Part shown: positions 1 through 64,000 of the stretch, piece by piece
How positions within the stretch are numbered: position 1 is the first letter of the stretch
Layout of the letters: every line of letters begins with the position of its first letter
Translations under genes and position numbers: made by a program
The notes under the pieces: generated by a model
What the model saw: only the letters and a program-made list of their open reading frames with translations
Database searches by the model: none
Told to the model about the DNA's origin: nothing
DNA from: an uncultured virus (IMG/VR IMGVR_UViG_3300042509_001805)
Taxonomy: Duplodnaviria > Heunggongvirae > Uroviricota > Caudoviricetes
Strand: one strand, 5' to 3'
IMG/VR virus record: IMGVR_UViG_3300042509_001805
Span: 1-64,000 of that record
Length of the DNA stretch: 64,000 bases

Positions 1-371
1 TGGCACATAAAAATACAACTTGGCATCAGTATTCTACGATAAGCAGCCTGCATAATGATTGTACCCATCGAGCAAATTTGACCATAACCAATTAATGTGA
101 TTCTACAGTTACACGATTTAATTACATCAAAAATACCCATACCAGAATGCCAATCACCACCGATAGTTTGCATGTAAATTGTAATAGGGTCTTGACTTAT
201 GCTTTGAAGGATATTGATATTCTTCATGAAATTTTGACTCATTCTAAAATCAACGCCAGTGCTTTGATTTTCAGAAGCGTCTTCTTTTTCGTGTAAGTAT
301 ATTATTCTATTTTCAAGATCAAGATTATAATCATGAATATCAGAAATCGTATCGTTTTTGTCCTTCGGCAT
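1..371 (-). CDS. clpP: ClpP-like ATP-dependent Clp protease proteolytic subunit (runs off window edge)
   Basis: Not in the ORF track. Manual translation from ATG at 371: MPKDKNDTISDIHDYNLDLENRIIYL...PITIYMQTIGGDWHSGMGIFDVIK...GYGQICSMGTIIMQAAYRRILMPSCIFMC. Matches the ClpP pattern (RII.L, I.IY....GG, catalytic xSMG Ser, His region). Confidence 0.85.
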   Translation of the reverse strand, partial: MPKDKNDTISDIHDYNLDLENRIIYLHEKEDASENQSTGVDFRMSQNFMKNINILQSISQDPITIYMQTIGGDWHSGMGIFDVIKSCNCRITLIGYGQICSMGTIIMQAAYRRILMPSCIFMC

Positions 372-915
372 CTTCCTCGTCCTTTTTATCGAATAGTTCG
401 GTAAGTCTTTTGAAAATACTATTACAAATTAAAAATGCGCTATGTTTGTTGTCGCAGAAAATAACATTAACTTCATACTTGATAGATATTTCGAGTAAAC
501 ATTTGATCAAATACTTTCCGGTTATTTTTGTTTCTTGTATTATATCAAATTTTTTGCCGCTAGGTTTCGGACCACCGTCTAGATATTTTTGATACGCCGC
601 CTGTTCTTGTTCATTCAGTAAACTAGTTGGATAGCCTATAACATCAGAAGCAGAAAACTCAAGTAAAATATAACGAAATGGAAAATCTCGCATTCTTTCC
701 ACTTCTTTATAAAATGCTTCTTTCTTCCTGCCTAAATTCATTGCTATTTCTGATACCGAAGCTTTTCGTTCAACACAAATAACATCTTCATAGCCTTTGA
801 TTGTGTAGTCTCCAGTCAGAAGAGTGCCAAGTTCCATTCCTTCGCACTTATCGTATTCTGAAAAAAACCAACCTTCTTGTTCGCGCGTATCTTTTATAAC
901 AGTATACTTGCTCAT
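340..915 (-). CDS. ERCC4/XPF-like nuclease domain protein
   Basis: Motifs DTREQ, L.TGDY and VERK typical of the ERCC4 domain. Confidence 0.8.
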   Translation of the reverse strand: MSKYTVIKDTREQEGWFFSEYDKCEGMELGTLLTGDYTIKGYEDVICVERKASVSEIAMNLGRKKEAFYKEVERMRDFPFRYILLEFSASDVIGYPTSLLNEQEQAAYQKYLDGGPKPSGKKFDIIQETKITGKYLIKCLLEISIKYEVNVIFCDNKHSAFLICNSIFKRLTELFDKKDEEDAEGQKRYDF

Positions 916-917
916 AC

Positions 918-1163
918 TTATGCGTTTATATCTGGCTCGGAAGGAGGCGCTGGAGGAGGCGACGGTGGAGTTTCTTCACCAATTGGACGGTTGTCTGTTT
1001 TTTGAATTCGGACTTTGTTTGTTACTTGATCTAAACTACAGCGAATACCGTATTTTCGATTGTACTTTCCGCAAAATTCATTGAATGCAACAATATCGTC
1101 ACAATCAATAGTTATGTCGCCGCCTTGTAAAATTTGCTGTAAAGCTTGCTCTAGATTATTCAT
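918..1163 (-). CDS. hypothetical protein, Pro-rich C-terminus
   Basis: ORF tightly packed in the minus-strand operon. Confidence 0.6.
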   Translation of the reverse strand: MNNLEQALQQILQGGDITIDCDDIVAFNEFCGKYNRKYGIRCSLDQVTNKVRIQKTDNRPIGEETPPSPPPAPPSEPDINA

Positions 1164-1432
1164 TTTTTGCTCCTAACCTTTTCTGTAAAATATGAAATAT
1201 AATGTGATTCAAACCCTGTAACATCTTTATGGCATAATTTGCATAAAGTTATTCCATTATCTGTATCGTAACGAAGAGTACTGGCTGAACTCCATTTCAT
1301 TATATGATGAACATTCAGCCTTAAGTTTTTACCTTTTTTATTACACATTTGGCATGTGAATTTGTCTCTTTTTAGAACAGCATCGCGAAACCTCTTGTAA
1401 ACAGGGTCGCTGTAATCTCGCTTCTTCGACAT
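1160..1432 (-). CDS. HNH endonuclease
   Basis: RD..TCQMC...LNVHHI...NGITLCKLCH motif. Confidence 0.9.
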   Translation of the reverse strand: MSKKRDYSDPVYKRFRDAVLKRDKFTCQMCNKKGKNLRLNVHHIMKWSSASTLRYDTDNGITLCKLCHKDVTGFESHYISYFTEKVRSKK

Positions 1433-2477
1433 CGTGGTCTACCATTCTTTCTGCTAGTTGAGTAAAACTAATTTCTCGCTGCCACCCAAGCACTCTTTCA
1501 GCTTTAGCTGGAATCCCAAGGAGATAATCCACTTCGGATGGACGATAAAATTGTGGATCAACCACAACATAATTCACCCAGTTTTCAATTCCAATCCGAG
1601 CAAAAGCAGCATCTAAAAATTCTCGCACACTGTATGTTTGCCCTGTGGCAACAACGTAATCGTCAGGAGTTTCTTGCTGAAGCATGAGCCACATGGCATT
1701 TACATAATCTTGAGCATGACCCCAATCACGCTTTGCATCCAAATTACCCAAACGTAATTTCGGAAAAGAATCTCTTGTGGCAATTATATAATGGTCATCG
1801 AAAGCAATATCGCCAAGTTTATTGTATTTATTGCTCCATCTTACATACTCGCCAATCCATTTTGTAATTTTGCGTGTTACAAAATGTTCGCCGCGACGTT
1901 CTGACTCATGGTTGAACAAAATGCCGCTACTAGCATGTATTCCATAACTGTCACGATAGTTTCGCACCAAATGATGTGCGGCCAGTTTGGCAATAGCATA
2001 AGGGCTTTGCGGTAAAAACTTGGTATCTTCGTCTTGGAATTTTAATACTGGCCCATTGTATTCATCGTAAGTTTCATCGTAAGAAGCCCCGAACATTTCA
2101 CTGCTGCTGGCTTGATAAAATCGAATTTCACTTTTTCGTGACGAGTATCGTATCGCTTCAAGTATATTCAATACTCCACCGGCTGTGATATCCCATGTTA
2201 AACTCGGTTGTTTAAAACTAGTACCAACATGCGACTGAGCGGCAAGGTTGTAGATTTCATCGGGCTGAGAATCTTCTATAACTTTACTGACATTAAAACC
2301 ATCGGTAATGTCACCCTCGACGATATTTATTTTGGGCAGAAGGTGTTCAATACGAGCGAGTGTATTAACACTCACACGGCGAGTTACACCCGTAACTGCA
2401 TACCCTTTTGCCAAAAGCAACTCGGCCAAATAACTTCCGTCTTGTCCAGTAATACCCCAAATTAAAGCTTTCTTCAT
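1341..2477 (-). CDS. gmd: GDP-mannose 4,6-dehydratase
   Basis: GITGQDGSYLAELLL, YNLAAQSHV, FYQASSSEMFG, PQSPYAIAK, GILFNHESERRG, LGNLDAKRDWGHA. Confidence 0.97.
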   Translation of the reverse strand: MKKALIWGITGQDGSYLAELLLAKGYAVTGVTRRVSVNTLARIEHLLPKINIVEGDITDGFNVSKVIEDSQPDEIYNLAAQSHVGTSFKQPSLTWDITAGGVLNILEAIRYSSRKSEIRFYQASSSEMFGASYDETYDEYNGPVLKFQDEDTKFLPQSPYAIAKLAAHHLVRNYRDSYGIHASSGILFNHESERRGEHFVTRKITKWIGEYVRWSNKYNKLGDIAFDDHYIIATRDSFPKLRLGNLDAKRDWGHAQDYVNAMWLMLQQETPDDYVVATGQTYSVREFLDAAFARIGIENWVNYVVVDPQFYRPSEVDYLLGIPAKAERVLGWQREISFTQLAERMVDHDVEEARLQRPCLQEVSRCCSKKRQIHMPNV

Positions 2478-3275
2478 TTATTGTTCCTTGATTAATGTTT
2501 CAGAAGTTAAAAATGGTTGGTCAATCGTGCCGTCCTCGTACCGATGATATTCACTCAGTTTTTCTTTTTCGTGATGCATGGCAAGACGCATTTTTTCCAT
2601 TTCCAACCCAATCCTTGTGCGAAATTCTGAATCGGTTGCAATTTGTTTTACAAGTGCTGCAAATGTTTCGCGACTGTCTTCGATGGCCTTGATGCGTTGC
2701 TCGCGTGTTCCCTTCAAGTCTTTCAGCATTGTTGCTTTGCGTGTTTGCAAATCTTTATAATCACGCGAAAGCGTTTCCTGCGAAGCCCGCAAAACCGCCA
2801 CCTGACGTTCAAGCTGGATGATGTATTCCATATCGCGTTGATCTTTATCCACAGCCTTCTCTTCTTGAACGAGACGTTCATACGTCGAGATTTCGTTTTG
2901 ATTTTCTTGCTGGCTCCTCAAAATCCTATTCATCAAAATTTCCAACTTTATAGTGTCAATGATTTGCATTTCCTCGGTATGAAACACATCGTCCTTGAAC
3001 TGACTCCACATCTTTTTAAAATGAAACTCAAACATTTCAAGCTCGTCTTCATTGAACTGATGTTTTAATTCACGATAATATGGCTTGGTTTTAAGCTCGT
3101 TGGCAACAGCAGCTTCTTGCTTTTGCTTGGCCGAAAAGCCTATTTTTTTGCTGATCCACTCGCGCACACTTTCAGGGTCGCGGTCGAGTTGTTGGGAGAT
3201 TTGCTCTATCGACAATACCTCGGCATTGGCCTCGATATAGGACATTTCTTCAACTGAAAATCTACCTTTTTTCAA
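2478..3275 (-). CDS. hypothetical coiled-coil protein with N-terminal HTH-like segment
   Basis: Long ORF, TTG start after an AAGGA RBS. Confidence 0.6.
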   Translation of the reverse strand: MKKGRFSVEEMSYIEANAEVLSIEQISQQLDRDPESVREWISKKIGFSAKQKQEAAVANELKTKPYYRELKHQFNEDELEMFEFHFKKMWSQFKDDVFHTEEMQIIDTIKLEILMNRILRSQQENQNEISTYERLVQEEKAVDKDQRDMEYIIQLERQVAVLRASQETLSRDYKDLQTRKATMLKDLKGTREQRIKAIEDSRETFAALVKQIATDSEFRTRIGLEMEKMRLAMHHEKEKLSEYHRYEDGTIDQPFLTSETLIKEQ

Positions 3276-3290
3276 ATTGCTTTCCTTGTG

Positions 3291-3812
3291 TTATGTCAAC
3301 TCGTCAAGTTCGCCATTGATAATCTGCTCGATAATATTTATAATATTGGCCTTGCGGCCTTTGGGCAGAGGAGAGTTTGACTGTAATCTTAAATAATCAC
3401 GACGCAAATGTGTGGGGAGTTTACGATCAATAAGTTCGAGTATTTCCTTTACATAAGCATCGTTGTTTACGTCGGGCGCGGTGTGCATTGTATAAACATT
3501 GTCGATACTAACAGGTTCGAGCAAGTCGCGCTTTTGGTGTTGTATTTTTTCGGCCTCGGTTCCGTAGTCCATGCGGTAGTAATTATCGCGTTTAAATGTT
3601 TTCAAACGATTGTTTATATGCGTGTACATAAAGTTTTCCAGTGGGCGAGTAGGGTCATAACTTTTTAGCCCAGCAAATCCAATGAGAAAAGCTTCTTGTT
3701 CGATATCTTCGACTTCATACCCAGCAAAAACATATTTTGGGGCTAATCTTTTGGCAATTTTTTGAATAGTGGCAATAACTTCCTGTTCGTTTAATCCATC
3801 AGGTATTTTCAT
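3291..3812 (-). CDS. sigma-70 region 2-like factor
   Basis: EDIEQEAFLIGFAGLKSYDPTRPLENFMYTHINNRLK resembles sigma region 2. Start moved to ATG 3812 after GAGGAG. Confidence 0.65.
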   Translation of the reverse strand: MKIPDGLNEQEVIATIQKIAKRLAPKYVFAGYEVEDIEQEAFLIGFAGLKSYDPTRPLENFMYTHINNRLKTFKRDNYYRMDYGTEAEKIQHQKRDLLEPVSIDNVYTMHTAPDVNNDAYVKEILELIDRKLPTHLRRDYLRLQSNSPLPKGRKANIINIIEQIINGELDELT

Positions 3813-4065
3813 TAAGCTCCTCGTCAATTTCATCAATCAAACGCTCTTCTTCGCGGCGTAGATCGGCTGGGTCTGGTTGATACTGAAAACTCCAGTCAAT
3901 AACTGGTTGCATTGTTTCAGAATTTTCAACCGCCCGCAAACGCGCAAGTTCGTCTATTGTTAGTGGGCGATCCGGCAACTCAAGGTCGCGGGCAATTGAT
4001 TTGCGTAGCTCGTCGGTGTCAACAGCTTCGACATTAAAAAGATTTTTTGGTTTTAAATTTTTCAT
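3799..4065 (-). CDS. hypothetical protein
   Basis: ORF with AAGGAGA RBS. Confidence 0.6.
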   Translation of the reverse strand: MKNLKPKNLFNVEAVDTDELRKSIARDLELPDRPLTIDELARLRAVENSETMQPVIDWSFQYQPDPADLRREEERLIDEIDEELNENT

Positions 4066-4168
4066 TATATTTCTCCTTTTGTATCATTATATCTCCAAAC
4101 AGTAAAATATACACAAATTTCGAAATTTTTGCGTATGTTATAGCAGAGAAAAGTTTAAGGGTCAAAGT

Positions 4169-4717
4169 ATGGACGAATCAATGATAAACATTTTTGTACT
4201 GGGTTTTGTGTGTTTGCTGGGACTATTTTTAGTGCTGGTGGAATTGCACCATTTAAATTTAACTCTAAAAGAATTAGTCAAAGCTGTAAAAATGGGCCGC
4301 AAGCCCGGAGTTGTATTTCCTGTTTTTAAAGATGGAGAAAAGAATATGTTAAAGTTTTATTTGTCGCTGCCAGCCAAGGGTGCTGCCGACGTTGTGGCCC
4401 GCGAACTGCTCGTTTCGATTGCTGGTGCTGAACCAGCTTTGTACGTCTTGGGCGCTGACGCCGCACAAAGCGCTGAGTTTTCTGGTTCCGACAACAGCAC
4501 TGTTGTTGGTACACTAGTTGACATTGACGACGCTGGAAACCGATCAAGTGCAAGCTCGTTCGAGTTTGTTTTGGTTGACACAATTCCTCCTGCTACACCC
4601 GGAGCAGTTGGATTGGTTGTAACCGAAGAAGTTGCTGACCCAACACCAGAGCCAGAAGCTCCGGTCGAACCAGCCGAACCAGCCGAACCAGAAGTTCCCG
4701 AAACTCCCGAAGGCTAA
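4169..4717 (+). CDS. hypothetical protein, N-terminal hydrophobic segment, Pro/Glu-rich tail
   Basis: ORF; alternative start near 4346 after GGAGA; followed by a hairpin/T-run near 4753-4780. Confidence 0.6.
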   Translation: MDESMINIFVLGFVCLLGLFLVLVELHHLNLTLKELVKAVKMGRKPGVVFPVFKDGEKNMLKFYLSLPAKGAADVVARELLVSIAGAEPALYVLGADAAQSAEFSGSDNSTVVGTLVDIDDAGNRSSASSFEFVLVDTIPPATPGAVGLVVTEEVADPTPEPEAPVEPAEPAEPEVPETPEG

Positions 4718-5037
4718 TGCAACACAGTTGCAAAAGTTTTCGAAACGGAACCGTTGAAAGCAATTTCAGCGGTTTTTTTATCAACAACCATGTGTAATCA
4801 ATTTGGTTTAGCTAAGACATTTACAAATATTGATGGGCAATTTAGTCTGAACCACCCCGGCGTTTGTCAAGGGGAAATCCACTTTTTTTCCTGAACATAA
4901 AATACCACCCCCTAGCTAGGGCATTTCGGAAATTTTTGTCTTTTTTTTCTGATTTTGGCTGTAGGCTATTGACATTTCCTGTCGATATGGTATAATAGAG
5001 ACATCGAAAGCAAGTTAATCACACAAAGGAAACGAAC

Positions 5038-5202
5038 ATGAAACACAACGTTAAAATCATCGAAGAAAAGACAACCAAGGCAATCAACGGCGTTTGGTTC
5101 AAAGTTTACGTTAACGGGATTAGCGTAGGCTATCGCTCGACACGCGAACAAGCCGAGAAACTTTCTCAAGAAATTTTGGCAAAAAAGACTTATCGCTCTT
5201 GA
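5038..5202 (+). CDS. small protein, family A (54 aa; paralog of 8832-9002)
   Basis: Manual translation MKHNVKIIEEKTTKAINGVWFKVYVNGISVGYRSTREQAEKLSQEILAKKTYRS; has promoter and RBS; below the ORF-track cutoff. Confidence 0.8.
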   Translation: MKHNVKIIEEKTTKAINGVWFKVYVNGISVGYRSTREQAEKLSQEILAKKTYRS

Positions 5203-5264
5203 CAATGGATGCCGATATAGTATAATAGAAGCATACAAAAGACAATCACACAAAGGAAAAAAGA

Positions 5265-5453
5265 ATGAACGAAACAGAATTCAGCTTGACAATCAACGGA
5301 ACCACTTTTGTAGCTACTTGGTTCGACAAAGAAGACGACCGCGTAGCCGAGTGGTACATCGACGCTAACGGTGAACGTGTTGGCAAGTTTCGCGGTTATC
5401 CAAGTAACGCAAAGCAAGTAGAAAATTTCATCCGGCATTTTCTTGCCAAGTAA
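5265..5453 (+). CDS. small protein, family B (paralog of 8335-8541)
   Basis: Promoter 5199, AAGGA RBS, shared W.ID.NGE..G motif. Confidence 0.75.
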   Translation: MNETEFSLTINGTTFVATWFDKEDDRVAEWYIDANGERVGKFRGYPSNAKQVENFIRHFLAK

Positions 5454-5537
5454 ACGATGAATACCGACGAAACGGTTGGTAGTGTACAGCTGTAAAATAG
5501 TGTACACGCGTATACTAGTCGGGCCGACCCAAATCGT

Positions 5538-5566
5538 CGTAAGTCCTAGAGCCACAAGGACTTATG
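5538..5566. repeat. 29-bp palindromic site, copy 1
   Basis: cgtaagtcct-agagccaca-aggacttatg. Confidence 0.95.
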
Positions 5567-5684
5567 GCAACAGGAAAAATTCTGAAAAAAATTTCTTTTT
5601 TTGTTCTAAAGCTATTGACAGTGTTTTGCCGATATGTATAATAAGGACATGAGAAACAACAACACACAACAAAAGGAAACGAAA

Positions 5685-5819
5685 ATGAACACTGTCAAGA
5701 TTGTCAAGGTTAACACTTGCTGGGGAGCTTACTGGTACACCGTAAAGGTTAACGGAATTGCCGTTGCGAATTGCGGTACATTGTCACACGCTCAAGAAAT
5801 TTCTAAAAAATATTCCTAA
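5685..5819 (+). CDS. small protein, family A-like (44 aa)
   Basis: MNTVKIVKVNTCWGAYWYTVKVNGIAVANCGTLSHAQEISKKYS; promoter and RBS. Confidence 0.75.
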   Translation: MNTVKIVKVNTCWGAYWYTVKVNGIAVANCGTLSHAQEISKKYS

Positions 5820-5886
5820 AGCTATTGACAACCGATTGCCGATAAGTATAATAACAACATACGAAACACAACACAAGGAAACGACA

Positions 5887-6051
5887 ATGGACAGCTTTGA
5901 CAACATTCAGTGCGACGAAATGCCATTCGAACCCAAGCAATCGGACTGGCTGGAGTTTCAAATGTGGCTTGACAGCTTGCCGATTCGCGACGATGAAATC
6001 GGGGTTGAATACGGGCCTATCGAGTTTCCTGCCGATGACCTTCCCTTCTAA
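5887..6051 (+). CDS. small acidic protein ending in DDLPF (family C)
   Basis: ATG after AAGGA RBS; paralog of 11556-11747. Confidence 0.75.
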   Translation: MDSFDNIQCDEMPFEPKQSDWLEFQMWLDSLPIRDDEIGVEYGPIEFPADDLPF

Positions 6052-6166
6052 GGGCTTGACCCACAAGCCTCGCCCAAGTCGCGAGCATAGTTCGCCTCTC
6101 TATTCCAAAAGAGGCTTTTTATACACTAGTGTACAAGCGTACACCTGCCGGGCCGACCCAAATCGC

Positions 6167-6195
6167 CGTAAGTCCTAGAGCGCCAAGGGTTTACG
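6167..6195. repeat. 29-bp palindromic site, copy 2
   Basis: cgtaagtcct-agagcgcca-agggtttacg. Confidence 0.95.
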
Positions 6196-6301
6196 TCAAT
6201 TCAAAAAATTCCTAGAAAAATTTCTTTTTTTCTGCTCAAGTCTATTGACATTTCTAGCCGATACTGTATAATAGAAGCATAACACAACAAGGAAAATAAA
6301 A

Positions 6302-6478
6302 ATGACTATCTCAATTATCCCCCACGAAGCAACTAGCGGCTACGGCTTTCATTACACTGTAGAAATCGCCGGTTCGGTTGTTGCAATCTGCGGAACTCTG
6401 CATCATGCTCGCAAAGTTGCTGACGAAAAAAGAAAAGAATATCTCAAAAATTTGATTGATGGTATTGACAGTTTGTAA
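6302..6478 (+). CDS. small protein, family A-like (58 aa)
   Basis: Manual translation ...FHYTVEIAGSVVAICGTLHHARKV..., similar to 5685; promoter 6245. Confidence 0.75.
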   Translation: MTISIIPHEATSGYGFHYTVEIAGSVVAICGTLHHARKVADEKRKEYLKNLIDGIDSL

Positions 6479-6517
6479 CCGATAAGTATAATAAGAACAC
6501 ACACAAAGGAAAAAAAC

Positions 6518-6718
6518 ATGAAAACAGAACTACTCAAAAAAGCCGCTATTGCTCACCTTCCGCACGTTACTGATTACAAGTTGATTAACGAATTGCAACA
6601 ACGAATTGTGGCTGATATTGTAGGTCATGAAAATGGTCGCGGTTGTTTGAGCAGTGAATACATTTCCAAACTGAACGCATTAAATGATGCAATCAACGCG
6701 GTTAAGGTTCACTGGTAA
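6518..6718 (+). CDS. hypothetical protein
   Basis: Promoter 6465 and RBS. Confidence 0.7.
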   Translation: MKTELLKKAAIAHLPHVTDYKLINELQQRIVADIVGHENGRGCLSSEYISKLNALNDAINAVKVHW

Positions 6719-6772
6719 TAATTTTACAATAATTATAAATACAACACACACACACACACAAGGAAACGAAAA

Positions 6773-6907
6773 ATGAAAATTTACATTGCAATCGAAGCGG
6801 ATAAGGGTCTTGGGCAAACCATGATTCGAGCTTTTTATAACAAAGAAGAAGCTGAAAAATTCGCAAAAGAAAATCGTTATTGGATTGAAGAAGTTGAATT
6901 GTCGTAA
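6773..6907 (+). CDS. small hypothetical protein (44 aa)
   Basis: MKIYIAIEADKGLGQTMIRAFYNKEEAEKFAKENRYWIEEVELS after a (CA)n-AAGGA leader. Confidence 0.7.
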   Translation: MKIYIAIEADKGLGQTMIRAFYNKEEAEKFAKENRYWIEEVELS

Positions 6908-6920
6908 CGAAAGGAAAATT

Positions 6921-7100
6921 ATGTTCGACCGTTTTGCCGTTGCCGTTTTTTTAATGGATTATCATAGTGGCCAGTGGAGCCGAGGCTATCGCATTCTATC
7001 CAAAATGCGGCCCGAAAATTTCTCCTCTGATTTCTGTGAAGAAATGCGGAACACCGAATATTACGCTCACCTAGTTGCAAATTATGAAAACGAAGTATAA
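6921..7100 (+). CDS. hypothetical protein
   Basis: ATG after AAGGA RBS. Confidence 0.7.
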   Translation: MFDRFAVAVFLMDYHSGQWSRGYRILSKMRPENFSSDFCEEMRNTEYYAHLVANYENEV

Positions 7101-7112
7101 GGAAAAATTATA

Positions 7113-7439
7113 ATGTTTACACGCGCCCAATATCTTGCCGGTGAATGTTCGCACCAAGAATATTACGGTCAATTTGTTAATCAGTGGATTCTTACTTGCG
7201 TAAAGGGAAAATATGGAGTTAATCGATTAATTGAAGCTGAAAAGCTTGATATTAATTTTAACACTATCCCATTGTATTCATGGGACCAACTGAATATAAT
7301 GTCGGCAGTTGACCAAGAACTTTGGGCTGCTGCTAATGGTTCACGATATTACAGCCTATCTGATAATCTTTGCATCCAAAAACAAGCTGCTCGAATGATT
7401 GTAGAAAAATATCATAGTGAACAAAACGCCACTGTCTGA
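7113..7439 (+). CDS. hypothetical protein
   Basis: AAGGA RBS; 108 aa. Confidence 0.7.
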   Translation: MFTRAQYLAGECSHQEYYGQFVNQWILTCVKGKYGVNRLIEAEKLDINFNTIPLYSWDQLNIMSAVDQELWAAANGSRYYSLSDNLCIQKQAARMIVEKYHSEQNATV

Positions 7440-7471
7440 CCCTATGTAAACAGACTGCGCAAAACAACCGC

Positions 7472-7553
7472 CCTAAGTGCTAGAGCCACAAGGACTTAGG
7501 TCAACGCGGGCCGCCGCCGTAAGTCGCAAGTCCTAGAGCCGCAAGGGTTTACG
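7472..7553. repeat. 29-bp palindromic site, copies 3 (7472-7500) and 4 (7525-7553)
   Basis: cctaagtgct-agagccaca-aggacttagg and cgcaagtcct-agagccgca-agggtttacg; extra half-site cgtaagt at 7518. Confidence 0.9.
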
Positions 7554-7566
7554 TCAATTCTCTAGA

Positions 7567-7581
7567 GCAATCGTCATGCCA
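7567..7581 (-). promoter_or_regulatory. sigma54-type -24/-12 motif
   Basis: Minus strand TGGCATGACGATTGC (GG-N10-GC). Confidence 0.6.
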
Positions 7582-7732
7582 ATCGGCAAGTGAACAAAGA
7601 TTGTACATGCCAATGAGCAGAATCTATGCAGCCAATGAGCAGTTTCTGTACACCCAGCAACGCTGCTTAAATTTTAGGCACGAAAACCGCGTGTTTTGAG
7701 CAGGAAAAAAATTCTGTGCTTAATTTTTGACT

Positions 7733-7747
7733 TGGCACGGGATTCGC
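7733..7747 (+). promoter_or_regulatory. sigma54-type -24/-12 motif
   Basis: TGGCACGGGATTCGC (GG-N10-GC). Confidence 0.5.
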
Positions 7748-7879
7748 TCTATATAGTGGTATGGAAAGTAAAAATCAAAAACAGAAACTTGCTGGGGAAA
7801 GAAAAGTTTCTGCTAAAGATTTAGCTTGACAATGACGATAAATATGGTATAATAGAGTAATAAGAATTAAGGAAAAAAA

Positions 7880-8080
7880 ATGAAAATTCTAAAAAGTAAA
7901 ATCACAAAATTTGGTGCAAAAGTTAACCTAGTCGATGGTGGCGAAGGTACAAAACAATTCTTTGCACTGTCAAAACGTTATTGGATTTCTTATGGTGAAT
8001 CTGCAAGTCCTCAAAATAATTGCAGAAATCGCTCAGATAATCTGAAATATATCGAAAAAAAGTTTCAAGAAATTATCTAA
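7880..8080 (+). CDS. hypothetical protein
   Basis: Promoter 7826 and RBS. Confidence 0.7.
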   Translation: MKILKSKITKFGAKVNLVDGGEGTKQFFALSKRYWISYGESASPQNNCRNRSDNLKYIEKKFQEII

Positions 8081-8142
8081 AGCTCTTGACAACATCTTGT
8101 CGATACTGTATAATAGAATCACACAACACAAAGGAAACGAAA

Positions 8143-8280
8143 ATGATTATCAACGGTTTTAAATTTTATGTTCGTCAACACGATACCGCCGACAAGTATT
8201 ATGTCGCGATGAAGGGCGATGTGGTTCTCACTTCAAAAAGTTTGGATTATCTTGTGAAAAAAGTCAAGAAACACGCTTGA
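8143..8280 (+). CDS. small hypothetical protein
   Basis: Promoter 8086, AAGGA RBS, start re-assigned. Confidence 0.7.
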   Translation: MIINGFKFYVRQHDTADKYYVAMKGDVVLTSKSLDYLVKKVKKHA

Positions 8281-8334
8281 CAACGCCGATAATTACTGTA
8301 TAATAACAACACACAACACAACAAAGGAAAAAAT

Positions 8335-8541
8335 ATGATTGAAAAATTTGATTACAATAGTTATGAAATCGCGACGTTTGTATATGACGGCGACCGCGAA
8401 CGTTTGAAGGAATTGTGGATTGATGTCAACGGCGAATTTATTGGGGCGATTCGATTTCGCTCGATGAAACCATCGCAAGAACAAATCGAACAATACGTTG
8501 ACGAATATCTTTCAGAAATGGCATTGGGATACGAAATATGA
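8335..8541 (+). CDS. small protein, family B
   Basis: LWIDVNGEFIG similar to WYIDANGERVG in 5265. Confidence 0.75.
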   Translation: MIEKFDYNSYEIATFVYDGDRERLKELWIDVNGEFIGAIRFRSMKPSQEQIEQYVDEYLSEMALGYEI

Positions 8542-8711
8542 AAAACGAAATTGAAAGCCTGGAAAGTATGTCGTATGATGAACTACTTCAGGCGGCTATT
8601 GCTCTGCTTGAAAATGCGGTCGAATTACGGGCCGAATTGGATAAAATCAGGGGCATCATCAGATGAACAACTAGTGTACAAGTGTACAGTGGCCGGGCGG
8701 GCCGCAATCGA

Positions 8712-8740
8712 CGTAAGTCCTAGAGCCACAAGGGTTTACG
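8712..8740. repeat. 29-bp palindromic site, copy 5
   Basis: cgtaagtcct-agagccaca-agggtttacg. Confidence 0.95.
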
Positions 8741-8831
8741 TCAACAAAAAAATTTTCCAGAAAATTTCCAGAATTGGGCTCAAGACTCTTGACAAATCCA
8801 GCCGATAGTGTATAATAGAGGCATAAGGAAA

Positions 8832-9002
8832 ATGAAAATGAAAAACGAAATGACAATCACCGAAACCAAAACCAACAAGTCCCTAACCGGTTCTTTTTTC
8901 AAAGTTTACATTAACGGCCAACTGGTGGCAACTCGCACAACCCGCGAAGCCGCTGAAGAAGCTGGAAAAAAAATTCTGGAAAAAAAGGTCTACCGCTCTT
9001 GA
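8832..9002 (+). CDS. small protein, family A
   Basis: FKVYINGQLVATRTTREAAEEAGKKILEKKVYRS, paralog of 5038. Confidence 0.8.
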   Translation: MKMKNEMTITETKTNKSLTGSFFKVYINGQLVATRTTREAAEEAGKKILEKKVYRS

Positions 9003-9069
9003 CAATGGCTGTCGGTTTGGTATAATCAGAGCATAAGTTAATCACACAAACACAAAAGGAAAAAACACA

Positions 9070-9420
9070 ATGAACACTCAACAAGCTATCCGCGAATTTC
9101 AAGCCGCTATCGAATCCGTTATCGAAATCCCAAACAGTTGGTTGCCAACTGAATTGCATGATGACGTTCGTGGTGGTCGCACAATCGAACGTCTCAACGA
9201 ACTACTCGACGAACGCGATGGTATCACCGAACATCGCAAGCTCAAAGCTCTCAAAGCTCGCAACATCGAAAAGTATGCCGCTACAGTTGCAGCCGGTCAA
9301 GAAATTGATTACAATATTGGCGAACGCGACGAATTGCAACTCTATCGTAATGAATGTGCAATGATTGAAGGAATGATTCACGCTGGTCATATCGACCGCG
9401 ACGATTTGGAAGTAGAATAA
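9070..9420 (+). CDS. hypothetical protein
   Basis: Promoter 8999 and RBS. Confidence 0.75.
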   Translation: MNTQQAIREFQAAIESVIEIPNSWLPTELHDDVRGGRTIERLNELLDERDGITEHRKLKALKARNIEKYAATVAAGQEIDYNIGERDELQLYRNECAMIEGMIHAGHIDRDDLEVE

Positions 9421-9617
9421 TGAACAGTAAAAAAATTGCAAAACGGCTTGAAGCAATGGGCTATAAGTTAACCCGCCGATTGAATTATTGGATTGTAAGT
9501 TGTGAGGAATTACCTTGGGATTGGGTATTTACTAACTTAAAAGAAGTTGAGCGTTGGACTCATATCGAAGAAACTGTTGGCGATAGATTTTGCTATCCCG
9601 AACCAGACGAGTGCTAA
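9420..9617 (+). CDS. hypothetical protein
   Basis: Translationally coupled to the previous ORF. Confidence 0.65.
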   Translation: MNSKKIAKRLEAMGYKLTRRLNYWIVSCEELPWDWVFTNLKEVERWTHIEETVGDRFCYPEPDEC

Positions 9618-9772
9618 TGAAATTTTTTAAATCGTTTTTTATAATATTGTGGATGGTTGGGTTTTTGTATTGTAGTATAATGGCTGTTACTTTTCTAATT
9701 CTGGATTTTATAAAATGGTTTTGAACACGCTATAGTGTACAACTGTACAGGTCGGCGGGCGGCCCGGCGAGC

Positions 9773-9801
9773 CGTAAGTCCTAGAGCCTCAAGGGTTTAC
9801 G
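9773..9801. repeat. 29-bp palindromic site, copy 6
   Basis: cgtaagtcct-agagcctca-agggtttacg. Confidence 0.95.
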
Positions 9802-9813
9802 TCTGTCAAGTAG

Positions 9814-9828
9814 GCAAAACCCATGCCA
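9814..9828 (-). promoter_or_regulatory. sigma54-type -24/-12 motif
   Basis: Minus strand TGGCATGGGTTTTGC. Confidence 0.6.
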
Positions 9829-9929
9829 CACAAAAAAGATTTTTTTTCTTATTTTTCTCTCAAGTATCTTGACAACTAGTGCCGATACTGTATAATGAGG
9901 AAGTCAATCACACACACAAGGAAAAAGTC

Positions 9930-10694
9930 ATGCTGAAATTCTCACCTGCTAACGTCAAGATTAAAGCCCTTAAACTCGTCGCCGCACTTGCCAAGTATTT
10001 GCCACGCGGTCGCCGTGTTTATAGTTTCGACTTGCTATCCGGTCATACTTGCCCATTCGCGAAATTATGCCGCAGTAAAGTAAAAATAATCGACGGCAAG
10101 CGTAAAATCTTTGATGGTCCGCATACTCAATTCCGCTGCTTTTCGGCAAGTCAAGAAGCGACATATACAAACGTTTATGAGCTACGCAAACACAATACGG
10201 AAATTCTGACCGCGATGAAAGACAACCAAGAAATTTTTGATATGTTAAATTCTTCTCTGCCCAAAAATGCTGGAGTTGTTCGCATTCACGTTGCGGGAGA
10301 CTTTTTCAATCAAGATTATTTCGACGCTTGGGTGATGGTTGCGATGAACAATCCGAACGTTCTATTTTACGCTTATACAAAAAGCCTGCGTTATTGGGTC
10401 AGCCGCATTGCAGTTATTCCCGCGAATATGATTCTGACCGCAAGCGAAGGCGGAAGCGAAGATAATTTAATTCAAGAATATAATTTGCGGAAAGCTGTCG
10501 TTGTTTACAACGAACAATCAGCCGCTGAACTCGGATTGGAAATTGACCACACCGACGAACATGCCGCCAACCCAGAAACGGCAAACCACGATTTTGCTCT
10601 TCTCATTCACGGTATTCAGCCAGCAGGCAGCGAAGCAGCCGCAGCGATTCGCGAATTGAAAAGGAACGGAGTTGAATTTGCTTATTCACGATAA
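9930..10694 (+). CDS. GP88-family phage protein
   Basis: F.L.SG.TCP.A..C, RIHVAGDFF, FYAYTKS motifs. Confidence 0.75.
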   Translation: MLKFSPANVKIKALKLVAALAKYLPRGRRVYSFDLLSGHTCPFAKLCRSKVKIIDGKRKIFDGPHTQFRCFSASQEATYTNVYELRKHNTEILTAMKDNQEIFDMLNSSLPKNAGVVRIHVAGDFFNQDYFDAWVMVAMNNPNVLFYAYTKSLRYWVSRIAVIPANMILTASEGGSEDNLIQEYNLRKAVVVYNEQSAAELGLEIDHTDEHAANPETANHDFALLIHGIQPAGSEAAAAIRELKRNGVEFAYSR

Positions 10695-10757
10695 GGGGTA
10701 AAACGTGATTTATATTTTGATTGTAGTTATATCGACAATTTTATTTTTAGCACTATC

Positions 10758-11045
10758 ATGGAAAAATTCAGAATGAAAAGTTTGGTTATATTTTCTTACA
10801 AGCAGCCAGTGGATGGTTCGGTTATTCGTTGGGGAATTTTAGAACGCGAACGCGATACTAAAAAAGAACCTTTATCAATCAATTCTTTATGCGGACCTTA
10901 TAGAAAACGCGATGCTAACTTTGAAAGGTCGCAACATCTTGACACTATAAAAACTCGCAACGGAATAAAAACATTTTATCGCGAGCGACAAAATTGGAAA
11001 ATCAAAATTCCATTTGTTGGAAGTATAGTATCGCGATTCGTATAG
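10758..11045 (+). CDS. hypothetical protein
   Basis: ORF in operon. Confidence 0.55.
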   Translation: MEKFRMKSLVIFSYKQPVDGSVIRWGILERERDTKKEPLSINSLCGPYRKRDANFERSQHLDTIKTRNGIKTFYRERQNWKIKIPFVGSIVSRFV

Positions 11046-11082
11046 TGTACACGCGTACAGGGCGCGGGCCGTCCCGCCGCGT

Positions 11083-11111
11083 CGTAAGTCCTAGAGCCAC
11101 AAGCACTTACG
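11083..11111. repeat. 29-bp palindromic site, copy 7
   Basis: cgtaagtcct-agagccaca-agcacttacg. Confidence 0.95.
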
Positions 11112-11123
11112 TCAGTCAAGTAG

Positions 11124-11138
11124 GCAAAGCGTGTGCCA
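11124..11138 (-). promoter_or_regulatory. sigma54-type -24/-12 motif
   Basis: Minus strand TGGCACACGCTTTGC. Confidence 0.65.
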
Positions 11139-11246
11139 GTGAAAAAAAATAAATTTCAAGAATCTTTTTTTATTTTGCTTCAGACTCTTGACAAACCTAG
11201 CCGATATTGTATAATAAGGAAGTCAATCACACAAGCGAGAAAAAAA

Positions 11247-11489
11247 ATGTACAAAGTAGAAATTGCCACTGTTTACGGCCCCTTTTGTGGTCAAGGCGGT
11301 TATGGTACTGAAACCTGCATCGGTTTCGACCGTAGCGTTAAGCGGGCTTTTGCCAAGGCTCGCGGCCAAGGCAGTCACCGCTACGACCGTAGCCAGATTG
11401 TAACCGGCTCGCGTGGTGGCGGCGTTCCCGTTCTGGGTATGGTTCGGATTTCTCACAACGGAAAAATTATTTCCGAAATTTGGGATTGA
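11247..11489 (+). CDS. hypothetical protein
   Basis: Promoter 11188; start re-assigned. Confidence 0.7.
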   Translation: MYKVEIATVYGPFCGQGGYGTETCIGFDRSVKRAFAKARGQGSHRYDRSQIVTGSRGGGVPVLGMVRISHNGKIISEIWD

Positions 11490-11555
11490 CCCCTTGACAG
11501 TTGTTTTTTCTTTGGTATAATCAGCGTATCAGTCACACACTTTGGAGAATTGAAA

Positions 11556-11747
11556 ATGGACAGCTTCAGCACCAACCAACATTCCGACGAATTGGACTAT
11601 CAACCCACCGCTGCCGATTGGAACGAATACCAAGAGTGGTATGACGGCCAAGAGGCTTGCTACCCAGAGGGTGATGACCTCCTCGACAGCGACCCCATCG
11701 ACCTTTACGGTGGCGATGACTCGCACTACTGGCAATACGACGAATAG
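11556..11747 (+). CDS. small acidic protein, family C
   Basis: MDSF...DE....P...DW.E.Q.W.D shared with 5887. Confidence 0.75.
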   Translation: MDSFSTNQHSDELDYQPTAADWNEYQEWYDGQEACYPEGDDLLDSDPIDLYGGDDSHYWQYDE

Positions 11748-11938
11748 GGCTTGACCCGCAAATCCCGCCCAAGTCGCGGGTATGGTATGGGGTCCATTCA
11801 AAAACCCCCTATATTCGGGAAAAGAGGTAGGCGAATTAACGTCAAGGATTTGAGAAGCCTTAGCGGTTCTGTCTTCAGCGGAAAACGGCCTCGAAGTACC
11901 ATATTTCATTTTGACAGGTGAACACCTGTACACATAGT

Positions 11939-12041
11939 GTCTATGCTAAACAAAACCGATTTACTTTTTTTTCTTTGGCCGAAATTTAAGGTAGTCTTAC
12001 TCAAACTAATCTGAATTGCCCCAGCATTTGGGCCAAAGTTT
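11939..12041. repeat. ~48-bp repeat family B, tandem pair
   Basis: GTCT..AAAC..GA(T/A)TT..GGCC.AA(A/G)TTT at 11939-11987 and 11994-12041. Confidence 0.75.
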
Positions 12042-12057
12042 GCCCGGCCCGCGCCGC

Positions 12058-12086
12058 CCTAAGTCCTAGAGCCCCAAGGAGTTACA
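12058..12086. repeat. 29-bp palindromic site, copy 8
   Basis: cctaagtcct-agagcccca-aggagttaca. Confidence 0.9.
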
Positions 12087-12130
12087 ACGATTGAAAAAAA
12101 ACTTTTTTTCTGCTAAAGTTCCTTGACATT

Positions 12131-12184
12131 GTGTGCCGATATAGTATAATAGAGAAAGTGTGCCGATATAGTATAATAGAGAAA
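12131..12184. repeat. perfect 27-bp tandem duplication within a promoter
   Basis: gtgtgccgatatagtataatagagaaa x2. Confidence 0.95.
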
Positions 12185-12197
12185 AAAGAGAAACGAA

Positions 12198-12485
12198 ATG
12201 AAAGTTGAAGTAACGCCCGCAAAGCCTGATTTCCAGCCCGTCACCCTGAGTATCACCATTGAGTCGTTTGCCGAACTCGCTGTGCTTTTTGCTCGATTCA
12301 ATTGCCCAGTTGCGATTATTAAACAACATGGCTTTGGTGATGGCCCAATGAACACCAGACTCGCAAGAGCAGCAGATTTTAGCATCGAAGATATCGATGA
12401 AGGCGGCAGAATTTTCGACCATATTTCAGACATAGCTAGAGGTTATTATTACGCGATGTATAATGTGGGAAAAGGAGAACGATAA
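12198..12485 (+). CDS. hypothetical protein
   Basis: Downstream of promoter 12123. Confidence 0.7.
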   Translation: MKVEVTPAKPDFQPVTLSITIESFAELAVLFARFNCPVAIIKQHGFGDGPMNTRLARAADFSIEDIDEGGRIFDHISDIARGYYYAMYNVGKGER

Positions 12486-12691
12486 TGCTACAAATGACTA
12501 AGAATGAAATTATTTGCGAAATTTTGGAACAAACAACGCCCGATGAGCTAATGTTCGACCTTGAAAATACCGATATTGAATGGTATACTGACTTGGTGTG
12601 CGATGTTGTGTTTATGCGTACTGTAAGATATCAAGATGTTTGCGACGCTTTAGTGTGGTTTGCTTCACAAGAATTGGAGGCTTTAAATTAG
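12485..12691 (+). CDS. hypothetical acidic protein
   Basis: AAGGAG RBS. Confidence 0.7.
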   Translation: MLQMTKNEIICEILEQTTPDELMFDLENTDIEWYTDLVCDVVFMRTVRYQDVCDALVWFASQELEALN

Positions 12692-12873
12692 ACAAAGACT
12701 TTTATTTTGGGCAGGAACAATTACTGTTTGGTGTTGTTTTATTTTACTCATGAGCTTAATTTTAGTGGGGATATACAACGGCTAAAAAATTTCTTAAGTT
12801 TTGACTTGACATAGACGATAAGTATGTTAGAATGATATTGTAAATGATGTTTCACTTTTTTGGAGAATGTGCT

Positions 12874-13077
12874 ATGATGGTTGATTTGTACGGCAAGCGT
12901 AACGAGCGTAAGGTTTCTTTCCTGTATCCTGTTGGTGGCAAGAAGAATGTTCTTCGGGCCGTAAATGGTGTAAAGGTTCGCAGTTATACTGGACCGAATG
13001 GGCGTGGTATTACCGTCCGCGAAGACAGCGGAATCATGAAGTCCTTTTCGGTCAGCAAGTGCGTAGCTGGTCTTTAA
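12874..13077 (+). CDS. hypothetical protein
   Basis: Promoter 12806, GGAG RBS. Confidence 0.7.
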   Translation: MMVDLYGKRNERKVSFLYPVGGKKNVLRAVNGVKVRSYTGPNGRGITVREDSGIMKSFSVSKCVAGL

Positions 13078-13093
13078 TTGCTACGCTTGCAAC

Positions 13094-13330
13094 GGCGACG
13101 GTCAGCAGACAATCGCTAAGGTGCGGAACAAACCAACAAAATCCGCACGACTCGATTGGGCGAGTATAAATAGGATGATAGGCCCAATGCGGCGGCATTT
13201 GCCGCGAATCGGCATTAAAGTTTAGCCCTCCTGTCGTCAGACGGCAGCAAACTAAACGAGCTAGCGTGTCGCCCCAACAGTTCTTCGCCGTTCTGCTGCT
13301 GGTGGATAAAACGAACGGCGAGCTTTTTCT
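13094..13330 (+). ncRNA. candidate multi-stem structured RNA followed by a terminator
   Basis: Nested stems ggcgac/gtcgcc, cgcta/tagcg, gtgcgga/tccgcac, ttgggc/gcccaa, gtttag/ctaaac, ctgtcgtc/gacggcag; then tcgccgttc/gaacggcga plus T-run. Confidence 0.5.
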
Positions 13331-13345
13331 TTTAGGAAATGAAAC

Positions 13346-13528
13346 GTGAAACTGATTGTATTGGATTTTCTCATCGGCATATGTCATATCTTTACCGTAA
13401 CTAAGGAGTTATGCGAAAGCGAAGATAATATCGTTGATTTCCTAATGGAAAAAGATTTTAATCTTGACAACATTCAGTATATGTATGGCGACATACCGAT
13501 AATAGGCGACATGAAAGTTGTGTTGTAA
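13346..13528 (+). CDS. hypothetical protein
   Basis: ORF with AGGA RBS. Confidence 0.55.
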   Translation: MKLIVLDFLIGICHIFTVTKELCESEDNIVDFLMEKDFNLDNIQYMYGDIPIIGDMKVVL

Positions 13529-13715
13529 TGCAACTACTTGACAAACTCTTGCGATATGCTAAAATGATTCGTGAAGACCGTGCCACTGTTTGTTTGTGGT
13601 GCGGTAGACATTTAGTACTGCTTTGGGACGTACTTTTTTGGAGTAGCATTGCGGCTGGCGGTTGGCTGTTTGGTTACTTGATTTGTATTACGTTTAACAT
13701 TGGGAGTTTTGCGCA

Positions 13716-13961
13716 GTGAAAACTTTTCTTGAATTTAGCGGATGGATAGAGCTTGACGAAAAAACACAAATGTGTTATTATGGAAACGGCGACCCAAAAA
13801 GAATAACGCTAAAGGAATGGCAACAGCTTCCTAGGCAAGAGCAAAGTAATTATTGGATAGAACAAGAAGATTTTGACGTACTGTACCGCTATGGCGTAGA
13901 TAGTGATTTTTTTGATTGGCGTTTAGTTTTGGGAGAAAAATATGACGAAGAAGCTGTTTAG
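13716..13961 (+). CDS. hypothetical protein
   Basis: GGGAG RBS, GTG start. Confidence 0.55.
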   Translation: MKTFLEFSGWIELDEKTQMCYYGNGDPKRITLKEWQQLPRQEQSNYWIEQEDFDVLYRYGVDSDFFDWRLVLGEKYDEEAV

Positions 13962-14132
13962 TTTGGGGCAAACTTTTGTTGTGAATGGTGTCGAATGGAC
14001 TGGCCGCGAGTATCGACTTGATGCCGCGTTTGAAGGATGGACGATTGTTGCCGTAAACGGCAGTAATCAAGTGGCACAATTTAGTCTTGCAGACGTTGAA
14101 AAAGCACTGGGGGTATGATATACTAGCGGTAT

Positions 14133-14201
14133 GGGCCAGCCGCTGGTTGCGGACTTGACTCTTATAAGGTCGATGATGGGATTCGATTTCCTGCTGGCCT
14201 A
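14133..14201 (+). tRNA. atypical tRNA-Ile(UAU)-like
   Basis: Acceptor GGGCCAG/CTGGCCT-A, anticodon loop CTTATAA, T-loop TTCGATT, minimal D-arm CCGC-TGGTT-GCGG. Confidence 0.55.
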
Positions 14202-14251
14202 TTTGACTTTAGCAAAATGCATGGTAGAATGATTGAAAAGGAGAACGTAAC

Positions 14252-14521
14252 GTGGCTAAACGCAAAAAGAAACTTCCGGTTGCGAGTGGTGAAATGTTGG
14301 ATTTTGTGGTGACTTTAGAGCGTCCCGAAACTGGTACAATTGTGCGGTATATCGAGCAGTTCAGCCCGTTTAATCCCGCGACTGGACAGCTATATACTCA
14401 TCGAGAGTTTAGCGAACAACTTTTGCCATACGTCCGAGAAGTTGGCAAGAGTTTTGAAAATTGGAATATGTTTGTTGTTCTTGCCACAAACGAAGAAATC
14501 GAAGAACTAAAGAGTATATAA
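14252..14521 (+). CDS. hypothetical protein
   Basis: Promoter 14203, AAGGAG RBS. Confidence 0.7.
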   Translation: MAKRKKKLPVASGEMLDFVVTLERPETGTIVRYIEQFSPFNPATGQLYTHREFSEQLLPYVREVGKSFENWNMFVVLATNEEIEELKSI

Positions 14522-14618
14522 TGGGCATACTTATTGGGCTAGTTCTTGCATTTATTTTTGTGCAGAAAATATACCATCTCAACGGAAACCGCTAGGTCGG
14601 CGGGCCGACCCGCCGCGT

Positions 14619-14647
14619 CGTAAGTCCTTGTGGCCCTAGCACTTACG
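14619..14647. repeat. 29-bp palindromic site, copy 9 (core inverted)
   Basis: cgtaagtcct-tgtggccct-agcacttacg. Confidence 0.95.
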
Positions 14648-14730
14648 TCAACAAAAAAATTTCTTAATTTTTTCTCAAGTCGGTTGACATTCTGTGTCGA
14701 TAATGTATAATAGGAAGCAAGGAGAACGCA

Positions 14731-14976
14731 ATGTATAAAAATTTTACGATTGAAATTAACTGCTGGCGATGCCACGAACCATACCGCGTCAAGCCTAACT
14801 GTGAAGGTTTTCTTCAGTGGATTAGGGGAGAAGCTTTGATTCAGGACGCAATGCCAGAACTTACTGCTGACCAACGCGAACTGATTATGAGTGGAACTTG
14901 CGACCGCTGTTGGAACGCTATGTTTCCATACAACGAAATTCTCTCGGCTGAAGTTCTTGACAAGGACGGTCGATAA
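14731..14976 (+). CDS. small putative Zn-binding protein
   Basis: CxxC...CxxC; promoter 14684. Confidence 0.7.
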   Translation: MYKNFTIEINCWRCHEPYRVKPNCEGFLQWIRGEALIQDAMPELTADQRELIMSGTCDRCWNAMFPYNEILSAEVLDKDGR

Positions 14977-15024
14977 TGTATACTAAGGAAGTAAGTTAAA
15001 GTCACACATTTTGGAGATTGAATT

Positions 15025-15423
15025 ATGGGTTTGGACCAGTATGCTTTCGCACGTAAGGGTGAACCTGAAAAGTATATCGATAAAAATTGGCTTGGCAAGG
15101 ACCAAGAATTTATTCGCTATCCAGAAAAAAACGAAATCGCCTATTGGCGAAAGCACCCCAATTTGCAAGGTTGGATGGAAAATCTATACCGCGAAAAGGG
15201 TGGTGACGCTGAATCTTTCAACTGCGTTGATGTTGAATTGACGCTCGAAGATTTGAACCGTTTAGAGCGTGATATTAATAAAGGTGCTTTACCAAGCACG
15301 ACCGGCTTTTTCTTTGGTTCAGATTCCGACGAATACTACAAAGAACAAGACGAGAAATTTATCGACGCGGCTCGCGATTCAATTATTAACGGTTACACTG
15401 TTGTTTATAATTCGTGGTGGTAA
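15025..15423 (+). CDS. conserved phage hypothetical protein
   Basis: MGLDQY...YWRKHPNLQGWM...YNSWW pattern seen in many phages. Confidence 0.75.
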   Translation: MGLDQYAFARKGEPEKYIDKNWLGKDQEFIRYPEKNEIAYWRKHPNLQGWMENLYREKGGDAESFNCVDVELTLEDLNRLERDINKGALPSTTGFFFGSDSDEYYKEQDEKFIDAARDSIINGYTVVYNSWW

Positions 15424-15454
15424 CTAACGTTAAAGAAATAACAAGGAGAAAGTT

Positions 15455-15763
15455 ATGAGCAAATACTTTACAGCAGCAGAAGCAAAGAAATTGGCCGGAA
15501 AATCAGTTGAAGAAAAAGTTGAGCTTTTGTGTGAATCAATCAAGAAAAACGCCAGCGAACGTAAACGTTCATTAATAACTGGTTGGGAGCACAAAGAAGA
15601 CCGAGATTTGTGGATTGATGGTGGATACAGCCGAACAGAAGATTGGGAAAAAGCAAAAAAGATTCTTGAGGCACTTGGTTATAAAGTTACATTTTATTGT
15701 CAAGAGCCCCCATCCGTGTGGGCAATCCCAATCGTTGCTATGTATACCATAATTGAGTGGTAA
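15455..15763 (+). CDS. hypothetical protein
   Basis: AAGGAG RBS. Confidence 0.7.
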   Translation: MSKYFTAAEAKKLAGKSVEEKVELLCESIKKNASERKRSLITGWEHKEDRDLWIDGGYSRTEDWEKAKKILEALGYKVTFYCQEPPSVWAIPIVAMYTIIEW

Positions 15764-15791
15764 CTGACAAACTGCTTCAAAGGAACGTAAC

Positions 15792-15980
15792 GTGAAAATT
15801 TGGTGTGTAGCGTGTTTTTACGAAGTCCAGCGTGATGCCCATTGGCGTTTGGAACTCAGCAATATTTATTTGTTTAGTTCTGCTCAACTGGCAAATAAGT
15901 TTGTTAGGAGTAATTATTACCAAAAAATGAACTACGACGCATTTGAAACTTATGAATCAGAGGTTGACAATGCGGTTTAG
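15792..15980 (+). CDS. hypothetical protein
   Basis: AAGGA RBS, GTG start. Confidence 0.6.
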   Translation: MKIWCVACFYEVQRDAHWRLELSNIYLFSSAQLANKFVRSNYYQKMNYDAFETYESEVDNAV

Positions 15981-16125
15981 TGTGGTATACTTGCGTTATG
16001 AAGATTAAAATCAACAAAGTGGCAACGGGTCACAATCCGCCAGTATTTCGCTGCGGCAAGTGGCAGGATAAGCGTAAACGGCGTGAGCGTACTCGCGCAG
16101 CACAAAGATTAAAGTGGAGTCGGGA

Positions 16126-16386
16126 ATGAGCGTAAAGACTCTTGTTCGTTGTCGCGGATTTACTGAAATTTTTAGCGATAACAAATACACATATATTTAT
16201 CACAATGGTAATATGGGTGACACAGAAAGTCATATTCGCAAAAATTTTGATAGTATGTATTTTGATGGAGCGTACAACAGGCTTGAAAGGCAAGCAAATG
16301 TTATTAAAGATGGCTCGCCTGATTACAGTTTTGTTTTACGTGTTCCTACAAATGTATTTAACGCTTTGATAAAGGAGAACGAATGA
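16126..16386 (+). CDS. hypothetical protein
   Basis: GGAG RBS. Confidence 0.6.
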   Translation: MSVKTLVRCRGFTEIFSDNKYTYIYHNGNMGDTESHIRKNFDSMYFDGAYNRLERQANVIKDGSPDYSFVLRVPTNVFNALIKENE

Positions 16387-16751
16387 TTAAGATTAAAGGT
16401 TTGCCGGAAGGCTATGACATTGTGAGGATTGGCAGGCCAGAGGCTTGCGAATTATTTATAGGTGGCACTGGGATGGTGGAAAGGTCAAGCGGTGATTTGA
16501 TGGCCGCTTGCTACCTCATCGTCCGCAAAATCGAGCGGCCAAAGCAATACAGGCCGTTTGCCAGTGCTGAGGAGTTTAAGCCGCATCGGGATAGGTGGAC
16601 AAGGCGAATCGCATACGACCCACAAGGAAATGATATTTACCCGCCAACACGATACAGCGATTTAGGTTATCACGGGTTCAAATGGCAATGGTGCTTTGAG
16701 AACTTTTCATTTGACGATGGTACCCCATTTGGCGTGGAGGTGAGTGAATGA
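16383..16751 (+). CDS. hypothetical protein, paralog of 39729-40097
   Basis: Shared G.P.GY..VRIGRP, RKIE.PK.YRPFA, PFGVE. Confidence 0.75.
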   Translation: MIKIKGLPEGYDIVRIGRPEACELFIGGTGMVERSSGDLMAACYLIVRKIERPKQYRPFASAEEFKPHRDRWTRRIAYDPQGNDIYPPTRYSDLGYHGFKWQWCFENFSFDDGTPFGVEVSE

Positions 16752-16890
16752 AGGTCTTTGTTGTAATTTGTTTTAAGGTAATTGGCCGCGAACATATTTT
16801 TGTAAATGCCGCCGTTTTCAAAAACTCAAATGACGCATCTACGTTTGGTGCAAATTATGACGATTCAATAGTAATCGAAAGGACTGTATC

Positions 16891-17313
16891 TTGAACGCCA
16901 AAGTTTATATTTACTGGAATTTACATAAGCGTTGTTTCAGTGCAAAACGAAACGGCAAAGTTTTCGCCCACTTCCGAAATGCCAGCATTTTGAATCCTGA
17001 GTTTCGAGTGAGTGCTGCTGGATGCCGCCGTGTTCGTCGCGATGGTCGCAAAAATGTTCATGCCAACATTGTATGCGAATTGGAGAATTTTACAATTCAT
17101 TCAGACAGCAGAATCGCCCCTGTTAGTGACGCTACTGCTGAGTATGCTTACTATAATCCGTATCTTTACGAAACTTTTGTTGACAACGAAGGTGATGCAT
17201 TGTATAATGCACAAAGTGCCGAGTTAACCACTTATGAGCATATGCTCAATTACTATAAAAATTTGAAAGAAAGACAACCCATTATTTACATTACGAAAGA
17301 AGCAAATGACTAA
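16891..17313 (+). CDS. conserved phage hypothetical protein
   Basis: VY.YWNLHK..FS...RV...GRKNVHA...YNPY pattern. Confidence 0.7.
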   Translation: MNAKVYIYWNLHKRCFSAKRNGKVFAHFRNASILNPEFRVSAAGCRRVRRDGRKNVHANIVCELENFTIHSDSRIAPVSDATAEYAYYNPYLYETFVDNEGDALYNAQSAELTTYEHMLNYYKNLKERQPIIYITKEAND

Positions 17314-17500
17314 CGACATTGCAAAAAGATTAGAAAACGACATTGCAAAAAGATTAGAAAAACTCCAAGATGACTTGAACCATCTGGCCGAGAAACTCTC
17401 TGGAGAAGGTCCATCTAGCTATACCGAACGAAAAGAGCGAGCAAAAGAACGACAAGCTTTTGTTAGTGAAATAGAAAGAATGCAAAATGAAAGTGAATAA
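17306..17500 (+). CDS. hypothetical protein with duplicated NDIAKRLE
   Basis: Tandem 24-nt duplication in frame. Confidence 0.6.
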   Translation: MTNDIAKRLENDIAKRLEKLQDDLNHLAEKLSGEGPSSYTERKERAKERQAFVSEIERMQNESE

Positions 17501-17696
17501 GCACAACCGCGACCTAATTATTGCCGAATATATCGACCGTACCATCGATGGAATGGATATTAAAGGACTTATTGAATATGTTCGTGGCGGAATAGAAGCC
17601 GACCTTAAACATTATTCCGATACAGAATTGGAATATGAAATTCTTGACCAATACGATGATTTTCCTTGGTACGATTTTGATTATGCAGATGAATAA
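17487..17696 (+). CDS. hypothetical acidic protein
   Basis: Overlapping coupled ORF. Confidence 0.6.
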   Translation: MKVNKHNRDLIIAEYIDRTIDGMDIKGLIEYVRGGIEADLKHYSDTELEYEILDQYDDFPWYDFDYADE

Positions 17697-17768
17697 AGTA
17701 TAAGGTTTTGGCGGCCCTGTTGGTAGTTTTGTTATTGAATATAAGGAACCTTCATTAGAGAATAAATA

Positions 17769-17978
17769 ATGACCGAAAACCCACTACAACTAGCAACTAA
17801 AAATTGGATAGAAGCAGTCCAGAAGTATTATGAGAATACTCGTAGTAATGAATTGACCCAAATTCATATGAGGGGTTATTTCAGCGGTTGGAGCGAACGC
17901 GAGATTCTGGAATTTGCGAATAAATTGGCTAAAAATGAACAGGACTATCCTTTGTATAGAGAGAACGAGAATAAATAG
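17769..17978 (+). CDS. hypothetical protein
   Basis: ORF ending just before repeat copy 10. Confidence 0.6.
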   Translation: MTENPLQLATKNWIEAVQKYYENTRSNELTQIHMRGYFSGWSEREILEFANKLAKNEQDYPLYRENENK

Positions 17979-17993
17979 GCCCGCCCGCCGAGC

Positions 17994-18022
17994 CCTAAGT
18001 CCTTGTGCCGCTAGGACTTACG
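17994..18022. repeat. 29-bp palindromic site, copy 10 (core inverted)
   Basis: cctaagtcct-tgtgccgct-aggacttacg. Confidence 0.95.
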
Positions 18023-18035
18023 TCAATCAAGCAAA

Positions 18036-18050
18036 GCAACTTTTGTGCCA
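18036..18050 (-). promoter_or_regulatory. sigma54-type -24/-12 motif
   Basis: Minus strand TGGCACAAAAGTTGC. Confidence 0.65.
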
Positions 18051-18202
18051 TTCCCGCTCGGGAAAATTCTAGGCAAACCGCAAAAGTTATTCCCGCTCGG
18101 GACAGAAAACTTTTTTCTTTTTTTTCTCTCAAGCCACTTGACCTTCGCGGTCGATAAAGTATAATGAGAGAGTAAGTCACACACAATGTTTAGGAGTTAG
18201 TT

Positions 18203-19054
18203 ATGCCTCGCCGTGTTGTTAGTTGTCAGTTGCCGCCCGTCAAAACGTGCAAGAATACCAATTGTGCTAGTGTTGCTATTAGCTACGATGGTTTCTGCAA
18301 GTCGCACGCTCCAAGTCGTCGCATTAAGAGCTATAATTCGCGTCCGCGATGTAGTTCACGATGGGCGAATCCTATCGGTATCGAACTCGAAATGATTCAT
18401 CCAGAATCCGCAAGCCGTTTGGCACAAGTTGCCCGCTTTGCATGTACCGATGCCAGTTTACCCTATGGTGGTGCGGAAATCAAGCTGGTGCAAGATGCCA
18501 GTAAGATTACCAATATCGCCGCCGATACTGCTCAACGTGCTGGCCTTGCTGGTGCAAAGGTTAATCGTAGCTGCGGTTTTCATGTTCATATGGGATTGCC
18601 CAATGGTGTCAGCGTTGGATTAGAGCGTCGAAGCGATGCGAACTGGTCAAGCTGTAACGCCCGTTATCGTTTGTGGGCATTGGCAACAAACTTTCAAGAA
18701 TACTTTTTTGATATTGTTCCCAAAACTCGCCGCACGAACCACTATTGCTCGCCGTTGACAAGCGTAACCAATAGTTTACATTCTCACTATGCTTGGCTAT
18801 CTGTTTCGCACCGTGTTCCTACGGTCGAACTACGGATTCATAGCGGAACGGTCAATCCGTGGAAAGTCAAAGGTTGGGTCGAAGTCGCTGTGCGTTTGCG
18901 TGAAATGGTAAACGCCGCGATTCTCGGAACCCAAGGTTGGGATAATCTTCCTAGCAAGAAGTTTGTAGATTATATGGAACCGGGAACACTTGGTTCCAAG
19001 TATTTGCTCGCTCGCGAATGTGCTGGTGGCAAACTGGTAAATTTTGGATTCTAA
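18203..19054 (+). CDS. putative amidoligase (COOH-NH2 ligase, Amidoligase_2-like)
   Basis: IGIELE, DASL..GGAE, VNRSCGFHVH, TVELRIHSGT. Confidence 0.8.
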   Translation: MPRRVVSCQLPPVKTCKNTNCASVAISYDGFCKSHAPSRRIKSYNSRPRCSSRWANPIGIELEMIHPESASRLAQVARFACTDASLPYGGAEIKLVQDASKITNIAADTAQRAGLAGAKVNRSCGFHVHMGLPNGVSVGLERRSDANWSSCNARYRLWALATNFQEYFFDIVPKTRRTNHYCSPLTSVTNSLHSHYAWLSVSHRVPTVELRIHSGTVNPWKVKGWVEVAVRLREMVNAAILGTQGWDNLPSKKFVDYMEPGTLGSKYLLARECAGGKLVNFGF

Positions 19055-19105
19055 TTATCGTTCGATAGAACGTACACACACTCACTTTTTTTGGAGAATT
19101 TTATT

Positions 19106-19972
19106 ATGTGTCGATTGGCTTATATTCCGGGCAACTGCAAAGTAAACCGTACTGATTTGGTGGACCTTTTGCATATGCTGCAAAAGTCGTTTGGTGGCGA
19201 TGGTAACGGATTCGTTGCCGTTGGTCCCAATGGTGAGGAGTTTAGCGAGAAGGGTGTCAAGTTAGACAACGATGCTATCGTTATCAAAACTTGGAAACTT
19301 ATCAAAAAGGGTTGGTCGGTTTACTATCATACTCGCAAGATTAGCGTAGGCTGGAGTAGCGACAAGCAATGCCATCCGCACCGTATCAACGGTGACAAGT
19401 TCAAGGGTTGGCTGTGCCACAATGGAACGTGGAATGATGGAGTACCGCTTGCCAATTATCTTAACTGTGGTAGCGATACCGCTGCTCTTGCTCGATGTAT
19501 CGGCAAGTTTGGTATCGAGGGAGCAGAAAAACGCAATCTGTTTCCCAAGTCGGGCGTGTTTCTTATCTACGGTAGCGAGAATGGCGAATCGCCTATTCAT
19601 CGCGTAGTCAAGAAATCGGGCGACTTGCAATACTGCCCCAAGACTGGTATTTGGGCCAGTGAGTTCGAAAAGGATTGGCCGTACTGGTCGCAGGTTTATA
19701 CCGCAACTGTTGGCAAGCACTTGCTTTGCAAACCAGCCCCACAATATATTTCGCCTGCTCGCGGTAATGGTGGCAAGTTTGTGAGTCGCAAGAATAGCCA
19801 TCCTGATATTATTGATTCAGGAATTCCAGCACCGTGGGACGATGATGACCGAACCGTTGTTGATTCGCGTCGCTCGTTGTCGCAACGATTGTGGCCGCAA
19901 GACCCTACTGAGTACGAACCAGAGCCAGATTGGGAATATCGTGGCGGATACCCACGACGCGATTTGAGTTAG
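19106..19972 (+). CDS. class II glutamine amidotransferase (Ntn hydrolase)
   Basis: Starts MCRL (Cys1); HTR, CHPH, CHNG and SDT motifs. Confidence 0.8.
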   Translation: MCRLAYIPGNCKVNRTDLVDLLHMLQKSFGGDGNGFVAVGPNGEEFSEKGVKLDNDAIVIKTWKLIKKGWSVYYHTRKISVGWSSDKQCHPHRINGDKFKGWLCHNGTWNDGVPLANYLNCGSDTAALARCIGKFGIEGAEKRNLFPKSGVFLIYGSENGESPIHRVVKKSGDLQYCPKTGIWASEFEKDWPYWSQVYTATVGKHLLCKPAPQYISPARGNGGKFVSRKNSHPDIIDSGIPAPWDDDDRTVVDSRRSLSQRLWPQDPTEYEPEPDWEYRGGYPRRDLS

Positions 19973-20024
19973 TGTGTGTGTGTGTTTGTAGGTGAGTTTT
20001 ATCTTTTAACTTTAGGAGTATTTT

Positions 20025-20114
20025 ATGAAGAAGTGTACTGGTTGTGGCCGTCCAATTGAAACTGTTGTTATTCGTCAATGTCCAAAATGCATCAACAATC
20101 GCGCTGGATTATAA
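20025..20114 (+). CDS. 29-aa Zn-finger micropeptide
   Basis: MKKCTGCGRPIETVVIRQCPKCINNRAGL after AGGAG RBS. Confidence 0.6.
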   Translation: MKKCTGCGRPIETVVIRQCPKCINNRAGL

Positions 20115-20205
20115 GTGTGTGTGTGTGTGTGTGATGCCCAACAGCTTGGGGGACGCAAGTCCCCCGGCTGTACGGGTGTACACTACGCGGGCCGCCCCGC
20201 GACGC

Positions 20206-20234
20206 CCTAAGTCCTTGTGGCTCTAAGACTTACG
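20206..20234. repeat. 29-bp palindromic site, copy 11 (core inverted)
   Basis: cctaagtcct-tgtggctct-aagacttacg. Confidence 0.95.
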
Positions 20235-20246
20235 TCAATCCGCTAG

Positions 20247-20261
20247 GCAAACCTCATGCCA
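20247..20261 (-). promoter_or_regulatory. sigma54-type -24/-12 motif
   Basis: Minus strand TGGCATGAGGTTTGC. Confidence 0.65.
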
Positions 20262-20335
20262 AACAAAAACAAAAATCTTTTTTCTTTTTTCCTCAAGATA
20301 CTTGACAAGCAATGCCGATATAGTATAATAAGGAA

Positions 20336-20463
20336 GTGAGCAGTGGCCTGACAAGCAGGTACGACTCTCGACAGTTAAGGACCGGGAAGCTCCGGGCTGA
20401 ACCGTTTCGTAGCGGTTACTGTTGATTGCTGCTGTTGGCGGTGTTCGATTCCCGCCGCTCACA
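20336..20463 (+). ncRNA. tRNA-like RNA with expanded body and its own promoter
   Basis: GTGAGC/GCTCAC-A terminal stem, T-arm GGCGG-TGTTCGATTC-CCGCC, internal hairpins; promoter 20302 and no ORF. Confidence 0.6.
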
Positions 20464-20552
20464 TTTTTTAAAAATTCCGCTTGACATTCGTTGAGCGTAA
20501 CGTATAATTCAAGAGTAACAAGTTCAGTTTTTTTTCACGAAGGGTTTTTACC

Positions 20553-21473
20553 ATGTCTACTGTTTCCCGTTCTAATGTTTCTGCCAACGAAATCTCGGCT
20601 CGCGTTGCCGCTGCTTTCAACTTCACTGTTGACAAGTTCCCGCTTGCTGGCCCAGATGGTCTTCGCACTCCGTGGTACGGTATGTTCCGCTCTGACAACA
20701 ACGAAGTTGTTGGTAACGGTTCTGTAACCTCGCGGTACTGTCCACACCAAACCGAAGACGTTCTCGCACTGGTGGATGCCGCCAGCGAAGCGTTTGAAGG
20801 TGTGGCGAGTGTTGACACCTACTTCCGCGATGGGCATTATGTCGCCATCGAACCAACTCGCGAACAACGTTATGCGATTTTCGGCACTGCCGACAACATC
20901 TTTCCGCGTGTCGTGATTCGTGCGGGTTACGATGGCAAGGCGTTCAACGCCGCGATGGGTTATTACCGCGATGCTTGCCGCAATCTGGCAATCATGCGAC
21001 AAGTTAGCGGAACCACCGTTTCCATCCGCCACACTAGCGGACTGCGAAGCCGCATGGATTCGCTGATTCAAAGCTTTACGAGTCTTCGCGATTCGTGGCA
21101 AATGCTGGCCGCAACTGCGGTTCAGCTTGAATCAACTCGCGTGAATCTTGCGGACTTCCTTCGCGAAGTTTACGGCGAACCCGAAACCGACAGCGGTCGT
21201 GCTGCGACTATCCATCGCAATCGTACCGAAACGATTTTCAATCGTGTGATGGATGAACGTAGCCGCACTGGTCGCGGTGCTATGCCAGCCGATTTCCGCG
21301 TCAGCGGTTGGGAAGCGTTCAACGCTGTGCAGGGATTCGTTCAGCATGAATCAACTCGCAAGAGTTCGGCTCGCGGTGCTGCCGCAACCGGATTTGGTCG
21401 AATCATCGCCGCCGCTAACGATGCTGCGGTTCAACGTGCCGAACGTGCTGCGATGAATCTGCTCGCGGTTTAA
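20553..21473 (+). CDS. DUF932-like phage/plasmid protein
   Basis: G.FRSD....VG..V..RY.P.Q, R..C.N, IRHT and W.AFNAV patterns. Confidence 0.65.
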   Translation: MSTVSRSNVSANEISARVAAAFNFTVDKFPLAGPDGLRTPWYGMFRSDNNEVVGNGSVTSRYCPHQTEDVLALVDAASEAFEGVASVDTYFRDGHYVAIEPTREQRYAIFGTADNIFPRVVIRAGYDGKAFNAAMGYYRDACRNLAIMRQVSGTTVSIRHTSGLRSRMDSLIQSFTSLRDSWQMLAATAVQLESTRVNLADFLREVYGEPETDSGRAATIHRNRTETIFNRVMDERSRTGRGAMPADFRVSGWEAFNAVQGFVQHESTRKSSARGAAATGFGRIIAAANDAAVQRAERAAMNLLAV

Positions 21474-21499
21474 TCTTTCGTGTGTTTCCTTTCGTGTGA

Positions 21500-21533
21500 G
21501 CCAGTGGCGGCATTTTGCCGCCGCTGGTTTTTT
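21500..21533 (+). terminator. intrinsic terminator
   Basis: gccagtggcggca-tttt-gccgccgctggt plus T-run. Confidence 0.75.
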
Positions 21534-21666
21534 TAGATAGGTGTACAATGGTATACATACTAATCGTCATTGTGGCGTGTATTATATTTTTGATGCTGGA
21601 ATTATAATTCCGGTTATACTCTGGCCGCCTAGCGCGGCCTTTTTTATTATACTTTCGGTGAGTTGA

Positions 21667-21695
21667 CGTAAGTCCTTGGGGCTCTAGGAGTTACG
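21667..21695. repeat. 29-bp palindromic site, copy 12 (whole composite element reversed)
   Basis: cgtaagtcct-tggggctct-aggagttacg; the GC tract and TGTACA repeats lie to the right (21696-21740). Confidence 0.95.
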
Positions 21696-21916
21696 ACGCG
21701 CGGGGCCGGGCGGCTTACTGTACATCTGTACACCTGTACGAATTTTCACTATTGACATTCTGTCTCTGCTAAACTATACTGATTTGCTGGGAACTCTTGG
21801 CCGAAATTTGTCTTATCCAAAGTATTAAGATTTGCCCACAACATTTGGTCTGAATTCATATTTTGCTAAAGTGTGGCTTGACATTAGTCGATATGTATTG
21901 TATGATGTTATTGTAT

Positions 21917-21989
21917 GAGACTGTAGCTCAGATGGTAGAGCAATAGACTTTTAATCTATTGGTCGTGGGTTCGATCCCCGCCAGTCTCA
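21917..21989 (+). tRNA. tRNA-Lys(UUU)
   Basis: Canonical cloverleaf GAGACTG/CAGTCTC-A, loop CTTTTAA. Confidence 0.95.
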
Positions 21990-22016
21990 CTTTTAATTTA
22001 ACTTTACAATAAATAT

Positions 22017-22214
22017 ATGCTCAAACAAAAAGAAATGACACGCGAACAGTTTTTAGCAATGTGCAAACGTATGAAATTGTTGCAAATAAAAGCCCGTAAA
22101 ACTGAGTGGGAATATCGTAGCAACACTCACACAGCACATTTTTTTCTCAAACGATCCACCAGCAAAACTGGACTGGCAGTTTGGATGAAAATTGACAACA
22201 AAGAAGATTTGTAG
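22017..22214 (+). CDS. hypothetical protein
   Basis: ORF. Confidence 0.55.
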   Translation: MLKQKEMTREQFLAMCKRMKLLQIKARKTEWEYRSNTHTAHFFLKRSTSKTGLAVWMKIDNKEDL

Positions 22215-22317
22215 CAGGAAGAAGCTTAGGGTTGTCTTTTCTAAACTACATTGATTTCGCGGGAATCATGGCCAGAATTTGTATTATACTATTTTGATTT
22301 TGAAATAGGGTGAAAAA

Positions 22318-22521
22318 ATGAGATTCAAAGTTTTATTCCACGTTGATACAGAATTAGAAAAAGAATTTGAAACTTTAGAACAAGCAAAAGAATACGTTTT
22401 AAAAATAGATTCTGAATATGTTTTAGTTAATGATGATGAACAAAGTCAAAACGGTTATAGATGTAGATATCTGTGGGGAGGATATCCTGAAGGAATATCA
22501 GCTTTTATTATTGAACAATAG
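22318..22521 (+). CDS. hypothetical protein
   Basis: ORF lying between two family-B repeats. Confidence 0.6.
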   Translation: MRFKVLFHVDTELEKEFETLEQAKEYVLKIDSEYVLVNDDEQSQNGYRCRYLWGGYPEGISAFIIEQ

Positions 22522-22749
22522 AAATTTGTTTAGGACTAGTGCGCTGTCTTTGCTGAACTATATTGATTTCGCCCAGCCCGTGGCCCAAATTTATGCCAAA
22601 GATTTAAAATGGTGTTTCTGTTTATTGTTATTGTTATTTATATACTTGTTTTTTGGCACGAACTTAACTAATTGTCTCTGCCAAACTACTTAGATTTTGC
22701 CCCGAGCATGGCCAAAATTTAGTCATAAAGATTTGCCCCAAGATTGTGA

Positions 22750-23058
22750 TTATGTTTTAAAGTAATGCATAACCAATAGAAATTGCACAACAGCCATTGT
22801 GCCAAGAGTGAAATAAGCATATTCTTTGCGTAGATAGTATAGTCTTATACAAGCAAAAAATATAACCCAAAGGCTCATCATTTTTACAGTCATAAACAGA
22901 GCCGGATTACCATCATCGGCTGCAAGCAGTACCTTGCCGATGGGATTGCTTTCTTCTTCATTTATAGTACATGCCAACTTAATTGTGTAATAATGGTCCA
23001 GCATACTGACGGCCCAAATCCACAAAAATAAAACGCCAAGGAAAAATCTATCGCGCAT
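22750..23058 (-). CDS. membrane protein, DUF5658-like
   Basis: D...T, E.NPI and three hydrophobic segments. Confidence 0.55.
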   Translation of the reverse strand: MRDRFFLGVLFLWIWAVSMLDHYYTIKLACTINEEESNPIGKVLLAADDGNPALFMTVKMMSLWVIFFACIRLYYLRKEYAYFTLGTMAVVQFLLVMHYFKT

Positions 23059-23103
23059 GATTGAATCTCCATGTATATACGGTACATATACATATACTCA
23101 AAA

Positions 23104-23472
23104 TCAAACACCAAGACCCATTTCGTCCATAAGATCATCCCAATAATGTTCAATCAATATTTTAACAACATAAGTTACTACTTTGTTTGAAACCCAACTC
23201 CATGTGAATGAATGGTCGTACCAACTTTTGTTTGCATCGTCCAATTTAATTTTTGATAGAACGTAACGTTTTAGTTCGATACGACATTCGCGTTGAGTGT
23301 CAAAATCTTCACGATTGCCGCTTTGCCAAGGCTGTTCTTGGAACCAACCCTCGGCAACATCTAAAGTTTCGCGCCCAAGATCAACACTATTGTCTTCATA
23401 TTCCTTTACAAGCGTCTCACCGTACTGCTTTATTTGTGGCAGGAACAAAGATTGATTAATTTTTATGGCCAT
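23104..23472 (-). CDS. hypothetical protein, weakly similar to 60903-61211
   Basis: Similar REC...YV segment and C-terminal hydrophobic helix. Confidence 0.6.
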   Translation of the reverse strand: MAIKINQSLFLPQIKQYGETLVKEYEDNSVDLGRETLDVAEGWFQEQPWQSGNREDFDTQRECRIELKRYVLSKIKLDDANKSWYDHSFTWSWVSNKVVTYVVKILIEHYWDDLMDEMGLGV

Positions 23473-24029
23473 GTTATTGCCCTTGAAATGAAATGTCGTA
23501 GCTAAACCAGCATGATTGTCGCACTCTAACTAATATGACTAAACCCCCTAAAAAGTGTCTCTCTCAAACAAATTTATGTTTTCCCCTGCCCAAAAATGTA
23601 TTAAAGCAAGCATAACAGCTAAGAAGAACCTCTGCAATATACCTTATATTATCCTAAAATGTAACTTTTTGCACAAAGAAGATTCTAGTTGTGGCTATAA
23701 TTCGCGGGATTTTGCGTGTTTTTGCGGCTATTTTAAACAATTAAATCTTTGTGATTGCTTGTTGTGGGGCAAGCAAGTTAAGTGTCTTAGCTAAACCTCT
23801 TTGTATGTTTATATCAATCCCATTGTATTTGCTTATACTTTATTATTATATGTACTTATGTATAGTATGTATATATACGTGTTTTTCTTACATTTTTGTG
23901 TGTTTTAGTGTTATGTAAAATACACTTTTCGCAGTCCTTTTTTAGTGTGCTTTTAGGTCATTATTCACCCACTATGATATCGATTCTATAGTCTGTAATA
24001 TCCCCAGATAGACATTTAAGGGAAAATTA

Positions 24030-24221
24030 ATGGATAAAAAAAATAAAAAAATAAAGAAAAAATTCGAGTGCGTAGACTGTAATAAAAAAACAGATGACTA
24101 CTACAAAATACCCACCAATAAAGGTGGAATCTACAAATGCGCAAATTGCTATGAGTTGTGGATTGTTCGTTCGGCTCGCTCGTATGCCAGCCAATCAAAG
24201 AGCTACAACGAAGATAGTTGA
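24030..24221 (+). CDS. small Zn-ribbon protein
   Basis: CxxC...CxxC. Confidence 0.55.
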   Translation: MDKKNKKIKKKFECVDCNKKTDDYYKIPTNKGGIYKCANCYELWIVRSARSYASQSKSYNEDS

Positions 24222-24265
24222 GTATAAACTACTAGTAAAACTACTCAAGCAAAAGGAACTCTTCT

Positions 24266-24664
24266 ATGTTAAAAGTCAAGCCTAATTTTTTGTTTTACCT
24301 TATTGGTTTTATTTTTATTGCTATCTTTTACTCTATTTACATGTCTGCCAAAAAAGAAGAAATAAATGCTTATGAGCTACAACGCCAGCAAGATCAAGTA
24401 AGAGTTATTTACTTCGGGGCTGAATGGTGTGATCCATGCAAAATAATGCGAAAAACTTTTGAGCAGAAAGAAATAAAGTCTGAGCTTGACAAACTACTTT
24501 TCAGGAAGTATGATATCGATATCGACATCAAAGAAAGCGAAAAATGGGCGATTAAGTCAGTTCCAACCATAATCACAATCGATAAAAATGGAAAAATAAA
24601 ACGATACACCGGGCTTTTAAAAAAAGAACAACTTTCTAGCATTTTGTCTGAATTGTTGAATTGA
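24266..24664 (+). CDS. membrane-anchored thioredoxin
   Basis: FGAEWCDPCK, cis-Pro SVPT, N-terminal TM segment. Confidence 0.85.
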   Translation: MLKVKPNFLFYLIGFIFIAIFYSIYMSAKKEEINAYELQRQQDQVRVIYFGAEWCDPCKIMRKTFEQKEIKSELDKLLFRKYDIDIDIKESEKWAIKSVPTIITIDKNGKIKRYTGLLKKEQLSSILSELLN

Positions 24665-24720
24665 CATTGACGATAATTATTGTATAATGGCTTTTTTAAT
24701 TAGTTAACTTAGGAGGTTTT

Positions 24721-24924
24721 ATGGACGACTATGTTTATGACTTTGATTGGGAAATTGAACAAATATTGTTGACTATTGAATATTTCGAAGAAAGTATTGA
24801 AAATAACCGTTCAATGAATGAATTCGAGTATTACGAAACACTCAGAAAGATTCACGAACTCGAAAGCAAGGTAGAAAATTTACAATGGGCCAAAAAAAGA
24901 AGGTTAATTTATTGCGATCACTAA
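24721..24924 (+). CDS. hypothetical protein
   Basis: Promoter 24661, AGGAGG RBS. Confidence 0.7.
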   Translation: MDDYVYDFDWEIEQILLTIEYFEESIENNRSMNEFEYYETLRKIHELESKVENLQWAKKRRLIYCDH

Positions 24925-25069
24925 AAATGGCTTTAGATATGCTTGATCGAGTCGAAGGTAGTGCAATCTACGAAATACAAAAAAGATTAAACAGCTACAC
25001 CGATCAAGAATATCGCGATATGTTAGAGCAAATTGCCGATATGTATAATCACTTAAAAAGTAGAGAAAG

Positions 25070-25279
25070 ATGAACAAAGCTATTTTATTTGCCGATTTCA
25101 TTCGATATGTAGAAAAAAACTATGAAAATTTTGATAAGTTTAGGTCTGAATACAATGTTTTAGAAGTAAGGAACCATGCCGCTCAAAACGGAGTAGAAAT
25201 GACACCAGAAGAAGTTGAAGATTGTTTTGATATGATAATTGCGGCGTTGGAATTCATTGATAATCAAAATTCATATTAA
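25070..25279 (+). CDS. hypothetical protein
   Basis: ORF in operon. Confidence 0.6.
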   Translation: MNKAILFADFIRYVEKNYENFDKFRSEYNVLEVRNHAAQNGVEMTPEEVEDCFDMIIAALEFIDNQNSY

Positions 25280-25317
25280 ATTGCGTATTATACCTTACTA
25301 GTCTACAAGGAGTTCAA

Positions 25318-25641
25318 ATGAAGGCTACAATGAAAAAACCACAACAATCCCAAGATCCTGACTACGAAAAGCCAATTGCAAAAAATAAAATCAACCCAAA
25401 GGTTTTAAATAAATGGCTTTCCGATACAATGCATATTGACAAAATTAAAAATATAGTTAGAATAGACGCTGTTAATCTTTGGTCGATAGAATCGATTGAA
25501 AGATACCGAATCAATGTTTGGATTGAAGAAAAATTTGAAAATTGTGTTTATTTGAGAAATCGTATTGCAAATAGTTGGTTTGTACATTACGATAGGTCTA
25601 AAGAGAAAATTGTTAACAAAACTATTGAAGGAGAAAAGTAA
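25318..25641 (+). CDS. hypothetical protein
   Basis: AAGGAG RBS. Confidence 0.65.
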   Translation: MKATMKKPQQSQDPDYEKPIAKNKINPKVLNKWLSDTMHIDKIKNIVRIDAVNLWSIESIERYRINVWIEEKFENCVYLRNRIANSWFVHYDRSKEKIVNKTIEGEK

Positions 25642-25859
25642 TGATGAAAGACATTATTGTTGAATTGGATCAAGACGGCTTTGTGGTTGGTGTTTGGTGT
25701 CCAGATGCTACTTACAATGTAAACATACTCGATAGGGCAGATAAAAATTTAGAGATTGAAGTTGCTTCTTACTATCACGACCTAGAAGAAGCTACCAAAG
25801 AATTGGTTAATTGTCTTGAAACAAATGAAGATTATATCAATCAGGGTATAGATTATTAA
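25641..25859 (+). CDS. hypothetical protein
   Basis: AAGGAG RBS. Confidence 0.65.
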   Translation: MMKDIIVELDQDGFVVGVWCPDATYNVNILDRADKNLEIEVASYYHDLEEATKELVNCLETNEDYINQGIDY

Positions 25860-25869
25860 TGGTTTTATG

Positions 25870-25953
25870 CTGGGTAACAGCCCATAAAAGCCTTCTAAGC
25901 TTTTGTCTTTAACGTATGGGATGGAAGACTAGAGTTCGATTCTCTTATCCAGA
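25870..25953 (+). tRNA. atypical tRNA-Arg(UCU)-like lacking a D-arm
   Basis: CTGGGTA/TATCCAG acceptor, AAAGC-CTTCTAA-GCTTT anticodon arm, AGAG-TTCGATT-CTCT T-arm, long variable region. Confidence 0.55.
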
Positions 25954-26022
25954 GTTTTTTTATTTTTATTAGGATTATATATTTAACTTATTTTACTATT
26001 TTGGAAAAAAATAGGCATTATT

Positions 26023-26274
26023 ATGCAATGGCATAAAGTAAACGGTTTGGTTGTGCCGATTGAAAAACCGAAGAAGCCAACACGAAAAGAATTAATGGAT
26101 ATGTATTACCTAATGCATTGTCGCTGTCCATCGTGCGGTAGCAATAACATCGCAAGTACCTGCGTAGGATACGCATTTAATGATATTGAAACAGCTAAGG
26201 ATGAAAATAGGGCAATGTGCGGTTGTGGGTGGCGTGGTATTGTGCATGACCTAGTTCCACAGGAAAAACTATGA
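26023..26274 (+). CDS. Cys-rich hypothetical protein
   Basis: CPSCG...CGCGW. Confidence 0.6.
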   Translation: MQWHKVNGLVVPIEKPKKPTRKELMDMYYLMHCRCPSCGSNNIASTCVGYAFNDIETAKDENRAMCGCGWRGIVHDLVPQEKL

Positions 26275-26359
26275 ACGAAGAAAAGATTTATAGTTGGGGT
26301 GGCAGATATGCTTCAAACATTCCGCCAAATTATACTGATAAAGAAAAACAGGAGAAAAC

Positions 26360-26665
26360 ATGATTAAATATTTAGTATGTGCAGCGTTTTGTTTGATGGC
26401 ATCTTGTGTTAACGCTCAAGATTTGTATTACAACTACGGCGGTATTTATAACCCGCCTCAAAATTATCGTAATGTTTATCGTTATGACTATTATCAGCCG
26501 CGAGTAGTTGGATATATGCCAATCGTTCAGTGGATTCCACAAGGAACGTATTTGAATGTTGGGCCAGTTGTGGTTGACAAACAGCGGAGGCGTGTTATAA
26601 TGGGTATCAACGCGGGATTTTACGGTATTAACGGGGTTGACACTTATTATCTTTATGGGCGGTAA
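26360..26665 (+). CDS. secreted Tyr-rich protein
   Basis: Signal peptide ending VNA-Q; AGGAG RBS. Confidence 0.65.
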   Translation: MIKYLVCAAFCLMASCVNAQDLYYNYGGIYNPPQNYRNVYRYDYYQPRVVGYMPIVQWIPQGTYLNVGPVVVDKQRRRVIMGINAGFYGINGVDTYYLYGR

Positions 26666-26684
26666 CCGTAGGTGAGCGAAAATT

Positions 26685-26732
26685 GTCGGAGAAAACGTCG
26701 GGGAAAACGTCGGGGAAAACGTCGGGGAAAAT
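26685..26732. repeat. 12-bp tandem repeat x4
   Basis: gtcgg(a/g)gaaaa(c/t) x4, intergenic. Confidence 0.9.
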
Positions 26733-26747
26733 TAGAGGAGCAACAGA

Positions 26748-27134
26748 ATGAGAGAGATTAAGTTTAGGGTTTGGTCAAAAGATAGAAAAATGTTTGTTGT
26801 GGATGGTATGAGCGTGGAAGACATACAAGAAGATGCTACTCATTCAGTACACTTGCCTATGCTTATTAAGCAGGAAGAGTGTGTTTGGCAACAGTATATT
26901 GGACTTAAAGACCTTAATGGAAGAGATATCTATGAGGGCGATATAGTTTCAATTTATTTAAACGGCCCATTAGAAACTTCTAAACCTAATACTGGCGTGG
27001 TTATTTGGAATGAAGATAATGCAGGTTTTGTAATGGCGACAAAAGTTTATGATGAAGATGTAAATTGGGAATTTTTACTTACTGAATTGACCGTAATTGG
27101 AAACATATTTGAAAACCCTGAGTTATTAAGATGA
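26748..27134 (+). CDS. YopX-family protein
   Basis: MREIKFRVW...QYIGLKD.NG.DIYEGDIV...VIGNIFENPELL. Confidence 0.92.
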   Translation: MREIKFRVWSKDRKMFVVDGMSVEDIQEDATHSVHLPMLIKQEECVWQQYIGLKDLNGRDIYEGDIVSIYLNGPLETSKPNTGVVIWNEDNAGFVMATKVYDEDVNWEFLLTELTVIGNIFENPELLR

Positions 27135-27460
27135 GAGAAAGTAAGTTTAGAATGTGGAATGTCGATGCTAACCGTTGGGCTGATATTGATGACTACTTTA
27201 GCGCAAAAAAGTTGATTTGGCAATTACGCACTGGACTCAAAGACCGTAACGGTCAAGAAATCTACGAAGGTGATTTAATTAACTTTTCTTGGCAGGCTGG
27301 ACATAAAGAATTTTATGAATGCAAAAACCAAGAAGTATTTTATAGCAACGAATGTGCAAGTTTTGTTTTTGGCAAAGACGAAATTTGTATGCTTGACCGC
27401 GTAGTATATGATACTTTAGAAGTTGTTGGAAACGTATTTGAAAACCCGGAGTTATTATAA
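27131..27460 (+). CDS. YopX-family protein
   Basis: TGLKDRNGQEIYEGD...VVGNVFENPELL. Confidence 0.9.
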   Translation: MRESKFRMWNVDANRWADIDDYFSAKKLIWQLRTGLKDRNGQEIYEGDLINFSWQAGHKEFYECKNQEVFYSNECASFVFGKDEICMLDRVVYDTLEVVGNVFENPELL

Positions 27461-27657
27461 TGTACGGACCAAGCGAAGGACAATCATATGCCATTGGATG
27501 CTTAATGATTATACTTGTTATTCTATCTATATTTGGCGTAATGGAAATTATTGATATCGTCAAATATGTTTTTTCTCATCTAAAATGGGTTGACAATTAA
27601 GATTGTTGTGGTATAATGACGATAAAGGAGATTTAAAATGAAAGTGGAGATGAGCGA

Positions 27658-27939
27658 ATGAGCGAGTTTACAAAAGGACCGTGGCGGAAAGGCAATGTAG
27701 GCGAAATTATGCTGAATAACAAATACCGCGAAATCATTTCCGACGACGGGAAGATTGGATTGGTGTACGGAATTATTGACCAAGACAACAAGGCCAACGC
27801 CAATCTCATCGCAGCCGCACCGGAGTTGTACGAGGCTCTTCAAAAGGTGCTTGACCAATCGTGGAATGGACCTATCGACGCGGAGCATCACGCGAGAAAA
27901 CAGGCTGCTGCCGCACTAGCCAAAGCGAGGGGCGAATGA
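27658..27939 (+). CDS. conserved phage protein
   Basis: FTKGPW...ANANLIAAAPELYEAL...ALAKARGE. Confidence 0.75.
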   Translation: MSEFTKGPWRKGNVGEIMLNNKYREIISDDGKIGLVYGIIDQDNKANANLIAAAPELYEALQKVLDQSWNGPIDAEHHARKQAAAALAKARGE

Positions 27940-28283
27940 GCGAGATACAAGCTGGCGAAGGATGGCGGTTGCTGGGGCCAGATGAATCGGTAGATGGTTT
28001 TGGCGACGAGCATAAAACATCAGAGGGCGTATGGATTAAAGTGCCGTCATACTTCACCCTCCGGAAAGCCGCAGATTTTATCGCCGTTCGCCGCCGCATC
28101 CCGGTCAAGCCGGAGGCGGTGGAGATAGACGGTCATCGAGTCAGCCTTGACAACGGGTTCGTGCGAATCGGCAGCTTATTTTCGCAGTACTATTTTTCGT
28201 CACGCACTGAGGCGATTCGCAAACTTGGCGAGTGGTGTATTGCTGTTGCCGACTGGCGAGAGGCACAAGGAGATAGTAAATGA
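27936..28283 (+). CDS. hypothetical protein, family D (GEGWRLLGPDE)
   Basis: Paralog of 28280, 40590 and 40945. Confidence 0.75.
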   Translation: MSEIQAGEGWRLLGPDESVDGFGDEHKTSEGVWIKVPSYFTLRKAADFIAVRRRIPVKPEAVEIDGHRVSLDNGFVRIGSLFSQYYFSSRTEAIRKLGEWCIAVADWREAQGDSK

Positions 28284-28651
28284 GCGAGATTGAAGCTGGC
28301 GATGGATGGCGATTGCTGGGGCCAGATGAGGTAATCAAGAAAGGGGACGAAGTTTGCCCTTTGTTTAGCTTTATATGGTCAGAAGTCCCAGAGCAATTTA
28401 TTGGCAAAGAGAATCAAGGCTCACAAATCCGTCGCCGCATCCCGGCCAAGCCGGAAGCGTTGGACATCTGGAACGCTTTTGAGGTGAGTGTGGGCTCAGG
28501 TGTTGCCGCGACCTTCGTTATCCGACAGATGGGAGCGTCGCAAGACGAGTGGGACGTTGTTGTCGGCGATCTAAACGATGCCCGCCAACTAGCCGACTGG
28601 CTGACACGTTACGCCGACTGGCGAGAGGCACAGTATTTAAATGCAAAGTAA
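28280..28651 (+). CDS. hypothetical protein, family D
   Basis: GDGWRLLGPDE...RRRIPAKPE...ADWREAQ. Confidence 0.75.
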   Translation: MSEIEAGDGWRLLGPDEVIKKGDEVCPLFSFIWSEVPEQFIGKENQGSQIRRRIPAKPEALDIWNAFEVSVGSGVAATFVIRQMGASQDEWDVVVGDLNDARQLADWLTRYADWREAQYLNAK

Positions 28652-29012
28652 AAAATGCATAAAATGCAATCAAGAACTTGACGTTTCTTCTTTTGCTAAA
28701 AGGGGCGGTGAAAATTATTTACGAACCGAGTGTAAAAGATGCAATAACGAATCAACCAAAATAAGAAAGCTACTCAGGCAGCAAAACGAATCGCCGCCAG
28801 ACAATTACTGCTGCCCAATATGCGGCAGAAACAACGAGCAATGCGCTGGCCAAGGCGGAAAAGAAATACCGGCTTGGGTTATTGACCATTGCCACAAAAC
28901 AAATAAATTTAGAGGTTGGCTTTGCCATAAATGCAATCGTTCATTGGGTGGTTTCAATGATAGTATTGAGTTATTAAACAAAGCTATTGATTATTTAAAG
29001 AATTGGAGTTAA
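28641..29012 (+). CDS. recombination endonuclease VII-like protein
   Basis: CPICG...IDHCHKTNKFRGWLCHKCNRSLG. Confidence 0.88.
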   Translation: MQSKKCIKCNQELDVSSFAKRGGENYLRTECKRCNNESTKIRKLLRQQNESPPDNYCCPICGRNNEQCAGQGGKEIPAWVIDHCHKTNKFRGWLCHKCNRSLGGFNDSIELLNKAIDYLKNWS

Positions 29013-29013
29013 A

Positions 29014-29367
29014 ATGAAAGTTGCTGTATATGGAACATTGCGTCGTGGTTTTGGAAATCATAGACTTTTAGCACATTCTAAATTTTTAGGGCAAACAAAA
29101 ACTGAACCAGTATTTACAATGTATGGTCATTTAGTTCCTTGGTTGTCTAATAATGGAACAACTTCTATTGTTGTTGAAGTTTACGAAGTTGATCAAACAA
29201 TAATGGATTCGCTTGATTGGCTAGAAGGCTATCCGTCTTATTACAATCGCCAGTTGATTAACACTGAATTTGGCGAAGCGTGGATTTATTTTATTGACAA
29301 TAGAGATTCGGGTGCTATAATAGAAAGTGGCGACTGGGCCGAGTATAGAAGGTCTGTGTTGCTTTAG
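29014..29367 (+). CDS. gamma-glutamylcyclotransferase (AIG2-like)
   Basis: VAVYGTLRRG..NH, LD.LEGYP.YY.R. Confidence 0.9.
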   Translation: MKVAVYGTLRRGFGNHRLLAHSKFLGQTKTEPVFTMYGHLVPWLSNNGTTSIVVEVYEVDQTIMDSLDWLEGYPSYYNRQLINTEFGEAWIYFIDNRDSGAIIESGDWAEYRRSVLL

Positions 29368-29372
29368 TATTT

Positions 29373-29900
29373 GGCGCGGTGGTGAAATGGCAGACACTCA
29401 GGACTCAAAAAGGGTCGGCTATCTCGAAAGGGATAGTTAGTAAGGTGTAAATTCGGTGAACGCTTAACAGATAATGCTGATGCCAACGCCGAGCGAAGCT
29501 CAAATAAATATTGGAACTGTAAACTGAGTTCGATTCTCAGGATGCTTGGTTGCTGTGTGGTTCGATTCCACAATGCTCTCTGGTGAGGGGACTGGTTCGA
29601 ATCCAGTTGTTTGAGAACGTGTAGAGACTATAATCACCCACCTAATGTAGATAGCAAATTATATTGCGGGGGCAGACATAGTAGAGTGTATATCTCGTCT
29701 ACCTATCTATAATGGTGAAGGCATAGTCCAGACCACAAACATGGAAGATTCTCTCAGTGAGACAGAAACTCACGTTAATCAAACAAACAGAGTGGGGAGA
29801 GTGAGAGATAAAATATCCCCCATTGGCGGTGAAAACCGTAGTGGTAAGTAAAATCCTGTGGGAATTAAATCCCGTGCGGGTTCGAGTCCCGCTCGCGCTA
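29373..29900 (+). tRNA. tRNA-Leu(UAA) interrupted by a group I intron
   Basis: Exon 1 29373-29405 (GGCGCGG...CAGGACT); exon 2 29849-29900 (TAAAATCCTG, long variable arm, T-arm, TCGCGCT-A). Spliced loop CTTAAAA. Confidence 0.88.
29406..29848 (+). ncRNA. group I self-splicing intron (443 nt, no ORF)
   Basis: P1 GACT|C-AAAA-GGGTC with U.G at the splice site; core elements AAATTCGGTGAA, AACGCCGAGC, GTAGAGACTA, GGCATAGTCC; terminal G. Confidence 0.88.
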
Positions 29901-29999
29901 TTTCTCTATATTTTTTAAAAATGTTTTGTAAACAGTCAATCCTTTGCCGATAATACTAAGTATTCAAATGTAAATGAATCTTAATATAGAGAAAGTAAA

Positions 30000-30743
30000 A
30001 TGTACCATCCGTACAAAAAAGGATATAGTGTACTACCGGCATTGGAAAAGTTAGATGGACCTATTTTTCACAAGGATGTTTTTTACGATGAATACATTGA
30101 AGCAAAAATTGAAATCTCAAAAAAAAGAAATCTTCTACTTTATAGTAACATTAGTAAAGATATACTTTATTGTGCAGAATCTGTAATAAAAGAAAATGCC
30201 GATTGGGTTAATCCAAATTACAGTTTTGGCGATATATGTATGCAGCTACAAGAAGATGTAGCAATTCATAGAATTGATAGAGCTACAAATTCTAATTGGT
30301 TAGCAGCATCGCATATTGCATTTCCATCGAGTTGGCGTCCAGAAGAAAAAATTGGAAAGGGATTAGAAGAAATTCATCAACCAGTACCGGGAATGAATTT
30401 AAAAAATAGCTACAGGTTAGCTGAAACTTCTTGTCGTCTTGGCCCATTCCAAAGATTCGTTTGGTCGCCAATTTTTGAGTATAGATTGGATTTTCATCCA
30501 GATAATCCAAAACAAAAGTTTGACCCAAAAAATCCAAAAATCTATGTTAAAGTAGAAAAGCAGATTACATATCCTTTGTTGGATGTTGATGCTTTTCTTT
30601 TTGTTTTAAGACAATACATTGTAGAGCCAGACCTTATTGACTTATATAGAACGTGTTGTACAATGACACCAGAACAAAAGAAATACAAAGGTATAACCGA
30701 TGAATTTCTTGATTTTTTATTTTTGTGGTTGGATCAAAGCTAA
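30000..30743 (+). CDS. DUF3445 / heme-dependent oxidative N-demethylase alpha-subunit-like protein
   Basis: QED....., FPSSW.PEEKIGK.L.EIHQPVPG. Confidence 0.75.
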   Translation: MYHPYKKGYSVLPALEKLDGPIFHKDVFYDEYIEAKIEISKKRNLLLYSNISKDILYCAESVIKENADWVNPNYSFGDICMQLQEDVAIHRIDRATNSNWLAASHIAFPSSWRPEEKIGKGLEEIHQPVPGMNLKNSYRLAETSCRLGPFQRFVWSPIFEYRLDFHPDNPKQKFDPKNPKIYVKVEKQITYPLLDVDAFLFVLRQYIVEPDLIDLYRTCCTMTPEQKKYKGITDEFLDFLFLWLDQS

Positions 30744-30755
30744 ACGGAGATTTTG

Positions 30756-31784
30756 ATGTATAATTTGTGCTGTATAAGTAACGAGCTAAAAGAACAAGGT
30801 TACTCATTCAAGACCATGACTTGGAAAAGATTTTGCCAACTTTCAGAATTGCATGGGCGAGGATATGCAATAATGGAGCTTGGGTATCGTTATTTAAACA
30901 ATATAAAAGTTACACATCAAATCATAAAACATTGTCATAAACACGGATGGGGATATCGCGTATCATCAGACCTTTTTCCTCTTTTAACTCATCCAGAAGC
31001 AAAATTCTTGCTCAAGAATATTCCACAGTATGACGATATTTTTGAAGAGTTTCGTGCTATACGAAACGGTAATTACAATGTGCGTTTATCTACTCATCCA
31101 GACCAATTCAATGTGCTTGCAAGTAATAATTTAGAGTCTGTGCGTAAAACAATTCAAGAACTATCGAATCATGGAATGGTTATGGATTTATTAGGATGTG
31201 AACAAAATTATAACAATCCAATAAATATTCATGTCAATTGCGCCGATGGTGAGCCAGAAGATATTGCCATGCGATTTACATACTGGCTTGCTGCCGCGCC
31301 ACACAACGTGCGGTCACGACTTGTTGTAGAAAATGAAGATAAGGGTATATGGACCGTAAGTAATCTACTTAGATATTTCTGGGAAGAATACGGAATTCCA
31401 ATAACGTTTGATAATCTGCATCATAAATGTAATCCTTGTGGTATGTCGGAAGAATTAGCTATGGCGCATTGTGCTGGAACATGGTATCATTATGGAGCAA
31501 AGCCGCTATTCCACTACAGCGAATCTTGCCCAAACAACAAAAACAAACGCGCTCATGCTGATATGCCAACAAACATTCCTCCATCAGATAAATATGATTG
31601 GGATGTCGAATTAAAAAATAAGGATAAAGCGATACGTCATTTATATTTAATTGAACTTATGCGAGAATCTGAATTACTTGGTGAATGGGCTGCTGATGTT
31701 GGTCCGCAGCGAGGCCCAAGTAGTGTTGCAAAAATAAATGCAGAAACAAAATCTGTTAACATTCAGTTGAAGGAATTATCATGA
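30756..31784 (+). CDS. uvsE: UV damage endonuclease
   Basis: YRVSSDLFP, RLSTHPDQFNVLAS, INIHV, RLVVENEDK, FDNLHH, HYSES, AHAD. Confidence 0.92.
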   Translation: MYNLCCISNELKEQGYSFKTMTWKRFCQLSELHGRGYAIMELGYRYLNNIKVTHQIIKHCHKHGWGYRVSSDLFPLLTHPEAKFLLKNIPQYDDIFEEFRAIRNGNYNVRLSTHPDQFNVLASNNLESVRKTIQELSNHGMVMDLLGCEQNYNNPINIHVNCADGEPEDIAMRFTYWLAAAPHNVRSRLVVENEDKGIWTVSNLLRYFWEEYGIPITFDNLHHKCNPCGMSEELAMAHCAGTWYHYGAKPLFHYSESCPNNKNKRAHADMPTNIPPSDKYDWDVELKNKDKAIRHLYLIELMRESELLGEWAADVGPQRGPSSVAKINAETKSVNIQLKELS

Positions 31785-32593
31785 CTTATAAAGTAGGAAT
31801 AATTGGCCGGGGTTTTGTTGGAGGAGCAATTGAATCTTATCTTAAAGATAAATGCGATGTTGTATCTTATGACATACGCGACTCTTTAGATGCTGACCAA
31901 GGCTACAAAAATGTAGTTGATCACTCTGAAATTATTTATGTTTGCGTTCCTACACCACAAAATAGTGATGGTAGTTTTTGTAAAGATATTTTGGAACAAA
32001 GTATAAGACTAATAGATTTTCATGCTGCGCAAAAATCAACTCAACCAATTGTTGTAATAAAGTCAACAATGTCTCCGGGAACATTTGATGATCTTTACAA
32101 TATTTACAAGAACATTGAAATGGTTGTCAACCCAGAGTTTTTGACTGAACGAACAGCCAAGAAAGATGTTCAAAACACAAAAAAACATTTGATTGGAGGT
32201 TATTCAATCAATGCTGCACATCCCGTTATGGAGTTCATTTGGTCGATGTGGCCTAGTACAGATTGTTTTTATGTAGAACCAACTGAAGCTGAACTAATAA
32301 AATATATTACAAACTCTTTTTTTGCAGTAAAAGTTTCATTTGCAAATCATATACATGACTTGTGCGAGTCGCTTGGTATTGATTACGAAAGTATTTCTGA
32401 TACAATGATCCAAGTAGATCCAAGGGTTGGCGATCTTCATTGGAAAGTTCCCGGTCCAGATGGAAAGCTTGGATTTGGAGGAAGATGTTTTCCAAAAGAC
32501 TTGAATAGTATGATTGAACTATTCAATAAGCTTGAGCTTGATTGCGATGTTCTTTCTGCTGCCCAAAATTACAATTTAAAAATAAGGGATTGA
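31781..32593 (+). CDS. UDP-glucose/GDP-mannose dehydrogenase family (lacks C-terminal domain)
   Basis: GxGxVG, CVPTP, IKST, NPEFL, AELIKY..N, GFGGRCFPKD. Confidence 0.88.
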   Translation: MTYKVGIIGRGFVGGAIESYLKDKCDVVSYDIRDSLDADQGYKNVVDHSEIIYVCVPTPQNSDGSFCKDILEQSIRLIDFHAAQKSTQPIVVIKSTMSPGTFDDLYNIYKNIEMVVNPEFLTERTAKKDVQNTKKHLIGGYSINAAHPVMEFIWSMWPSTDCFYVEPTEAELIKYITNSFFAVKVSFANHIHDLCESLGIDYESISDTMIQVDPRVGDLHWKVPGPDGKLGFGGRCFPKDLNSMIELFNKLELDCDVLSAAQNYNLKIRD

Positions 32594-32594
32594 T

Positions 32595-33650
32595 ATGAAG
32601 ATAGTTGATGAAGTTAAACTTGATTTTGATGACATACTTCTTGTTCCAGCGAGATCACCAGCAGCAAGCCGAAAAGAAGTTGAGCTTAAACGGTTGTTTA
32701 AGTTTTTTCATTCTCCCCGACAATGGTATGGCATACCAATCATGGCAGCGAATATGGATGTTACAGGCACGTTTGCTATGGGCAATTCTTTATTGAACTG
32801 GTGTGCTGTTACCTGTCTTCACAAACATTATCCAATTGAAGAGGTAGTAAAATACTATAAGTCAAATAATGTTCAAAACAATGTTTGGATGAGCATTGGA
32901 ATGAATCAAGAAAAAGATATCGACAGGCTTATTGCAGTCGAAGATGCTACAGATTACTCTCCAAATATTTGTATTGATATTGCAAACGGTTATACCGAAA
33001 AGTTTGTTGAGTGGTGTGCAAAAGTAAGAAGTGTTTTCAAAGATTCAATTATTATGGCTGGTAATGTTTGTACTCCAGAAATGGTGCAGGAGTTGATTCT
33101 GCATGGCGGAGTCGATATAGTTAAGGTTGGAATTGGACCGGGAAGCGCGTGTCTGACTCGTCATATGACTGGTGTGGGATTCCCGCAACTTTCAGCGATT
33201 ATAGAGTGTAGTCATGCTGCTCATGGACTCAAAAGCGGAGAAGGCAGAATGGGATTGATTTGTGCTGATGGCGGATGTAGAATACCAGCAGACGTATGCA
33301 AAGCTTTCGCTGCCAACGCTGATTTTGTTATGCTTGGAGGAATGTTTGCAGGAGCAGATGAGTGTGATGGTGAATGGATAACCCAAGGCGATAAAAAATA
33401 TCTAACATTTTACGGAATGTCATCGCAAAAAGCACAATATAAGCATAACGGAGGAATGGCTACCTACAAAGCCAGTGAGGGTCGCGTCAAAAAAGTAGCT
33501 CATAAAGGTTCTGCCAATGATATTATGTCAGAAATTTGCGGTGGTCTTCGTAGCTGTTGTGCTTATACTGGCGCTATTTGCTTGAAAGATTTGCCAAAAT
33601 GTGCAAAAGCTGTCCGTGTTAACCGAGTTCATTTTGATAATACGGTTTAA
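32595..33650 (+). CDS. guaC: GMP reductase
   Basis: KLDFDD.LL.P, AANMD, CIDIANGY, KVGIGPGSAC.TR, FYGMSS, ASEG. Confidence 0.93.
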   Translation: MKIVDEVKLDFDDILLVPARSPAASRKEVELKRLFKFFHSPRQWYGIPIMAANMDVTGTFAMGNSLLNWCAVTCLHKHYPIEEVVKYYKSNNVQNNVWMSIGMNQEKDIDRLIAVEDATDYSPNICIDIANGYTEKFVEWCAKVRSVFKDSIIMAGNVCTPEMVQELILHGGVDIVKVGIGPGSACLTRHMTGVGFPQLSAIIECSHAAHGLKSGEGRMGLICADGGCRIPADVCKAFAANADFVMLGGMFAGADECDGEWITQGDKKYLTFYGMSSQKAQYKHNGGMATYKASEGRVKKVAHKGSANDIMSEICGGLRSCCAYTGAICLKDLPKCAKAVRVNRVHFDNTV

Positions 33651-33695
33651 AATGTGTATAAAGCATCAAATGCGAGCTTTATTTTAGGTAAAATA

Positions 33696-33980
33696 ATGGA
33701 CAAAGAAAAACTAATAAAAACCATAAATTCAATTTATGAATGGCCCATAACAGAAGAAAAAATACTTGAGGTTTATGATAACTTCAAGAATATAATCAAA
33801 TGTGGCGATATAGAAACTATTGAATTCATGGAAAATGTAATCAAATTTGACAAAAAACGAAGAATGGAATACAGAAACTATCTAGCTTCAATTGGTTTTG
33901 AATTAAGGCCAAACGAACTAGACCAGTATATTTTATTGATGATTATTGCTATGTTAGATACGGTAAAAATTAATGGCTAG
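33696..33980 (+). CDS. hypothetical protein
   Basis: ORF. Confidence 0.55.
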   Translation: MDKEKLIKTINSIYEWPITEEKILEVYDNFKNIIKCGDIETIEFMENVIKFDKKRRMEYRNYLASIGFELRPNELDQYILLMIIAMLDTVKING

Positions 33981-35319
33981 ATCAAGACTTGGACACGGAT
34001 TTAAATGTTGCAAAGAAGAAAGTAGTTCTAGCTCTAGTTCATCTAGTTCCATTTCAACTGGAACGGCCAGTTCATCTACTTCTACTGGCGGTCCAAGTGG
34101 CGATTGTCCATGTTTAGTTTACTCTGAAAAGTTTTTAGCTTTTGACTCCTGTGACCCACAGGAAGACAGAATCGGCGCGATTAGTATAAATATGTCGCCA
34201 ACTAGAGTTTGCGGCAATCAAAATTTTACAATTAGCTTTACAATAAGAAATGAAACTGGTGGTACTTGGACTTCAACAAATGATGATTCTTTTGTTTACT
34301 TGGCGGTTGTAAACACCAATGGAAATTCATGTACTTTATGTTCTGATATTGATTATGTAAGCGCAAGCCCATCTCCACTTAGAACAAATCTTACCGGTGG
34401 AAATGTAGGATGCGCAATCATGCAAATAGATTGGTCTATAAACCTTGCCAACAACTCAGAAACTTCTTACTCGGCTACATTTACTATGGGTACAATTTGT
34501 AACTGTACCGACCCAGTTATTTTTGAAGTTGGTGTTGTGAGAGGCTGTCGCGCAACACTTTCTGCTGTATGCGATCCATGTCAACCATCTCCTTGTGTTG
34601 GTAATTGTCAGGTAAATAAACCATCAACAGCAACTGGTTCTGGCGGTCAGTTTTGGGATATACTATCCTCTACATATAATACGGCTAATGGCAACTGGTC
34701 ACTAACAGCTGTTGCTAAAACCCCTACTGGTGTTGGAGCTAGTAGTTTTAGCAGTGGTCAAGTAAGTAGTACCGGAGGAGCAAACGCTGCAATTAGTTCA
34801 CACGTTCCAGCTGCAAATTTTGGCGGTACAGCATATCCCGTCGGAACAGTAGTTACAATAAATGGAACATCAACTCCGCCGACTTCTGCGAATTGTTCAA
34901 CTTGGGGATTTGGTTTAGTTACATACGCTATAGTTTATCTTCCAGCAACTTGGACTTCAGAAATTTGTGCATCAGATTTTAATCCTATGAATTTTTTAGA
35001 TCAGGAAAATTATTCATATTCTAGCAATAGATCGTTATCTAGCGGATCTGGAGATATATCTTCAATATCAAGCTTTTCACTGACTTTAAATTCAGAAAAA
35101 TGTTGCGACGGAGCGTGTGTGGTTGATTGTGAAAATGGACAAGTTATTAGAACTATTTTTGATGATTGTGCTGGAAGAATATCAGACAGTGGAGAATCGT
35201 GTAATTGTCAGTCCGGTTTCGATCTAAATGTTTGTTATGAAAAACCAGATGGTCCCCTTGTAATTAAGTGTGGATACAAAGATTCCTCTTTGAATTATAT
35301 TGTTTGTGGAGATGTTTGA
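33973..35319 (+). CDS. Ser/Thr/Cys-rich protein, possibly virion-associated
   Basis: 448-aa ORF with poly-Ser and many Cys. Confidence 0.65.
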   Translation: MARSRLGHGFKCCKEESSSSSSSSSSISTGTASSSTSTGGPSGDCPCLVYSEKFLAFDSCDPQEDRIGAISINMSPTRVCGNQNFTISFTIRNETGGTWTSTNDDSFVYLAVVNTNGNSCTLCSDIDYVSASPSPLRTNLTGGNVGCAIMQIDWSINLANNSETSYSATFTMGTICNCTDPVIFEVGVVRGCRATLSAVCDPCQPSPCVGNCQVNKPSTATGSGGQFWDILSSTYNTANGNWSLTAVAKTPTGVGASSFSSGQVSSTGGANAAISSHVPAANFGGTAYPVGTVVTINGTSTPPTSANCSTWGFGLVTYAIVYLPATWTSEICASDFNPMNFLDQENYSYSSNRSLSSGSGDISSISSFSLTLNSEKCCDGACVVDCENGQVIRTIFDDCAGRISDSGESCNCQSGFDLNVCYEKPDGPLVIKCGYKDSSLNYIVCGDV

Positions 35320-35320
35320 A

Positions 35321-36652
35321 ATGAATTTTGATGACTTGCCATGCGATAAAAGAATTGCATCTTCTACAGATCCAAACAAAATGATTTGCCAAATAGCTAC
35401 ATCAAGACAGCCGTTTGAAGTAGAAGTCACTCCAACATTTTGTGAAACTTGTTTAAAGTGCGGAGGCTATCAAGCCGATAACAACAATAAAGGCATCAAG
35501 CTAGCTTCAATTTATTCAGCGAAAAAACAATCTGAACAAGTTTACCAACTGGCGGAAATCAACAATGGCGATGGTCCCGGAACCGAACTTAAAAAGATGA
35601 TTCCAAAGTGGCTAGAAAGAAAAGAATGCGGGTGTGCAAACTTTGCAAAGAAAATGAATATATGGGGTCCAGATTTATGCGAAAAAAATATAGAGCAAAT
35701 AGTTGACAAACTTCATTCCGAATCCAAAAAGCTTGCAATGTTTTCTTGGGTTCCAGATGTTTGCACACGAACTGTTTGTTATAAGCTTGCCACTACTGCG
35801 ATAAAAAGAGCCAGAGAAAAAGAAGGTAACTTAAAAAACAAGTGGTTTGTTGCTGTTACAACAGCACCAAGAAAAGAACAAACTCTTAGTATTTGTTTGG
35901 ATTCATTGCTTATCAATGGCTGGCGACCGTACATTTTTGCCGAACCCGGAAACTATGACTATCTCAATGAAGAATATCGTTCTAATTTAATTTTGAACAA
36001 AGAACGAAAAGGAGTTTGGTGGAATTGGATTCAAAGTTGCAGATATGCTCTTGAAAATTCTGATGCAGACGTTATAATGACAGTTCAAGACGACTCATTA
36101 TTTCATCCAGACGCAAAAGACATTGCTGAAATGTTTATGTGGCCATCTAAGGATGTTGGATTTATTTCTTTATATACACCAAAACATTACAGCTTGATGT
36201 CAAGACAAAAATCTTTAAAAAGATCCACTGGAATAAATAGAATACATACCAAAGCTTTATGGGGAGCTTGTGCTTTGATTTGGCCAAGAGAAGTGCTTGA
36301 AAAAGTAATGCAGCATGAGTTGATAGAAGGATGGCTTGGCGCTCCACTAAAAACAATGTCAGCTTGGGAAGAAAGAAAAAGAAAAAGAAAAGAAGAGCCT
36401 TGGACTATTCAAAATAGTGATACCGGCATAGGAAAAATCATGAACAGAATGGGTCGCAGTATGTGGTTTGTTGACCCTTCGCCTGTGCAGCATATAGCTA
36501 AATATTCAGCAATTAATCATGGAGGAAACGAAGGCAGAAGAAATTGCGGACGATGCGCAAACTTTAAAATTCCTCTTAAAGAACAAGTTCCTTTTTTGTT
36601 CAATGGAGAGCCAGCAAAAACTTTTTCTGCAAAAGAAATAGAATTGAGTTGA
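35321..36652 (+). CDS. GT-A-like glycosyltransferase with Cys-rich N-terminal domain
   Basis: VAVTTAPRK, QDD (DxD-like), WGACALIW, PSPVQHI. Confidence 0.65.
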   Translation: MNFDDLPCDKRIASSTDPNKMICQIATSRQPFEVEVTPTFCETCLKCGGYQADNNNKGIKLASIYSAKKQSEQVYQLAEINNGDGPGTELKKMIPKWLERKECGCANFAKKMNIWGPDLCEKNIEQIVDKLHSESKKLAMFSWVPDVCTRTVCYKLATTAIKRAREKEGNLKNKWFVAVTTAPRKEQTLSICLDSLLINGWRPYIFAEPGNYDYLNEEYRSNLILNKERKGVWWNWIQSCRYALENSDADVIMTVQDDSLFHPDAKDIAEMFMWPSKDVGFISLYTPKHYSLMSRQKSLKRSTGINRIHTKALWGACALIWPREVLEKVMQHELIEGWLGAPLKTMSAWEERKRKRKEEPWTIQNSDTGIGKIMNRMGRSMWFVDPSPVQHIAKYSAINHGGNEGRRNCGRCANFKIPLKEQVPFLFNGEPAKTFSAKEIELS

Positions 36653-36736
36653 CATAAGTATTGATAGAATGTATAATAAGTATATGAATAACGATTACGG
36701 CGTGTAATCTTTTTTGTTTAGTGTAAGGAGTTTATT

Positions 36737-37096
36737 GTGAAAAATTTTGTTTTGTTGATTTTGGTTTTTGTTTTTGGTGTAATTGCTAGTACTTCAGTTT
36801 CGGCCCAAGAGCCTATTGCAGAAGCCCCTCCTTCTGTTCAAACGCTCGTTCATCAAGAACAAGGGCAAACTTCGGTTGCAACATTGGCCTTGTCACAGTC
36901 TTGCGCAAATTGCACAGGAAGTTCAGTTGCCACAACAATGATTAGCACTCCAGTAAAGTTTATTCAACGGCTTGCGTGTTCATCTCCAGTTCAGCGCGTA
37001 GCTCAGGCTCCGTCGCGATTTGGTCACTGGGTTCAGTGCAATAAACCAGTTCGGTCTGCGATGCGAAATGTAGCTTGCCGTTTGCGTTGTCGATAA
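36737..37096 (+). CDS. secreted protein
   Basis: Signal peptide VSA-Q; AAGGAG RBS; promoter 36649. Confidence 0.65.
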   Translation: MKNFVLLILVFVFGVIASTSVSAQEPIAEAPPSVQTLVHQEQGQTSVATLALSQSCANCTGSSVATTMISTPVKFIQRLACSSPVQRVAQAPSRFGHWVQCNKPVRSAMRNVACRLRCR

Positions 37097-37100
37097 CAAT

Positions 37101-37190
37101 AGAAACAAAAGTCGGAAGCGTCTGCTTTGCATTCAGCGATTAGACAGATAGACAATACTAGACTCGCCGGTGAAAATCCGGCTTGTTTCT
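37101..37190 (+). ncRNA. tRNA-like RNA, no clear anticodon
   Basis: AGAAACAA/TTGTTTCT terminal stem with GCCGG-TGAAAAT-CCGGC T-arm; heads the tRNA cluster. Confidence 0.5.
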
Positions 37191-37193
37191 TTT

Positions 37194-37266
37194 GCTGCTC
37201 TAGTTCAATTGGTAGAACAATAGTTTTGTAAACTATATGTTGTGGGTTCAAGTCCCACGGGTAGCT
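37194..37266 (+). tRNA. tRNA-Thr(UGU)
   Basis: Cloverleaf, loop TTTGTAA. Confidence 0.9.
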
Positions 37267-37271
37267 TTTAC

Positions 37272-37343
37272 TGCCCTGTTGTGTAACTGGCAGCACGGCA
37301 GACTTTGACTCTGCTAGTCTAGGTTCAAATCCTAGCGGGGCAA
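37272..37343 (+). tRNA. tRNA-Gln(UUG)
   Basis: Cloverleaf, loop CTTTGAC. Confidence 0.93.
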
Positions 37344-37345
37344 TT

Positions 37346-37416
37346 CGAGCTATAGTTTAAAGGTAAAATGTAACTCTGATAAAGTTAAGATGGGGGTTCA
37401 ATTCCTTCTGGCTCGA
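37346..37416 (+). tRNA. tRNA-Ile(GAU)
   Basis: Cloverleaf, loop CTGATAA. Confidence 0.85.
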
Positions 37417-37421
37417 CTTAT

Positions 37422-37494
37422 GACTCCTTGGCATGTCTGGGATTGCAGCAAGCTGTTAACTTGCACTAGCTCGGTTCGATTCCGAGAGGGGTCT
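37422..37494 (+). tRNA. tRNA-Asn(GUU), atypical D-arm and discriminator
   Basis: GACTCCT/AGGGGTC-T, loop CTGTTAA. Confidence 0.75.
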
Positions 37495-37500
37495 TTATAA

Positions 37501-37574
37501 CGGAAAGTAGCTCAGTTTGGCAGAGCGCTTGCCTTGGGAGCAAGAGGCCACAGGTTCGAATCCTGTTTTTCCGA
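37501..37574 (+). tRNA. tRNA-Pro(UGG)
   Basis: Cloverleaf, loop CTTGGGA. Confidence 0.95.
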
Positions 37575-37576
37575 CT

Positions 37577-37712
37577 GGCATATTAGTTTAATGGGTAATT
37601 GTAGATCTTAGCTAAATCTATTTAAATTACGCATTCAAGTTTTCTAGAAACTGTAGAATGTTAAAGCGCCGTGAGTCCACGGAAGAATACGGTTCGATTC
37701 CGTAATATGCCG
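37577..37712 (+). ncRNA. tRNA-like RNA with large D-loop insertion
   Basis: GGCATAT/ATATGCC-G, TACGG-TTCGATT-CCGTA, CCGTG-AGTC-CACGG, two extra hairpins in the D-loop. Confidence 0.65.
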
Positions 37713-37717
37713 CTATT

Positions 37718-37797
37718 GGAATGTATCCGAACGGTGAGGAAGCTGTTTTGAAAACAGTAGCCCGAAAGGGTTGTGGGTTCGAATCCTACACATTCCG
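37718..37797 (+). tRNA. tRNA-Ser(UGA)
   Basis: Loop TTTGAAA, long variable arm, G discriminator. Confidence 0.88.
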
Positions 37798-37832
37798 CTT
37801 GCAAAAAGAGATATCGTAAGATATAATACATT

Positions 37833-37922
37833 GGGAGTGAGGCTACTGCTGGTTGTGTAGCGTCAGACTGTAAATCTGATCCTTATTAGGTAACATCGGG
37901 GGTTCAATTCCCTCTGCTCCCA
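37833..37922 (+). tRNA. tRNA-Tyr(GUA)
   Basis: Loop CTGTAAA, long variable arm. Confidence 0.9.
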
Positions 37923-37963
37923 CTTGGAAAAGAGGCAAATTCTTTGTAGAGGAATAACAAAAA

Positions 37964-38037
37964 GGTGCTATAGATCAATTGGTTAGATCGTCAGCCTGTC
38001 ACGCTGAAGGTTACGGGTTCGAGTCCCGTTAGCATCG
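37964..38037 (+). tRNA. tRNA-Asp(GUC)
   Basis: Cloverleaf, loop CTGTCAC. Confidence 0.95.
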
Positions 38038-38152
38038 TTTATTAAGTTTTGGTTAATAATTGTTAACATAACCTTTTAGCATAGCCTATTTGAGTAAATT
38101 AAACTATAACACAGAATGTTAATTTAGTTTATTATGTCAAAAGGAATGTTTA

Positions 38153-39190
38153 ATGAAAAACCGAAATGCTTTTACTTTGATTGAATTGTTGGTTGTTATT
38201 GCTATTATTGGTATTCTTGTTGGAATGCTGTTGCCAGCAATTCAAAGTGTCCGCGAAGCGGCGCGTAGAACACAATGTATGAACAATATGCGGCAGCTTG
38301 GAATAGCGGTTATGAATTACGAAAGTGCTGCTAAGTTTTTACCAGCAAGCCGCTGGGGAACCAATAGAACTATAACAAATAGTCCAATTACTGGTGTAAC
38401 TTTGAATGTCCATAGTGCAAAAACTAAAGATCACTCTTGGCTTGCTCTTGTTCTTCCATACATCGAACAGGTTGGACTTGCAGACCTTTATGACGGAGGT
38501 AATAATTCTTATTGGTGGAATGGCGCTCCTACATCAAATCCATCTTCAAACAATCTATCTGTGTCAAGAACATCTGTGAATACATTTTTGTGTCCAACTT
38601 CTCCGGGAAGCAACCGTACAGATCCATATTTGATTGTTGGTGCTGCTGCCGGTGACTATAGTTCAATAAATGAAGTTAAAGAGGATTTTTACACTGTTGG
38701 TTTGGGTTTAGCTGCTACTGCTGTTCCTGCTCAACGCGCCCGCGATGGCGTATTGGCAAAAGATGTAAGAAATCCACTGCGAGACGTTGTAGACGGAACA
38801 TCAAACACTATAATGATTGGGGAAGCAAGTGGCGCTCCAGATGTTTATATTCGTAGAAAATTAATGACACTAACTGAATACAATGTGTATATCGCTGATG
38901 GTGGTACAAAGGTTACAAACTCAATTGCTGGTCGATTTGTTTTGGTTGATGGAACTGGTTGGGCAGATCCTGATCGTGGATATTCAATCAACGGATCAAG
39001 AGCTAGTGGAGCGGCTGGTGGAAATCGCGTTATGAATTACATAAATGCAAGCGAACCGTTTAGTTTTCATCCCGGTGGTTGTGCTTTTGTAAGAGCAGAC
39101 GGCTCAACAGAATATGTTGGAGAAACTATTGCTCCAGCTGTTTTTGCAGCAAAATGCACACGCGCCGGTTCAGAAATTATACAAGAATAA
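38153..39190 (+). CDS. DUF1559-family prepilin-type N-terminal cleavage/methylation protein
   Basis: [60 protein letters not shown]....ADGS (H-X9-DG). Confidence 0.93.
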
Positions 39191-39476
39191 GGGCTAGAAA
39201 GGTTTCGAATCAGTATAGAGATTTTAAATGCATCGCGTAGTTGGGATAGAGGCTACGTTAAAACTATTCCAAAATTTTAATTGGCAAGAATACTCTTGCT
39301 CTCGCTGCCTAATAAGTAGCTAGGGTTGCCCGACACCTTACTAACCAAAGTCGGGTAATATTATATCACTCTTAGACTGACTTGTTGCGGCGGTCAGGTA
39401 AAAAATGCAGCAACTAACGATGTAGATTTTAACTTTGTAAGTATCTGATGACCCGTTTTCGATAACGGCTAGTCCA
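39191..39476 (+). ncRNA. ssrA: tmRNA
   Basis: GGGCTAG/CTAGTCC-A acceptor with G3.U70, T-arm CCGTT-TTCGAT-AACGG, tag ORF 39283-39312 (A)GKNTLALAA followed by two stops. Confidence 0.9.
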
Positions 39477-39555
39477 CTGAAGTTTTTAAAAAACGAGCTT
39501 CTCTGCCATGCGTAGAGGAAGTAACAAAGCCGTCCATAGTGGCGGCTTTAGCTTT

Positions 39556-39652
39556 GGGAAAGTGATGATAAAGACGCTAAATAGAATAAAAGACAATGGT
39601 AGGCTTGCTCCTGAGTCGGAGCCTGATGCTGGTTCGAATCCAGCCTTTCCCA
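39556..39652 (+). ncRNA. tRNA-like RNA
   Basis: GGGAAAG/CTTTCCC-A, GCTGG-TTCGAAT-CCAGC, AGGCT..AGCCT arm, no D-arm. Confidence 0.55.
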
Positions 39653-39728
39653 TTTTTTTTGATCGCGATGTTGACAAGCACATTTCGTATGCTATAATAA
39701 AGGAAAGCCAAATGGGAAGGAGAAAATA

Positions 39729-40097
39729 ATGATTGAGGGAATTCCAGTTGGGTATGAACTGGTGCGGATTGGACGGCCTCTGTGCGGAGAGCAAATTCTG
39801 AGCCCAGACGGAAGGGTTGTGTTCATGAGCGGTGGAGCGTTGGACGTTAATTACGTCGTCCTTCGCAAAATCGAAAAACCCAAGACCTACAGGCCATTTG
39901 CCAATGGTGATGAGTATGCACCGCACTTTAGTAGGTTGGTTATTGAAGTGAACGATAATAATTTGACGTATCTACCAACAGCATTTGATAAAAACAAAGT
40001 GTGGCTTGGACCCGGTTTTAATGGGTGTACTTGGGACGAAGCATTCTGTGTTTTTAAATTCAAGGACAGCGGCGAGCCATTTGGTGTGGAGGAGTAG
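39729..40097 (+). CDS. hypothetical protein, paralog of 16383
   Basis: Promoter 39671, AAGGAG RBS. Confidence 0.75.
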   Translation: MIEGIPVGYELVRIGRPLCGEQILSPDGRVVFMSGGALDVNYVVLRKIEKPKTYRPFANGDEYAPHFSRLVIEVNDNNLTYLPTAFDKNKVWLGPGFNGCTWDEAFCVFKFKDSGEPFGVEE

Positions 40098-40285
40098 TGA
40101 TGTTTGATTGTGAAGACGATCCGCCGTGGCTTGATTACCTAGTTTTTTTGTTTCCGCCATTCGCAATAGCAATGGCAGTTACAGCTTCGATGTTGTTTGG
40201 AGATACATTGCGAGCAAAAGTTATTCGTAAAAGCGAACCAGTTAGAGTTGAGATTGTTGACCAAGGGAAAGCGAGGGGCGAATGA
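40097..40285 (+). CDS. small membrane protein
   Basis: One hydrophobic segment; GGAGGAG RBS. Confidence 0.6.
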   Translation: MMFDCEDDPPWLDYLVFLFPPFAIAMAVTASMLFGDTLRAKVIRKSEPVRVEIVDQGKARGE

Positions 40286-40536
40286 ACGAGTGGAAGTCGA
40301 TAACCGAAATGCCAGACAACTTTTGTGGAGATGTTTGGGTTTTCTCGCCGCACGTAAAACAACCAGAGTTGGCTCACACCTATCTAGCTGGATGGAGCAA
40401 AGACCCAAGCAAGCGTGTATTCGAGACAATCTATACAGTCCACGACAGCGAGGGATTGAACGCTGAATACTTCAGAGACGTTTCCCATTACATGGAGGTT
40501 GTTCCTCCAGAGCCACCAATAGTGAGGGTAGAATAA
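40282..40536 (+). CDS. DUF551-like phage protein
   Basis: W.SI.E.P...VSHYM...PEPP. Confidence 0.6.
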   Translation: MNEWKSITEMPDNFCGDVWVFSPHVKQPELAHTYLAGWSKDPSKRVFETIYTVHDSEGLNAEYFRDVSHYMEVVPPEPPIVRVE

Positions 40537-40589
40537 TGAATGAGGAATGGTTGGCGAGTGAAATAGAGAAGTTTGAAAAGGAAAAAGCA

Positions 40590-40961
40590 ATGAGCGAGAT
40601 ACAAACTGGCGAAGGTTACAGGTTAATCGACAAGGCAAAGGACACAAAGCGACCGGGAGATGAGTATTGGTCCTGTTTTGGCGACTGGGCTTTAGCGTCG
40701 AATGACGGCATGTTTCACCCCGAACACGTTTACCGTCGCCGCATCCCGGCCAAGCCGGAAGCGATGGAGATTTGGAACGCTTTTAAGGTGCAATGTGGCT
40801 ACGCACCAGACCACTTTGCAATTTGGCAAGTTGGTCCACCCGATTCCGCTGGCGATGTTGTTATTGGTAATGCAGCCGAAGCCCGCCAACTAGCCGACTG
40901 GTTGACGAGGTTTGCCGAATGGCGAGAAGCACAAGGGGACAACAATGAACGAACAAATTGA
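40590..40961 (+). CDS. hypothetical protein, family D
   Basis: MSEIQTGEGYRL...RRRIPAKPEAMEIWNAF...RQLADWLTR. Confidence 0.75.
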   Translation: MSEIQTGEGYRLIDKAKDTKRPGDEYWSCFGDWALASNDGMFHPEHVYRRRIPAKPEAMEIWNAFKVQCGYAPDHFAIWQVGPPDSAGDVVIGNAAEARQLADWLTRFAEWREAQGDNNERTN

Positions 40962-41316
40962 GCCCGGCGATGGATGGCGGTTGCTGGGACCGGATGAACC
41001 AGTATTTCCATTAGACGAACTTTACTTTGCGGAAGGTGGAAGCTGGCATCAAATGTCTCCACAGAATTTCCTTTGCAAAGCAAAGCTATGGACCGCCGTT
41101 CGCCGCAAAATCCCAGCCCTGCCAGATGTGTTAAAGATTCAGAGTGAAGGCGGGTCAATATCGCTGGAAACCATTCCTCGCGGACCTGCTTATATTATTC
41201 AGCGATGGGAAGATTCAAGGGATGAGGTTCGACTGGATACCACCGAGCAAATTCGCCAAGTAATCGCATGGCTACAACAAGTTGTTGACTGGCGAGAGCA
41301 AGGAGAACAAAAATGA
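40945..41316 (+). CDS. hypothetical protein, family D
   Basis: GDGWRLLGPDE...RRKIPA...DWREQ. Confidence 0.75.
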   Translation: MNEQIEPGDGWRLLGPDEPVFPLDELYFAEGGSWHQMSPQNFLCKAKLWTAVRRKIPALPDVLKIQSEGGSISLETIPRGPAYIIQRWEDSRDEVRLDTTEQIRQVIAWLQQVVDWREQGEQK

Positions 41317-41416
41317 GCTTAATATGATATTTTTTGCTGGAGTTTTGATTGGGGGCTTGACGATACTGTTTTGTATGGTATAATTGAGTTGTAACATCAA
41401 CAATTTGGAGAACACA

Positions 41417-41818
41417 ATGAATCGACAAGAAATTTTCAACAAAGTTTACGATTACGCAAAGACTATGCAGGGGCCGTCATATTTTATGGAAAATGACACA
41501 AGCCCAACATGTGCATATCGCGGATGCAATGGAAACAGGTGTTTGATTGGGGCTTTGATTCCCGATAGTCTTTATTGCAAAGAAATGGAAGCTAACGTTA
41601 TTGAAAACTTGTTGGGAGAATTTCCACAGCTTGACGACTACTTTGAAGTAAAAAGTGAAGACGATGTGAGGTTTCTAGCAAGTCTTCAAATGTGTCACGA
41701 TAATTCTTGTAACTTTAATAATCGTTTTGCTCCAGATAAAGTTCCATTGGATCTTTTCAAAGAGCGATTAATGGAAAACTTGAAAGATTTTGCAGAAGCT
41801 AATAATTTGAAAGTCTAA
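41417..41818 (+). CDS. conserved phage hypothetical protein
   Basis: QEIF.KV...CAYRG..G.RCLIG.LIPD..Y...LQ.CHD; promoter 41357. Confidence 0.7.
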   Translation: MNRQEIFNKVYDYAKTMQGPSYFMENDTSPTCAYRGCNGNRCLIGALIPDSLYCKEMEANVIENLLGEFPQLDDYFEVKSEDDVRFLASLQMCHDNSCNFNNRFAPDKVPLDLFKERLMENLKDFAEANNLKV

Positions 41819-41898
41819 AAAATTTTGTTTTTATTGTGGACAATCTAGTTTATCGAGATATAATATGTTGTATCAAAACGAACAACAAAGGTTTTGGG

Positions 41899-42318
41899 AT
41901 GGTTAAAAAAAAGAAACGAATTCCTCTTAAAGAATGTCCAGCTTGTCAAGCAAAAGTTCATGCAAGAAAAGCTGAATGCGAGGAATGTGGACATTGTTTT
42001 TACGAAAAGAAAAGTAAACTTGTTACTGATTGGACAAAATTAAAAATTGGTGATATAGTTAGATCACTGTATGGAAATGGACCTTATTGGGAAGATCCAG
42101 TTAGTAAAGAAAAACTGTACATGGGTTCGTATGGAAAGTTTGCTGTCAATAAAGTTGGTGACAATTACATTGGGTGTTCAGAGGTAAAAAAATATGGTGG
42201 CTTTTCTAGTGGCTATCATATATTATATATGGGTGAATTTAAAAGGTCTAATTTGTGTGATAATCTTTATAGATGCCCGCATAAATTAATTAGTGTTTCT
42301 TTAAAAGGAGAGCGTTGA
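41899..42318 (+). CDS. Zn-ribbon protein
   Basis: KECPAC...CEECGH. Confidence 0.65.
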   Translation: MVKKKKRIPLKECPACQAKVHARKAECEECGHCFYEKKSKLVTDWTKLKIGDIVRSLYGNGPYWEDPVSKEKLYMGSYGKFAVNKVGDNYIGCSEVKKYGGFSSGYHILYMGEFKRSNLCDNLYRCPHKLISVSLKGER

Positions 42319-42547
42319 TGTTTACTGATTGGAATTCTATTCTGTCGAATAGAGGAAATGTTCATACCGTTAATAACTTTGCTAACGGTAGTATTAGTGG
42401 CGAGGATTTTTATGCTAGATTTTGTGGAACTCCTCTTGGTGGTTCTATTCGTAATCTTCTTAGGACTTACGGAGTTGAGCGAGCGAGAATTTTGGCCAAG
42501 AAAGCGTTGAATCGTCGAGAACTTGTTTAATTTTTAGAGGTGCAATT

Positions 42548-42904
42548 ATGTTGAATAATCGTGTTATTTTGAAGGGTAATTTGACTAAAGATCCAGAATA
42601 CAAGACTGTATCCGACAAGGAACTTGTATCTTTCCGTATCGCTGTAAATGAGTCAGTCGGTAATGGAAAGGAAGAAACAGTTTACATGGATGTTGATGGA
42701 TGGGGAAGTCATGCTGGTTATGCCCGCGATGTTTCTCTGAGCAAGGGTGATCGTGTGATTATCGATGGCCGTTTGCGTCAGCGAAACTGGGAAGACAAGG
42801 CTGGCGCGAACCGAACTTCTTATACTGTTTTGCCTAGTACTTTTTCTAAGGTTGTGAAGCCACCAAAAATGGACGCCGAACCATCAGGATCTGAAACTTT
42901 CTAA
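42548..42904 (+). CDS. ssb: single-stranded DNA-binding protein
   Basis: NRVIL.GNLTKDPE, FRIAVN, KGDRV.I.GRL.QRNWEDK. Confidence 0.92.
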   Translation: MLNNRVILKGNLTKDPEYKTVSDKELVSFRIAVNESVGNGKEETVYMDVDGWGSHAGYARDVSLSKGDRVIIDGRLRQRNWEDKAGANRTSYTVLPSTFSKVVKPPKMDAEPSGSETF

Positions 42905-43221
42905 GTTTAAGTACAATGAAAAATAGACAATACTTGATAAATGCGTTGAGAGATATTGAGCTTAGGCTTAGTTTATTGCAAGAGCGATCTTATTCTCTAG
43001 AGCAAAATTCTTCCGAACTACGTCAGGTAGATAAACGAAGAAAGAAGCTTGATAAAAATAGAGAAAAAATTTTGAGAAAACTTGAGCAACTTAATAGCAA
43101 TCAAGATTATAATAATTTAGACTAGAGTCAATCCATAATACTCTAGAGGAAATTGAGATACCCTTTTAATAGGGGTATCTTTTTTTATAGGTTTGTCTTA
43201 CTCGTACTAATCGGATTGCAT

Positions 43222-44040
43222 ATGAAAACAGGAATAGTTATAGGTCACAATACAGGTCTTGGTGATCAAATCATAATGAATGGTGCGGTAAGATACTTAG
43301 CTGAAGTTTATGACACGGTTTGGTTTGTTACATGGGAAAATAGAAAAAAACACGCTGAATTTCTTTATAAAAATTGTGCAAATATTGAAATTTATACTAA
43401 ACCATCAATAGCAAGTTCTAGACAAGGTATACTTAGAATGAGTGCGGCATATGAAGAAATAACAAAGCAGCACAATGACTATGAATTTAAACCATACAAT
43501 AGATGTTTTTATCCATCTGTTGATGATTGGAAAAAATTTCAAATTAAAATGAAATTACCGGATAATGTAATATTCCCAAGGGTATTTTATGGTATAATTG
43601 GAGTTCCATACGAAAAAAGATATCAATATCAACAAATACCAAGAGATTTAGTAGTTGAAAAAAAGATATTTGAAAAGTTAAATATTAGTAAACCATATGC
43701 ATTCGTAGTAAATGATTCTCGTTCATCAAAATATGAATTTAAAATTAATACTAATCTTAAAATTATTAACCCGCTAGAATATGATTTCTGGAAAGATACT
43801 TTAATTTATGATTGGCAGACAGTTATTGAGAATGCTTCCGAAGTACATTTAGTAAACACAAGTTGGTTTCATTTAGCAAGAACACTAAAGTTAAACTCCA
43901 AAAAGTTTTATTATTGCGCTAGAAATATCCTAATGTGTGAACAAAGCGAAGAATTCGTAAACGATGAATTTGATAATAACTGGATAATAGTAAAGACTAA
44001 AACTTTAGAAAAAGTTAAGAAAAAATGGTGGTTAAATTAA
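43222..44040 (+). CDS. putative glycosyltransferase / polysaccharide-related protein
   Basis: H.TGLGDQII.NG.VRY, I.NA.EVHL..TS motifs (GT-B-like). Confidence 0.55.
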   Translation: MKTGIVIGHNTGLGDQIIMNGAVRYLAEVYDTVWFVTWENRKKHAEFLYKNCANIEIYTKPSIASSRQGILRMSAAYEEITKQHNDYEFKPYNRCFYPSVDDWKKFQIKMKLPDNVIFPRVFYGIIGVPYEKRYQYQQIPRDLVVEKKIFEKLNISKPYAFVVNDSRSSKYEFKINTNLKIINPLEYDFWKDTLIYDWQTVIENASEVHLVNTSWFHLARTLKLNSKKFYYCARNILMCEQSEEFVNDEFDNNWIIVKTKTLEKVKKKWWLN

Positions 44041-44300
44041 GGGGAATAAAAAAATGCAAAAACCGAATAAATCTAAACAACAAAAACAATTAAAGAATGG
44101 TAAAAAGAAACGATCAAAACAATTAAAAAGAAACGAGCAAAATAAGACTAAAAGACTAAAACGTCTTTTAAAAAACACACAAAAAAGACAAATCGAGAAC
44201 GAAACATTCAAGCTTGAAGACGAAATAAGACGAATACAAAACAAGGGCTTGACATTCAGAAATCCTATTGTAGAATAGTGTTTTTAAGAAGTTTGGAGGA

Positions 44301-44771
44301 TTGGCGATGCAAAATACTGGGACTTGGAATTCTGATTTGGCTTTGTTTTATCTGGCCGTTTTTTTGACTCCGTTGTGGCTCAAGATGATTTTATGGACAA
44401 TTAACACTTTCGGGGCTAACGTAAAAGTAATTAGAGTAGAAAAAGAGGTTCAGGTTCCAGTGACTGTTTACCGCGATAGAACAGTTTACAAAACAGTACC
44501 AAAAACTCCAAAAACTCCAAAAGCTCCAAAAACCCAGCCGGTAAAACCGATTAAGACTAAAGTTGCAGCTACTCCTAAAGTCACTACTGTTGTAAAGCAA
44601 CTTACAGAAGCATCGATTATTTCTGATGCTGTATCCGGTTTGAGAGTATTAGGAATTCATAAAAGTCAAGGTCGTGATTTGGCTGAAAAAATAGCTAATA
44701 AACAACAATACAATACCGCTGAAGAATTATTGCAAGATTGTATTGCCCATATCCATAAAATGCGTACATAA
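44301..44771 (+). CDS. membrane protein with RuvA C-terminal-like domain
   Basis: TM segment, PKT repeats, DAVSGL..LG...AEELLQ. Confidence 0.5.
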   Translation: MAMQNTGTWNSDLALFYLAVFLTPLWLKMILWTINTFGANVKVIRVEKEVQVPVTVYRDRTVYKTVPKTPKTPKAPKTQPVKPIKTKVAATPKVTTVVKQLTEASIISDAVSGLRVLGIHKSQGRDLAEKIANKQQYNTAEELLQDCIAHIHKMRT

Positions 44772-44804
44772 TAATATATCTTCAACAACCCAAAATGGTG
44801 TATC

Positions 44805-45308
44805 ATGTACAAATATTTGCTGTCTTTATTATTTTTTGTTTTATTTGTAGCTTCAACATCTGCTCAAACGTATTACTATTCTTATAGTGGTTACAGTAAA
44901 GGCGGATTTAATTGGCCCGGAACTACAAAAGAGCAAACTAATAAGTTGATTCAAGAATCTTTCGCAGAGATAAACAGGCATTCAAAAATGCAAGTCAAGC
45001 CTTGGTCTGGCAAAGGAAGCTACCAAATTACTATAAAGTTTTCTAATAAAGTTCCATACAATGCTCTTGCTGTTATGGATGGAAATACCATGCTAATAAG
45101 CAAAACAAGACCAGTTCAGCCAGTAAACTGTAGAAGTGTAGTTATACATGAATTTTTTCATTATCTTAACTATAAAGCAAACCCTCAAGCAGATAAGTGG
45201 GGACATAGCAACGATAAAAACTGCGCGTTCAACATCAATGGTAATATTGATAAACTTTGTCCCGCAGAAGTTCAGTTTTTAATAAACAAATTTGGTAAAA
45301 AGCAATGA
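44805..45308 (+). CDS. secreted zinc metallopeptidase-like protein
   Basis: Signal peptide; HEFFH...GHS. Confidence 0.6.
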   Translation: MYKYLLSLLFFVLFVASTSAQTYYYSYSGYSKGGFNWPGTTKEQTNKLIQESFAEINRHSKMQVKPWSGKGSYQITIKFSNKVPYNALAVMDGNTMLISKTRPVQPVNCRSVVIHEFFHYLNYKANPQADKWGHSNDKNCAFNINGNIDKLCPAEVQFLINKFGKKQ

Positions 45309-45964
45309 AAATATTCGAAGTTGCCCAGCAAATACGAACTAAAGTAAATTCGCTAAAATATTCAGATACGCCCGAAACTCAAAAGGTTAGTAGCTTGATA
45401 GAGGTTGGATGGCAAAACGCTTTACCAAAACCGCCAGAAAATACTAGCGATATAACTATAAGTGAGCTTAGGTATCTAGAAAAATTGACAAGAGTTTTAT
45501 CGCCAGCGGAAAAAGAGTTGGTGAAAGTTGTTGACATAGAATCTTTAGACTTATTTAGAAATGTAGCAAGAAAAAATAACATCAAACTAAATGAAGACGG
45601 TTTTGTAAAATTATGGAATATATGTAGACCAATAGTATTTAATTTAAAAGCAAAGTTTAATAGACCAAGACCACAGCAACTAGCCCCGTATTTTGGTATA
45701 AATGTAAACGTAATAACAACCAAAACACATCAAACGCCAGCTTACCCATCTGGGCATACTCTTTATGCCGCATTAGCCGCGCATCTTTTTTCTGCCAAAT
45801 ATCCAGAATTATCTGGTGAGTTTTTTAGTCTTGTTGGTACTGTTGGTGAAGCAAGGTGCTTGCAAGGTGTTCACTATCCAAGTGATAATGAGGCATCAAT
45901 GACTATTTCCAGTGTTTTATGGGAAGACTTAAAGTACAAATTGTTTCCTGATCTTTTTATATAA
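45305..45964 (+). CDS. PAP2-superfamily phosphatase
   Basis: K..FNRPRP, YPSGH, R...GVHYPSD. Confidence 0.88.
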   Translation: MKIFEVAQQIRTKVNSLKYSDTPETQKVSSLIEVGWQNALPKPPENTSDITISELRYLEKLTRVLSPAEKELVKVVDIESLDLFRNVARKNNIKLNEDGFVKLWNICRPIVFNLKAKFNRPRPQQLAPYFGINVNVITTKTHQTPAYPSGHTLYAALAAHLFSAKYPELSGEFFSLVGTVGEARCLQGVHYPSDNEASMTISSVLWEDLKYKLFPDLFI

Positions 45965-45974
45965 GGGTTTATAT

Positions 45975-46802
45975 ATGCCACTTCCGACACGACGCGAAGA
46001 TGAGTCTCGCGAAAATTACATTTCTAGATGTATGTCAGACAATAAAGTTTCTGATGAATTTCCAGATCGTCAACAAAGAATTGCTGTTTGCATGTCCAAG
46101 GCTTGCGAAGGTCTTTCGGCAGTAGCTTCTGCCGACTTGCAGTATAGTGTTGAAGAATTTGGTTATACTGAAGATGTAAATGAAGATAATTTTTACATTC
46201 CAAGCGAAGATGAATACCTAAGTATCGCCAGTATTAAAGTTACTCTTGAAGAAGAAGATGAAGAAGATGATACCGAGGAGGACGAGGAAGACGATGAAGA
46301 GGATGATGTAGAAGAAATTGATGCTTCTAAAGAACTTCCGGGTCTCTGGGAAAACATTCGTAGAAAGCGCGAAAGAGAAGGTAAAGACTACAAGCCAGCA
46401 AAACGCGGAGATAAAGATCGTCCAAAACCAGACGCATGGAAACAAGCTCAAAGTAAGTTTGTTTACGAAAACCCTAAAACTGGCGAGCGTTATTCTTATA
46501 TTCGTCAAGGTAACTACAAAAAAGATGGTACTATGCTTGTTTATAAGGGTAAATCATCAGAGTATCAAGGTCGAAAAGTCAAACTAAACAAGCCATTTAG
46601 AACCCCTGACGGCCCTAAGAAGTTTGCTGTTTATACGCGAAATGATAGTGGTAAGGTAGTTATTGTTCGTTTTGGCGACCCTACAACTGACATAAAAAGA
46701 GACGATCCAGAGCGTAGAAAATCTTTTAGAGCAAGGCACAGATGCGATACAAATCCCGGTCCACGCTGGAAAGCACGTTATTGGGCGTGTCGTAGCTGGT
46801 GA
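45975..46802 (+). CDS. phage protein with acidic tract and conserved C-terminal domain
   Basis: KKFAVY......VRFGD...RRKSFRARH.C...ARYW.CR.W, common in large phages. Confidence 0.7.
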   Translation: MPLPTRREDESRENYISRCMSDNKVSDEFPDRQQRIAVCMSKACEGLSAVASADLQYSVEEFGYTEDVNEDNFYIPSEDEYLSIASIKVTLEEEDEEDDTEEDEEDDEEDDVEEIDASKELPGLWENIRRKREREGKDYKPAKRGDKDRPKPDAWKQAQSKFVYENPKTGERYSYIRQGNYKKDGTMLVYKGKSSEYQGRKVKLNKPFRTPDGPKKFAVYTRNDSGKVVIVRFGDPTTDIKRDDPERRKSFRARHRCDTNPGPRWKARYWACRSW

Positions 46803-46805
46803 TAT

Positions 46806-47093
46806 ATGCAAAGATTAATAGCAATTCTTATTATAATTTCACAACTTGCTAATGTAATAATAAGTTCATTTACAGAAGACGCCTCTGAAAATGATGCTGA
46901 TGAAATGCTTTGCAGTAAGGCTTGGAGATTACAAGATAAACCATTTTGGAATACAGTAAAAGTATTCTTTGATGAATACGCTTGGCCTCTTTCTGTTTGG
47001 AAAGGAAAATACTCAACTCACTGCGAAGCTTGTTTTTATCAAGAAAAATCAAGAATAGAAGATAGGTTAAAACAATACAAAGACTGGAGTTAA
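46806..47093 (+). CDS. hypothetical protein
   Basis: ORF in operon. Confidence 0.6.
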   Translation: MQRLIAILIIISQLANVIISSFTEDASENDADEMLCSKAWRLQDKPFWNTVKVFFDEYAWPLSVWKGKYSTHCEACFYQEKSRIEDRLKQYKDWS

Positions 47094-47094
47094 A

Positions 47095-47502
47095 ATGAAT
47101 ATTTGGACCTCAATTAAAACATGGTTTCTTGGTTGGTTTGTTGGAAGTAAAGAGCTTAAAGTAATAGAAATACTTGAAAGCGCAGATACGTTATTCAACA
47201 AGTCTTTTCCAATAGTAAAGCAAATAGATGAAGAGTTAAAACCGGCTCTTAGAAGTTTGGCTGCTAAAAATGGCGATGAAGCTGATGTATATGAAACAAT
47301 ATTAGCATTCTTGAAAAAGTTTGAAGGTGTACTTGAAGACTTTCATAAACTTGCTAAACAGGTTTACGAACTTCCAATACCAGATATGCTGTTTACAATA
47401 GCTATCGAAATTTTAAAAGCTCAATCTGCTGGAAATGTATCTTTATCGTTGCTTAGACTTTCTGTAGAATTAGCTTATAACGTATACAAAAAAACAAAGT
47501 AA
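47095..47502 (+). CDS. hypothetical protein
   Basis: GGAG RBS. Confidence 0.65.
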   Translation: MNIWTSIKTWFLGWFVGSKELKVIEILESADTLFNKSFPIVKQIDEELKPALRSLAAKNGDEADVYETILAFLKKFEGVLEDFHKLAKQVYELPIPDMLFTIAIEILKAQSAGNVSLSLLRLSVELAYNVYKKTK

Positions 47503-47554
47503 AAGTAATGTCTTTTGGAGCAATTGGTCAGTTTATGATTAAAGGGGTGATACT

Positions 47555-47800
47555 ATGCTTATCAAAGTTGAAAATAAAGATGGTTACAAAACATCCAATC
47601 CATTTTATTATCACACCAAGGATGAAAATGATAAACATTATCTTTTTTCTGAGTTTCAACTTGCCGTAGCTTCCGAAAGAGCAGATAAGAATAAAGAGGA
47701 TTTACCTAAAGAAAAAAAGTCCCACGCCTGTTTTTATTCCTTTGTTTGTGGTGTTTTAGTTGGTTTTATTCTAACGTTTGTTTATTGTTATTTTTTCTAA
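47555..47800 (+). CDS. small membrane-anchored protein
   Basis: C-terminal TM segment. Confidence 0.6.
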   Translation: MLIKVENKDGYKTSNPFYYHTKDENDKHYLFSEFQLAVASERADKNKEDLPKEKKSHACFYSFVCGVLVGFILTFVYCYFF

Positions 47801-47809
47801 TGGTGTATT

Positions 47810-48868
47810 TTGAATCATATCAAACTGATAGCTCCTATCAATAGTCTTGGATATGGGGTAGCTGGATACAATTTATTCAAAGAGTTATATCAACTTCATC
47901 CATCCACTGCCCTTTATCCTATTTCTCAGCCAGAGTTTGTAGACGAATACGTTCAGACAGGAATGAATAATAGGTCTGCAAATTTCCCAAATTCTCCATG
48001 CGTTAAAATCTGGCATCAAAATGATGTACATTCTTTTATTGGGAAAGGTTTACATGTGGGTTTTCCCATTTTTGAACTTACTGAGTTTTCCAACGAAGAA
48101 AAACTTAGCATGTCGCATTGTGACAAGCTTTTTGTTTGCTCAGAATGGGCTAAAGATGTACTTTACAACCAAAGGGGATGGAGTTCTCCTGCCGTTCATG
48201 TAGTTCCACTTGGCGTTGATTCAGATGTTTTTCAGCCATGTTTATCCAGTAGAAAAACAACAGTATTTTTTAACTGTGGAAAATGGGAAAAACGTAAAGG
48301 TCACGATATTCTTTTGGAGTGCTTCAATTATGCGTTCGGGCCAAACGATAATGTAGAACTTTGGATGATGTGTGATAACCCATTTATTGGGCAAAACAAC
48401 GAAAAATGGATGAATCTATACAAAAATTCACCGCTTGGACACAAGATTAGATTTATTCCAAGGCAAAAAACTCACAAAGATGTGTATAATATCATGAAGC
48501 AAACAGATTGCGGTGTTTTTCCAGCTAGAGCAGAAGGTTGGAATCTGGAGTTACTAGAAATGATGTCTTGCGGTAAACAGGTAATAGCCACAAACTATTC
48601 AGCGCACACAGAATTTTGTAACAATAATAATTGTCATTTAGTTGACCCAGAAGGTTTCGAGCCAGCTTTTGATGGAGTATTTTTTTCAGGATCTTACGGA
48701 GAATGGGCAAGTCTGCAAAAAAAATCTAAAGAACAAGTAATTAGTTATATGCGAACCATACATAAACAAAAACAAGAAGGTTCCCACAAATTAAATACTA
48801 AAGGCATTGATACTTCAATTCAATTTAGTTGGCAAAATTCAGTACAGGAGTTATTAAATGGACTCTAG
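47810..48868 (+). CDS. glycosyltransferase family 4
   Basis: VVPLGVD, G.WE.RKG.DIL, EGWNL.LLEMM.CGK.VIAT. Confidence 0.88.
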   Translation: MNHIKLIAPINSLGYGVAGYNLFKELYQLHPSTALYPISQPEFVDEYVQTGMNNRSANFPNSPCVKIWHQNDVHSFIGKGLHVGFPIFELTEFSNEEKLSMSHCDKLFVCSEWAKDVLYNQRGWSSPAVHVVPLGVDSDVFQPCLSSRKTTVFFNCGKWEKRKGHDILLECFNYAFGPNDNVELWMMCDNPFIGQNNEKWMNLYKNSPLGHKIRFIPRQKTHKDVYNIMKQTDCGVFPARAEGWNLELLEMMSCGKQVIATNYSAHTEFCNNNNCHLVDPEGFEPAFDGVFFSGSYGEWASLQKKSKEQVISYMRTIHKQKQEGSHKLNTKGIDTSIQFSWQNSVQELLNGL

Positions 48869-49781
48869 TTTTCAAACATCCCGAAAAATTCTCGATCTTT
48901 ATCGTAATGGTTTCGTTGGGGCTATTTGTGACGAAGAAGATGTAAAAAAGCTTCTTGGTGAGCTTCCGATGCCAATTTTTGGTGCTGCTGCATATGATCT
49001 TAAAAATAGTGGTAAAGATAAATTAAGTTTGCCATATAAATGTTTGATTGATTTTGATCCAGATTTTGGCCCATCGGAAAGTCAAACCACTGGCGATTGT
49101 GTCAGTCATGCAACTAGAAATGCAATCGATGTAACGCGCGCTGTAGAAATTAAAAATGGAGATAAGGAAGATTTTATTGCTCGCGGAGCAACCGAAGGAA
49201 TATACCAGTCTCGCGGTCATAATGGTCAAGGAATGACATGTTCTGGAGCGGCTAGATATGTAAATCAAACTGGAGGTATTCTCCTTAGAAAGGATTATGG
49301 GGCAGTAAATCTTTCTGTATACAACTCAAGCCTTGGAGCGAACAGTAGAATTCCAGAGTCTGTTTATAAAATAGAAGCACAAAAACATCAAGTTAAAACA
49401 GTATCAAATGTAAGAACAGTTGAAGAAGCAAGAGATGCTTTAGCAAATGGTTACGCTCTTTCTGTTTGTTCTGGTTTTGGGTTTTCCAGCAAACGAGATT
49501 CCAATGGAATTGCTAAAAGATCCGGGCAATGGGCGCACGCGATGGCTTGGATAGCTTGTGATGATACCCGTGAAAGATTCAATGAAATCTTATTTTTAGT
49601 TCAAAACAGTTGGGGCATGTGGAATAGTGGACCAAAAATTCACGATCAGCCAGAAGGAAGTTTTTGGATCAGAGAAGCTGATGCGAGAGGAATGCTTGCA
49701 GAAGGAGGTTCTTGGGTATTTAGCGATGTAAACGGATTTCCTCCAAGAAAAATTATTTACAACAATAGCGAGGTTTTCTAA
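48858..49781 (+). CDS. papain-like (C1) cysteine peptidase
   Basis: Q..GDCVSH, WAHAM, VQNSWG catalytic motifs. Confidence 0.8.
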   Translation: MDSSFQTSRKILDLYRNGFVGAICDEEDVKKLLGELPMPIFGAAAYDLKNSGKDKLSLPYKCLIDFDPDFGPSESQTTGDCVSHATRNAIDVTRAVEIKNGDKEDFIARGATEGIYQSRGHNGQGMTCSGAARYVNQTGGILLRKDYGAVNLSVYNSSLGANSRIPESVYKIEAQKHQVKTVSNVRTVEEARDALANGYALSVCSGFGFSSKRDSNGIAKRSGQWAHAMAWIACDDTRERFNEILFLVQNSWGMWNSGPKIHDQPEGSFWIREADARGMLAEGGSWVFSDVNGFPPRKIIYNNSEVF

Positions 49782-50200
49782 TGAATATTCAGCAAAGAGC
49801 CATAATAGGCGCGATAATTATTGCAGCTTTTGTTTTTTTTACAAATCATGATAAAATTTCAAATTCCGCCTTGACAAATGATGAAATAACTAATATAATA
49901 ACACAGACAGAAAAGGCTTTTAATGAAGCGGAATCTAAAATTCTAAAGAATAATCCAAAGCCTGACGATAATAAACCAGTCGGCCCAGATCCAGATGCAG
50001 CAAAATGTATTTGCAAAGGAACCGGAAAAATAGTACAAGGAGACGGACATATTTCGCCATGTCCATACCATAGCAGCGGAGAATCTTCGCAGGTAATAGA
50101 TGGAGCTTGTGATAATTGTGGAAACATAAATTCTAACATTCTGATAACCAAATCAGATTATACTAGAAAAGATGTTTTAAATAGTGTGTTTGGTTATTAA
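49781..50200 (+). CDS. membrane-anchored Cys-containing protein
   Basis: N-terminal TM segment, CICKGTG. Confidence 0.6.
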   Translation: MNIQQRAIIGAIIIAAFVFFTNHDKISNSALTNDEITNIITQTEKAFNEAESKILKNNPKPDDNKPVGPDPDAAKCICKGTGKIVQGDGHISPCPYHSSGESSQVIDGACDNCGNINSNILITKSDYTRKDVLNSVFGY

Positions 50201-50223
50201 TTTTTTCTCAAAGGAGAAACATA

Positions 50224-50400
50224 ATGGAAAAGTGGAAAGCTTTACTTACGTCGAGAAGATTTTGGGTTTCAGCCGTTGCTTTAAGCTCTATTGTTGCTTC
50301 CGAGGCTTTTGGCATTACTCTCAATCAAGAACAGCTTGTTGGTTTTGTTACAATTGTTGTAGCTTGGGTTATTGGGGACACGATTAGGGAAACCAAGTAA
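50224..50400 (+). CDS. holin-like small membrane protein (58 aa)
   Basis: Manual translation MEKWKALLTSRRFWVSAV...VVAWVIGDTIRETK; two TM segments; AAGGAG RBS. Confidence 0.6.
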   Translation: MEKWKALLTSRRFWVSAVALSSIVASEAFGITLNQEQLVGFVTIVVAWVIGDTIRETK

Positions 50401-50708
50401 TGAATTTATCAGATATAAGTCCTATTCAATGGGTATTTTTAATTGTTGGTGTTTTAATAGCTCTTCCGGCTGTAACGCCATATTTAACTTCCTTTTTGAA
50501 TAAGCGGAAAGATGCGCCTAAAGATAATGATGGTTATGAAACTTACAGTTTAACTGATATAGTTCATAAATGGGAAAGTTTAGAAGAGGCTTGCAGAAAA
50601 GCTAATTTAAATGAAGCTTCAGTAAAGTTAATCGAAGTTTTCCCTCTTTTGGCAAAAAAAGGAAATCCTGTTGATAATATAATGAGCAAATATAATCCTA
50701 ACCCATAA
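50400..50708 (+). CDS. membrane protein
   Basis: N-terminal TM segment. Confidence 0.65.
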   Translation: MNLSDISPIQWVFLIVGVLIALPAVTPYLTSFLNKRKDAPKDNDGYETYSLTDIVHKWESLEEACRKANLNEASVKLIEVFPLLAKKGNPVDNIMSKYNPNP

Positions 50709-50717
50709 GAGGTTAAA

Positions 50718-51176
50718 ATGAATAATGGCACACGGCTAGTTATTGGTTTGTGTTTGGTTTCGGTTGGTCTTTTTTGGAATAATTTAGTAAATCTTATTCC
50801 AAAAATCGATAAAAAAATTCCAAAACAAGTGGTTCAAATAGATAAGCCATCTGATGAAGTTTTTAATACTGTCAAATCAACGGCAGATTTAGTCACAGAC
50901 CCTAGCGATAAAATTAAATTGTGCATTTTCAACAACACCTTTTCAAAAAGAGTAACGTCTTATTCCGCTGACGCACAGCAGATTAACGATGTTTATGTTC
51001 AGGCGGCAAAAAATATTTTTGGCGACTCTTTGAAGGGTAAATACCAAGGATTTTCTGGGTCGTTGGACAAACTTTTTGGCTCAGTTTTAGGAATAGAAAA
51101 CCATATTGCTACAGATAAAGAAAAATCTGCAATATCTGATACTTTTAGGGGGTTGGCTTATTGCTTATCTTTATAA
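50718..51176 (+). CDS. membrane-anchored protein
   Basis: N-terminal TM segment. Confidence 0.65.
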   Translation: MNNGTRLVIGLCLVSVGLFWNNLVNLIPKIDKKIPKQVVQIDKPSDEVFNTVKSTADLVTDPSDKIKLCIFNNTFSKRVTSYSADAQQINDVYVQAAKNIFGDSLKGKYQGFSGSLDKLFGSVLGIENHIATDKEKSAISDTFRGLAYCLSL

Positions 51177-51180
51177 CAAT

Positions 51181-51206
51181 AAAACGGGGCTTCGGCCCCG
51201 TTTTTT
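51181..51206 (+). terminator. intrinsic terminator
   Basis: aaaacggggc-ttcg-gccccgttttttt. Confidence 0.85.
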
Positions 51207-51223
51207 AAAATTGAAAGGAACTT

Positions 51224-51457
51224 ATGAATATAATTGATGTTTTGATAGACGAGTGCCGTTGTGCGATGAAACAACAAACATTTGAAATAAATAGCGTACT
51301 AGCAAACCCAACCCACGAAGGGTCTGTAAACAGGGCTTCTAAAGCTATTTACGAATATACAAAACATGAAACCGTACTTCAGAATTTGCTAAAGTTAAAA
51401 GGACAGATGGACGAAATGAATAATACCGAAGTTCAAGAAGAGGTAAATGAAAACTAA
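51224..51457 (+). CDS. hypothetical protein
   Basis: AAGGA RBS. Confidence 0.65.
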   Translation: MNIIDVLIDECRCAMKQQTFEINSVLANPTHEGSVNRASKAIYEYTKHETVLQNLLKLKGQMDEMNNTEVQEEVNEN

Positions 51458-51815
51458 AATAACCCTAATTGTAATAGAAACAATTCCTTATTTTAGACAA
51501 GGTATACCTCCAACGAAAATTTTAGTTGACAAAAATGGAAAGTTTCCTAGTGGATATATCTCAACAAAAACAGTTGAAGATACAATAAAAGAAATACTAT
51601 CAAATCACACATCATTGTCTCCAGACTTTCTTTGCCCAACTATCAGCAAACTTTTTCACGAAAAAGGCTCTGATGAGTGTGAAGCAATTTACACATGCGT
51701 TATCCAAAATGGAATCATCGGCACAAAAAATAATTCTAAAATGCTATCAATTGAGGAAATAAACATAGATGAGCGATATACAACACCAATCATCGCAGTC
51801 CCCAGATCAATTTGA
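51447..51815 (+). CDS. hypothetical protein
   Basis: GAGG RBS. Confidence 0.6.
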   Translation: MKTKITLIVIETIPYFRQGIPPTKILVDKNGKFPSGYISTKTVEDTIKEILSNHTSLSPDFLCPTISKLFHEKGSDECEAIYTCVIQNGIIGTKNNSKMLSIEEINIDERYTTPIIAVPRSI

Positions 51816-52128
51816 AGAAGGCAGTAACAACGAAAATATTTCTGCGCAGTTGACTATTACTGTTGACAATCAGGGTTTTATATCCTATAATTGCGACTGG
51901 ACACCGGGAGAAAACGGAATCGTTGGCTTGGCTTCTATTTTTTACAGATTACTTTTAGCTAATTTTAGCGAAGAAATTCTTCTAGAAATTAAACAGCAGT
52001 GCGTATCAAATGATAGCGAAGCTGATTATATCGCAATAATTAATTTGATCAATAGTTATGATTCAAAATTAAACAAAAACGATGATAATCAAGTAGTTAT
52101 AGCTCCCGATCAAGTTTACCGAATATAA
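51769..52128 (+). CDS. hypothetical protein
   Basis: ORF in operon. Confidence 0.6.
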   Translation: MSDIQHQSSQSPDQFEEGSNNENISAQLTITVDNQGFISYNCDWTPGENGIVGLASIFYRLLLANFSEEILLEIKQQCVSNDSEADYIAIINLINSYDSKLNKNDDNQVVIAPDQVYRI

Positions 52129-52141
52129 CTGGAGAAGGTTT

Positions 52142-52780
52142 ATGGCAAGCAAAAAAATAGTCTGGAAAAGCTGGAATGCTGTTGCAGAAGAATACATAAA
52201 CTCATGCACGGAAGAACTAAACAAAATAGAAGAAGAATTGAATAACATGTCTGGAGAAGACGGTTTAATGGGAACCGGAACGCCAATATTTCTTAATTCT
52301 GAAAAGTTTAGTGGAATGCATACTCCATTTGGAGTTTTTCCTATCGATTCTCCATTCAAGCCATCAGACCGATGGGATTGCTGGATTGGAACAACAAATT
52401 TTAGCATCACTCAATCAATAAACAAAACGCTAAAAGAAAATATTGATGGAATTGAGGCTTTGAAAATAATGGGAAGGTATTCTTTTTGTGTAGGAATACC
52501 TTGCACATTCGACTTTCAGGATGTAAGATTAGAAATCGAAAAGAAGCTTTGCGTTTTCACCGAGAAGGAGGTAATGACAGACGAAGTAACGGAAACGGTT
52601 GCTTTGATGAAAGAACAGCTAAAACATAACAAATATTGGTCTATTTTAGTTGCTTCTACGGGTAAATTGGATTATGTTGTTTCTGACAATTTTGATCAGA
52701 AATACGTGGATGGTTTGAATCAGTTAGTAGAGTTAAAACAAAAAATTGGTGGAATAATTTTAAGGGGCGAAGATGGATAA
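52142..52780 (+). CDS. hypothetical protein
   Basis: 212-aa ORF with RBS. Confidence 0.7.
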   Translation: MASKKIVWKSWNAVAEEYINSCTEELNKIEEELNNMSGEDGLMGTGTPIFLNSEKFSGMHTPFGVFPIDSPFKPSDRWDCWIGTTNFSITQSINKTLKENIDGIEALKIMGRYSFCVGIPCTFDFQDVRLEIEKKLCVFTEKEVMTDEVTETVALMKEQLKHNKYWSILVASTGKLDYVVSDNFDQKYVDGLNQLVELKQKIGGIILRGEDG

Positions 52781-53246
52781 TATTAATCAAGAATTTGAAG
52801 CAAAGTGGAACGATTCTGATGTCAAAAGTATAATGAACAAGATATCTAACAAATATAGGAATAATATCGACATAGACGATATAGAGTCTATAAAAATGAA
52901 TACTCTTTGGAACTGTATAAAGAAGTTTGACGAGTCGAAGGGTACAAAATTTACTTCCTACTTGTTTCAACAGCTTACTTACGCTTTCAAAAATAAAATC
53001 AAAAGTAAACGCAACGAATTTAACTTTGAAAATATTGAAAAACAGGATGTTAATTACCAAGATAAGCTTGAGGTTATTGATATACTGAATAGTCTTGACG
53101 ATGAAACAACTCAAATTTTGCAACAAAAATTTTACCAAAATATGACCATGAAAGAAATTGGAAGAACCAATGGTTATTCTCGGGAAACTGCCCGTAGAAA
53201 GTTCAAAAATGCTATTGCGGAATGTAAAAACTTGCATAAATCTTGA
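52773..53246 (+). CDS. sigma-70 family RNA polymerase sigma factor (ECF-sized)
   Basis: LW.CIKKFD.SKGTKFTSY (region 2) and MTMKEIG...GYSRETAR (region 4). Confidence 0.85.
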   Translation: MDNINQEFEAKWNDSDVKSIMNKISNKYRNNIDIDDIESIKMNTLWNCIKKFDESKGTKFTSYLFQQLTYAFKNKIKSKRNEFNFENIEKQDVNYQDKLEVIDILNSLDDETTQILQQKFYQNMTMKEIGRTNGYSRETARRKFKNAIAECKNLHKS

Positions 53247-53347
53247 TTTTAATTGTGTATAGTAGTTTAGGAATAGGATCTCCTTTTGGATAACTGGGAA
53301 ATAAAGTTTTTTATGTTTATTTTAATTATATAATCGGAGATCGAACT

Positions 53348-54028
53348 ATGGCTGTGCAACCAAAATCTAGCTATTTGAGAAATACTGGCGGCGGCGCTTT
53401 TACTTCTCAACGTCAAGGCGGAACTCTTTACGCTAACGGCTCAACGGGGTCTGTCATCACCAAGGCATTTTTAGTTAAGGATGCTGTTGATGATGTAGTC
53501 AAATCTTATGGTGTTGTTCTTAGGGCTTATCCGGGATCAAGCGGAATGTACGGAACTCAGAAAATCGTTTCTGGTGGCGCTTTCGCTTATTTTGAAGCTG
53601 GTAAGTACATTATTAGAACAATCAGCACTACTATTGCTGGTGTTGCGTCTACTAAGCTTCTTATTCCCGGCTCAGACAATGGAAAGCGTAATGCTATTCA
53701 TCAGTTTATCCATGACTTTGGCGCTCGATTGCTCACTAAATGGCGAGCAAATGAGTTCTCTTGGCTTGGTGTATTTGATAATGGCAGCAAGATCAAGCGT
53801 CGTTACAACTGGGTTGATGCCGCTGGTACAGCAGCATCGAAACCTGTTACCGCTACCAATCTTGATATGATTAATCCAGTTGGTGGTGCTACTGCTCGAA
53901 AGAGCGATAGCGCTGCTAATCCAACCCGCGCAATTCCGGGTGAATTAGTTATGAAGGTTGACTTTGTAACAACAAACATTTCTAGCGGCGGAGACTTCTT
54001 CAACTATAAGCCTATCACAGGTATGTAG
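53348..54028 (+). CDS. hypothetical, possibly structural protein
   Basis: Gly/Ala/Thr-rich, GGAG RBS. Confidence 0.65.
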   Translation: MAVQPKSSYLRNTGGGAFTSQRQGGTLYANGSTGSVITKAFLVKDAVDDVVKSYGVVLRAYPGSSGMYGTQKIVSGGAFAYFEAGKYIIRTISTTIAGVASTKLLIPGSDNGKRNAIHQFIHDFGARLLTKWRANEFSWLGVFDNGSKIKRRYNWVDAAGTAASKPVTATNLDMINPVGGATARKSDSAANPTRAIPGELVMKVDFVTTNISSGGDFFNYKPITGM

Positions 54029-54064
54029 TTTATTAATTCTTCCATTGTAAACCGGAGTACAATT

Positions 54065-54376
54065 ATGAATGAAGCTTGGGTTTTGATTAGAAATGTAGCA
54101 GAAGTAATAGGGATGTTTGCAATACCATTATTTTCTTGGGTTGTTTATACTATTGTTCAACAAGGTAAGCAAATTATTATTCTTGAACAAAAGGTAAATG
54201 ACTCGATTAGTCAGAGAATGACTGGTATTGAAAATAGAGTGGCTGGCGTAGAAACAAAAATGGAAGAAGTTATTAGCAACGTGGTCGAATTTAAAATGTA
54301 TGCCGTGGATAGTAAAAATATCCATACTCAAATTAATTCTAAACTAGACACGATTGTTTCTAAGTTGAAAATTTAG
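54065..54376 (+). CDS. membrane / coiled-coil protein
   Basis: One TM segment plus coiled coil. Confidence 0.6.
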   Translation: MNEAWVLIRNVAEVIGMFAIPLFSWVVYTIVQQGKQIIILEQKVNDSISQRMTGIENRVAGVETKMEEVISNVVEFKMYAVDSKNIHTQINSKLDTIVSKLKI

Positions 54377-54515
54377 TAAGATAGTTCAACTATCTAAATA
54401 TATAGAAAGCCTGTCGATTTAAAACTCGGCAGGTTTTCTTTTTTTTGATTGATTTTTGGTCTGGAAAGGCGTATAATACTCTACCAGATAAAAGTTTATA
54501 TAGAAAGGTATTGTA

Positions 54516-56753
54516 ATGAAAGTAACAAAGGTAAACGGAGAACAGGAAAATTTCTCTGTGGAAAAAATTCATAAAGTAGTTGAGTGGGCGACCAAAGGAA
54601 TTAACGGTGTGTCCTTTTCTGATGTTGAAATGAATGCTAATCTTTCGATATATGATGGAATTTCTACAAAGGAAATACATCAAGTATTGATTAAGTCTGC
54701 AAACGATCTTATTTCAATACATACGCCAAATTACCAGTATGTAGCATCTAGATTACTCAATATGCAACTCAGAAAAGAAGTCTGGAATTGTGGCAAGCGT
54801 TACAATCCGGTAGATTTTGTTGTGTTTGTAAAAAGAAATATTGATAACGGAATCTACGATCCGATATTGGAAAAGAAATGGGATAATGATCAGATTGAAG
54901 ATTTTGGTAAATATATTGACCATACCCGCGACGATTTATTTACATATGCTGGCTTGCAGCAAATGATTGATAAGTATCTTGTCAAGAATCGAAGCACTGG
55001 ACAAATTTATGAAACGCCACAGTTTGCTTATATGTGCATAGCGATGTGTCTTTTTAATACAGTCGAAGAAGTAAAACAGGCTTATGATTGTTATTCTACA
55101 TTCAAGATTAACCTTCCAACACCAATCATGGCTGGAGTTAGAACAAACATACGTCAATTTGCAAGCTGTGTTTTAGTTGACGTAGAAGATAATCTGGATA
55201 GTATTTTTTCAAGTATTCATGCAGTTGGAAAGTATACTGCTAGAAGGGCTGGTATAGGTCTTAATATAGGCCGTATGCGCCCGATAAACTCACCTATTCG
55301 TGGAGGAGAGGTTATTCACACCGGAGTTATTCCGTATTTAAAAAACTTTGAATCAGTTGTAAAGTCAACATCGCAAAACGGAATTCGTGGAGGAAGCGCA
55401 ACCGTTTATTGCCCTTGGTGGCACTATGAAATTGAAGATATTATTGTGCTGAAAAACAATGCTGGAACTGATGATAACCGAGTCCGAAAACTTGACTATT
55501 CAATTCAGTTTTGCAAATTGTTTTATGATCGACTCATCAATAATCAAGATATAACCCTTTTCAGTCCACACGAAGCAAAGGGTCTTTATGAAGCTTTTGG
55601 CAACAATAAGAAGTTTGAAGAGCTTTATTTGAAGTACGAAAACGCTCGCTCGATGAAGTTTAAAAAGAAAATACCAGCACGTAAACTTGCTGAAATTTTT
55701 GCCAGAGAACGCCTAGAAACTGGTAGGATTTATAGTATGAATCTGGATACAGCAAATGAACACGGCTCATGGGACATTCCATGTTATATGAGCAATCTTT
55801 GCTGTGAGATAGTACATCCCACAAAGCCAATAAAATCTATCGACGACCCAAACGGCGAAATTGGAATTTGTATTTTGTCTGCATTAAATCTTCTTGAAAT
55901 TTTTGAAAAAGAAGGTGATCTTGAAGAGGTTTGTAAGATAGCTGTAAAAACTCTGGACGCAGTTATTGATTATCAAGACTACCCAGTTTTGGCAGGCGAA
56001 AACTTTACAAAGAATCGTAGGTCTTTGGGTATTGGTGTTACTAATCTGGCTGGATTTTTGGCAAAGAATAAATTAAAATATGAAGACAAAGAAACCTTGA
56101 CTTTGGTTCATGGCGTTATGGAGAAAATACAATGGCATTTGATAAATGCTAGTTGCGAATTAGCTAAAGAAAAAGGAGCCTGTCCTAAGTTTAAAGACAC
56201 AAAATACGCTAAGGGTCTTATGCCAATTGACTGGTATAAAAAAACAGTTGACGAACTGGTTGCTCCAAGGTACAATATGGATTGGGAAGAGTTACGTCAA
56301 CGTGTTAAGAAATACGGTATGCGTCATTCTACACTTTCAGCGATTATGCCGTGTGAGTCTTCTAGTGTTATCCAGAACAGCACAAACGGTATCGAGCCAG
56401 TCAGAAGCTTGCTTTTGTTCAAAAAGGCCAAAAACGGCGTTTTAAAACAACTTGTTCCAAATTACCATATGCGAAAAAATTATTACACTTTAGCTTGGGA
56501 AATGACAACCAACAAGCCGATAATGAATGTTGCGGCAGTTATTCAGAAGTTTGTTGATATGAGCATGAGTACAAACTTATACTATAATTACGCTCACTAC
56601 GAAGGGGGAAATATTCCACTAAGCGTTTTAATTAAAGATCAAATTTACGGTTACAAGTATGGGCTTAAGAATTTTTACTATGCCAACACACCAGATGGTG
56701 ATGGTGATACAGAAAAAGGTATGAATTGCGAATCTGGCGCGTGTTCAATTTAA
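54516..56753 (+). CDS. nrdA: ribonucleoside-diphosphate reductase alpha subunit (class Ia, ATP cone)
   Basis: PTPIMAGVRT, QFASCVL, SNLCCEI, MPCESSS, C-terminal CESGACSI. Confidence 0.97.
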   Translation: MKVTKVNGEQENFSVEKIHKVVEWATKGINGVSFSDVEMNANLSIYDGISTKEIHQVLIKSANDLISIHTPNYQYVASRLLNMQLRKEVWNCGKRYNPVDFVVFVKRNIDNGIYDPILEKKWDNDQIEDFGKYIDHTRDDLFTYAGLQQMIDKYLVKNRSTGQIYETPQFAYMCIAMCLFNTVEEVKQAYDCYSTFKINLPTPIMAGVRTNIRQFASCVLVDVEDNLDSIFSSIHAVGKYTARRAGIGLNIGRMRPINSPIRGGEVIHTGVIPYLKNFESVVKSTSQNGIRGGSATVYCPWWHYEIEDIIVLKNNAGTDDNRVRKLDYSIQFCKLFYDRLINNQDITLFSPHEAKGLYEAFGNNKKFEELYLKYENARSMKFKKKIPARKLAEIFARERLETGRIYSMNLDTANEHGSWDIPCYMSNLCCEIVHPTKPIKSIDDPNGEIGICILSALNLLEIFEKEGDLEEVCKIAVKTLDAVIDYQDYPVLAGENFTKNRRSLGIGVTNLAGFLAKNKLKYEDKETLTLVHGVMEKIQWHLINASCELAKEKGACPKFKDTKYAKGLMPIDWYKKTVDELVAPRYNMDWEELRQRVKKYGMRHSTLSAIMPCESSSVIQNSTNGIEPVRSLLLFKKAKNGVLKQLVPNYHMRKNYYTLAWEMTTNKPIMNVAAVIQKFVDMSMSTNLYYNYAHYEGGNIPLSVLIKDQIYGYKYGLKNFYYANTPDGDGDTEKGMNCESGACSI

Positions 56754-56763
56754 AGAGGTATAA

Positions 56764-57834
56764 ATGAAAACTATTTTCAACACAGTAAATGTAGACCCAA
56801 TGACTCAACCACTTTTCCTTGGTAAAGATTTAGGGGTTCAAAGATATGATATTATTAAGTATCCTATATTCAAAGAGCTTGATAGCAAGCAAATGATGAA
56901 CTTTTGGCGACCAGAAGAAATCGAACTTAAAAAAGATCGTGGCGATTTTAAGGAAATGTCCGAGAACGAAAAGTTTATTTTTACGTCTAATCTTAAGTAT
57001 CAAACAATGTTGGATAGCGTTATTTGTCGCGGAGTTCCAACACTGTTGGAATATGTAACAAATAGCGAGCTTGAGGCGTGTTTGATGACATGGCAATTCT
57101 TTGAAAAAATCCATTCTCAAAGTTATAGCTATATCATTCAAAATGTTTACGCAGATAGCAAAGAAATCTTTGATGGTATTTATGAAGATCGAGAAATCAT
57201 GAAAAGGGCCAATAGCGCCATCGAAGACTACAACAATTTGATGGGCATGACTTGTGATACAAATAAAATTTCTGACATAAAAAAACAAATTTATATGACT
57301 ATTGTGAGTATAAATATTCTGGAAGCGGTTCGTTTTTATGTTAGTTTTGTGTGCAGCTTCGCTTTTGCTGAAAATAAGAAAATGGCTGGAAATGCAGATA
57401 TAATCAAGCTAATCAAGCGAGATGAAGCGTTACATCTAGCAAATACTCAGCAAATTCTGAAGATTTTACACAACGAAGAATCGGAAGGTTTTATTAAAAC
57501 GTCACAACAATGCGAAGAAGCAGCTTGTGAACTGTTTAACAGAGCCGCAAAAGAGGAAAAGGAATGGGCATCTTATTTGTTTAAGAATGGCTCGATTATA
57601 GGTCTAAACGAAACTGTACTACATCAGTACATCGACTGGCTTGTAATGTCAAGACGCAAAGCGATTGGATTGCCCTATGAAAATGTTGGCAAAAATCCAA
57701 TTGCAGGATGGACAGAACACTGGATGAATAGTGAGGCTGTTCAAGTTGCTCCGCAAGAACATGAAATTACCTCATACAAAATAGGAGCTAGTAAAAATGA
57801 TCTTGACGACATAGATTTTGGAGGCGTGTTATGA
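56764..57834 (+). CDS. nrdB: ribonucleoside-diphosphate reductase beta subunit
   Basis: FWRPEEI, E.IHS.SY, LEAVRFYVSF, RDEALH, VAPQE.EI.SY. Confidence 0.97.
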   Translation: MKTIFNTVNVDPMTQPLFLGKDLGVQRYDIIKYPIFKELDSKQMMNFWRPEEIELKKDRGDFKEMSENEKFIFTSNLKYQTMLDSVICRGVPTLLEYVTNSELEACLMTWQFFEKIHSQSYSYIIQNVYADSKEIFDGIYEDREIMKRANSAIEDYNNLMGMTCDTNKISDIKKQIYMTIVSINILEAVRFYVSFVCSFAFAENKKMAGNADIIKLIKRDEALHLANTQQILKILHNEESEGFIKTSQQCEEAACELFNRAAKEEKEWASYLFKNGSIIGLNETVLHQYIDWLVMSRRKAIGLPYENVGKNPIAGWTEHWMNSEAVQVAPQEHEITSYKIGASKNDLDDIDFGGVL

Positions 57835-58451
57835 AAGCTCTGCAAAGAACTGCGTCTGTTTTGTTTCTATCTCTTGTTTCCGTTTTTTTAATTTGTTCGA
57901 GTATTTATAGTCAAACATGTTTTATAAGGTGTGAACCAGACAAGGAAACCGGAGGCGGAGCTTGCGGATCTGGCTTTTTTATTTCAAAAAATGAAATTTT
58001 AACTGCGGCCCATGTAATAAATGACGCAAATAATGTTAGAATTGAATTTGATGGAAAGTATTTTAAAGCTTTCGTTGTTAGACAAGATGCCACTAAAGAT
58101 TTAGCCCTTCTAAGAATAGAAGAAGAGCATGATAAATTTTATAAACTTAGTGACTCTTTCGGTAAAGCTGACCAAAAAGTAACTTGTTTTGGTTTTCCTA
58201 GAGGTGTTTGGACCTTGTATAAGTCAAGTGGTGTTATTAAGGAAGTTAATAGCGTTACAAGAGATTCTAGATATAAAGACAATCCGAGGATGGAATATGC
58301 TGTATTAATGGAAGTTACGAATGGAATGTCTGGAGGACCACTTCTTACTGAAGATAAAACCGTAATAGGGGTTTTAAGCAGCAAGAATATTATTGGCGAA
58401 CCAAGAGCTAATTTTATTGCTCTTGAAGATATAAAAAAGTTTCTTGACTAA
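57831..58451 (+). CDS. secreted trypsin-like serine protease
   Basis: GSGF, LTAAHV, DLALL, GMSGGP. Confidence 0.9.
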   Translation: MKALQRTASVLFLSLVSVFLICSSIYSQTCFIRCEPDKETGGGACGSGFFISKNEILTAAHVINDANNVRIEFDGKYFKAFVVRQDATKDLALLRIEEEHDKFYKLSDSFGKADQKVTCFGFPRGVWTLYKSSGVIKEVNSVTRDSRYKDNPRMEYAVLMEVTNGMSGGPLLTEDKTVIGVLSSKNIIGEPRANFIALEDIKKFLD

Positions 58452-58461
58452 GTAAAATAAA

Positions 58462-58547
58462 GCGCGGGCCAAGTGGTTGGCAGTATTTAACTTAAATGAC
58501 GATTAATGTTAAATACAGCAGTGCTGGTTCGACTCCAGCCCCTCGCC
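58462..58547 (+). ncRNA. tRNA-like RNA with elongated anticodon arm
   Basis: GCGCGGG/CCCTCGC, GCCA-AGTGGT-TGGC, GTATTTAAC..GTTAAATAC, GCTGG-TTCGACT-CCAGC. Confidence 0.55.
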
Positions 58548-58581
58548 TTTTTAATTTTAATTTTGATTTGAGGGAAAATTT

Positions 58582-59265
58582 ATGCAAAATAAAGTTGAAC
58601 TTATGAGCCCTGATGGATATTATGGAAGCGATGAAATTATTGCTTGCAGTGCGTGGACTTCTACTAGTCGCGATTTAAATGATGAAAAGCGTGGCCGTAT
58701 TGGTAAACTAATTAAGATGTTGTGGGAGAATGGGCATGAAACGCCTTTTGAAAAGGGGATTGTTCACTTTCTTGTGGATACAGATATTGCTACGCACATT
58801 CATTTACTCAAACATCGCATTAGCAGTATCAATGCTGAGTCTGCACGGTATAAAGAACTAAAAGAAGATAAGTATTATCTACCGGAAGACTGGCGAGGCA
58901 TAATGGCTAAAACAAACGCATTAGTAATTGGGGATTCTAATGATGATAAAGACTGGATAAAATTACTAGAACAATATACTAATATAGGAAATAAGTTGTA
59001 TCACGATTGTTTAAAAGATTTATCGCCCGTTCTTGGTCGCAAGCGAGCCAAAGAATCGGCCCGTTTCTTCAAAACATACAACAGTCAGATTCAGAGCGAC
59101 ATTATGTTTAATATGCGTAGCTTTGCTAATTTTCTAAAACTAAGACTATCTCCAAACGCACAACTTGAAATCCGCGAAATCGCTCAACAAATGTTGCATT
59201 TGGTTAAGAATATTGAAGGTAATCCATTTAAGTACACTTTAGAAGCGTGGGGATATCAACAATGA
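58582..59265 (+). CDS. thyX: FAD-dependent thymidylate synthase
   Basis: GHETPFE, KHR..S.N.ESARY, KESAR, LRL...AQ.EIR. Confidence 0.92.
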   Translation: MQNKVELMSPDGYYGSDEIIACSAWTSTSRDLNDEKRGRIGKLIKMLWENGHETPFEKGIVHFLVDTDIATHIHLLKHRISSINAESARYKELKEDKYYLPEDWRGIMAKTNALVIGDSNDDKDWIKLLEQYTNIGNKLYHDCLKDLSPVLGRKRAKESARFFKTYNSQIQSDIMFNMRSFANFLKLRLSPNAQLEIREIAQQMLHLVKNIEGNPFKYTLEAWGYQQ

Positions 59266-59407
59266 GCTACAATGAATTAATCAAAGAGTTGCAATCGTAA
59301 CTATGGAAATTATGATAAATTTGGTTACGATAAAAAATCTACTCAAGATAACCACGAACCAGATTGTTTGCATCGACTGGCTAGTGAACTTTTAGAAGGA
59401 AAAGAAA

Positions 59408-59857
59408 ATGGACAGAAGAACTTTTAATAAATCAATTGCTGCCACTTATGGATTGGTTGCATTTCCGCAACTAATAGAAGAAAATAAGCAACCCGCTCAG
59501 CCGACTCTTAAAAACTTTAATATTAAACTTTCTTATGGGTACGAATTTAATGCTCCAGATATCGATATGGTGTTGACATATGGAGATATTGAGTTAGAAT
59601 TTTATGTGTATAGCGTCGAATATAAATTTCCTAATGTAGAGCCATTGATAGAATCATCGCTGGGTAAGAATCGTATTTATTACACACTTTTGAGTATTGA
59701 CTTTTATCTCGATGGAATGAAAATCGATCCGCTTGATATCAACGATAAAGAAACAAAATATGAAGTAGTATTAAATATAACGGAAGATATAACCAAGAGA
59801 AAATGTGCAGTACTTCTACACGAAGTTGTTTTAAAAGAAAGGCGGCAGTTATGCTAG
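59408..59857 (+). CDS. hypothetical protein with Tat-like RRTF N-terminus
   Basis: MDRRTF. Confidence 0.55.
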   Translation: MDRRTFNKSIAATYGLVAFPQLIEENKQPAQPTLKNFNIKLSYGYEFNAPDIDMVLTYGDIELEFYVYSVEYKFPNVEPLIESSLGKNRIYYTLLSIDFYLDGMKIDPLDINDKETKYEVVLNITEDITKRKCAVLLHEVVLKERRQLC

Positions 59858-60513
59858 TTGTTGGTGATGTTCACGGAAAATTCAACGAATACTACAATCT
59901 TGTCAAAGATGCAAGATCTTCGTTTCAAATTGGAGATTTTGGATTTGGGCAAGCTTGGAATGCGCTTAATTATTCTGAACTTGACCACAAGTTTCATAAA
60001 GTTGGTCAGGGAAACCACGACCCACATGACTCGCTACATGGTGATGTTAAATATTGGACTGGACGTTATGGGCCAGTTAATGTTGACGGTCACAATATAT
60101 TCTGGATTGGCGGCGCATTAAGTATCGATTTGGTTTATAGAGTTGCTGATTGGGTAAACAATAATAGAAATCCAGCCAGTCGCTCTTGGTGGGCTAACGA
60201 ACAGCTTACATATCAAGAAATGCGCGATTGTGAAAAAAAATGGAAAAACAAAAAACCAACCGTGGTATTTAGTCATACTTGCCCAAGCTCTATTATATTA
60301 AATCATTTCAATGGAAATAAGGGTACTAATATAATGGATACTTACGGATGGGGTTCTGGCTATACCGATATGACCAGTCAATTCCTAGAGCATTTGTGGG
60401 GCATTCACAAGCCTGATTTATGGATCTTTGGACACTTTCATAAATCGTGGAATCAAGTTATAGACGGAACAGAATTTCGCTGTTTAGCAGAACTGGAAAC
60501 TTTTAGTTTATAG
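59851..60513 (+). CDS. calcineurin-like metallophosphoesterase
   Basis: GDVHG, GDFG, GNHD, SHTCP, FGHFH. Confidence 0.9.
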   Translation: MLVVGDVHGKFNEYYNLVKDARSSFQIGDFGFGQAWNALNYSELDHKFHKVGQGNHDPHDSLHGDVKYWTGRYGPVNVDGHNIFWIGGALSIDLVYRVADWVNNNRNPASRSWWANEQLTYQEMRDCEKKWKNKKPTVVFSHTCPSSIILNHFNGNKGTNIMDTYGWGSGYTDMTSQFLEHLWGIHKPDLWIFGHFHKSWNQVIDGTEFRCLAELETFSL

Positions 60514-60601
60514 GAATTTTAAATGGAAATGATAGTTGCTTTATTTTTAGTTTGTTTTATGTTTGAATTTTTTTGTATGATCACTGATCAATGAGGTAAA
60601 A

Positions 60602-60916
60602 ATGAACCCTTATGACATAATAACTAGTATTTTTTCAAAAGACGGTTTTTCAAATGAATTATTTTCTGTAAAGTTCAAAGACTCTATAAATGTAAAGATA
60701 GAGCAAAATAAAGAAGGCTTTTTAGTGTCCTTTATTGATAGCAAGCCTACAATAAAAGTAAACAAATACGTTTCGTTGTCTTTGACTGTTAATTCAATCC
60801 TTCTAAGAAAAAATAGTGGAGTTTTTCAAATCGATTATTTCCCAGATATTCCTTTTAGATACGATTGGATTTTTGGTGAAAATAACCCAGAAGGAGAATC
60901 AAATGAATTACAATAA
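60602..60916 (+). CDS. hypothetical protein
   Basis: GAGG RBS. Confidence 0.6.
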   Translation: MNPYDIITSIFSKDGFSNELFSVKFKDSINVKIEQNKEGFLVSFIDSKPTIKVNKYVSLSLTVNSILLRKNSGVFQIDYFPDIPFRYDWIFGENNPEGESNELQ

Positions 60917-61211
60917 TTTGCACGATGAAATAAATGCTAAATATGCAAATAGTCCTAGCAGGAAAAAATTAGCTGAAAAATGTTTAGAAAAAGCAAAAGA
61001 GTGGCTGGATAATTTTTCTGACGAAAACGACATTTCAAATTTGACCAATGTCGATATCAAAAAAATGAAGCGCGAATGTACAGCTTATGTCAAAAAAAAC
61101 GTTGATACAGGTGAAGAGCGTAAAATTTACGGCTCAGTTTTGCTTATGATTATTATGGGGGCGATTGTTTCTTGGTTAGTACAAAGACTTTTGGATGAAC
61201 TTTTCGATTAA
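60903..61211 (+). CDS. hypothetical membrane-anchored protein
   Basis: AGGAG RBS; C-terminal TM segment. Confidence 0.65.
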   Translation: MNYNNLHDEINAKYANSPSRKKLAEKCLEKAKEWLDNFSDENDISNLTNVDIKKMKRECTAYVKKNVDTGEERKIYGSVLLMIIMGAIVSWLVQRLLDELFD

Positions 61212-61222
61212 AGGTAAAAATA

Positions 61223-61525
61223 ATGAATAATCTTGAAGACTATATTTCTAAAGTTAAACAATGGCATTATGACAGAAATCTCATCGAAGGAAGCAGTGAT
61301 AAAGATCAAACTTTGAAACTGCTACAAGAACTTGGAGAACTGTCCGATAGTGTTTGCAAGGGAAACGATATTCGTGACGATATTGGAGATATGTTAGTAG
61401 TTTTAATCAATATTGCTGAACGAAATAAGCTAAATCTTGAGGAGTGTTTGGCTAAGGCTTGGGATGATATCAAGGATAGAAAAGGAAGAATGGTTGATGG
61501 TATTTTTGTTAAAGACGTTAATTAA
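61223..61525 (+). CDS. MazG-like nucleotide pyrophosphohydrolase
   Basis: KL.QELGEL, DDIGD.LVVL, IKDRKG.MVDG.FVK. Confidence 0.88.
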   Translation: MNNLEDYISKVKQWHYDRNLIEGSSDKDQTLKLLQELGELSDSVCKGNDIRDDIGDMLVVLINIAERNKLNLEECLAKAWDDIKDRKGRMVDGIFVKDVN

Positions 61526-61582
61526 CAATAAAAAATGCGTATAGTATTTTGTATCCAGTAATTAGAACTTTAGTACAACCAT

Positions 61583-62575
61583 ATGCCAAACCCATTTATA
61601 CCCCCGAATAATAGAATTTTTTATGCTTGTCAAGCCATACTGTTAGATGGCGTATACTTTGAGGGTGTGCAAAGCGCTGGAGTAAACTGGGATTTAACAA
61701 CAGAAATGCTGTTAGATAATACCAAAATAAGACAGCAAAAACATAGGTTTGGAAAACAGTCATATACAGTTACCATTTCTAGGGTTATTCCTAGAAGTGG
61801 TTCTTTTTTTTATTCATCTGCAACCCATCCATTATTGACAACCCTAAAAGGACCAATTCCTCCCACAAAAGATATATCTTTGATTTATGGTCCAGATAGT
61901 CAGTCTCATATAAGTAAAAATGACCAAACTATATCAAAAATTACTTACAATGATTCAATACTGACCTCTATTTCATATAGCATAAAAATTGATGGTCCAA
62001 TAACTGAAAATTTGACCTTTCAAAGTCATTCTTACACCAAGTCTAATGATACTATAAATTTAAATTCTACGCTGCCACAAAATGGGGCAACTATAAGAAG
62101 ACAGGATATTTCTTTTAGCGGTGGCTCGGCATCGACACTTCCAACAGAAGTTTTAAACGCTTTCAATATAGGTAATTCTATTGATGGAAAACCTGTGTAT
62201 GGTCTTCAGTCAATCGAAATTAATATAGAAATGAATTACAGAGATTTGCTGGACAATGGAACTTGGAATAGAAGTAGCGGAACAAAACAATTCAAACTTG
62301 TAGAAGTTCCAATTTCTGTAACTTCTTCTTTTATAGGTGTTATGCGATCACATTATGACGAAAGTCGCCCAAACATAGACCCAAGTTATTACGACACAAA
62401 TAGAACTATAGATTTAAAAGCAGTTGTTGATGGATCTGTTTTTAGATGGAATTTAGGAACCGACAATTATTTAACTGGTTTCGATTTCTCTGGTGGAGAT
62501 ACGGAGGGTGGAAATGTAGAAGCTACTCTTAGTTATCAGAATGACAGCAGTGATTTTTATTTTACAAAGTCATAA
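61583..62575 (+). CDS. putative structural (tail-tube-like) protein
   Basis: NNRIFYACQA start, beta-rich composition; function inferred only. Confidence 0.45.
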   Translation: MPNPFIPPNNRIFYACQAILLDGVYFEGVQSAGVNWDLTTEMLLDNTKIRQQKHRFGKQSYTVTISRVIPRSGSFFYSSATHPLLTTLKGPIPPTKDISLIYGPDSQSHISKNDQTISKITYNDSILTSISYSIKIDGPITENLTFQSHSYTKSNDTINLNSTLPQNGATIRRQDISFSGGSASTLPTEVLNAFNIGNSIDGKPVYGLQSIEINIEMNYRDLLDNGTWNRSSGTKQFKLVEVPISVTSSFIGVMRSHYDESRPNIDPSYYDTNRTIDLKAVVDGSVFRWNLGTDNYLTGFDFSGGDTEGGNVEATLSYQNDSSDFYFTKS

Positions 62576-62594
62576 TTCCGTAAAGGAAAAATAA

Positions 62595-63263
62595 ATGGCG
62601 AAAAAAAGGCAGGCGCAAAAACAATCAGTAAGACCTTCTCGTAAAACATTAAAACCAAAAACAAAAAATCAAGAAAATTACATTATAGCTATGGCAGAAT
62701 CAGACATAACATTTTGTTCTGGTCCAGCCGGATCTGGTAAAACTGCGGTTGCAGTTGGTTTAGCTTGTGAATATATTCTTGCAAATAAAGTTGAAAAAAT
62801 AGTTATAACTCGACCTGTTGTTGAATCTGGTAGAGGTCTTGGGTTTTTACCGGGAACTTTAACCGAAAAAGTACAACCGTATTTAGTTCCAATAATCGAA
62901 GAAATGAAACTATATCTTGGTATAGACACATACAATTTAATGCGGGCTTCAAATATAATAGAGATTTGCCCACTAGAATATATGCGCGGAAGAAATTTTC
63001 ATAATACATTTATGATTCTAGACGAAGGTCAAAATGCTACATTCGAGCAAATAAAAATGTTTTTAACTAGAATAGGAATAAACTCCAAGGCTATAGTAAA
63101 TGGCGACCTAGATCAAACTGATTTAAGAGGCGGTGATTACGGCGGGTTACATGAATGCATGAAACTTTTAGATGACTTAGAGGGTGTAGCTATTTGCAAA
63201 CTCGATTATTCAGATATTGTTAGAAACGGAATAATATCAAGGGTTTTAAGTAGACTGCGTTAA
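62595..63263 (+). CDS. phoH: PhoH-family ATPase
   Basis: GPAGSGKT, LGFLPG, PLEYMRGR, ILDE.QN, GD..Q.D. Confidence 0.95.
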   Translation: MAKKRQAQKQSVRPSRKTLKPKTKNQENYIIAMAESDITFCSGPAGSGKTAVAVGLACEYILANKVEKIVITRPVVESGRGLGFLPGTLTEKVQPYLVPIIEEMKLYLGIDTYNLMRASNIIEICPLEYMRGRNFHNTFMILDEGQNATFEQIKMFLTRIGINSKAIVNGDLDQTDLRGGDYGGLHECMKLLDDLEGVAICKLDYSDIVRNGIISRVLSRLR

Positions 63264-63340
63264 CATTAGATTTTTTGTGTTTTATGGGCTGCTTTGTATT
63301 ACTATAAATACAGCAGCCTTTATTTTTGATAGGATGGAAA

Positions 63341-63694
63341 ATGCCAACTTACGATTTTGAATGCGAGCCGTGCGCCTATATCACGGAAATAAGACAAAGT
63401 GCCAGTGAACCAAATATATTGAAATGTCCAATTTGCGAACAGGAAACGCTTAAAAAAGTTTTTATCTCCGCTCCAACTGTATTCGTTCGCGGAGAACCAA
63501 CAACGATAGGCCAATTAGCAGAACGAAATACAAGCAAAATTGGCAAATATGAGCTAGAAACTAAAAGAGAAAGTGATAAAATTCAAACCGCTGTAAGCGA
63601 AGAAGTAAAAAAGAAAAGAAAAGAACATAGAGCAATTCAGTCAATGACGCCAGAACAACAAGTTAAATATATAAAAACTGGGGAAATGCCTTGA
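63341..63694 (+). CDS. FmdB-family zinc-ribbon protein
   Basis: MPTYDFECEPC...CPIC. Confidence 0.8.
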   Translation: MPTYDFECEPCAYITEIRQSASEPNILKCPICEQETLKKVFISAPTVFVRGEPTTIGQLAERNTSKIGKYELETKRESDKIQTAVSEEVKKKRKEHRAIQSMTPEQQVKYIKTGEMP

Positions 63695-63990
63695 ATCCAT
63701 ACGAAGCAAAATTTACTGAACTACTGAAAAAACATTACGAGTCAGTAACTCAACAAATAACAGAAAAACCTAGAAAAACAAATCCTCATATTGCAGTTTT
63801 GACATTCAAAATTGATGTTCGCGAGCTAGATAATCAAGGTATTATGGGAGAATCTATTTTGAGCAAGTCGGAATTATTGAAATATGGAATGAGTAATAAA
63901 GCACAAATTTTGATCAAAGGCGAAACAGAAGCTGATTGTATAAAAAAAGTAAAAGACATATTGGAGAATATAGATGCAAAATCCAGATGA
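63691..63990 (+). CDS. hypothetical protein
   Basis: ORF. Confidence 0.55.
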   Translation: MNPYEAKFTELLKKHYESVTQQITEKPRKTNPHIAVLTFKIDVRELDNQGIMGESILSKSELLKYGMSNKAQILIKGETEADCIKKVKDILENIDAKSR

Positions 63991-64000
63991 TGAAGTTTTA

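Follow-up and report, generated by a model that had tools for sequence, protein, structure and literature searches.

Palindromes upstream of early promoters in an uncultured phage are predicted docking sites for a host IHF-like protein

The early region of an uncultured phage carries 12 copies of a palindrome that we read, with a probability of about 60%, as sites where a host IHF-like protein would dock upstream of promoters, within PeSL-like regulatory cassettes. A search of the window (the whole stretch of DNA analysed, 64,000 bases) for the pattern CGTAAGTCCT-N9-AGGACTTACG, allowing up to three mismatches, returned exactly 12 places with 1–3 mismatches each, and none in 100 dinucleotide shuffles. 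The original prediction had named these 12 positions, seen no copies elsewhere in the window and placed all of them between genes. Each point was borne out: no copies beyond the 12 were found in the 77.5-kb record or in a complete genome (G001, 148,313 bp) that is 100% identical to the window across all 64,000 bases, and 12 of 12 are intergenic relative to RBS-supported gene calls. The features are as follows.

4969..21473, + strand: early-gene array, ~37 small genes and ~26 sigma-70-type promoters (promoter scan, gene calls)
5538..5566, unstranded: dyad 1; next -35 box at 5615
6167..6195, unstranded: dyad 2; next -35 box at 6245
7472..7553, unstranded: double dyad (7472–7500 and 7525–7553), 53 bp from start to start, with a 75% GC spacer
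8712..8740, unstranded: dyad 5; next -35 box at 8789
9773..9801, unstranded: dyad 6, then GGCAAA-N6-TGCCA at 9813; next -35 box at 9869
11083..11111, unstranded: dyad 7, then GGCAAA-N6-TGCCA at 11123; next -35 box at 11188
12058..12086, unstranded: dyad 8; next -35 box at 12123
14619..14647, unstranded: dyad 9, centre inverted relative to its flanks; next -35 box at 14684
17994..18022, unstranded: dyad 10, centre inverted; next -35 box at 18138
20206..20234, unstranded: dyad 11, centre inverted; next -35 box at 20302
21667..21695, unstranded: dyad 12, whole element inverted, with its GC-rich part downstream
21498..21649, + strand: two canonical intrinsic terminators closing the array (stem plus T-tract, at 21498 and 21623)

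In the window phage the palindrome has 10-bp arms and a 9-bp centre; the 11-bp arms around a 7-bp core proposed earlier do not hold, because the 11th bases are unpaired. The repeat unit extends beyond these 29 bp, with a GC-rich stretch (24 nt, 50–88% GC) directly upstream of most copies, a TGTAC-N4-GTACA mini-palindrome farther upstream in five and a GGCAAA-N6-TGCCA motif downstream of four. At 14619, 17994 and 20206 the centre, AGAGCCNCA, is inverted and the flanks are not, while the inverted element at 21667 lies between the array terminators and a promoter at 21752. The double dyad is the sole retained pair in the window and has the architecture typical of the phage family; in lake-metagenome variants (loose ends X18 and X23) a second, distal dyad lies just upstream of 20187. 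Two TTCCCG-N2-CGGGA palindromes were also observed between dyad 10 and its -35 box.

Downstream of every palindrome lies a + strand promoter scoring at least 11/12. Measured from where the 25-bp core ends, the -35 box is 38–78 nt away at nine sites, 117 nt at 17994 and 274 nt at 7525; 7472, the distal dyad of its pair with 7525, was left out of this measurement. The array contains 19 perfect (12/12) TTGACA-16/17-TATAAT promoters, all on the + strand, and seven more at 11/12; promoter-like sites total 68, against 40.3 ± 6.9 in shuffles. The ~26 promoters outnumber the 11 intergenic regions that hold a palindrome, so that some modules are not delimited by one, and equally perfect array promoters exist without a dyad. 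The earlier picture of a palindrome-delimited cassette array stands as regards self-promoted small early genes and only in part as regards the delimiting. Its reshuffling of content between relatives was supported by the comparison with a relative (G003) and the metagenome variants, and its recurring paralogue families of small ORFs by four intra-window pairs with 32–52% identity.

Comparison with related phages identified the conserved unit as a 25-bp dyad, TAAGTCSTT-N7-AASGACTTA, which is kept even in relatives whose neighbouring DUF932 protein is only 54–59% identical. Its arms are kept and its seven central bases vary freely; the profile of 172 half-sites is YAASGACTTACG. The usual arrangement in phages is a pair of dyads 52–53 bp from start to start (~5 helical turns), separated by a 27–28 bp spacer that is 71–96% GC, has no conserved sequence and folds as shuffles do (mean z -0.06, n = 31). 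Some 41 or 51 nt separate the end of the proximal dyad from a -35 box: 26 of 50 proximal or single dyads lie at 38–42 nt (17) or 50–52 nt (9), two classes one helical turn apart, with the remaining 24 distances outside both. Dyads fall inside the early array in 12/12 cases in G001 (within 16 kb), 15/16 in G005 (within 9.5 kb) and 15/15 in G006 (within 8.5 kb). With conserved half-sites, a free centre and a helically phased, fixed promoter distance, the dyads have the marks of a protein site upstream of a promoter, such as an operator or UAS.

The original prediction was an integron- or pdif-like system, in which the palindromes would be the core sites of integron/attC-like or Xer/pdif-like recombination and cassettes would be inserted, excised or inverted by a recombinase encoded elsewhere in the phage genome or borrowed from the host. 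The window phage resembles integron attC arrays and the pdif modules of Acinetobacter in having imperfect inverted repeats that recur between small gene modules; the centre between the inverted arms is asymmetric and is flipped at three sites, the dyad halves differ more than expected by chance, recalling XerC/XerD arms, and the array is hyperplastic. Set against this, a six-frame search of G001, G003 and G005–G009 for tyrosine recombinases (PF00589) returned nothing at E ≤ 1, the family being detected in 14/14 genomes in the control, and a search of G001 and G005–G008 for serine recombinases (PF00239) gave nothing over the cut-off (best 16 bits, in G008, versus 23.3). The recombinase expected elsewhere in the genome was not found for either family in G001, G005 and G006, three complete genomes of this phage family.

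Breakpoints also lie outside the palindromes, contrary to the expectation that gene content would differ exactly there. Nine contig-level joints in lake-metagenome variants have 0/18 ends in a palindrome and two further variant joints 0/2, compared with 10 of the 18 ends within ~30 nt of a promoter core. Rearrangements in the relative and in the variants end in promoters, 5'UTRs and gene ends; they include a joint (side 255) with a 226-nt insert flanked by duplicated promoter copies at 5825–5870, and the joints 6901->8108 (side 129) and 11231->11584 (side 86). Homology blocks shared with G003 are promoter-plus-gene units that start in promoters or A/T tracts and stop at gene ends, and dyad-free units are shuffled as well.

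Integrons are characterised by an IntI tyrosine recombinase, attI and Pc adjoining the array, and mostly promoterless cassettes with an attC hairpin. An integron attC array was rejected given the lack of a PF00589 match, units that bring their own consensus promoters and pairing not above shuffles on either strand. The dif site is 28 bp long, with 11-bp XerC and XerD arms around a 6-bp centre, and occurs once per chromosome; in pdif modules the boundaries fall at the sites. A Xer/dif or pdif site was rejected on arms of 9–10 bp, centres of 7–9 bp, the 0/18 joint ends and 40 copies in the Planctomycetia genome G011; such a number of dyads (~40) at promoters of a putative host-lineage chromosome is unlike the behaviour of dif. 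A serine-recombinase res or inversion site was rejected in G001 and G005–G008, with no PF00239 match over the cut-off. Unlike integrons and pdif modules, then, the window phage has no integrase, self-promoted cassettes, breakpoints off the sites and no hairpin selection, and recombination at the palindromes is highly improbable. The evidence favours instead the alternative named in that prediction, a binding site for a repressor or nucleoid protein. Shuffling of the array would proceed by homologous or short-homology exchange among near-identical promoters and 5'UTRs, rather than by cleavage at the palindromes.

We also considered a function in RNA, with the palindromes folding into hairpins where operons end and serving as factor-dependent terminators, as attenuators, as processing sites or to stabilise 3' ends, in the manner of PeSL stem-loops. 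The palindromes do sit between the last gene of one unit and the next promoter. In the window phage alone they are nearly perfect (42/48 variable cells pair once G·U is counted), which leaves a hairpin role in this lineage some probability, and two G·U pairs form on the + strand in the AGGGTTTACG variant. Across the phages, however, only 177 of 328 cells at variable arm positions pair, versus 189.5 ± 4.7 with arms recombined at random; allowing G·U gives 217, versus 228.4 ± 3.7 in shuffled arm combinations, and the bacterial dyad set gives 79/160, versus 95.9 ± 5.2. Arm covariation was found in none of the six phage sets nor in the bacterial set, pairing being below shuffles, and choosing the better strand never beat the shuffles in any of these seven data sets. 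Mispairs comprise 47 G·U and 52 A·C, and thus have no strand bias, and 42/84 dyads have clashing bases (C·C or G·G) at position 7. The GC-rich segments have predicted folds of -7 to -16.5 kcal/mol, which count in favour of a hairpin and are no more stable than those of shuffles, as is also true of the spacers. Three of the centres are inverted relative to transcription.

An intrinsic terminator was rejected: neither a T-tract nor a + strand terminator call accompanies any of the 12 palindromes, though the canonical terminators at 21498 and 21623 indicate that the window phage does use T-tract terminators. A structured RNA element was likewise rejected, with compensatory change absent, G·U mispairs as frequent as A·C and no family matched in an Rfam search. 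The palindromes are not selected hairpins, and we regard a role as RNA elements as quite unlikely.

Close to the dyad cassettes are the PeSL (promoter-early stem-loop) cassettes described in T4-type phages (Arbiol et al. 2010, PMC2839356; Comeau et al. 2014, PMC4122927). Both systems have strong sigma-70-like early promoters that combine an upstream A/T-rich tract with a G/C-rich element, and in both these promoters cluster ahead of small ORFans in a hyperplastic region where exchanges give indels and replacements. In the window, sigma-70-like promoters with an A/T tract precede ORFans and breaks fall in the cassettes (10/18 ends). PeSL stem-loops, often polyG then polyC, are placed at variable positions in or around the promoter and were shown to terminate transcription (PMC2839356), a point in favour of the hairpin alternative. 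In contrast to PeSL, the window phage family has a sequence-conserved 25-bp dyad, usually doubled at 52–53 bp and at a fixed distance from the -35 box, with arms free of pairing selection. The window phage, which encodes a split Pol III alpha, RecA and two sigma factors, is not evidently T4-like.

The dyad is also found in bacteria. Counts against a reversed-pattern control were 40 versus 0 in G011 and 25 versus 0 in G014 (both metagenome bins), 6 versus 0 and 5 versus 0 in two further genomes (the latter G060), and 43 versus 31 summed over 60 other genomes of the same phylum. The G011 dyads lie on a 6-Mb chromosome contig, and 11 of the 20 loci examined there have the order dyad, 65 bp, dyad, 33 nt, TTGACA-17-TATAAT. 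One such cassette forms the leader of a 61-repeat, type I-E CRISPR array next to cas genes, and no CRISPR spacer of G011 gave a full-length match to the phage; another cassette is ~1.1 kb upstream of a 23S rRNA gene.

In both G011 and G014 the best-scoring PF00216 gene has an upstream dyad pair with a spacing of 63–64 bp, the dyads being at -210/-223 and -273/-287 relative to where the domain match starts. The dyad-poor genomes G010, G013 and G020 have no dyad near either PF00216 gene, and G060 has only one weak, four-mismatch match near a PF00216 gene, at -178. The G011/G014 gene scores 83–89 bits for IHF beta versus 35–45 bits for HU, below the equivalog cut-off of 115. The IHF consensus is WATCAA-N4-TTR with an A/T-rich 5' part, and the CAA-N4-TTR of the half-site we take to be its core. 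Among the 172 halves C is present in 91, AA and TT are nearly invariant and R is present in all 172; WAT is absent and the N4 bases are conserved, whereas in classical IHF sites these four bases are not. The spacing of dyad pairs depends on context: 52–53 bp in phages, 63–64 bp before the IHF-like gene and 90 bp, a non-integer number of helical turns, in the host promoter cassette. The window phage also encodes a DUF1559 pilin-like protein, a family with 27–113 paralogues in four of five bacterial genomes compared and one in G010; its presence would fit a Planctomycetota host, which we infer to be the probable one.

Alternatively, the dyads might be operators bound by a regulator that the phage itself encodes, such as a repressor produced post-infection to shut off early genes. 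In the three complete genomes dyads are confined to the early array, the function of many early ORFs is not known, and multi-copy operator regulons are known from L5 stoperators, P1 C1 and IncP KorB. The abundance of the dyad on the 6-Mb bacterial contig, at host promoters, the CRISPR leader and the IHF-like gene, argues otherwise and implies that the host encodes the binder. Inspection of 138 phage ORFs recognised neither a helix-turn-helix nor an HU-type protein, and a PF00216 search of the phages found no encoded protein. We consider a phage-encoded regulator unlikely.

These data allow us to propose how a host IHF-like protein might act at the dyads. A DNA-binding protein, either dimeric or two-sided, would dock on the dyads as double-stranded DNA; it would most likely be a host protein of the IHF/HU family. 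Each composite regulatory cassette would run from one or two dyads through a GC-rich segment and an A/T-rich tract to a consensus sigma-70-type promoter, with dyad cassettes heading a subset of the early operons. Bent DNA upstream of the promoter may then boost or insulate early transcription, repression being another conceivable direction, and early transcription would rely on host factors alone.

There are precedents for such an arrangement. Phage lambda pL is an IHF-assisted early promoter, and van Rijn et al. reportedly dealt in 1988 with IHF and the Pe early promoter of phage Mu. Like these, the dyad cassettes would place a host DNA-bending protein, at a CAA-N4-TTR core, upstream of an early promoter dependent on host factors. 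Unlike them, the dyad phages have 12–23 predicted sites per genome that are dyad-symmetric, often doubled and conserved in the N4 bases. FIS upstream activating sites and the UP element at rRNA P1 promoters are a further case of phased nucleoid-protein sites. There too the sites, putative in our case, precede an A/T-rich, UP-like tract that leads into a near-consensus promoter, and one host dyad cassette is upstream of a 23S rRNA gene; the motif and protein family differ.

More speculatively, a lineage-specific IHF-type regulon could join phage and host, with the 12–23 putative high-affinity dyads of each replicating genome borrowing the factor for early transcription and perhaps drawing it away from the host's type I-E CRISPR leader, decoys that would hinder CRISPR expression or the uptake of spacers. 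One dyad would then serve the host's strongest promoter cassettes (the CRISPR array leader, unknown non-coding RNAs and the IHF-like gene) together with the early promoters of a 150–175-kb phage family. We think this reading as a whole very unlikely.

To our knowledge, very little work has addressed how Planctomycetota and their phages control transcription. Half-site strings searched in the full-text literature gave 15 matches, all of them primers or shRNAs, judged by title; descriptions in other wording would escape such a search. Together these results remove as unsupported the tempting claim of an integron-like system in a phage and place the origin of early-region plasticity at repeated promoters. 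They describe a conserved, phased, paired dyad common to large uncultured freshwater phages and some Planctomycetia genomes, for which a host IHF-like protein is a testable candidate binder. The common promoter-upstream site offers an experimental handle and a possible marker for host assignment; if the regulon linking phage and host were real, the dyad would be a sequence signature assigning uncultured phages to a host lineage.

Allowing up to three mismatches, the pattern CGTAAGTCCT-N9-AGGACTTACG matched the window at exactly the 12 places named in the original prediction (starting at 5538, 6167, 7472, 7525, 8712, 9773, 11083, 12058, 14619, 17994, 20206 and 21667) and at none in 100 dinucleotide shuffles of the window, so the palindromes are real and non-random. 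A 77.5-kb virus record begins with the window, and a complete 148,313-bp viral contig, G001, contains it at bases 21,855-85,854 with 100% identity. The whole G001 genome holds the same 12 copies only, all inside 16 kb; the proposed absence of further copies in the window holds and extends to the full genome. Each palindrome lies between genes, as was also proposed, and is 5' of a + strand promoter. This 4.9-21.5 kb region is an early-type array, in which 19 perfect TTGACA-16/17-TATAAT promoters and seven more matching at 11/12, all on the + strand, drive ~37 small genes whose ribosome-binding sites are of the AAGGA type. No GenBank phage matched the array by megablast. Features of the array and of the sequence beyond it are listed here in window coordinates.

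Features in and beyond the early-gene array
7554-7825: stretch of ~270 nt directly after the double dyad, without a strong promoter; contains TGTACA motifs and repeated TGCCAAT/GAGCA-type words
13150-13211 (+): match to the Pistol self-cleaving ribozyme, RF02679 (Rfam 47.7 bits, gathering score 34.5, E 4e-6), inside the array between two small early genes
18040-18110: two TTCCCG-N2-CGGGA palindromes, between dyad 17994 and the promoter of an amidoligase-like gene
21498 and 21623: two canonical T-tract terminators, which close the array
21917-21990: one tRNA-Lys gene, directly after the array
37194-38037: eight-gene tRNA cluster
38153-39187 (+): DUF1559 protein with an N-terminal methylation (pilin-like) motif

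The TTCCCG-N2-CGGGA palindromes are also kept in the related phage fragment G003 (near 19200) and, given this conservation, may be a second operator type.

The palindrome is present in only 11 of the ~26 promoter regions of the array, and the repeat is longer than 29 bp. A GC-rich stretch lies immediately upstream of the palindrome, often preceded by a TGTAC-N4-GTACA mini-palindrome, and in four cases a GGCAAA-N6-TGCCA motif follows downstream. Three sites have an inverted 9-bp centre within flanks that are not inverted, while the last site (21667) is inverted as a whole element.

Comparison with related phages defined the conserved unit. G003, a 21-kb fragment with 84% identity to the window in the conserved flank, carries seven sites. 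More distant relatives were reached through the DUF932 gene at the array end (54-59% protein identity), and four of these (L119/G005, L120/G009, L124/G006 and L125/G007) carry 14-22 sites each in the 10 kb upstream of that gene. What is conserved across them is a 25-bp dyad, TAAGTCSTT-N7-AASGACTTA, whose seven central bases are free to vary. The usual layout is two dyads, 52-53 bp start to start, separated by a spacer of 27-28 bp that is 71-96% GC and not conserved in sequence, and followed by an A/T-rich tract and a consensus promoter. In the window a single pair of this kind survives (7472/7525), one partner having been lost at its other sites. In the complete genomes G005 and G006, respectively, 15/16 dyad matches lie inside 9.5 kb and 15/15 inside 8.5 kb adjoining the DUF932 gene. 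For proximal or single dyads, the distance from dyad end to -35 box was 38-42 nt in 17/50 and 50-52 nt in 9/50, two classes one helical turn apart; the remaining 24 were scattered, some of them resting on loosely matched promoters. No dyad was found at up to four mismatches in L121-L123 (57-59% identity in the DUF932 protein), nor in L113, which includes less than 1 kb of array sequence. Viral contigs scanned for exact 14-mers and 18-mers gave mostly chance singletons and one lone look-alike palindrome, in G004.

The palindromes of this phage are nearly perfect (42/48 cells pair with G·U allowed), and for this reason we keep a role as hairpins as a minor alternative, although selection for pairing was not seen when we asked if the arms within a site agree with one another beyond each arm's match to the consensus. 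Against a null in which arms were re-paired at random within each phage (2,000 shuffles), variable arm positions were Watson-Crick in 177/328 cells versus 189.5 +/- 4.7, a count that the shuffles reached in 1,996 of 2,000; with G·U allowed, the values were 217 and 228.4 +/- 3.7. Even when the better strand was chosen per site, pairing never exceeded the shuffles in any of the seven sets (six phage, one bacterial). Equal mispair counts (G·U 47, A·C 52) and the absence of any Rfam match at the dyads (3.5-24 kb of the window, E<=1) likewise weigh against hairpins. In addition, the bases at arm position 7 clash (C·C or G·G) in 42/84 sites, and the GC spacers fold stably, though their shuffled counterparts do equally well (mean z -0.06, n=31). 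A T-tract follows none of the 12 window sites, which also counts against a hairpin role; intrinsic termination was rejected on this ground, though the array has canonical T-tract terminators at 21498 and 21623. RNase III-type processing was judged unlikely because the stems are just 9-10 bp and show no covariation. Since the arms are conserved in sequence, the centre is free, the spacing is fixed and pairing is not selected, the dyads are best read as a double-stranded protein site, and neither as an RNA nor as a single-strand DNA structure. The two halves of the dyads are mildly anti-correlated, which suggests one strong and one weaker half-site.

The original prediction had suggested that the palindromes may be integron- or pdif-like recombination sites, a reading that the recombinase searches do not support. 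Six-frame searches of G001, G005 and G006, each rated 100% complete, found no tyrosine recombinase (PF00589, E<=1) and no serine recombinase (PF00239) above cut-off, while positive controls worked. Pfam searches of 138 of the 156 referable G001 ORFs of at least 80 aa found no site-specific recombinase; the 18 ORFs outside this set (nine named by PHROGs; nine on the opposite strand inside the array), and four further ORFs that crossed block boundaries, are covered by the six-frame searches. Matches in G001 included RecA (with intein), endonuclease VII, ERCC4 and PD-(D/E)XK nucleases, DnaB, primase, a split Pol III alpha and two sigma factors. The RecA gene is split by a LAGLIDADG homing-endonuclease (intein-like) insert (G001 87423-89522; L087:7423-9522), and Pol III alpha is encoded by two ORFs flanking a DUF559/REase-like gene.

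Rearrangements in the array also fall away from the dyads. What is shuffled between the window and G003 is the promoter plus its gene as a block, whether or not a dyad is present: G003 has a homologue of gene 5685 followed by homologues of 8143 and 6518, which in the window are located in two other dyad-bounded stretches, and the module (8838, 9070) lies between two dyads in both. The phage was found in at least 24 lake-water metagenome runs, and contigs from four such runs were placed on the array; as contigs only, they leave rare junctions and circles invisible. Several joints with short sides (22-30 nt) were unreliable and were not relied on.

Structural variants among metagenome contigs
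5825-5870: 226-nt insert between duplicated copies of the promoter; side 255
6901 to 8108: joint removing four genes and the double dyad; side 129
11231 to 11584: joint; side 86
9926 to 7113 and 18132 to 7873: joints of a promoter or 5'UTR to the start of another gene

None of the 18 ends of the nine main joints lies inside a dyad, the nearest being 86 nt off, and 10 lie within ~30 nt of a promoter core. The joints 9926 to 7113 and 18132 to 7873, which are outside these nine, have no end in a dyad and three of four ends within ~30 nt of a promoter core. Shuffling breaks at promoters, and the expectation that gene content would break exactly at the palindromes was not borne out. As described in two studies (PMC2839356; PMC4122927), the PeSL cassettes of T4-type phages combine strong sigma-70-like promoters, A/T-rich upstream tracts and G/C stem-loops, lie in hyperplastic regions, and recombine with one another to shuffle ORFans. 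The same pattern of breaks at promoter cassettes is seen in this phage's array.

The dyad also occurs in bacteria. An exact-dyad scan of one genome per species gave at least 124 loci, among which Planctomycetota stood out; many of those outside this phylum were hairpin terminators beside tRNA genes or mis-binned phage contigs and were not counted. Rfam searches of 20 bacterial dyad loci found nothing relevant. We counted dyads over whole genomes at up to two mismatches, with the reversed pattern as control.

Dyad counts in Planctomycetota genomes
G011 (Planctomycetia, 6-Mb contig): dyad 40, control 0
G014 (Planctomycetaceae): dyad 25, control 0
G010: dyad 6, control 0
G013: dyad 5, control 0
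G012: dyad 2, control 1

Sixty other genomes of the phylum summed to 43 dyads versus 31 controls, with G060 (5 versus 0) and G020 (4 versus 0) standing out. These counts across the phylum point to a lineage-specific motif. In G011, 11/20 loci share a repeated cassette of dyad, 65 bp, dyad, 33 nt and TTGACA-17-TATAAT. One copy serves as leader to a CRISPR array of 61 repeats adjoining type I-E cas genes, another precedes a 23S rRNA gene by ~1.1 kb, and others are located before non-coding stretches. Several cassettes transcribe such stretches (L251, L253, L256, L257, L258, L263), in which a conserved GGTGCATA...GGAATTCCTG word, ~250-330 nt beyond the promoter, is followed by short ~11-nt repeats containing CTGA; this may be an undescribed RNA family. 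Ten further G011 dyads are central in a ~170-nt repeat with inverted ends TTATTGCACC...GGTGCAATAA (L250, L252, L254-L257, L264, L265, L268, L269), possibly a small RNA gene or an element of the MITE type. Dyads of the putative host lineage showed no arm covariation (79/160 versus 95.9 +/- 5.2).

None of the 60 spacers of the G011 type I-E array (L270, G011:C1:1669400-1673200) fully matched the compared phages. A dyad half-site together with its flanks is present in two of the 60, and the end of a third spacer consists of the first bases of one; this hints, suggestively only, that invaders of this bacterium may carry such dyads. Among five Planctomycetota genomes, four carry 27-113 paralogues of the phage DUF1559 protein and G010 carries one; this agrees with a Planctomycetota host and does not identify the host. 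Elsewhere, an archaeal MAG contig (L188, ~190-230) has an exact dyad, apparently within a spacer, adjoining repeats that resemble CRISPR-DR9 (matched weakly in Rfam at 11-46, 83-118 and 154-189), and one Latescibacterota genome has four repeat copies in which 13-17 consecutive C (or G) residues directly adjoin an exact dyad (L163, L165, L169, L171).

A candidate for the binding protein comes from the dyad-rich Planctomycetota genomes. The phages searched lack a PF00216 (IHF/HU family) protein. In G011 a dyad pair with 64-bp spacing (at -223 and -287, counted from where the domain match begins) and then a TTGACT-17-TACACT promoter precede the best-scoring PF00216 gene (IHF-like protein, G011:C1:5648159-5648455); in G014 the best-scoring gene likewise has a pair, spaced 63 bp, at -210 and -273. 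From 40 dyads in 8.2 Mb, we estimate a ~0.5% chance that any one gene has a dyad at most a few hundred bases away. The dyad-poor G010, G013 and G020 have none near PF00216 genes, and G060 has one weak four-mismatch match. Both proteins score 83-89 bits for IHF beta, 58-75 bits for IHF alpha and 35-45 bits for HU, all under the equivalog cut-offs. The 12-bp half-site profile YAASGACTTACG includes CAA-N4-TTR, the central part of the consensus for IHF binding; it lacks WAT, and its N4 bases are conserved. In Escherichia coli, autoregulatory sites precede the IHF genes, IHF sites occur in type I-E CRISPR leaders, and IHF assists early promoters of phages Mu and lambda. We infer that the IHF-like protein of the putative host lineage is a candidate dyad binder. 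A nucleoid-protein or repressor site, the main alternative in the original prediction, fits better than recombination, given the lack of pairing selection, the fixed spacing and the same dyad at bacterial promoters.

Together, these comparisons indicate that the dyads are conserved double-stranded sites in a fixed register upstream of early promoters, common to the phage, to promoters of the putative host lineage and to the IHF-like gene of that lineage. In the mechanism we propose, an IHF-like host protein would bind the dyads and bend the DNA, with the proximal dyad centre near -89 or -99 and the distal centre ~52 bp further upstream. The bent DNA may activate the adjacent promoter or insulate it from upstream read-through and silencing, with repression a further possibility. 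The stiff GC spacer would set the distance between two bound proteins, and the flipped centres may be neutral products of intra-palindrome template switching or may re-orient the stronger half-site. The system consists of PeSL-like early-promoter cassettes with an additional, family-conserved paired dyad. This paired dyad is apparently undescribed and is common to a phage family and a Planctomycetia lineage, and the IHF-like host protein gives a testable candidate for its binder.

Follow-up and report, generated by a model that had tools for sequence, protein, structure and literature searches.

The window analysed here covers 64,000 nucleotides, positions 1-64,000 of IMG/VR record IMGVR_UViG_3300042509_001805 (G000), from an uncultured lake phage of the Caudoviricetes; G001 is an identical complete genome of 148,313 bp. 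Its early genes carry a repeated cassette in which a dyad, a GC mini-hairpin, a 29-bp hairpin and a consensus sigma-70 promoter follow one another in that order. The 29-nt palindrome (repeat family D7) is present in 12 copies in the window, and 19 plus-strand promoters scoring 12/12 lie between positions 4000 and 22500. A terminator scan called none of the 12 palindromes as an intrinsic terminator: they have no T run, and the plus strand continues with TCAA and then an A run. Canonical terminators are present elsewhere, e.g., at 21623-21639. Lake strains differ by indels of 27, 51 and 272 nt, and contigs break or branch at the hairpins. Between the hairpin and the A/T-rich UP region with its sigma-70 promoter lies a module of about 27 bp containing a sigma-54-type site; as read from the sequence, these sites are an optional module of the repeated early-gene cassettes.

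The core of the module, GCAANNNNNRTGCCA (GCAA-N5-RTGCCA, or TGGCAY-N5-TTGC on the minus strand), has exactly five matches in the window, and the strict core finds the same five and no others in G000 and in the complete G001. Shuffled controls gave a mean of 0.38 matches and a maximum of 3, with five reached in 0/100 shuffles. Since the pattern matches on the plus strand in 5/5 cases, all of them are read as sigma-54 sites on the minus strand. The sigma-54 consensus is TGGCAC-N5-TTGC, with a –24 GG and a –12 GC at exact spacing; the five sites score 10-11 of the 11 consensus positions, and the spacing is exact in all of them. The first-pass annotation had reported five minus-strand copies with GG-N10-GC spacing, and all five are found where it placed them, as top-grade matches to a –24/–12 sequence. 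A looser count in G001 (GG-N10-GC with at least 10 of the 11 consensus positions) gave 10 sites against 6.0 expected, a weak enrichment; what stands out is the strict core at a constant place and on one strand. Outside the search pattern, the 10 sites of the clade have G at –20 in 7, a purine at –19 in 8 and a pyrimidine at –27 in 7, preferences that fit the sigma-54 consensus. The two halves are asymmetric (GCAA vs TGCCA) in every copy, unlike the site of a symmetric dimer, and this asymmetry, together with the G at –20, fits sigma-54 rather than such a dimer. The consensus agrees with the E. coli site lists in the portions consulted of Bonocora et al., 2015 (PMC4591121), where sites bound in ChIP-seq often deviate from it more than the phage's five do and include TGGCAT and TTGCC variants of the kind present in the phage.

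The place of the motif relative to the hairpin is equally constant. A linker of 12-13 nt separates palindrome and motif in 5/5 cases, so that the motif starts 13-14 bp beyond the palindrome, as had been proposed. With the C of the GC counted as –12, all five sites have a minus-strand purine at the predicted +1, which falls 1-2 nt beyond the stem, and these computed positions coincide with the starts that the first-pass annotation had named at the palindrome edge. The gap to the next plus-strand sigma-70 –35 hexamer is 40, 49 and 40 bp for sites 2, 3 and 5, 87 bp for site 4 and 244 bp for site 1; a sigma-70 promoter is thus near three of the sites, somewhat farther from site 4 and distant from site 1. 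One further sigma-54-like site, TGGCACGGGATTCGCT, is on the sense strand, with three GCCAATSRGCAR repeats (at 7578, 7609 and 7631) 90-155 bp upstream of it.

Table 1. Coordinates of the sigma-54-type sites and of neighbouring cassette elements in the window
Feature	Position	Strand	Details
Sigma-54-type site 1, TGGCATGACGATTGC	7567..7581	-	linker 13 nt; predicted +1 7555
Sigma-54-type site 2, TGGCATGGGTTTTGC	9814..9828	-	linker 12 nt; predicted +1 9802
Sigma-54-type site 3, TGGCACACGCTTTGC	11124..11138	-	linker 12 nt; predicted +1 11112
Sigma-54-type site 4, TGGCACAAAAGTTGC	18036..18050	-	linker 13 nt; predicted +1 18024; also retained in the orthologous G012 and L241 cassettes
Sigma-54-type site 5, TGGCATGAGGTTTGC	20247..20261	-	linker 12 nt; predicted +1 20235; segment absent from the orthologous cassette of G012
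29-nt palindrome at site 1	7525..7553	.	9-bp arms, 11-nt loop; second copy 7472-7500
29-nt palindrome at site 2	9773..9801	.	two plus-strand G.U pairs are mismatches on the minus strand
29-nt palindrome at site 3	11083..11111	.	lake-metagenome contigs break or branch here
29-nt palindrome at site 4	17994..18022	.	loop flipped relative to copies 1-3
29-nt palindrome at site 5	20206..20234	.	loop flipped; lake-metagenome contigs break or branch here
Palindrome TTCCCGCTCGGGA abutting site 4	18051..18063	.	second copy 18090-18102
Consensus sigma-70 promoter, site 2 cassette	9869..9896	+	12/12
Equivalent sigma-70 promoter	11188..11215	+	
Equivalent sigma-70 promoter	20302..20329	+	
Equivalent sigma-70 promoter	18138..18165	+	11/12
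Equivalent sigma-70 promoter	7826..7853	+	
Dyad GTGTAC-N4-GTACAG, cassette left edge	9735..9750	.	10 such dyads between 5482 and 21733
Extra sigma-54-like site TGGCACGGGATTCGCT	7733..7748	+	10/11 consensus positions; within a TTGACT-N17-TATATA promoter-like stretch

We compared the module across relatives, locating orthologous cassettes through the neighbouring genes for proteins of 283 and 293 aa. The cassette of G012 (78% aa) carries GCAAATGCCATGCCA and that of L241 (62% aa) carries GCAAATGTCATGCCA, both 13 nt past the hairpin; relative to the window copy, the N5 spacer of these orthologues is matched at 1/5 positions and the linker at 5/13. In G003 (median 44% aa identity to G001) the order is again hairpin, 13 nt, GCAAATATTGTGCCA, UP region and promoter. 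Retention of the GG-N10-GC spacing in homologous copies had been set beforehand as a test of the annotation, and the spacing was kept in all three genomes. In 8/8 hairpin-linked copies neither the offset nor 9-10 of the core positions change, a pattern that shows both core blocks, as well as the offset, to be under purifying selection. Orthologous cassettes differ in the presence of the module, which is missing from 2/4 of them (cassette 5 of G012, and L239), so the module is under selection but dispensable. Strict sites in early regions all face against the early genes (11/11: five in G001, two in G002 and one each in G012, L241, G003 and L105), and none was found in G004, G005 or G006. In G002 the motif flanks the hairpin on its opposite side and allows a second reading, as the sigma-70 promoter TTGGCA-N16-TATAGT.

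The sequences establish the motif, its place, its strand and the selection on it; from there we infer its reader, its firing and its effect. The five motifs would be docking sites for the host sigma-54 (RpoN) RNA polymerase holoenzyme, an optional module in repeated, recombining cassettes, each directed opposite to the early genes. No sigma-54 gene is present in the phage, and the enhancer-binding activator domain (PF00158) had no match in G000, G001, G002, G003, G004 or G005, the single match in G014 being RuvB-like; the holoenzyme would then wait as a closed complex until fired by a host enhancer-binding protein. An upstream activator element common to the five sites was not found, and at site 4 the pair of TTCCCGNNCGGGA copies is at most a candidate activator site. 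Once fired, transcription would set out 1-2 nt beyond the hairpin, cross it in antisense and reach the 3' end of the early gene upstream. Through such conditional transcription, antisense or convergent, or through a polymerase that stays parked, the sites would most likely insulate or shut down the upstream early unit on a host signal. We put at about 0.5 the probability that host sigma-54 holoenzyme reads these sites, either as antisense promoters that depend on an activator or as parked complexes.

The suggestion that the repeat is transcribed as a small antisense hairpin RNA has lost ground: at sites 1 and 2 (2/5) the minimum-energy fold of the minus-strand RNA has no 5' hairpin, because plus-strand G.U pairs become A.C mismatches, and the terminator-like sites downstream on the minus strand are weak and found for sites 1 and 4 only. 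RpoN may instead have the architectural or roadblock role that the first-pass annotation also proposed. There is no minus-strand gene downstream of the sites. All 24 of the listed sequencing runs that contain the stretch are DNA runs, and none is RNA.

A different protein could occupy the same position. If the motif were an operator for another DNA-binding protein of phage or host, regulating the adjacent sigma-70 promoter or the hairpin, its sigma-54 likeness would be coincidental. The slot between hairpin and UP region does hold other conserved short elements, namely TTCCCGNNCGGGA twice at site 4, the short dyad GGACACCTTTGGTC in three cassettes of G012 and GACCTAACGTGTC-type repeats in G005, so the slot may hold operators for several proteins. 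In G012 and L241 the arms of the site 4 palindrome are kept and its 2-nt centre varies. In the distant G014, whose sites occur in both orientations, five of them form a 27-bp tandem array, an arrangement closer in appearance to operators or iterons than to promoters. The lack of a phage activator and of a common upstream site also counts for an operator. Against this, the match to the sigma-54 core is exact, its asymmetry is conserved and positions outside the search pattern show sigma-54-like preferences. It is also the distance to the hairpin that is fixed, whereas the sigma-70 promoter lies anywhere between 40 and 244 bp away. Nor did any G001 gene occur in the motif-bearing G002 and G003 and not in the motif-less G004 and G005, a comparison of low power, so no candidate phage-encoded reader emerges. 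We regard an operator as a possible but unlikely reading.

It is more doubtful still that the sites bind the holoenzyme and never fire, as decoys that titrate the host enzyme while copies of the phage DNA accumulate, or as fixed roadblocks or insulators that separate the cassettes. Sigma-54 holoenzyme can bind promoters in an inactive state, as described in the consulted portions of PMC4591121, and such a role would accord with the missing activator and upstream site, the lack of downstream genes and the tandem array of G014. A decoy, however, needs neither the 12-13-nt offset nor the uniform orientation, both of which are conserved, and there are just five sites per genome. For a roadblock, the geometry suggests that an oncoming polymerase would reach the complex with part of the hairpin still to be transcribed, which gives hairpin-assisted release no obvious help. 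That the motif is a functionless passenger, copied with one cassette subtype through duplication and recombination, is very improbable: the cassettes recombine, their hairpins are contig break or branch points in lake metagenomes, and close relatives have or lack the module, yet spacer and linker are near-random between copies and orthologues while core and offset do not change.

The cassettes resemble the promoter-early stem-loops (PeSLs) of T4-type phages, as these are described in the portions consulted of Arbiol et al., 2010 (PMC2839356) and Comeau et al., 2014 (PMC4122927). In both, a stem-loop stands upstream of an A/T-rich stretch with a near-perfect sigma-70 promoter, and both are repeated between small early ORFs and tied to indels and gene shuffling. 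The layout and the association with indels and shuffling are those of PeSLs, and the carrier is not a T4-type myovirus: a PHROGs scan of 49 proteins, selected among the 78 ORFs with 180 aa or more, identified a tape measure protein of 2919 aa and no hit to T4 core structural proteins, and the phage is siphovirus-like. The cassettes here have parts beyond these, namely the dyad GTGTAC-N4-GTACAC, a GC mini-hairpin and a palindrome of 29 nt that no T run follows. A sigma-54 module is mentioned neither in the 2010 paper, in which RpoN and antisense also do not occur, nor in the portions consulted of the 2014 paper. Bacterial sigma-54 promoters share the core TGGCAY-N5-TTGC with GG-N10-GC, and in the consulted portions of PMC4591121 many mapped E. 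coli sites are antisense or have no obvious target gene. Here, in contrast, the sites are predicted from sequence with no activator or upstream activator site found, and they are repeated in a phage genome, 12-13 nt from a hairpin in a shuffling cassette. The virulent Pseudomonas siphovirus YuA uses a host sigma-54-type promoter, P015, alongside sigma-70 promoters (Putzeys et al., 2024, PMC10914365, in the portions consulted, citing Ceyssens et al., 2008); it is a single sense promoter with measured activity, compared with five predicted backward-facing, hairpin-tied sites in the present phage.

The phage's gene content bears on the host. A protein with DUF1559 and a prepilin domain (168 bits) has homologous loci in genomes 47 times, of which 39 are labelled Planctomycetota, including all full-length matches, and 6 Verrucomicrobiota, most of them matched over the N-terminal part only. 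G002 and G006 likewise carry the family, which was found in 0/14 control genomes. Sigma54_DBD was detected in 5/5 of the DUF1559-bearing Planctomycetota genomes tested (about 205 bits) and was absent from a cyanobacterial control genome. The prepilin gene is a hint that the host belongs to the Planctomycetota. An 879-aa tail-region protein is 70.6% identical to a protein of the Pseudanabaena cyanophage Pam2, so a host lacking sigma-54 is also possible, cyanobacteria being without this factor to our knowledge. The GC content of the phage is 38%, vs 48-69% in the candidate-host loci.

On the usual view, the early regions of phages depend on the host's housekeeping sigma factor, and we know of phage use of sigma-54 documented for little more than one YuA promoter, and of almost no characterised phages of Planctomycetota. 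The backward sites suggest a little-studied phage use of a host transcription route. If this is correct, the phage would couple early-gene control to host signalling via enhancer-binding proteins, or would park or capture that polymerase. The fullest version is tentative and on balance unlikely: a clade of large lake phages, probably on Planctomycetota, may have placed activator-dependent host sigma-54 promoters backward, with their starts exactly at cassette hairpins, such that a host stress or nutrient signal would lead, via a host enhancer-binding protein, to antisense silencing of chosen early genes. It would add a second, host-signal-dependent control layer of a kind not known to have been described for phages. 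Planctomycetota offer a testable hint of the host, and the idea of PeSLs as mobile promoter-terminator cassettes is extended beyond the T4-type phages.

The early region (~4.1–21.7 kb) consists of small ORFs on the + strand, and many of its intergenic gaps carry one common composite cassette, in which a GTGTAC-N4-GTACAC dyad is followed by a small, CCGN-looped hairpin rich in G+C, the 29-nt palindrome CGTAAGTCC-N11-GGACTTACG (12 copies), TCAA with an A/T-rich stretch after it, and a sigma-70 promoter; 19 early-region promoters score 12/12 against TTGACA-N16/17-TATAAT. The window covers the initial 64 kb of an IMG/VR record 77.5 kb long, and is identical, base for base, to positions 21,855–85,854 of the complete genome G001 (148,313 bp, with terminal repeats). 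The cassettes are similar to the promoter-early stem-loops (PeSLs) of T4-type phages, as described in excerpts of PMC2839356 and PMC4122927, but the carrier here is a non-T4 phage. No Rfam family matches the cassette hairpins. The GTAC dyad looks like the operator of a dimeric regulator; its spacing or flanks misfit an NtcA site or a cyanobacterial LexA box. The conserved GCCGATA is unusual for a promoter spacer.

The first-pass annotation had described five minus-strand sigma-54-type motifs at a fixed spacing from the palindrome, and this was borne out at all five. The pattern GCAANNNNNRTGCCA, read on the + strand, has five matches in the window, all on that strand, compared with a mean of 0.38 in shuffles (0/100 reach five), and the complete genome holds the identical five and none further. 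Each site starts 12–13 nt from the palindrome end, and the predicted start (with the C of GC as –12) is a purine in 5/5 and falls 1–2 nt beyond the stem, at the palindrome edge. This offset is fixed while the spacing to the following sigma-70 promoter ranges from 40 to 244 bp, so the motif goes with the hairpin rather than the promoter. The module is present at 5 of the 12 palindromes, and at the rest an A run directly follows TCAA. The ATGCCA half-site occurs 13 times in 4000–22000 against 5.0 expected, an excess that is partly the sites themselves and possibly coding bias. In contigs of four lake runs over 7400–20400, no within-motif difference was found among the 40 of 118 rows listed. A reading of minus-strand TTGGCA as a sigma-70 –35 was rejected, as no –10 follows it in the window copies.

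Positions of the sites and of other features in the window and related genomes
Feature	Position	Strand	Detail
Site 1	7567–7581	–	244 bp to next sigma-70 promoter
Site 2	9814–9828	–	40 bp to next sigma-70 promoter
Site 3	11124–11138	–	49 bp to next sigma-70 promoter
Site 4	18036–18050	–	87 bp to next sigma-70 promoter
Site 5	20247–20261	–	40 bp to next sigma-70 promoter
Loop-reversed palindromes	14619–14647, 17994–18022, 20206–20234		flanks in unchanged orientation
Palindrome copy	21667		entire module inverted
GTGTAC-N4-GTACAC (16 bp)	5482–21733, e.g. 6129–6144, 9735–9750		10 matches; left edge of most cassettes
GTACA repeats	beside promoter at 21752		three
GCCGATA	e.g. 9882–9888		kept inside 16–17-nt sigma-70 promoter spacers clade-wide; also in relatives G003, G004, G005 and locus L105
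Tandem 27-bp duplication	12123–12181		adds a –10 region, making two; exactly 27 nt missing here (12131) in one lake strain
TTCCCG-NN-CGGGA(A)	18051–18063, 18090–18102		two copies; abuts site 4
GCCAATSRGCAR repeats	7578, 7609, 7631		90–155 bp upstream of TGGCACGGGATTCGCT
TGGCACGGGATTCGCT, sigma-54-like	7733–7748	sense	also within spacer of TTGACT-N17-TATATA
GGACACCTTTGGTC	relative G012, 12468–14400 (L233)		replaces sigma-54 module after hairpin and GC hairpin in three cassettes
27-bp tandem repeats	relative G014, 18948–19085 (L235 2948–3085)		five, each with TTGGCGCGAAAATTGCT
G- and C-run-rich segment	relative G002, L102 1240–1500	–	~250 nt, non-coding, downstream of a perfect sigma-54-like site; possible structured RNA
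Pistol ribozyme (Rfam)	13150–13211	+	47.7 bits (gathering score 34.5)
Small sigma-70-family (ECF-like) factor	3291–3836	–	Sigma70_r2
Small sigma-70-family (ECF-like) factor	52773–53246	+	Sigma70_r2 + r4
Paralogous segments	27861–28651, 40536–41138		four (repeat families D12, D15, D16, D20)
DUF1559 protein	38153–39190	+	prepilin N-terminal methylation motif, 168 bits
Pam2-like pair	G001, 143174–146264 (beyond window)		879-aa protein and 146-aa neighbour, 70.6% / 58% to Pam2_66 / Pam2_65

To follow the sites beyond this genome, relatives were found by protein (69–120 of 195 G001 genes in common) and the site 4 cassette was traced via neighbouring genes. In the relative G012 (78% aa identity in a 293-aa gene) this cassette reads hairpin, 13 nt, GCAAATGCCATGCCA and TTCCCGCTCGGGA, and at locus L241 of another (62% in a 283-aa gene) hairpin, 13 nt, GCAAATGTCATGCCA and TTCCCGAACGGGAA twice. 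The G012 copy shares with the window copy only 1/5 of the N5 spacer and 5/13 of the linker, whereas the core blocks are identical except for a permitted purine change. One cassette of the more distant G003 (median 44% aa identity) carries the hairpin, 13 nt, GCAAATATTGTGCCA, UP and the promoter. Thus the GG-N10-GC spacing holds in homologous copies: the two blocks, the 5-nt gap and the 12–13-nt offset are retained in 8/8 hairpin-linked copies, while the intervening sequence drifts. Cassette 5 of G012 is without the module segment, locus L239 (92% aa) has a different hairpin and a GG-N12-GC remnant, loci L242–L246 are plain cassettes, and three relatives (G004, G005, G006) have zero strict sites. 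The module is selected where it occurs, yet dispensable. The five-site pattern is a real, conserved feature, with a putative mechanism. Nucleotide searches of a phage collection with window 7000–12500 and 30000–50000 gave no match, a DNA polymerase fragment had distant matches only, and tblastn with a GP88-like protein found Synechococcus phages at ~41% identity, which is uninformative for taxonomy.

Several observations concern the surroundings of the sites. In three palindromes the 11-nt loop is reverse-complemented relative to the copies in 5538–12086 (TTGTGGCCCTA-type versus TAGAGCCACAA-type); the hairpin by itself appears to have been flipped there. An exact scan of IMG/VR with a 14-mer from the hairpin returned 95 stretches, and the full palindrome was present in 5 of 80 loci examined, all 5 from the identical genome G001. 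G.U pairs in hairpins number 54 sense versus 47 antisense over the clade, and 9 versus 3 in the 12 true hairpin copies of G001. In the TTCCCG-NN-CGGGA(A) orthologues of G012 and L241 the arms are kept and the central 2 nt vary (CT, TT, AA), marking a candidate regulator site; TTCCCGNNCGGGA and other dyads are candidate activator sites. The arrangement at 7578–7748 resembles a classical activator-dependent promoter. In the distant relative G014, a conserved AGACT...AGTCT dyad stands ahead of two further perfect sites.

As to what reads the motif, several features favour sigma-54; that the sites serve host sigma-54 holoenzyme as activator-dependent antisense promoters or as parked complexes is given a probability of about 0.5. 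Every copy is asymmetric (GCAA versus TGCCA), unlike the site of a symmetric dimer, and the clade's 11 strict sites in early regions are all oriented against the early genes. At positions outside the search pattern, ten clade sites prefer G at –20 (7/10), a purine at –19 (8/10) and a pyrimidine at –27 (7/10), in agreement with the sigma-54 consensus. Sites bound in vivo in E. coli include identical TGGCAT and TTGCC variants, according to an excerpt of PMC4591121. Sigma54_DBD was found in 0/5 phage records (E up to 1), a PF00158 search found no enhancer-binding protein encoded in G000–G005 (the window's own record, G001 and relatives), the single AAA+ match, in the distant relative G014, being RuvB-like, and a low-power phylogenetic profile for a phage-encoded reader (G002 and G003 versus G004 and G005) yielded no candidate, with no G001 gene tracking motif presence.

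That the motif is instead an operator for another DNA-binding protein seems rather unlikely; several facts speak in favour of such an operator. In other cassettes the slot adjoining the hairpin is occupied by different short dyads. In G014, near-consensus sites number 16 where 2.35 are expected, they occur in either orientation, and its tandem repeats point towards a convergent gene's terminator hairpin; in G002, two perfect sites lie on the opposite side of the hairpin and also allow a sigma-70 promoter reading. A pure decoy or roadblock is improbable and accounts for neither the constant offset nor the single orientation of the sites. A reading as promoters for the phage's two small sigma-70-family factors was rejected, since the 5-nt block gap misfits –35/–10 spacing; the two factors probably serve middle or late transcription.

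If sigma-54 fired the sites, antisense RNA starting at the hairpin would cover the upstream early gene at its 3' end. The minimum-energy fold has the minus-strand 5' hairpin at sites 3, 4 and 5 and lacks it at sites 1 and 2, and a terminator scan found no clear terminator after the minus-strand start; the discrete small antisense hairpin RNA suggested earlier is therefore unsupported. Conditional antisense or convergent transcription is possible, as is a parked closed complex of the sigma-54 holoenzyme, which is known to bind inactive (PMC4591121, in excerpt). The 2010 PeSL paper (PMC2839356) has zero occurrences of sigma54, sigma-54, RpoN or antisense, and in the phage papers compared, PMC10914365 among them, sigma-54 figures only as phage-encoded sigma-54-type proteins or as the single promoter of Pseudomonas phage YuA.

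The phage, from lake water, is siphovirus-like (2919-aa tape measure protein), and its paralogous segments indicate a small-gene family duplicated at two places. Among the sequencing runs listed as containing the stretch, none is of RNA. Two features run contrary to the host hint from the DUF1559 gene. The 879-aa tail-region protein has 70.6% identity with Pam2_66 of the Pseudanabaena phage Pam2, and phage GC is 38%, far under the 48–69% of candidate-host loci. In the Pam2-like pair, a tail-region module appears to have been exchanged recently. Pam2 was not judged a useful relative: it shares 6/195 genes with G001, lacks the cassettes and hairpin family, has zero TTGAC-N16-18-TAKAAT promoters, and its two strict sigma-54 patterns are at chance level. 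No psbA was found in any of five clade genomes. Among the matches listed for window 22001–42000 against 401 Planctomycetota genomes, none was spacer-like; each covered either the tRNA cluster or the DUF1559 gene at its 5' end. Of 47 genomic DUF1559 homologues, 39 are from Planctomycetota, including all full-length ones, six from Verrucomicrobiota (most covering the N-terminal part only), one from Acidimicrobiia and one unlabelled; the family recurs in G002 and G006 and in 0/14 control genomes. Sigma54_DBD is present in 5/5 Planctomycetota genomes with the homologue and, among controls, in E. coli, B. subtilis, Caulobacter and Bacteroides, and absent from Synechococcus. We lean slightly towards a host in the PVC group (Planctomycetota or Verrucomicrobiota), and the DUF1559 gene hints at Planctomycetota, a phylum with few known phages.
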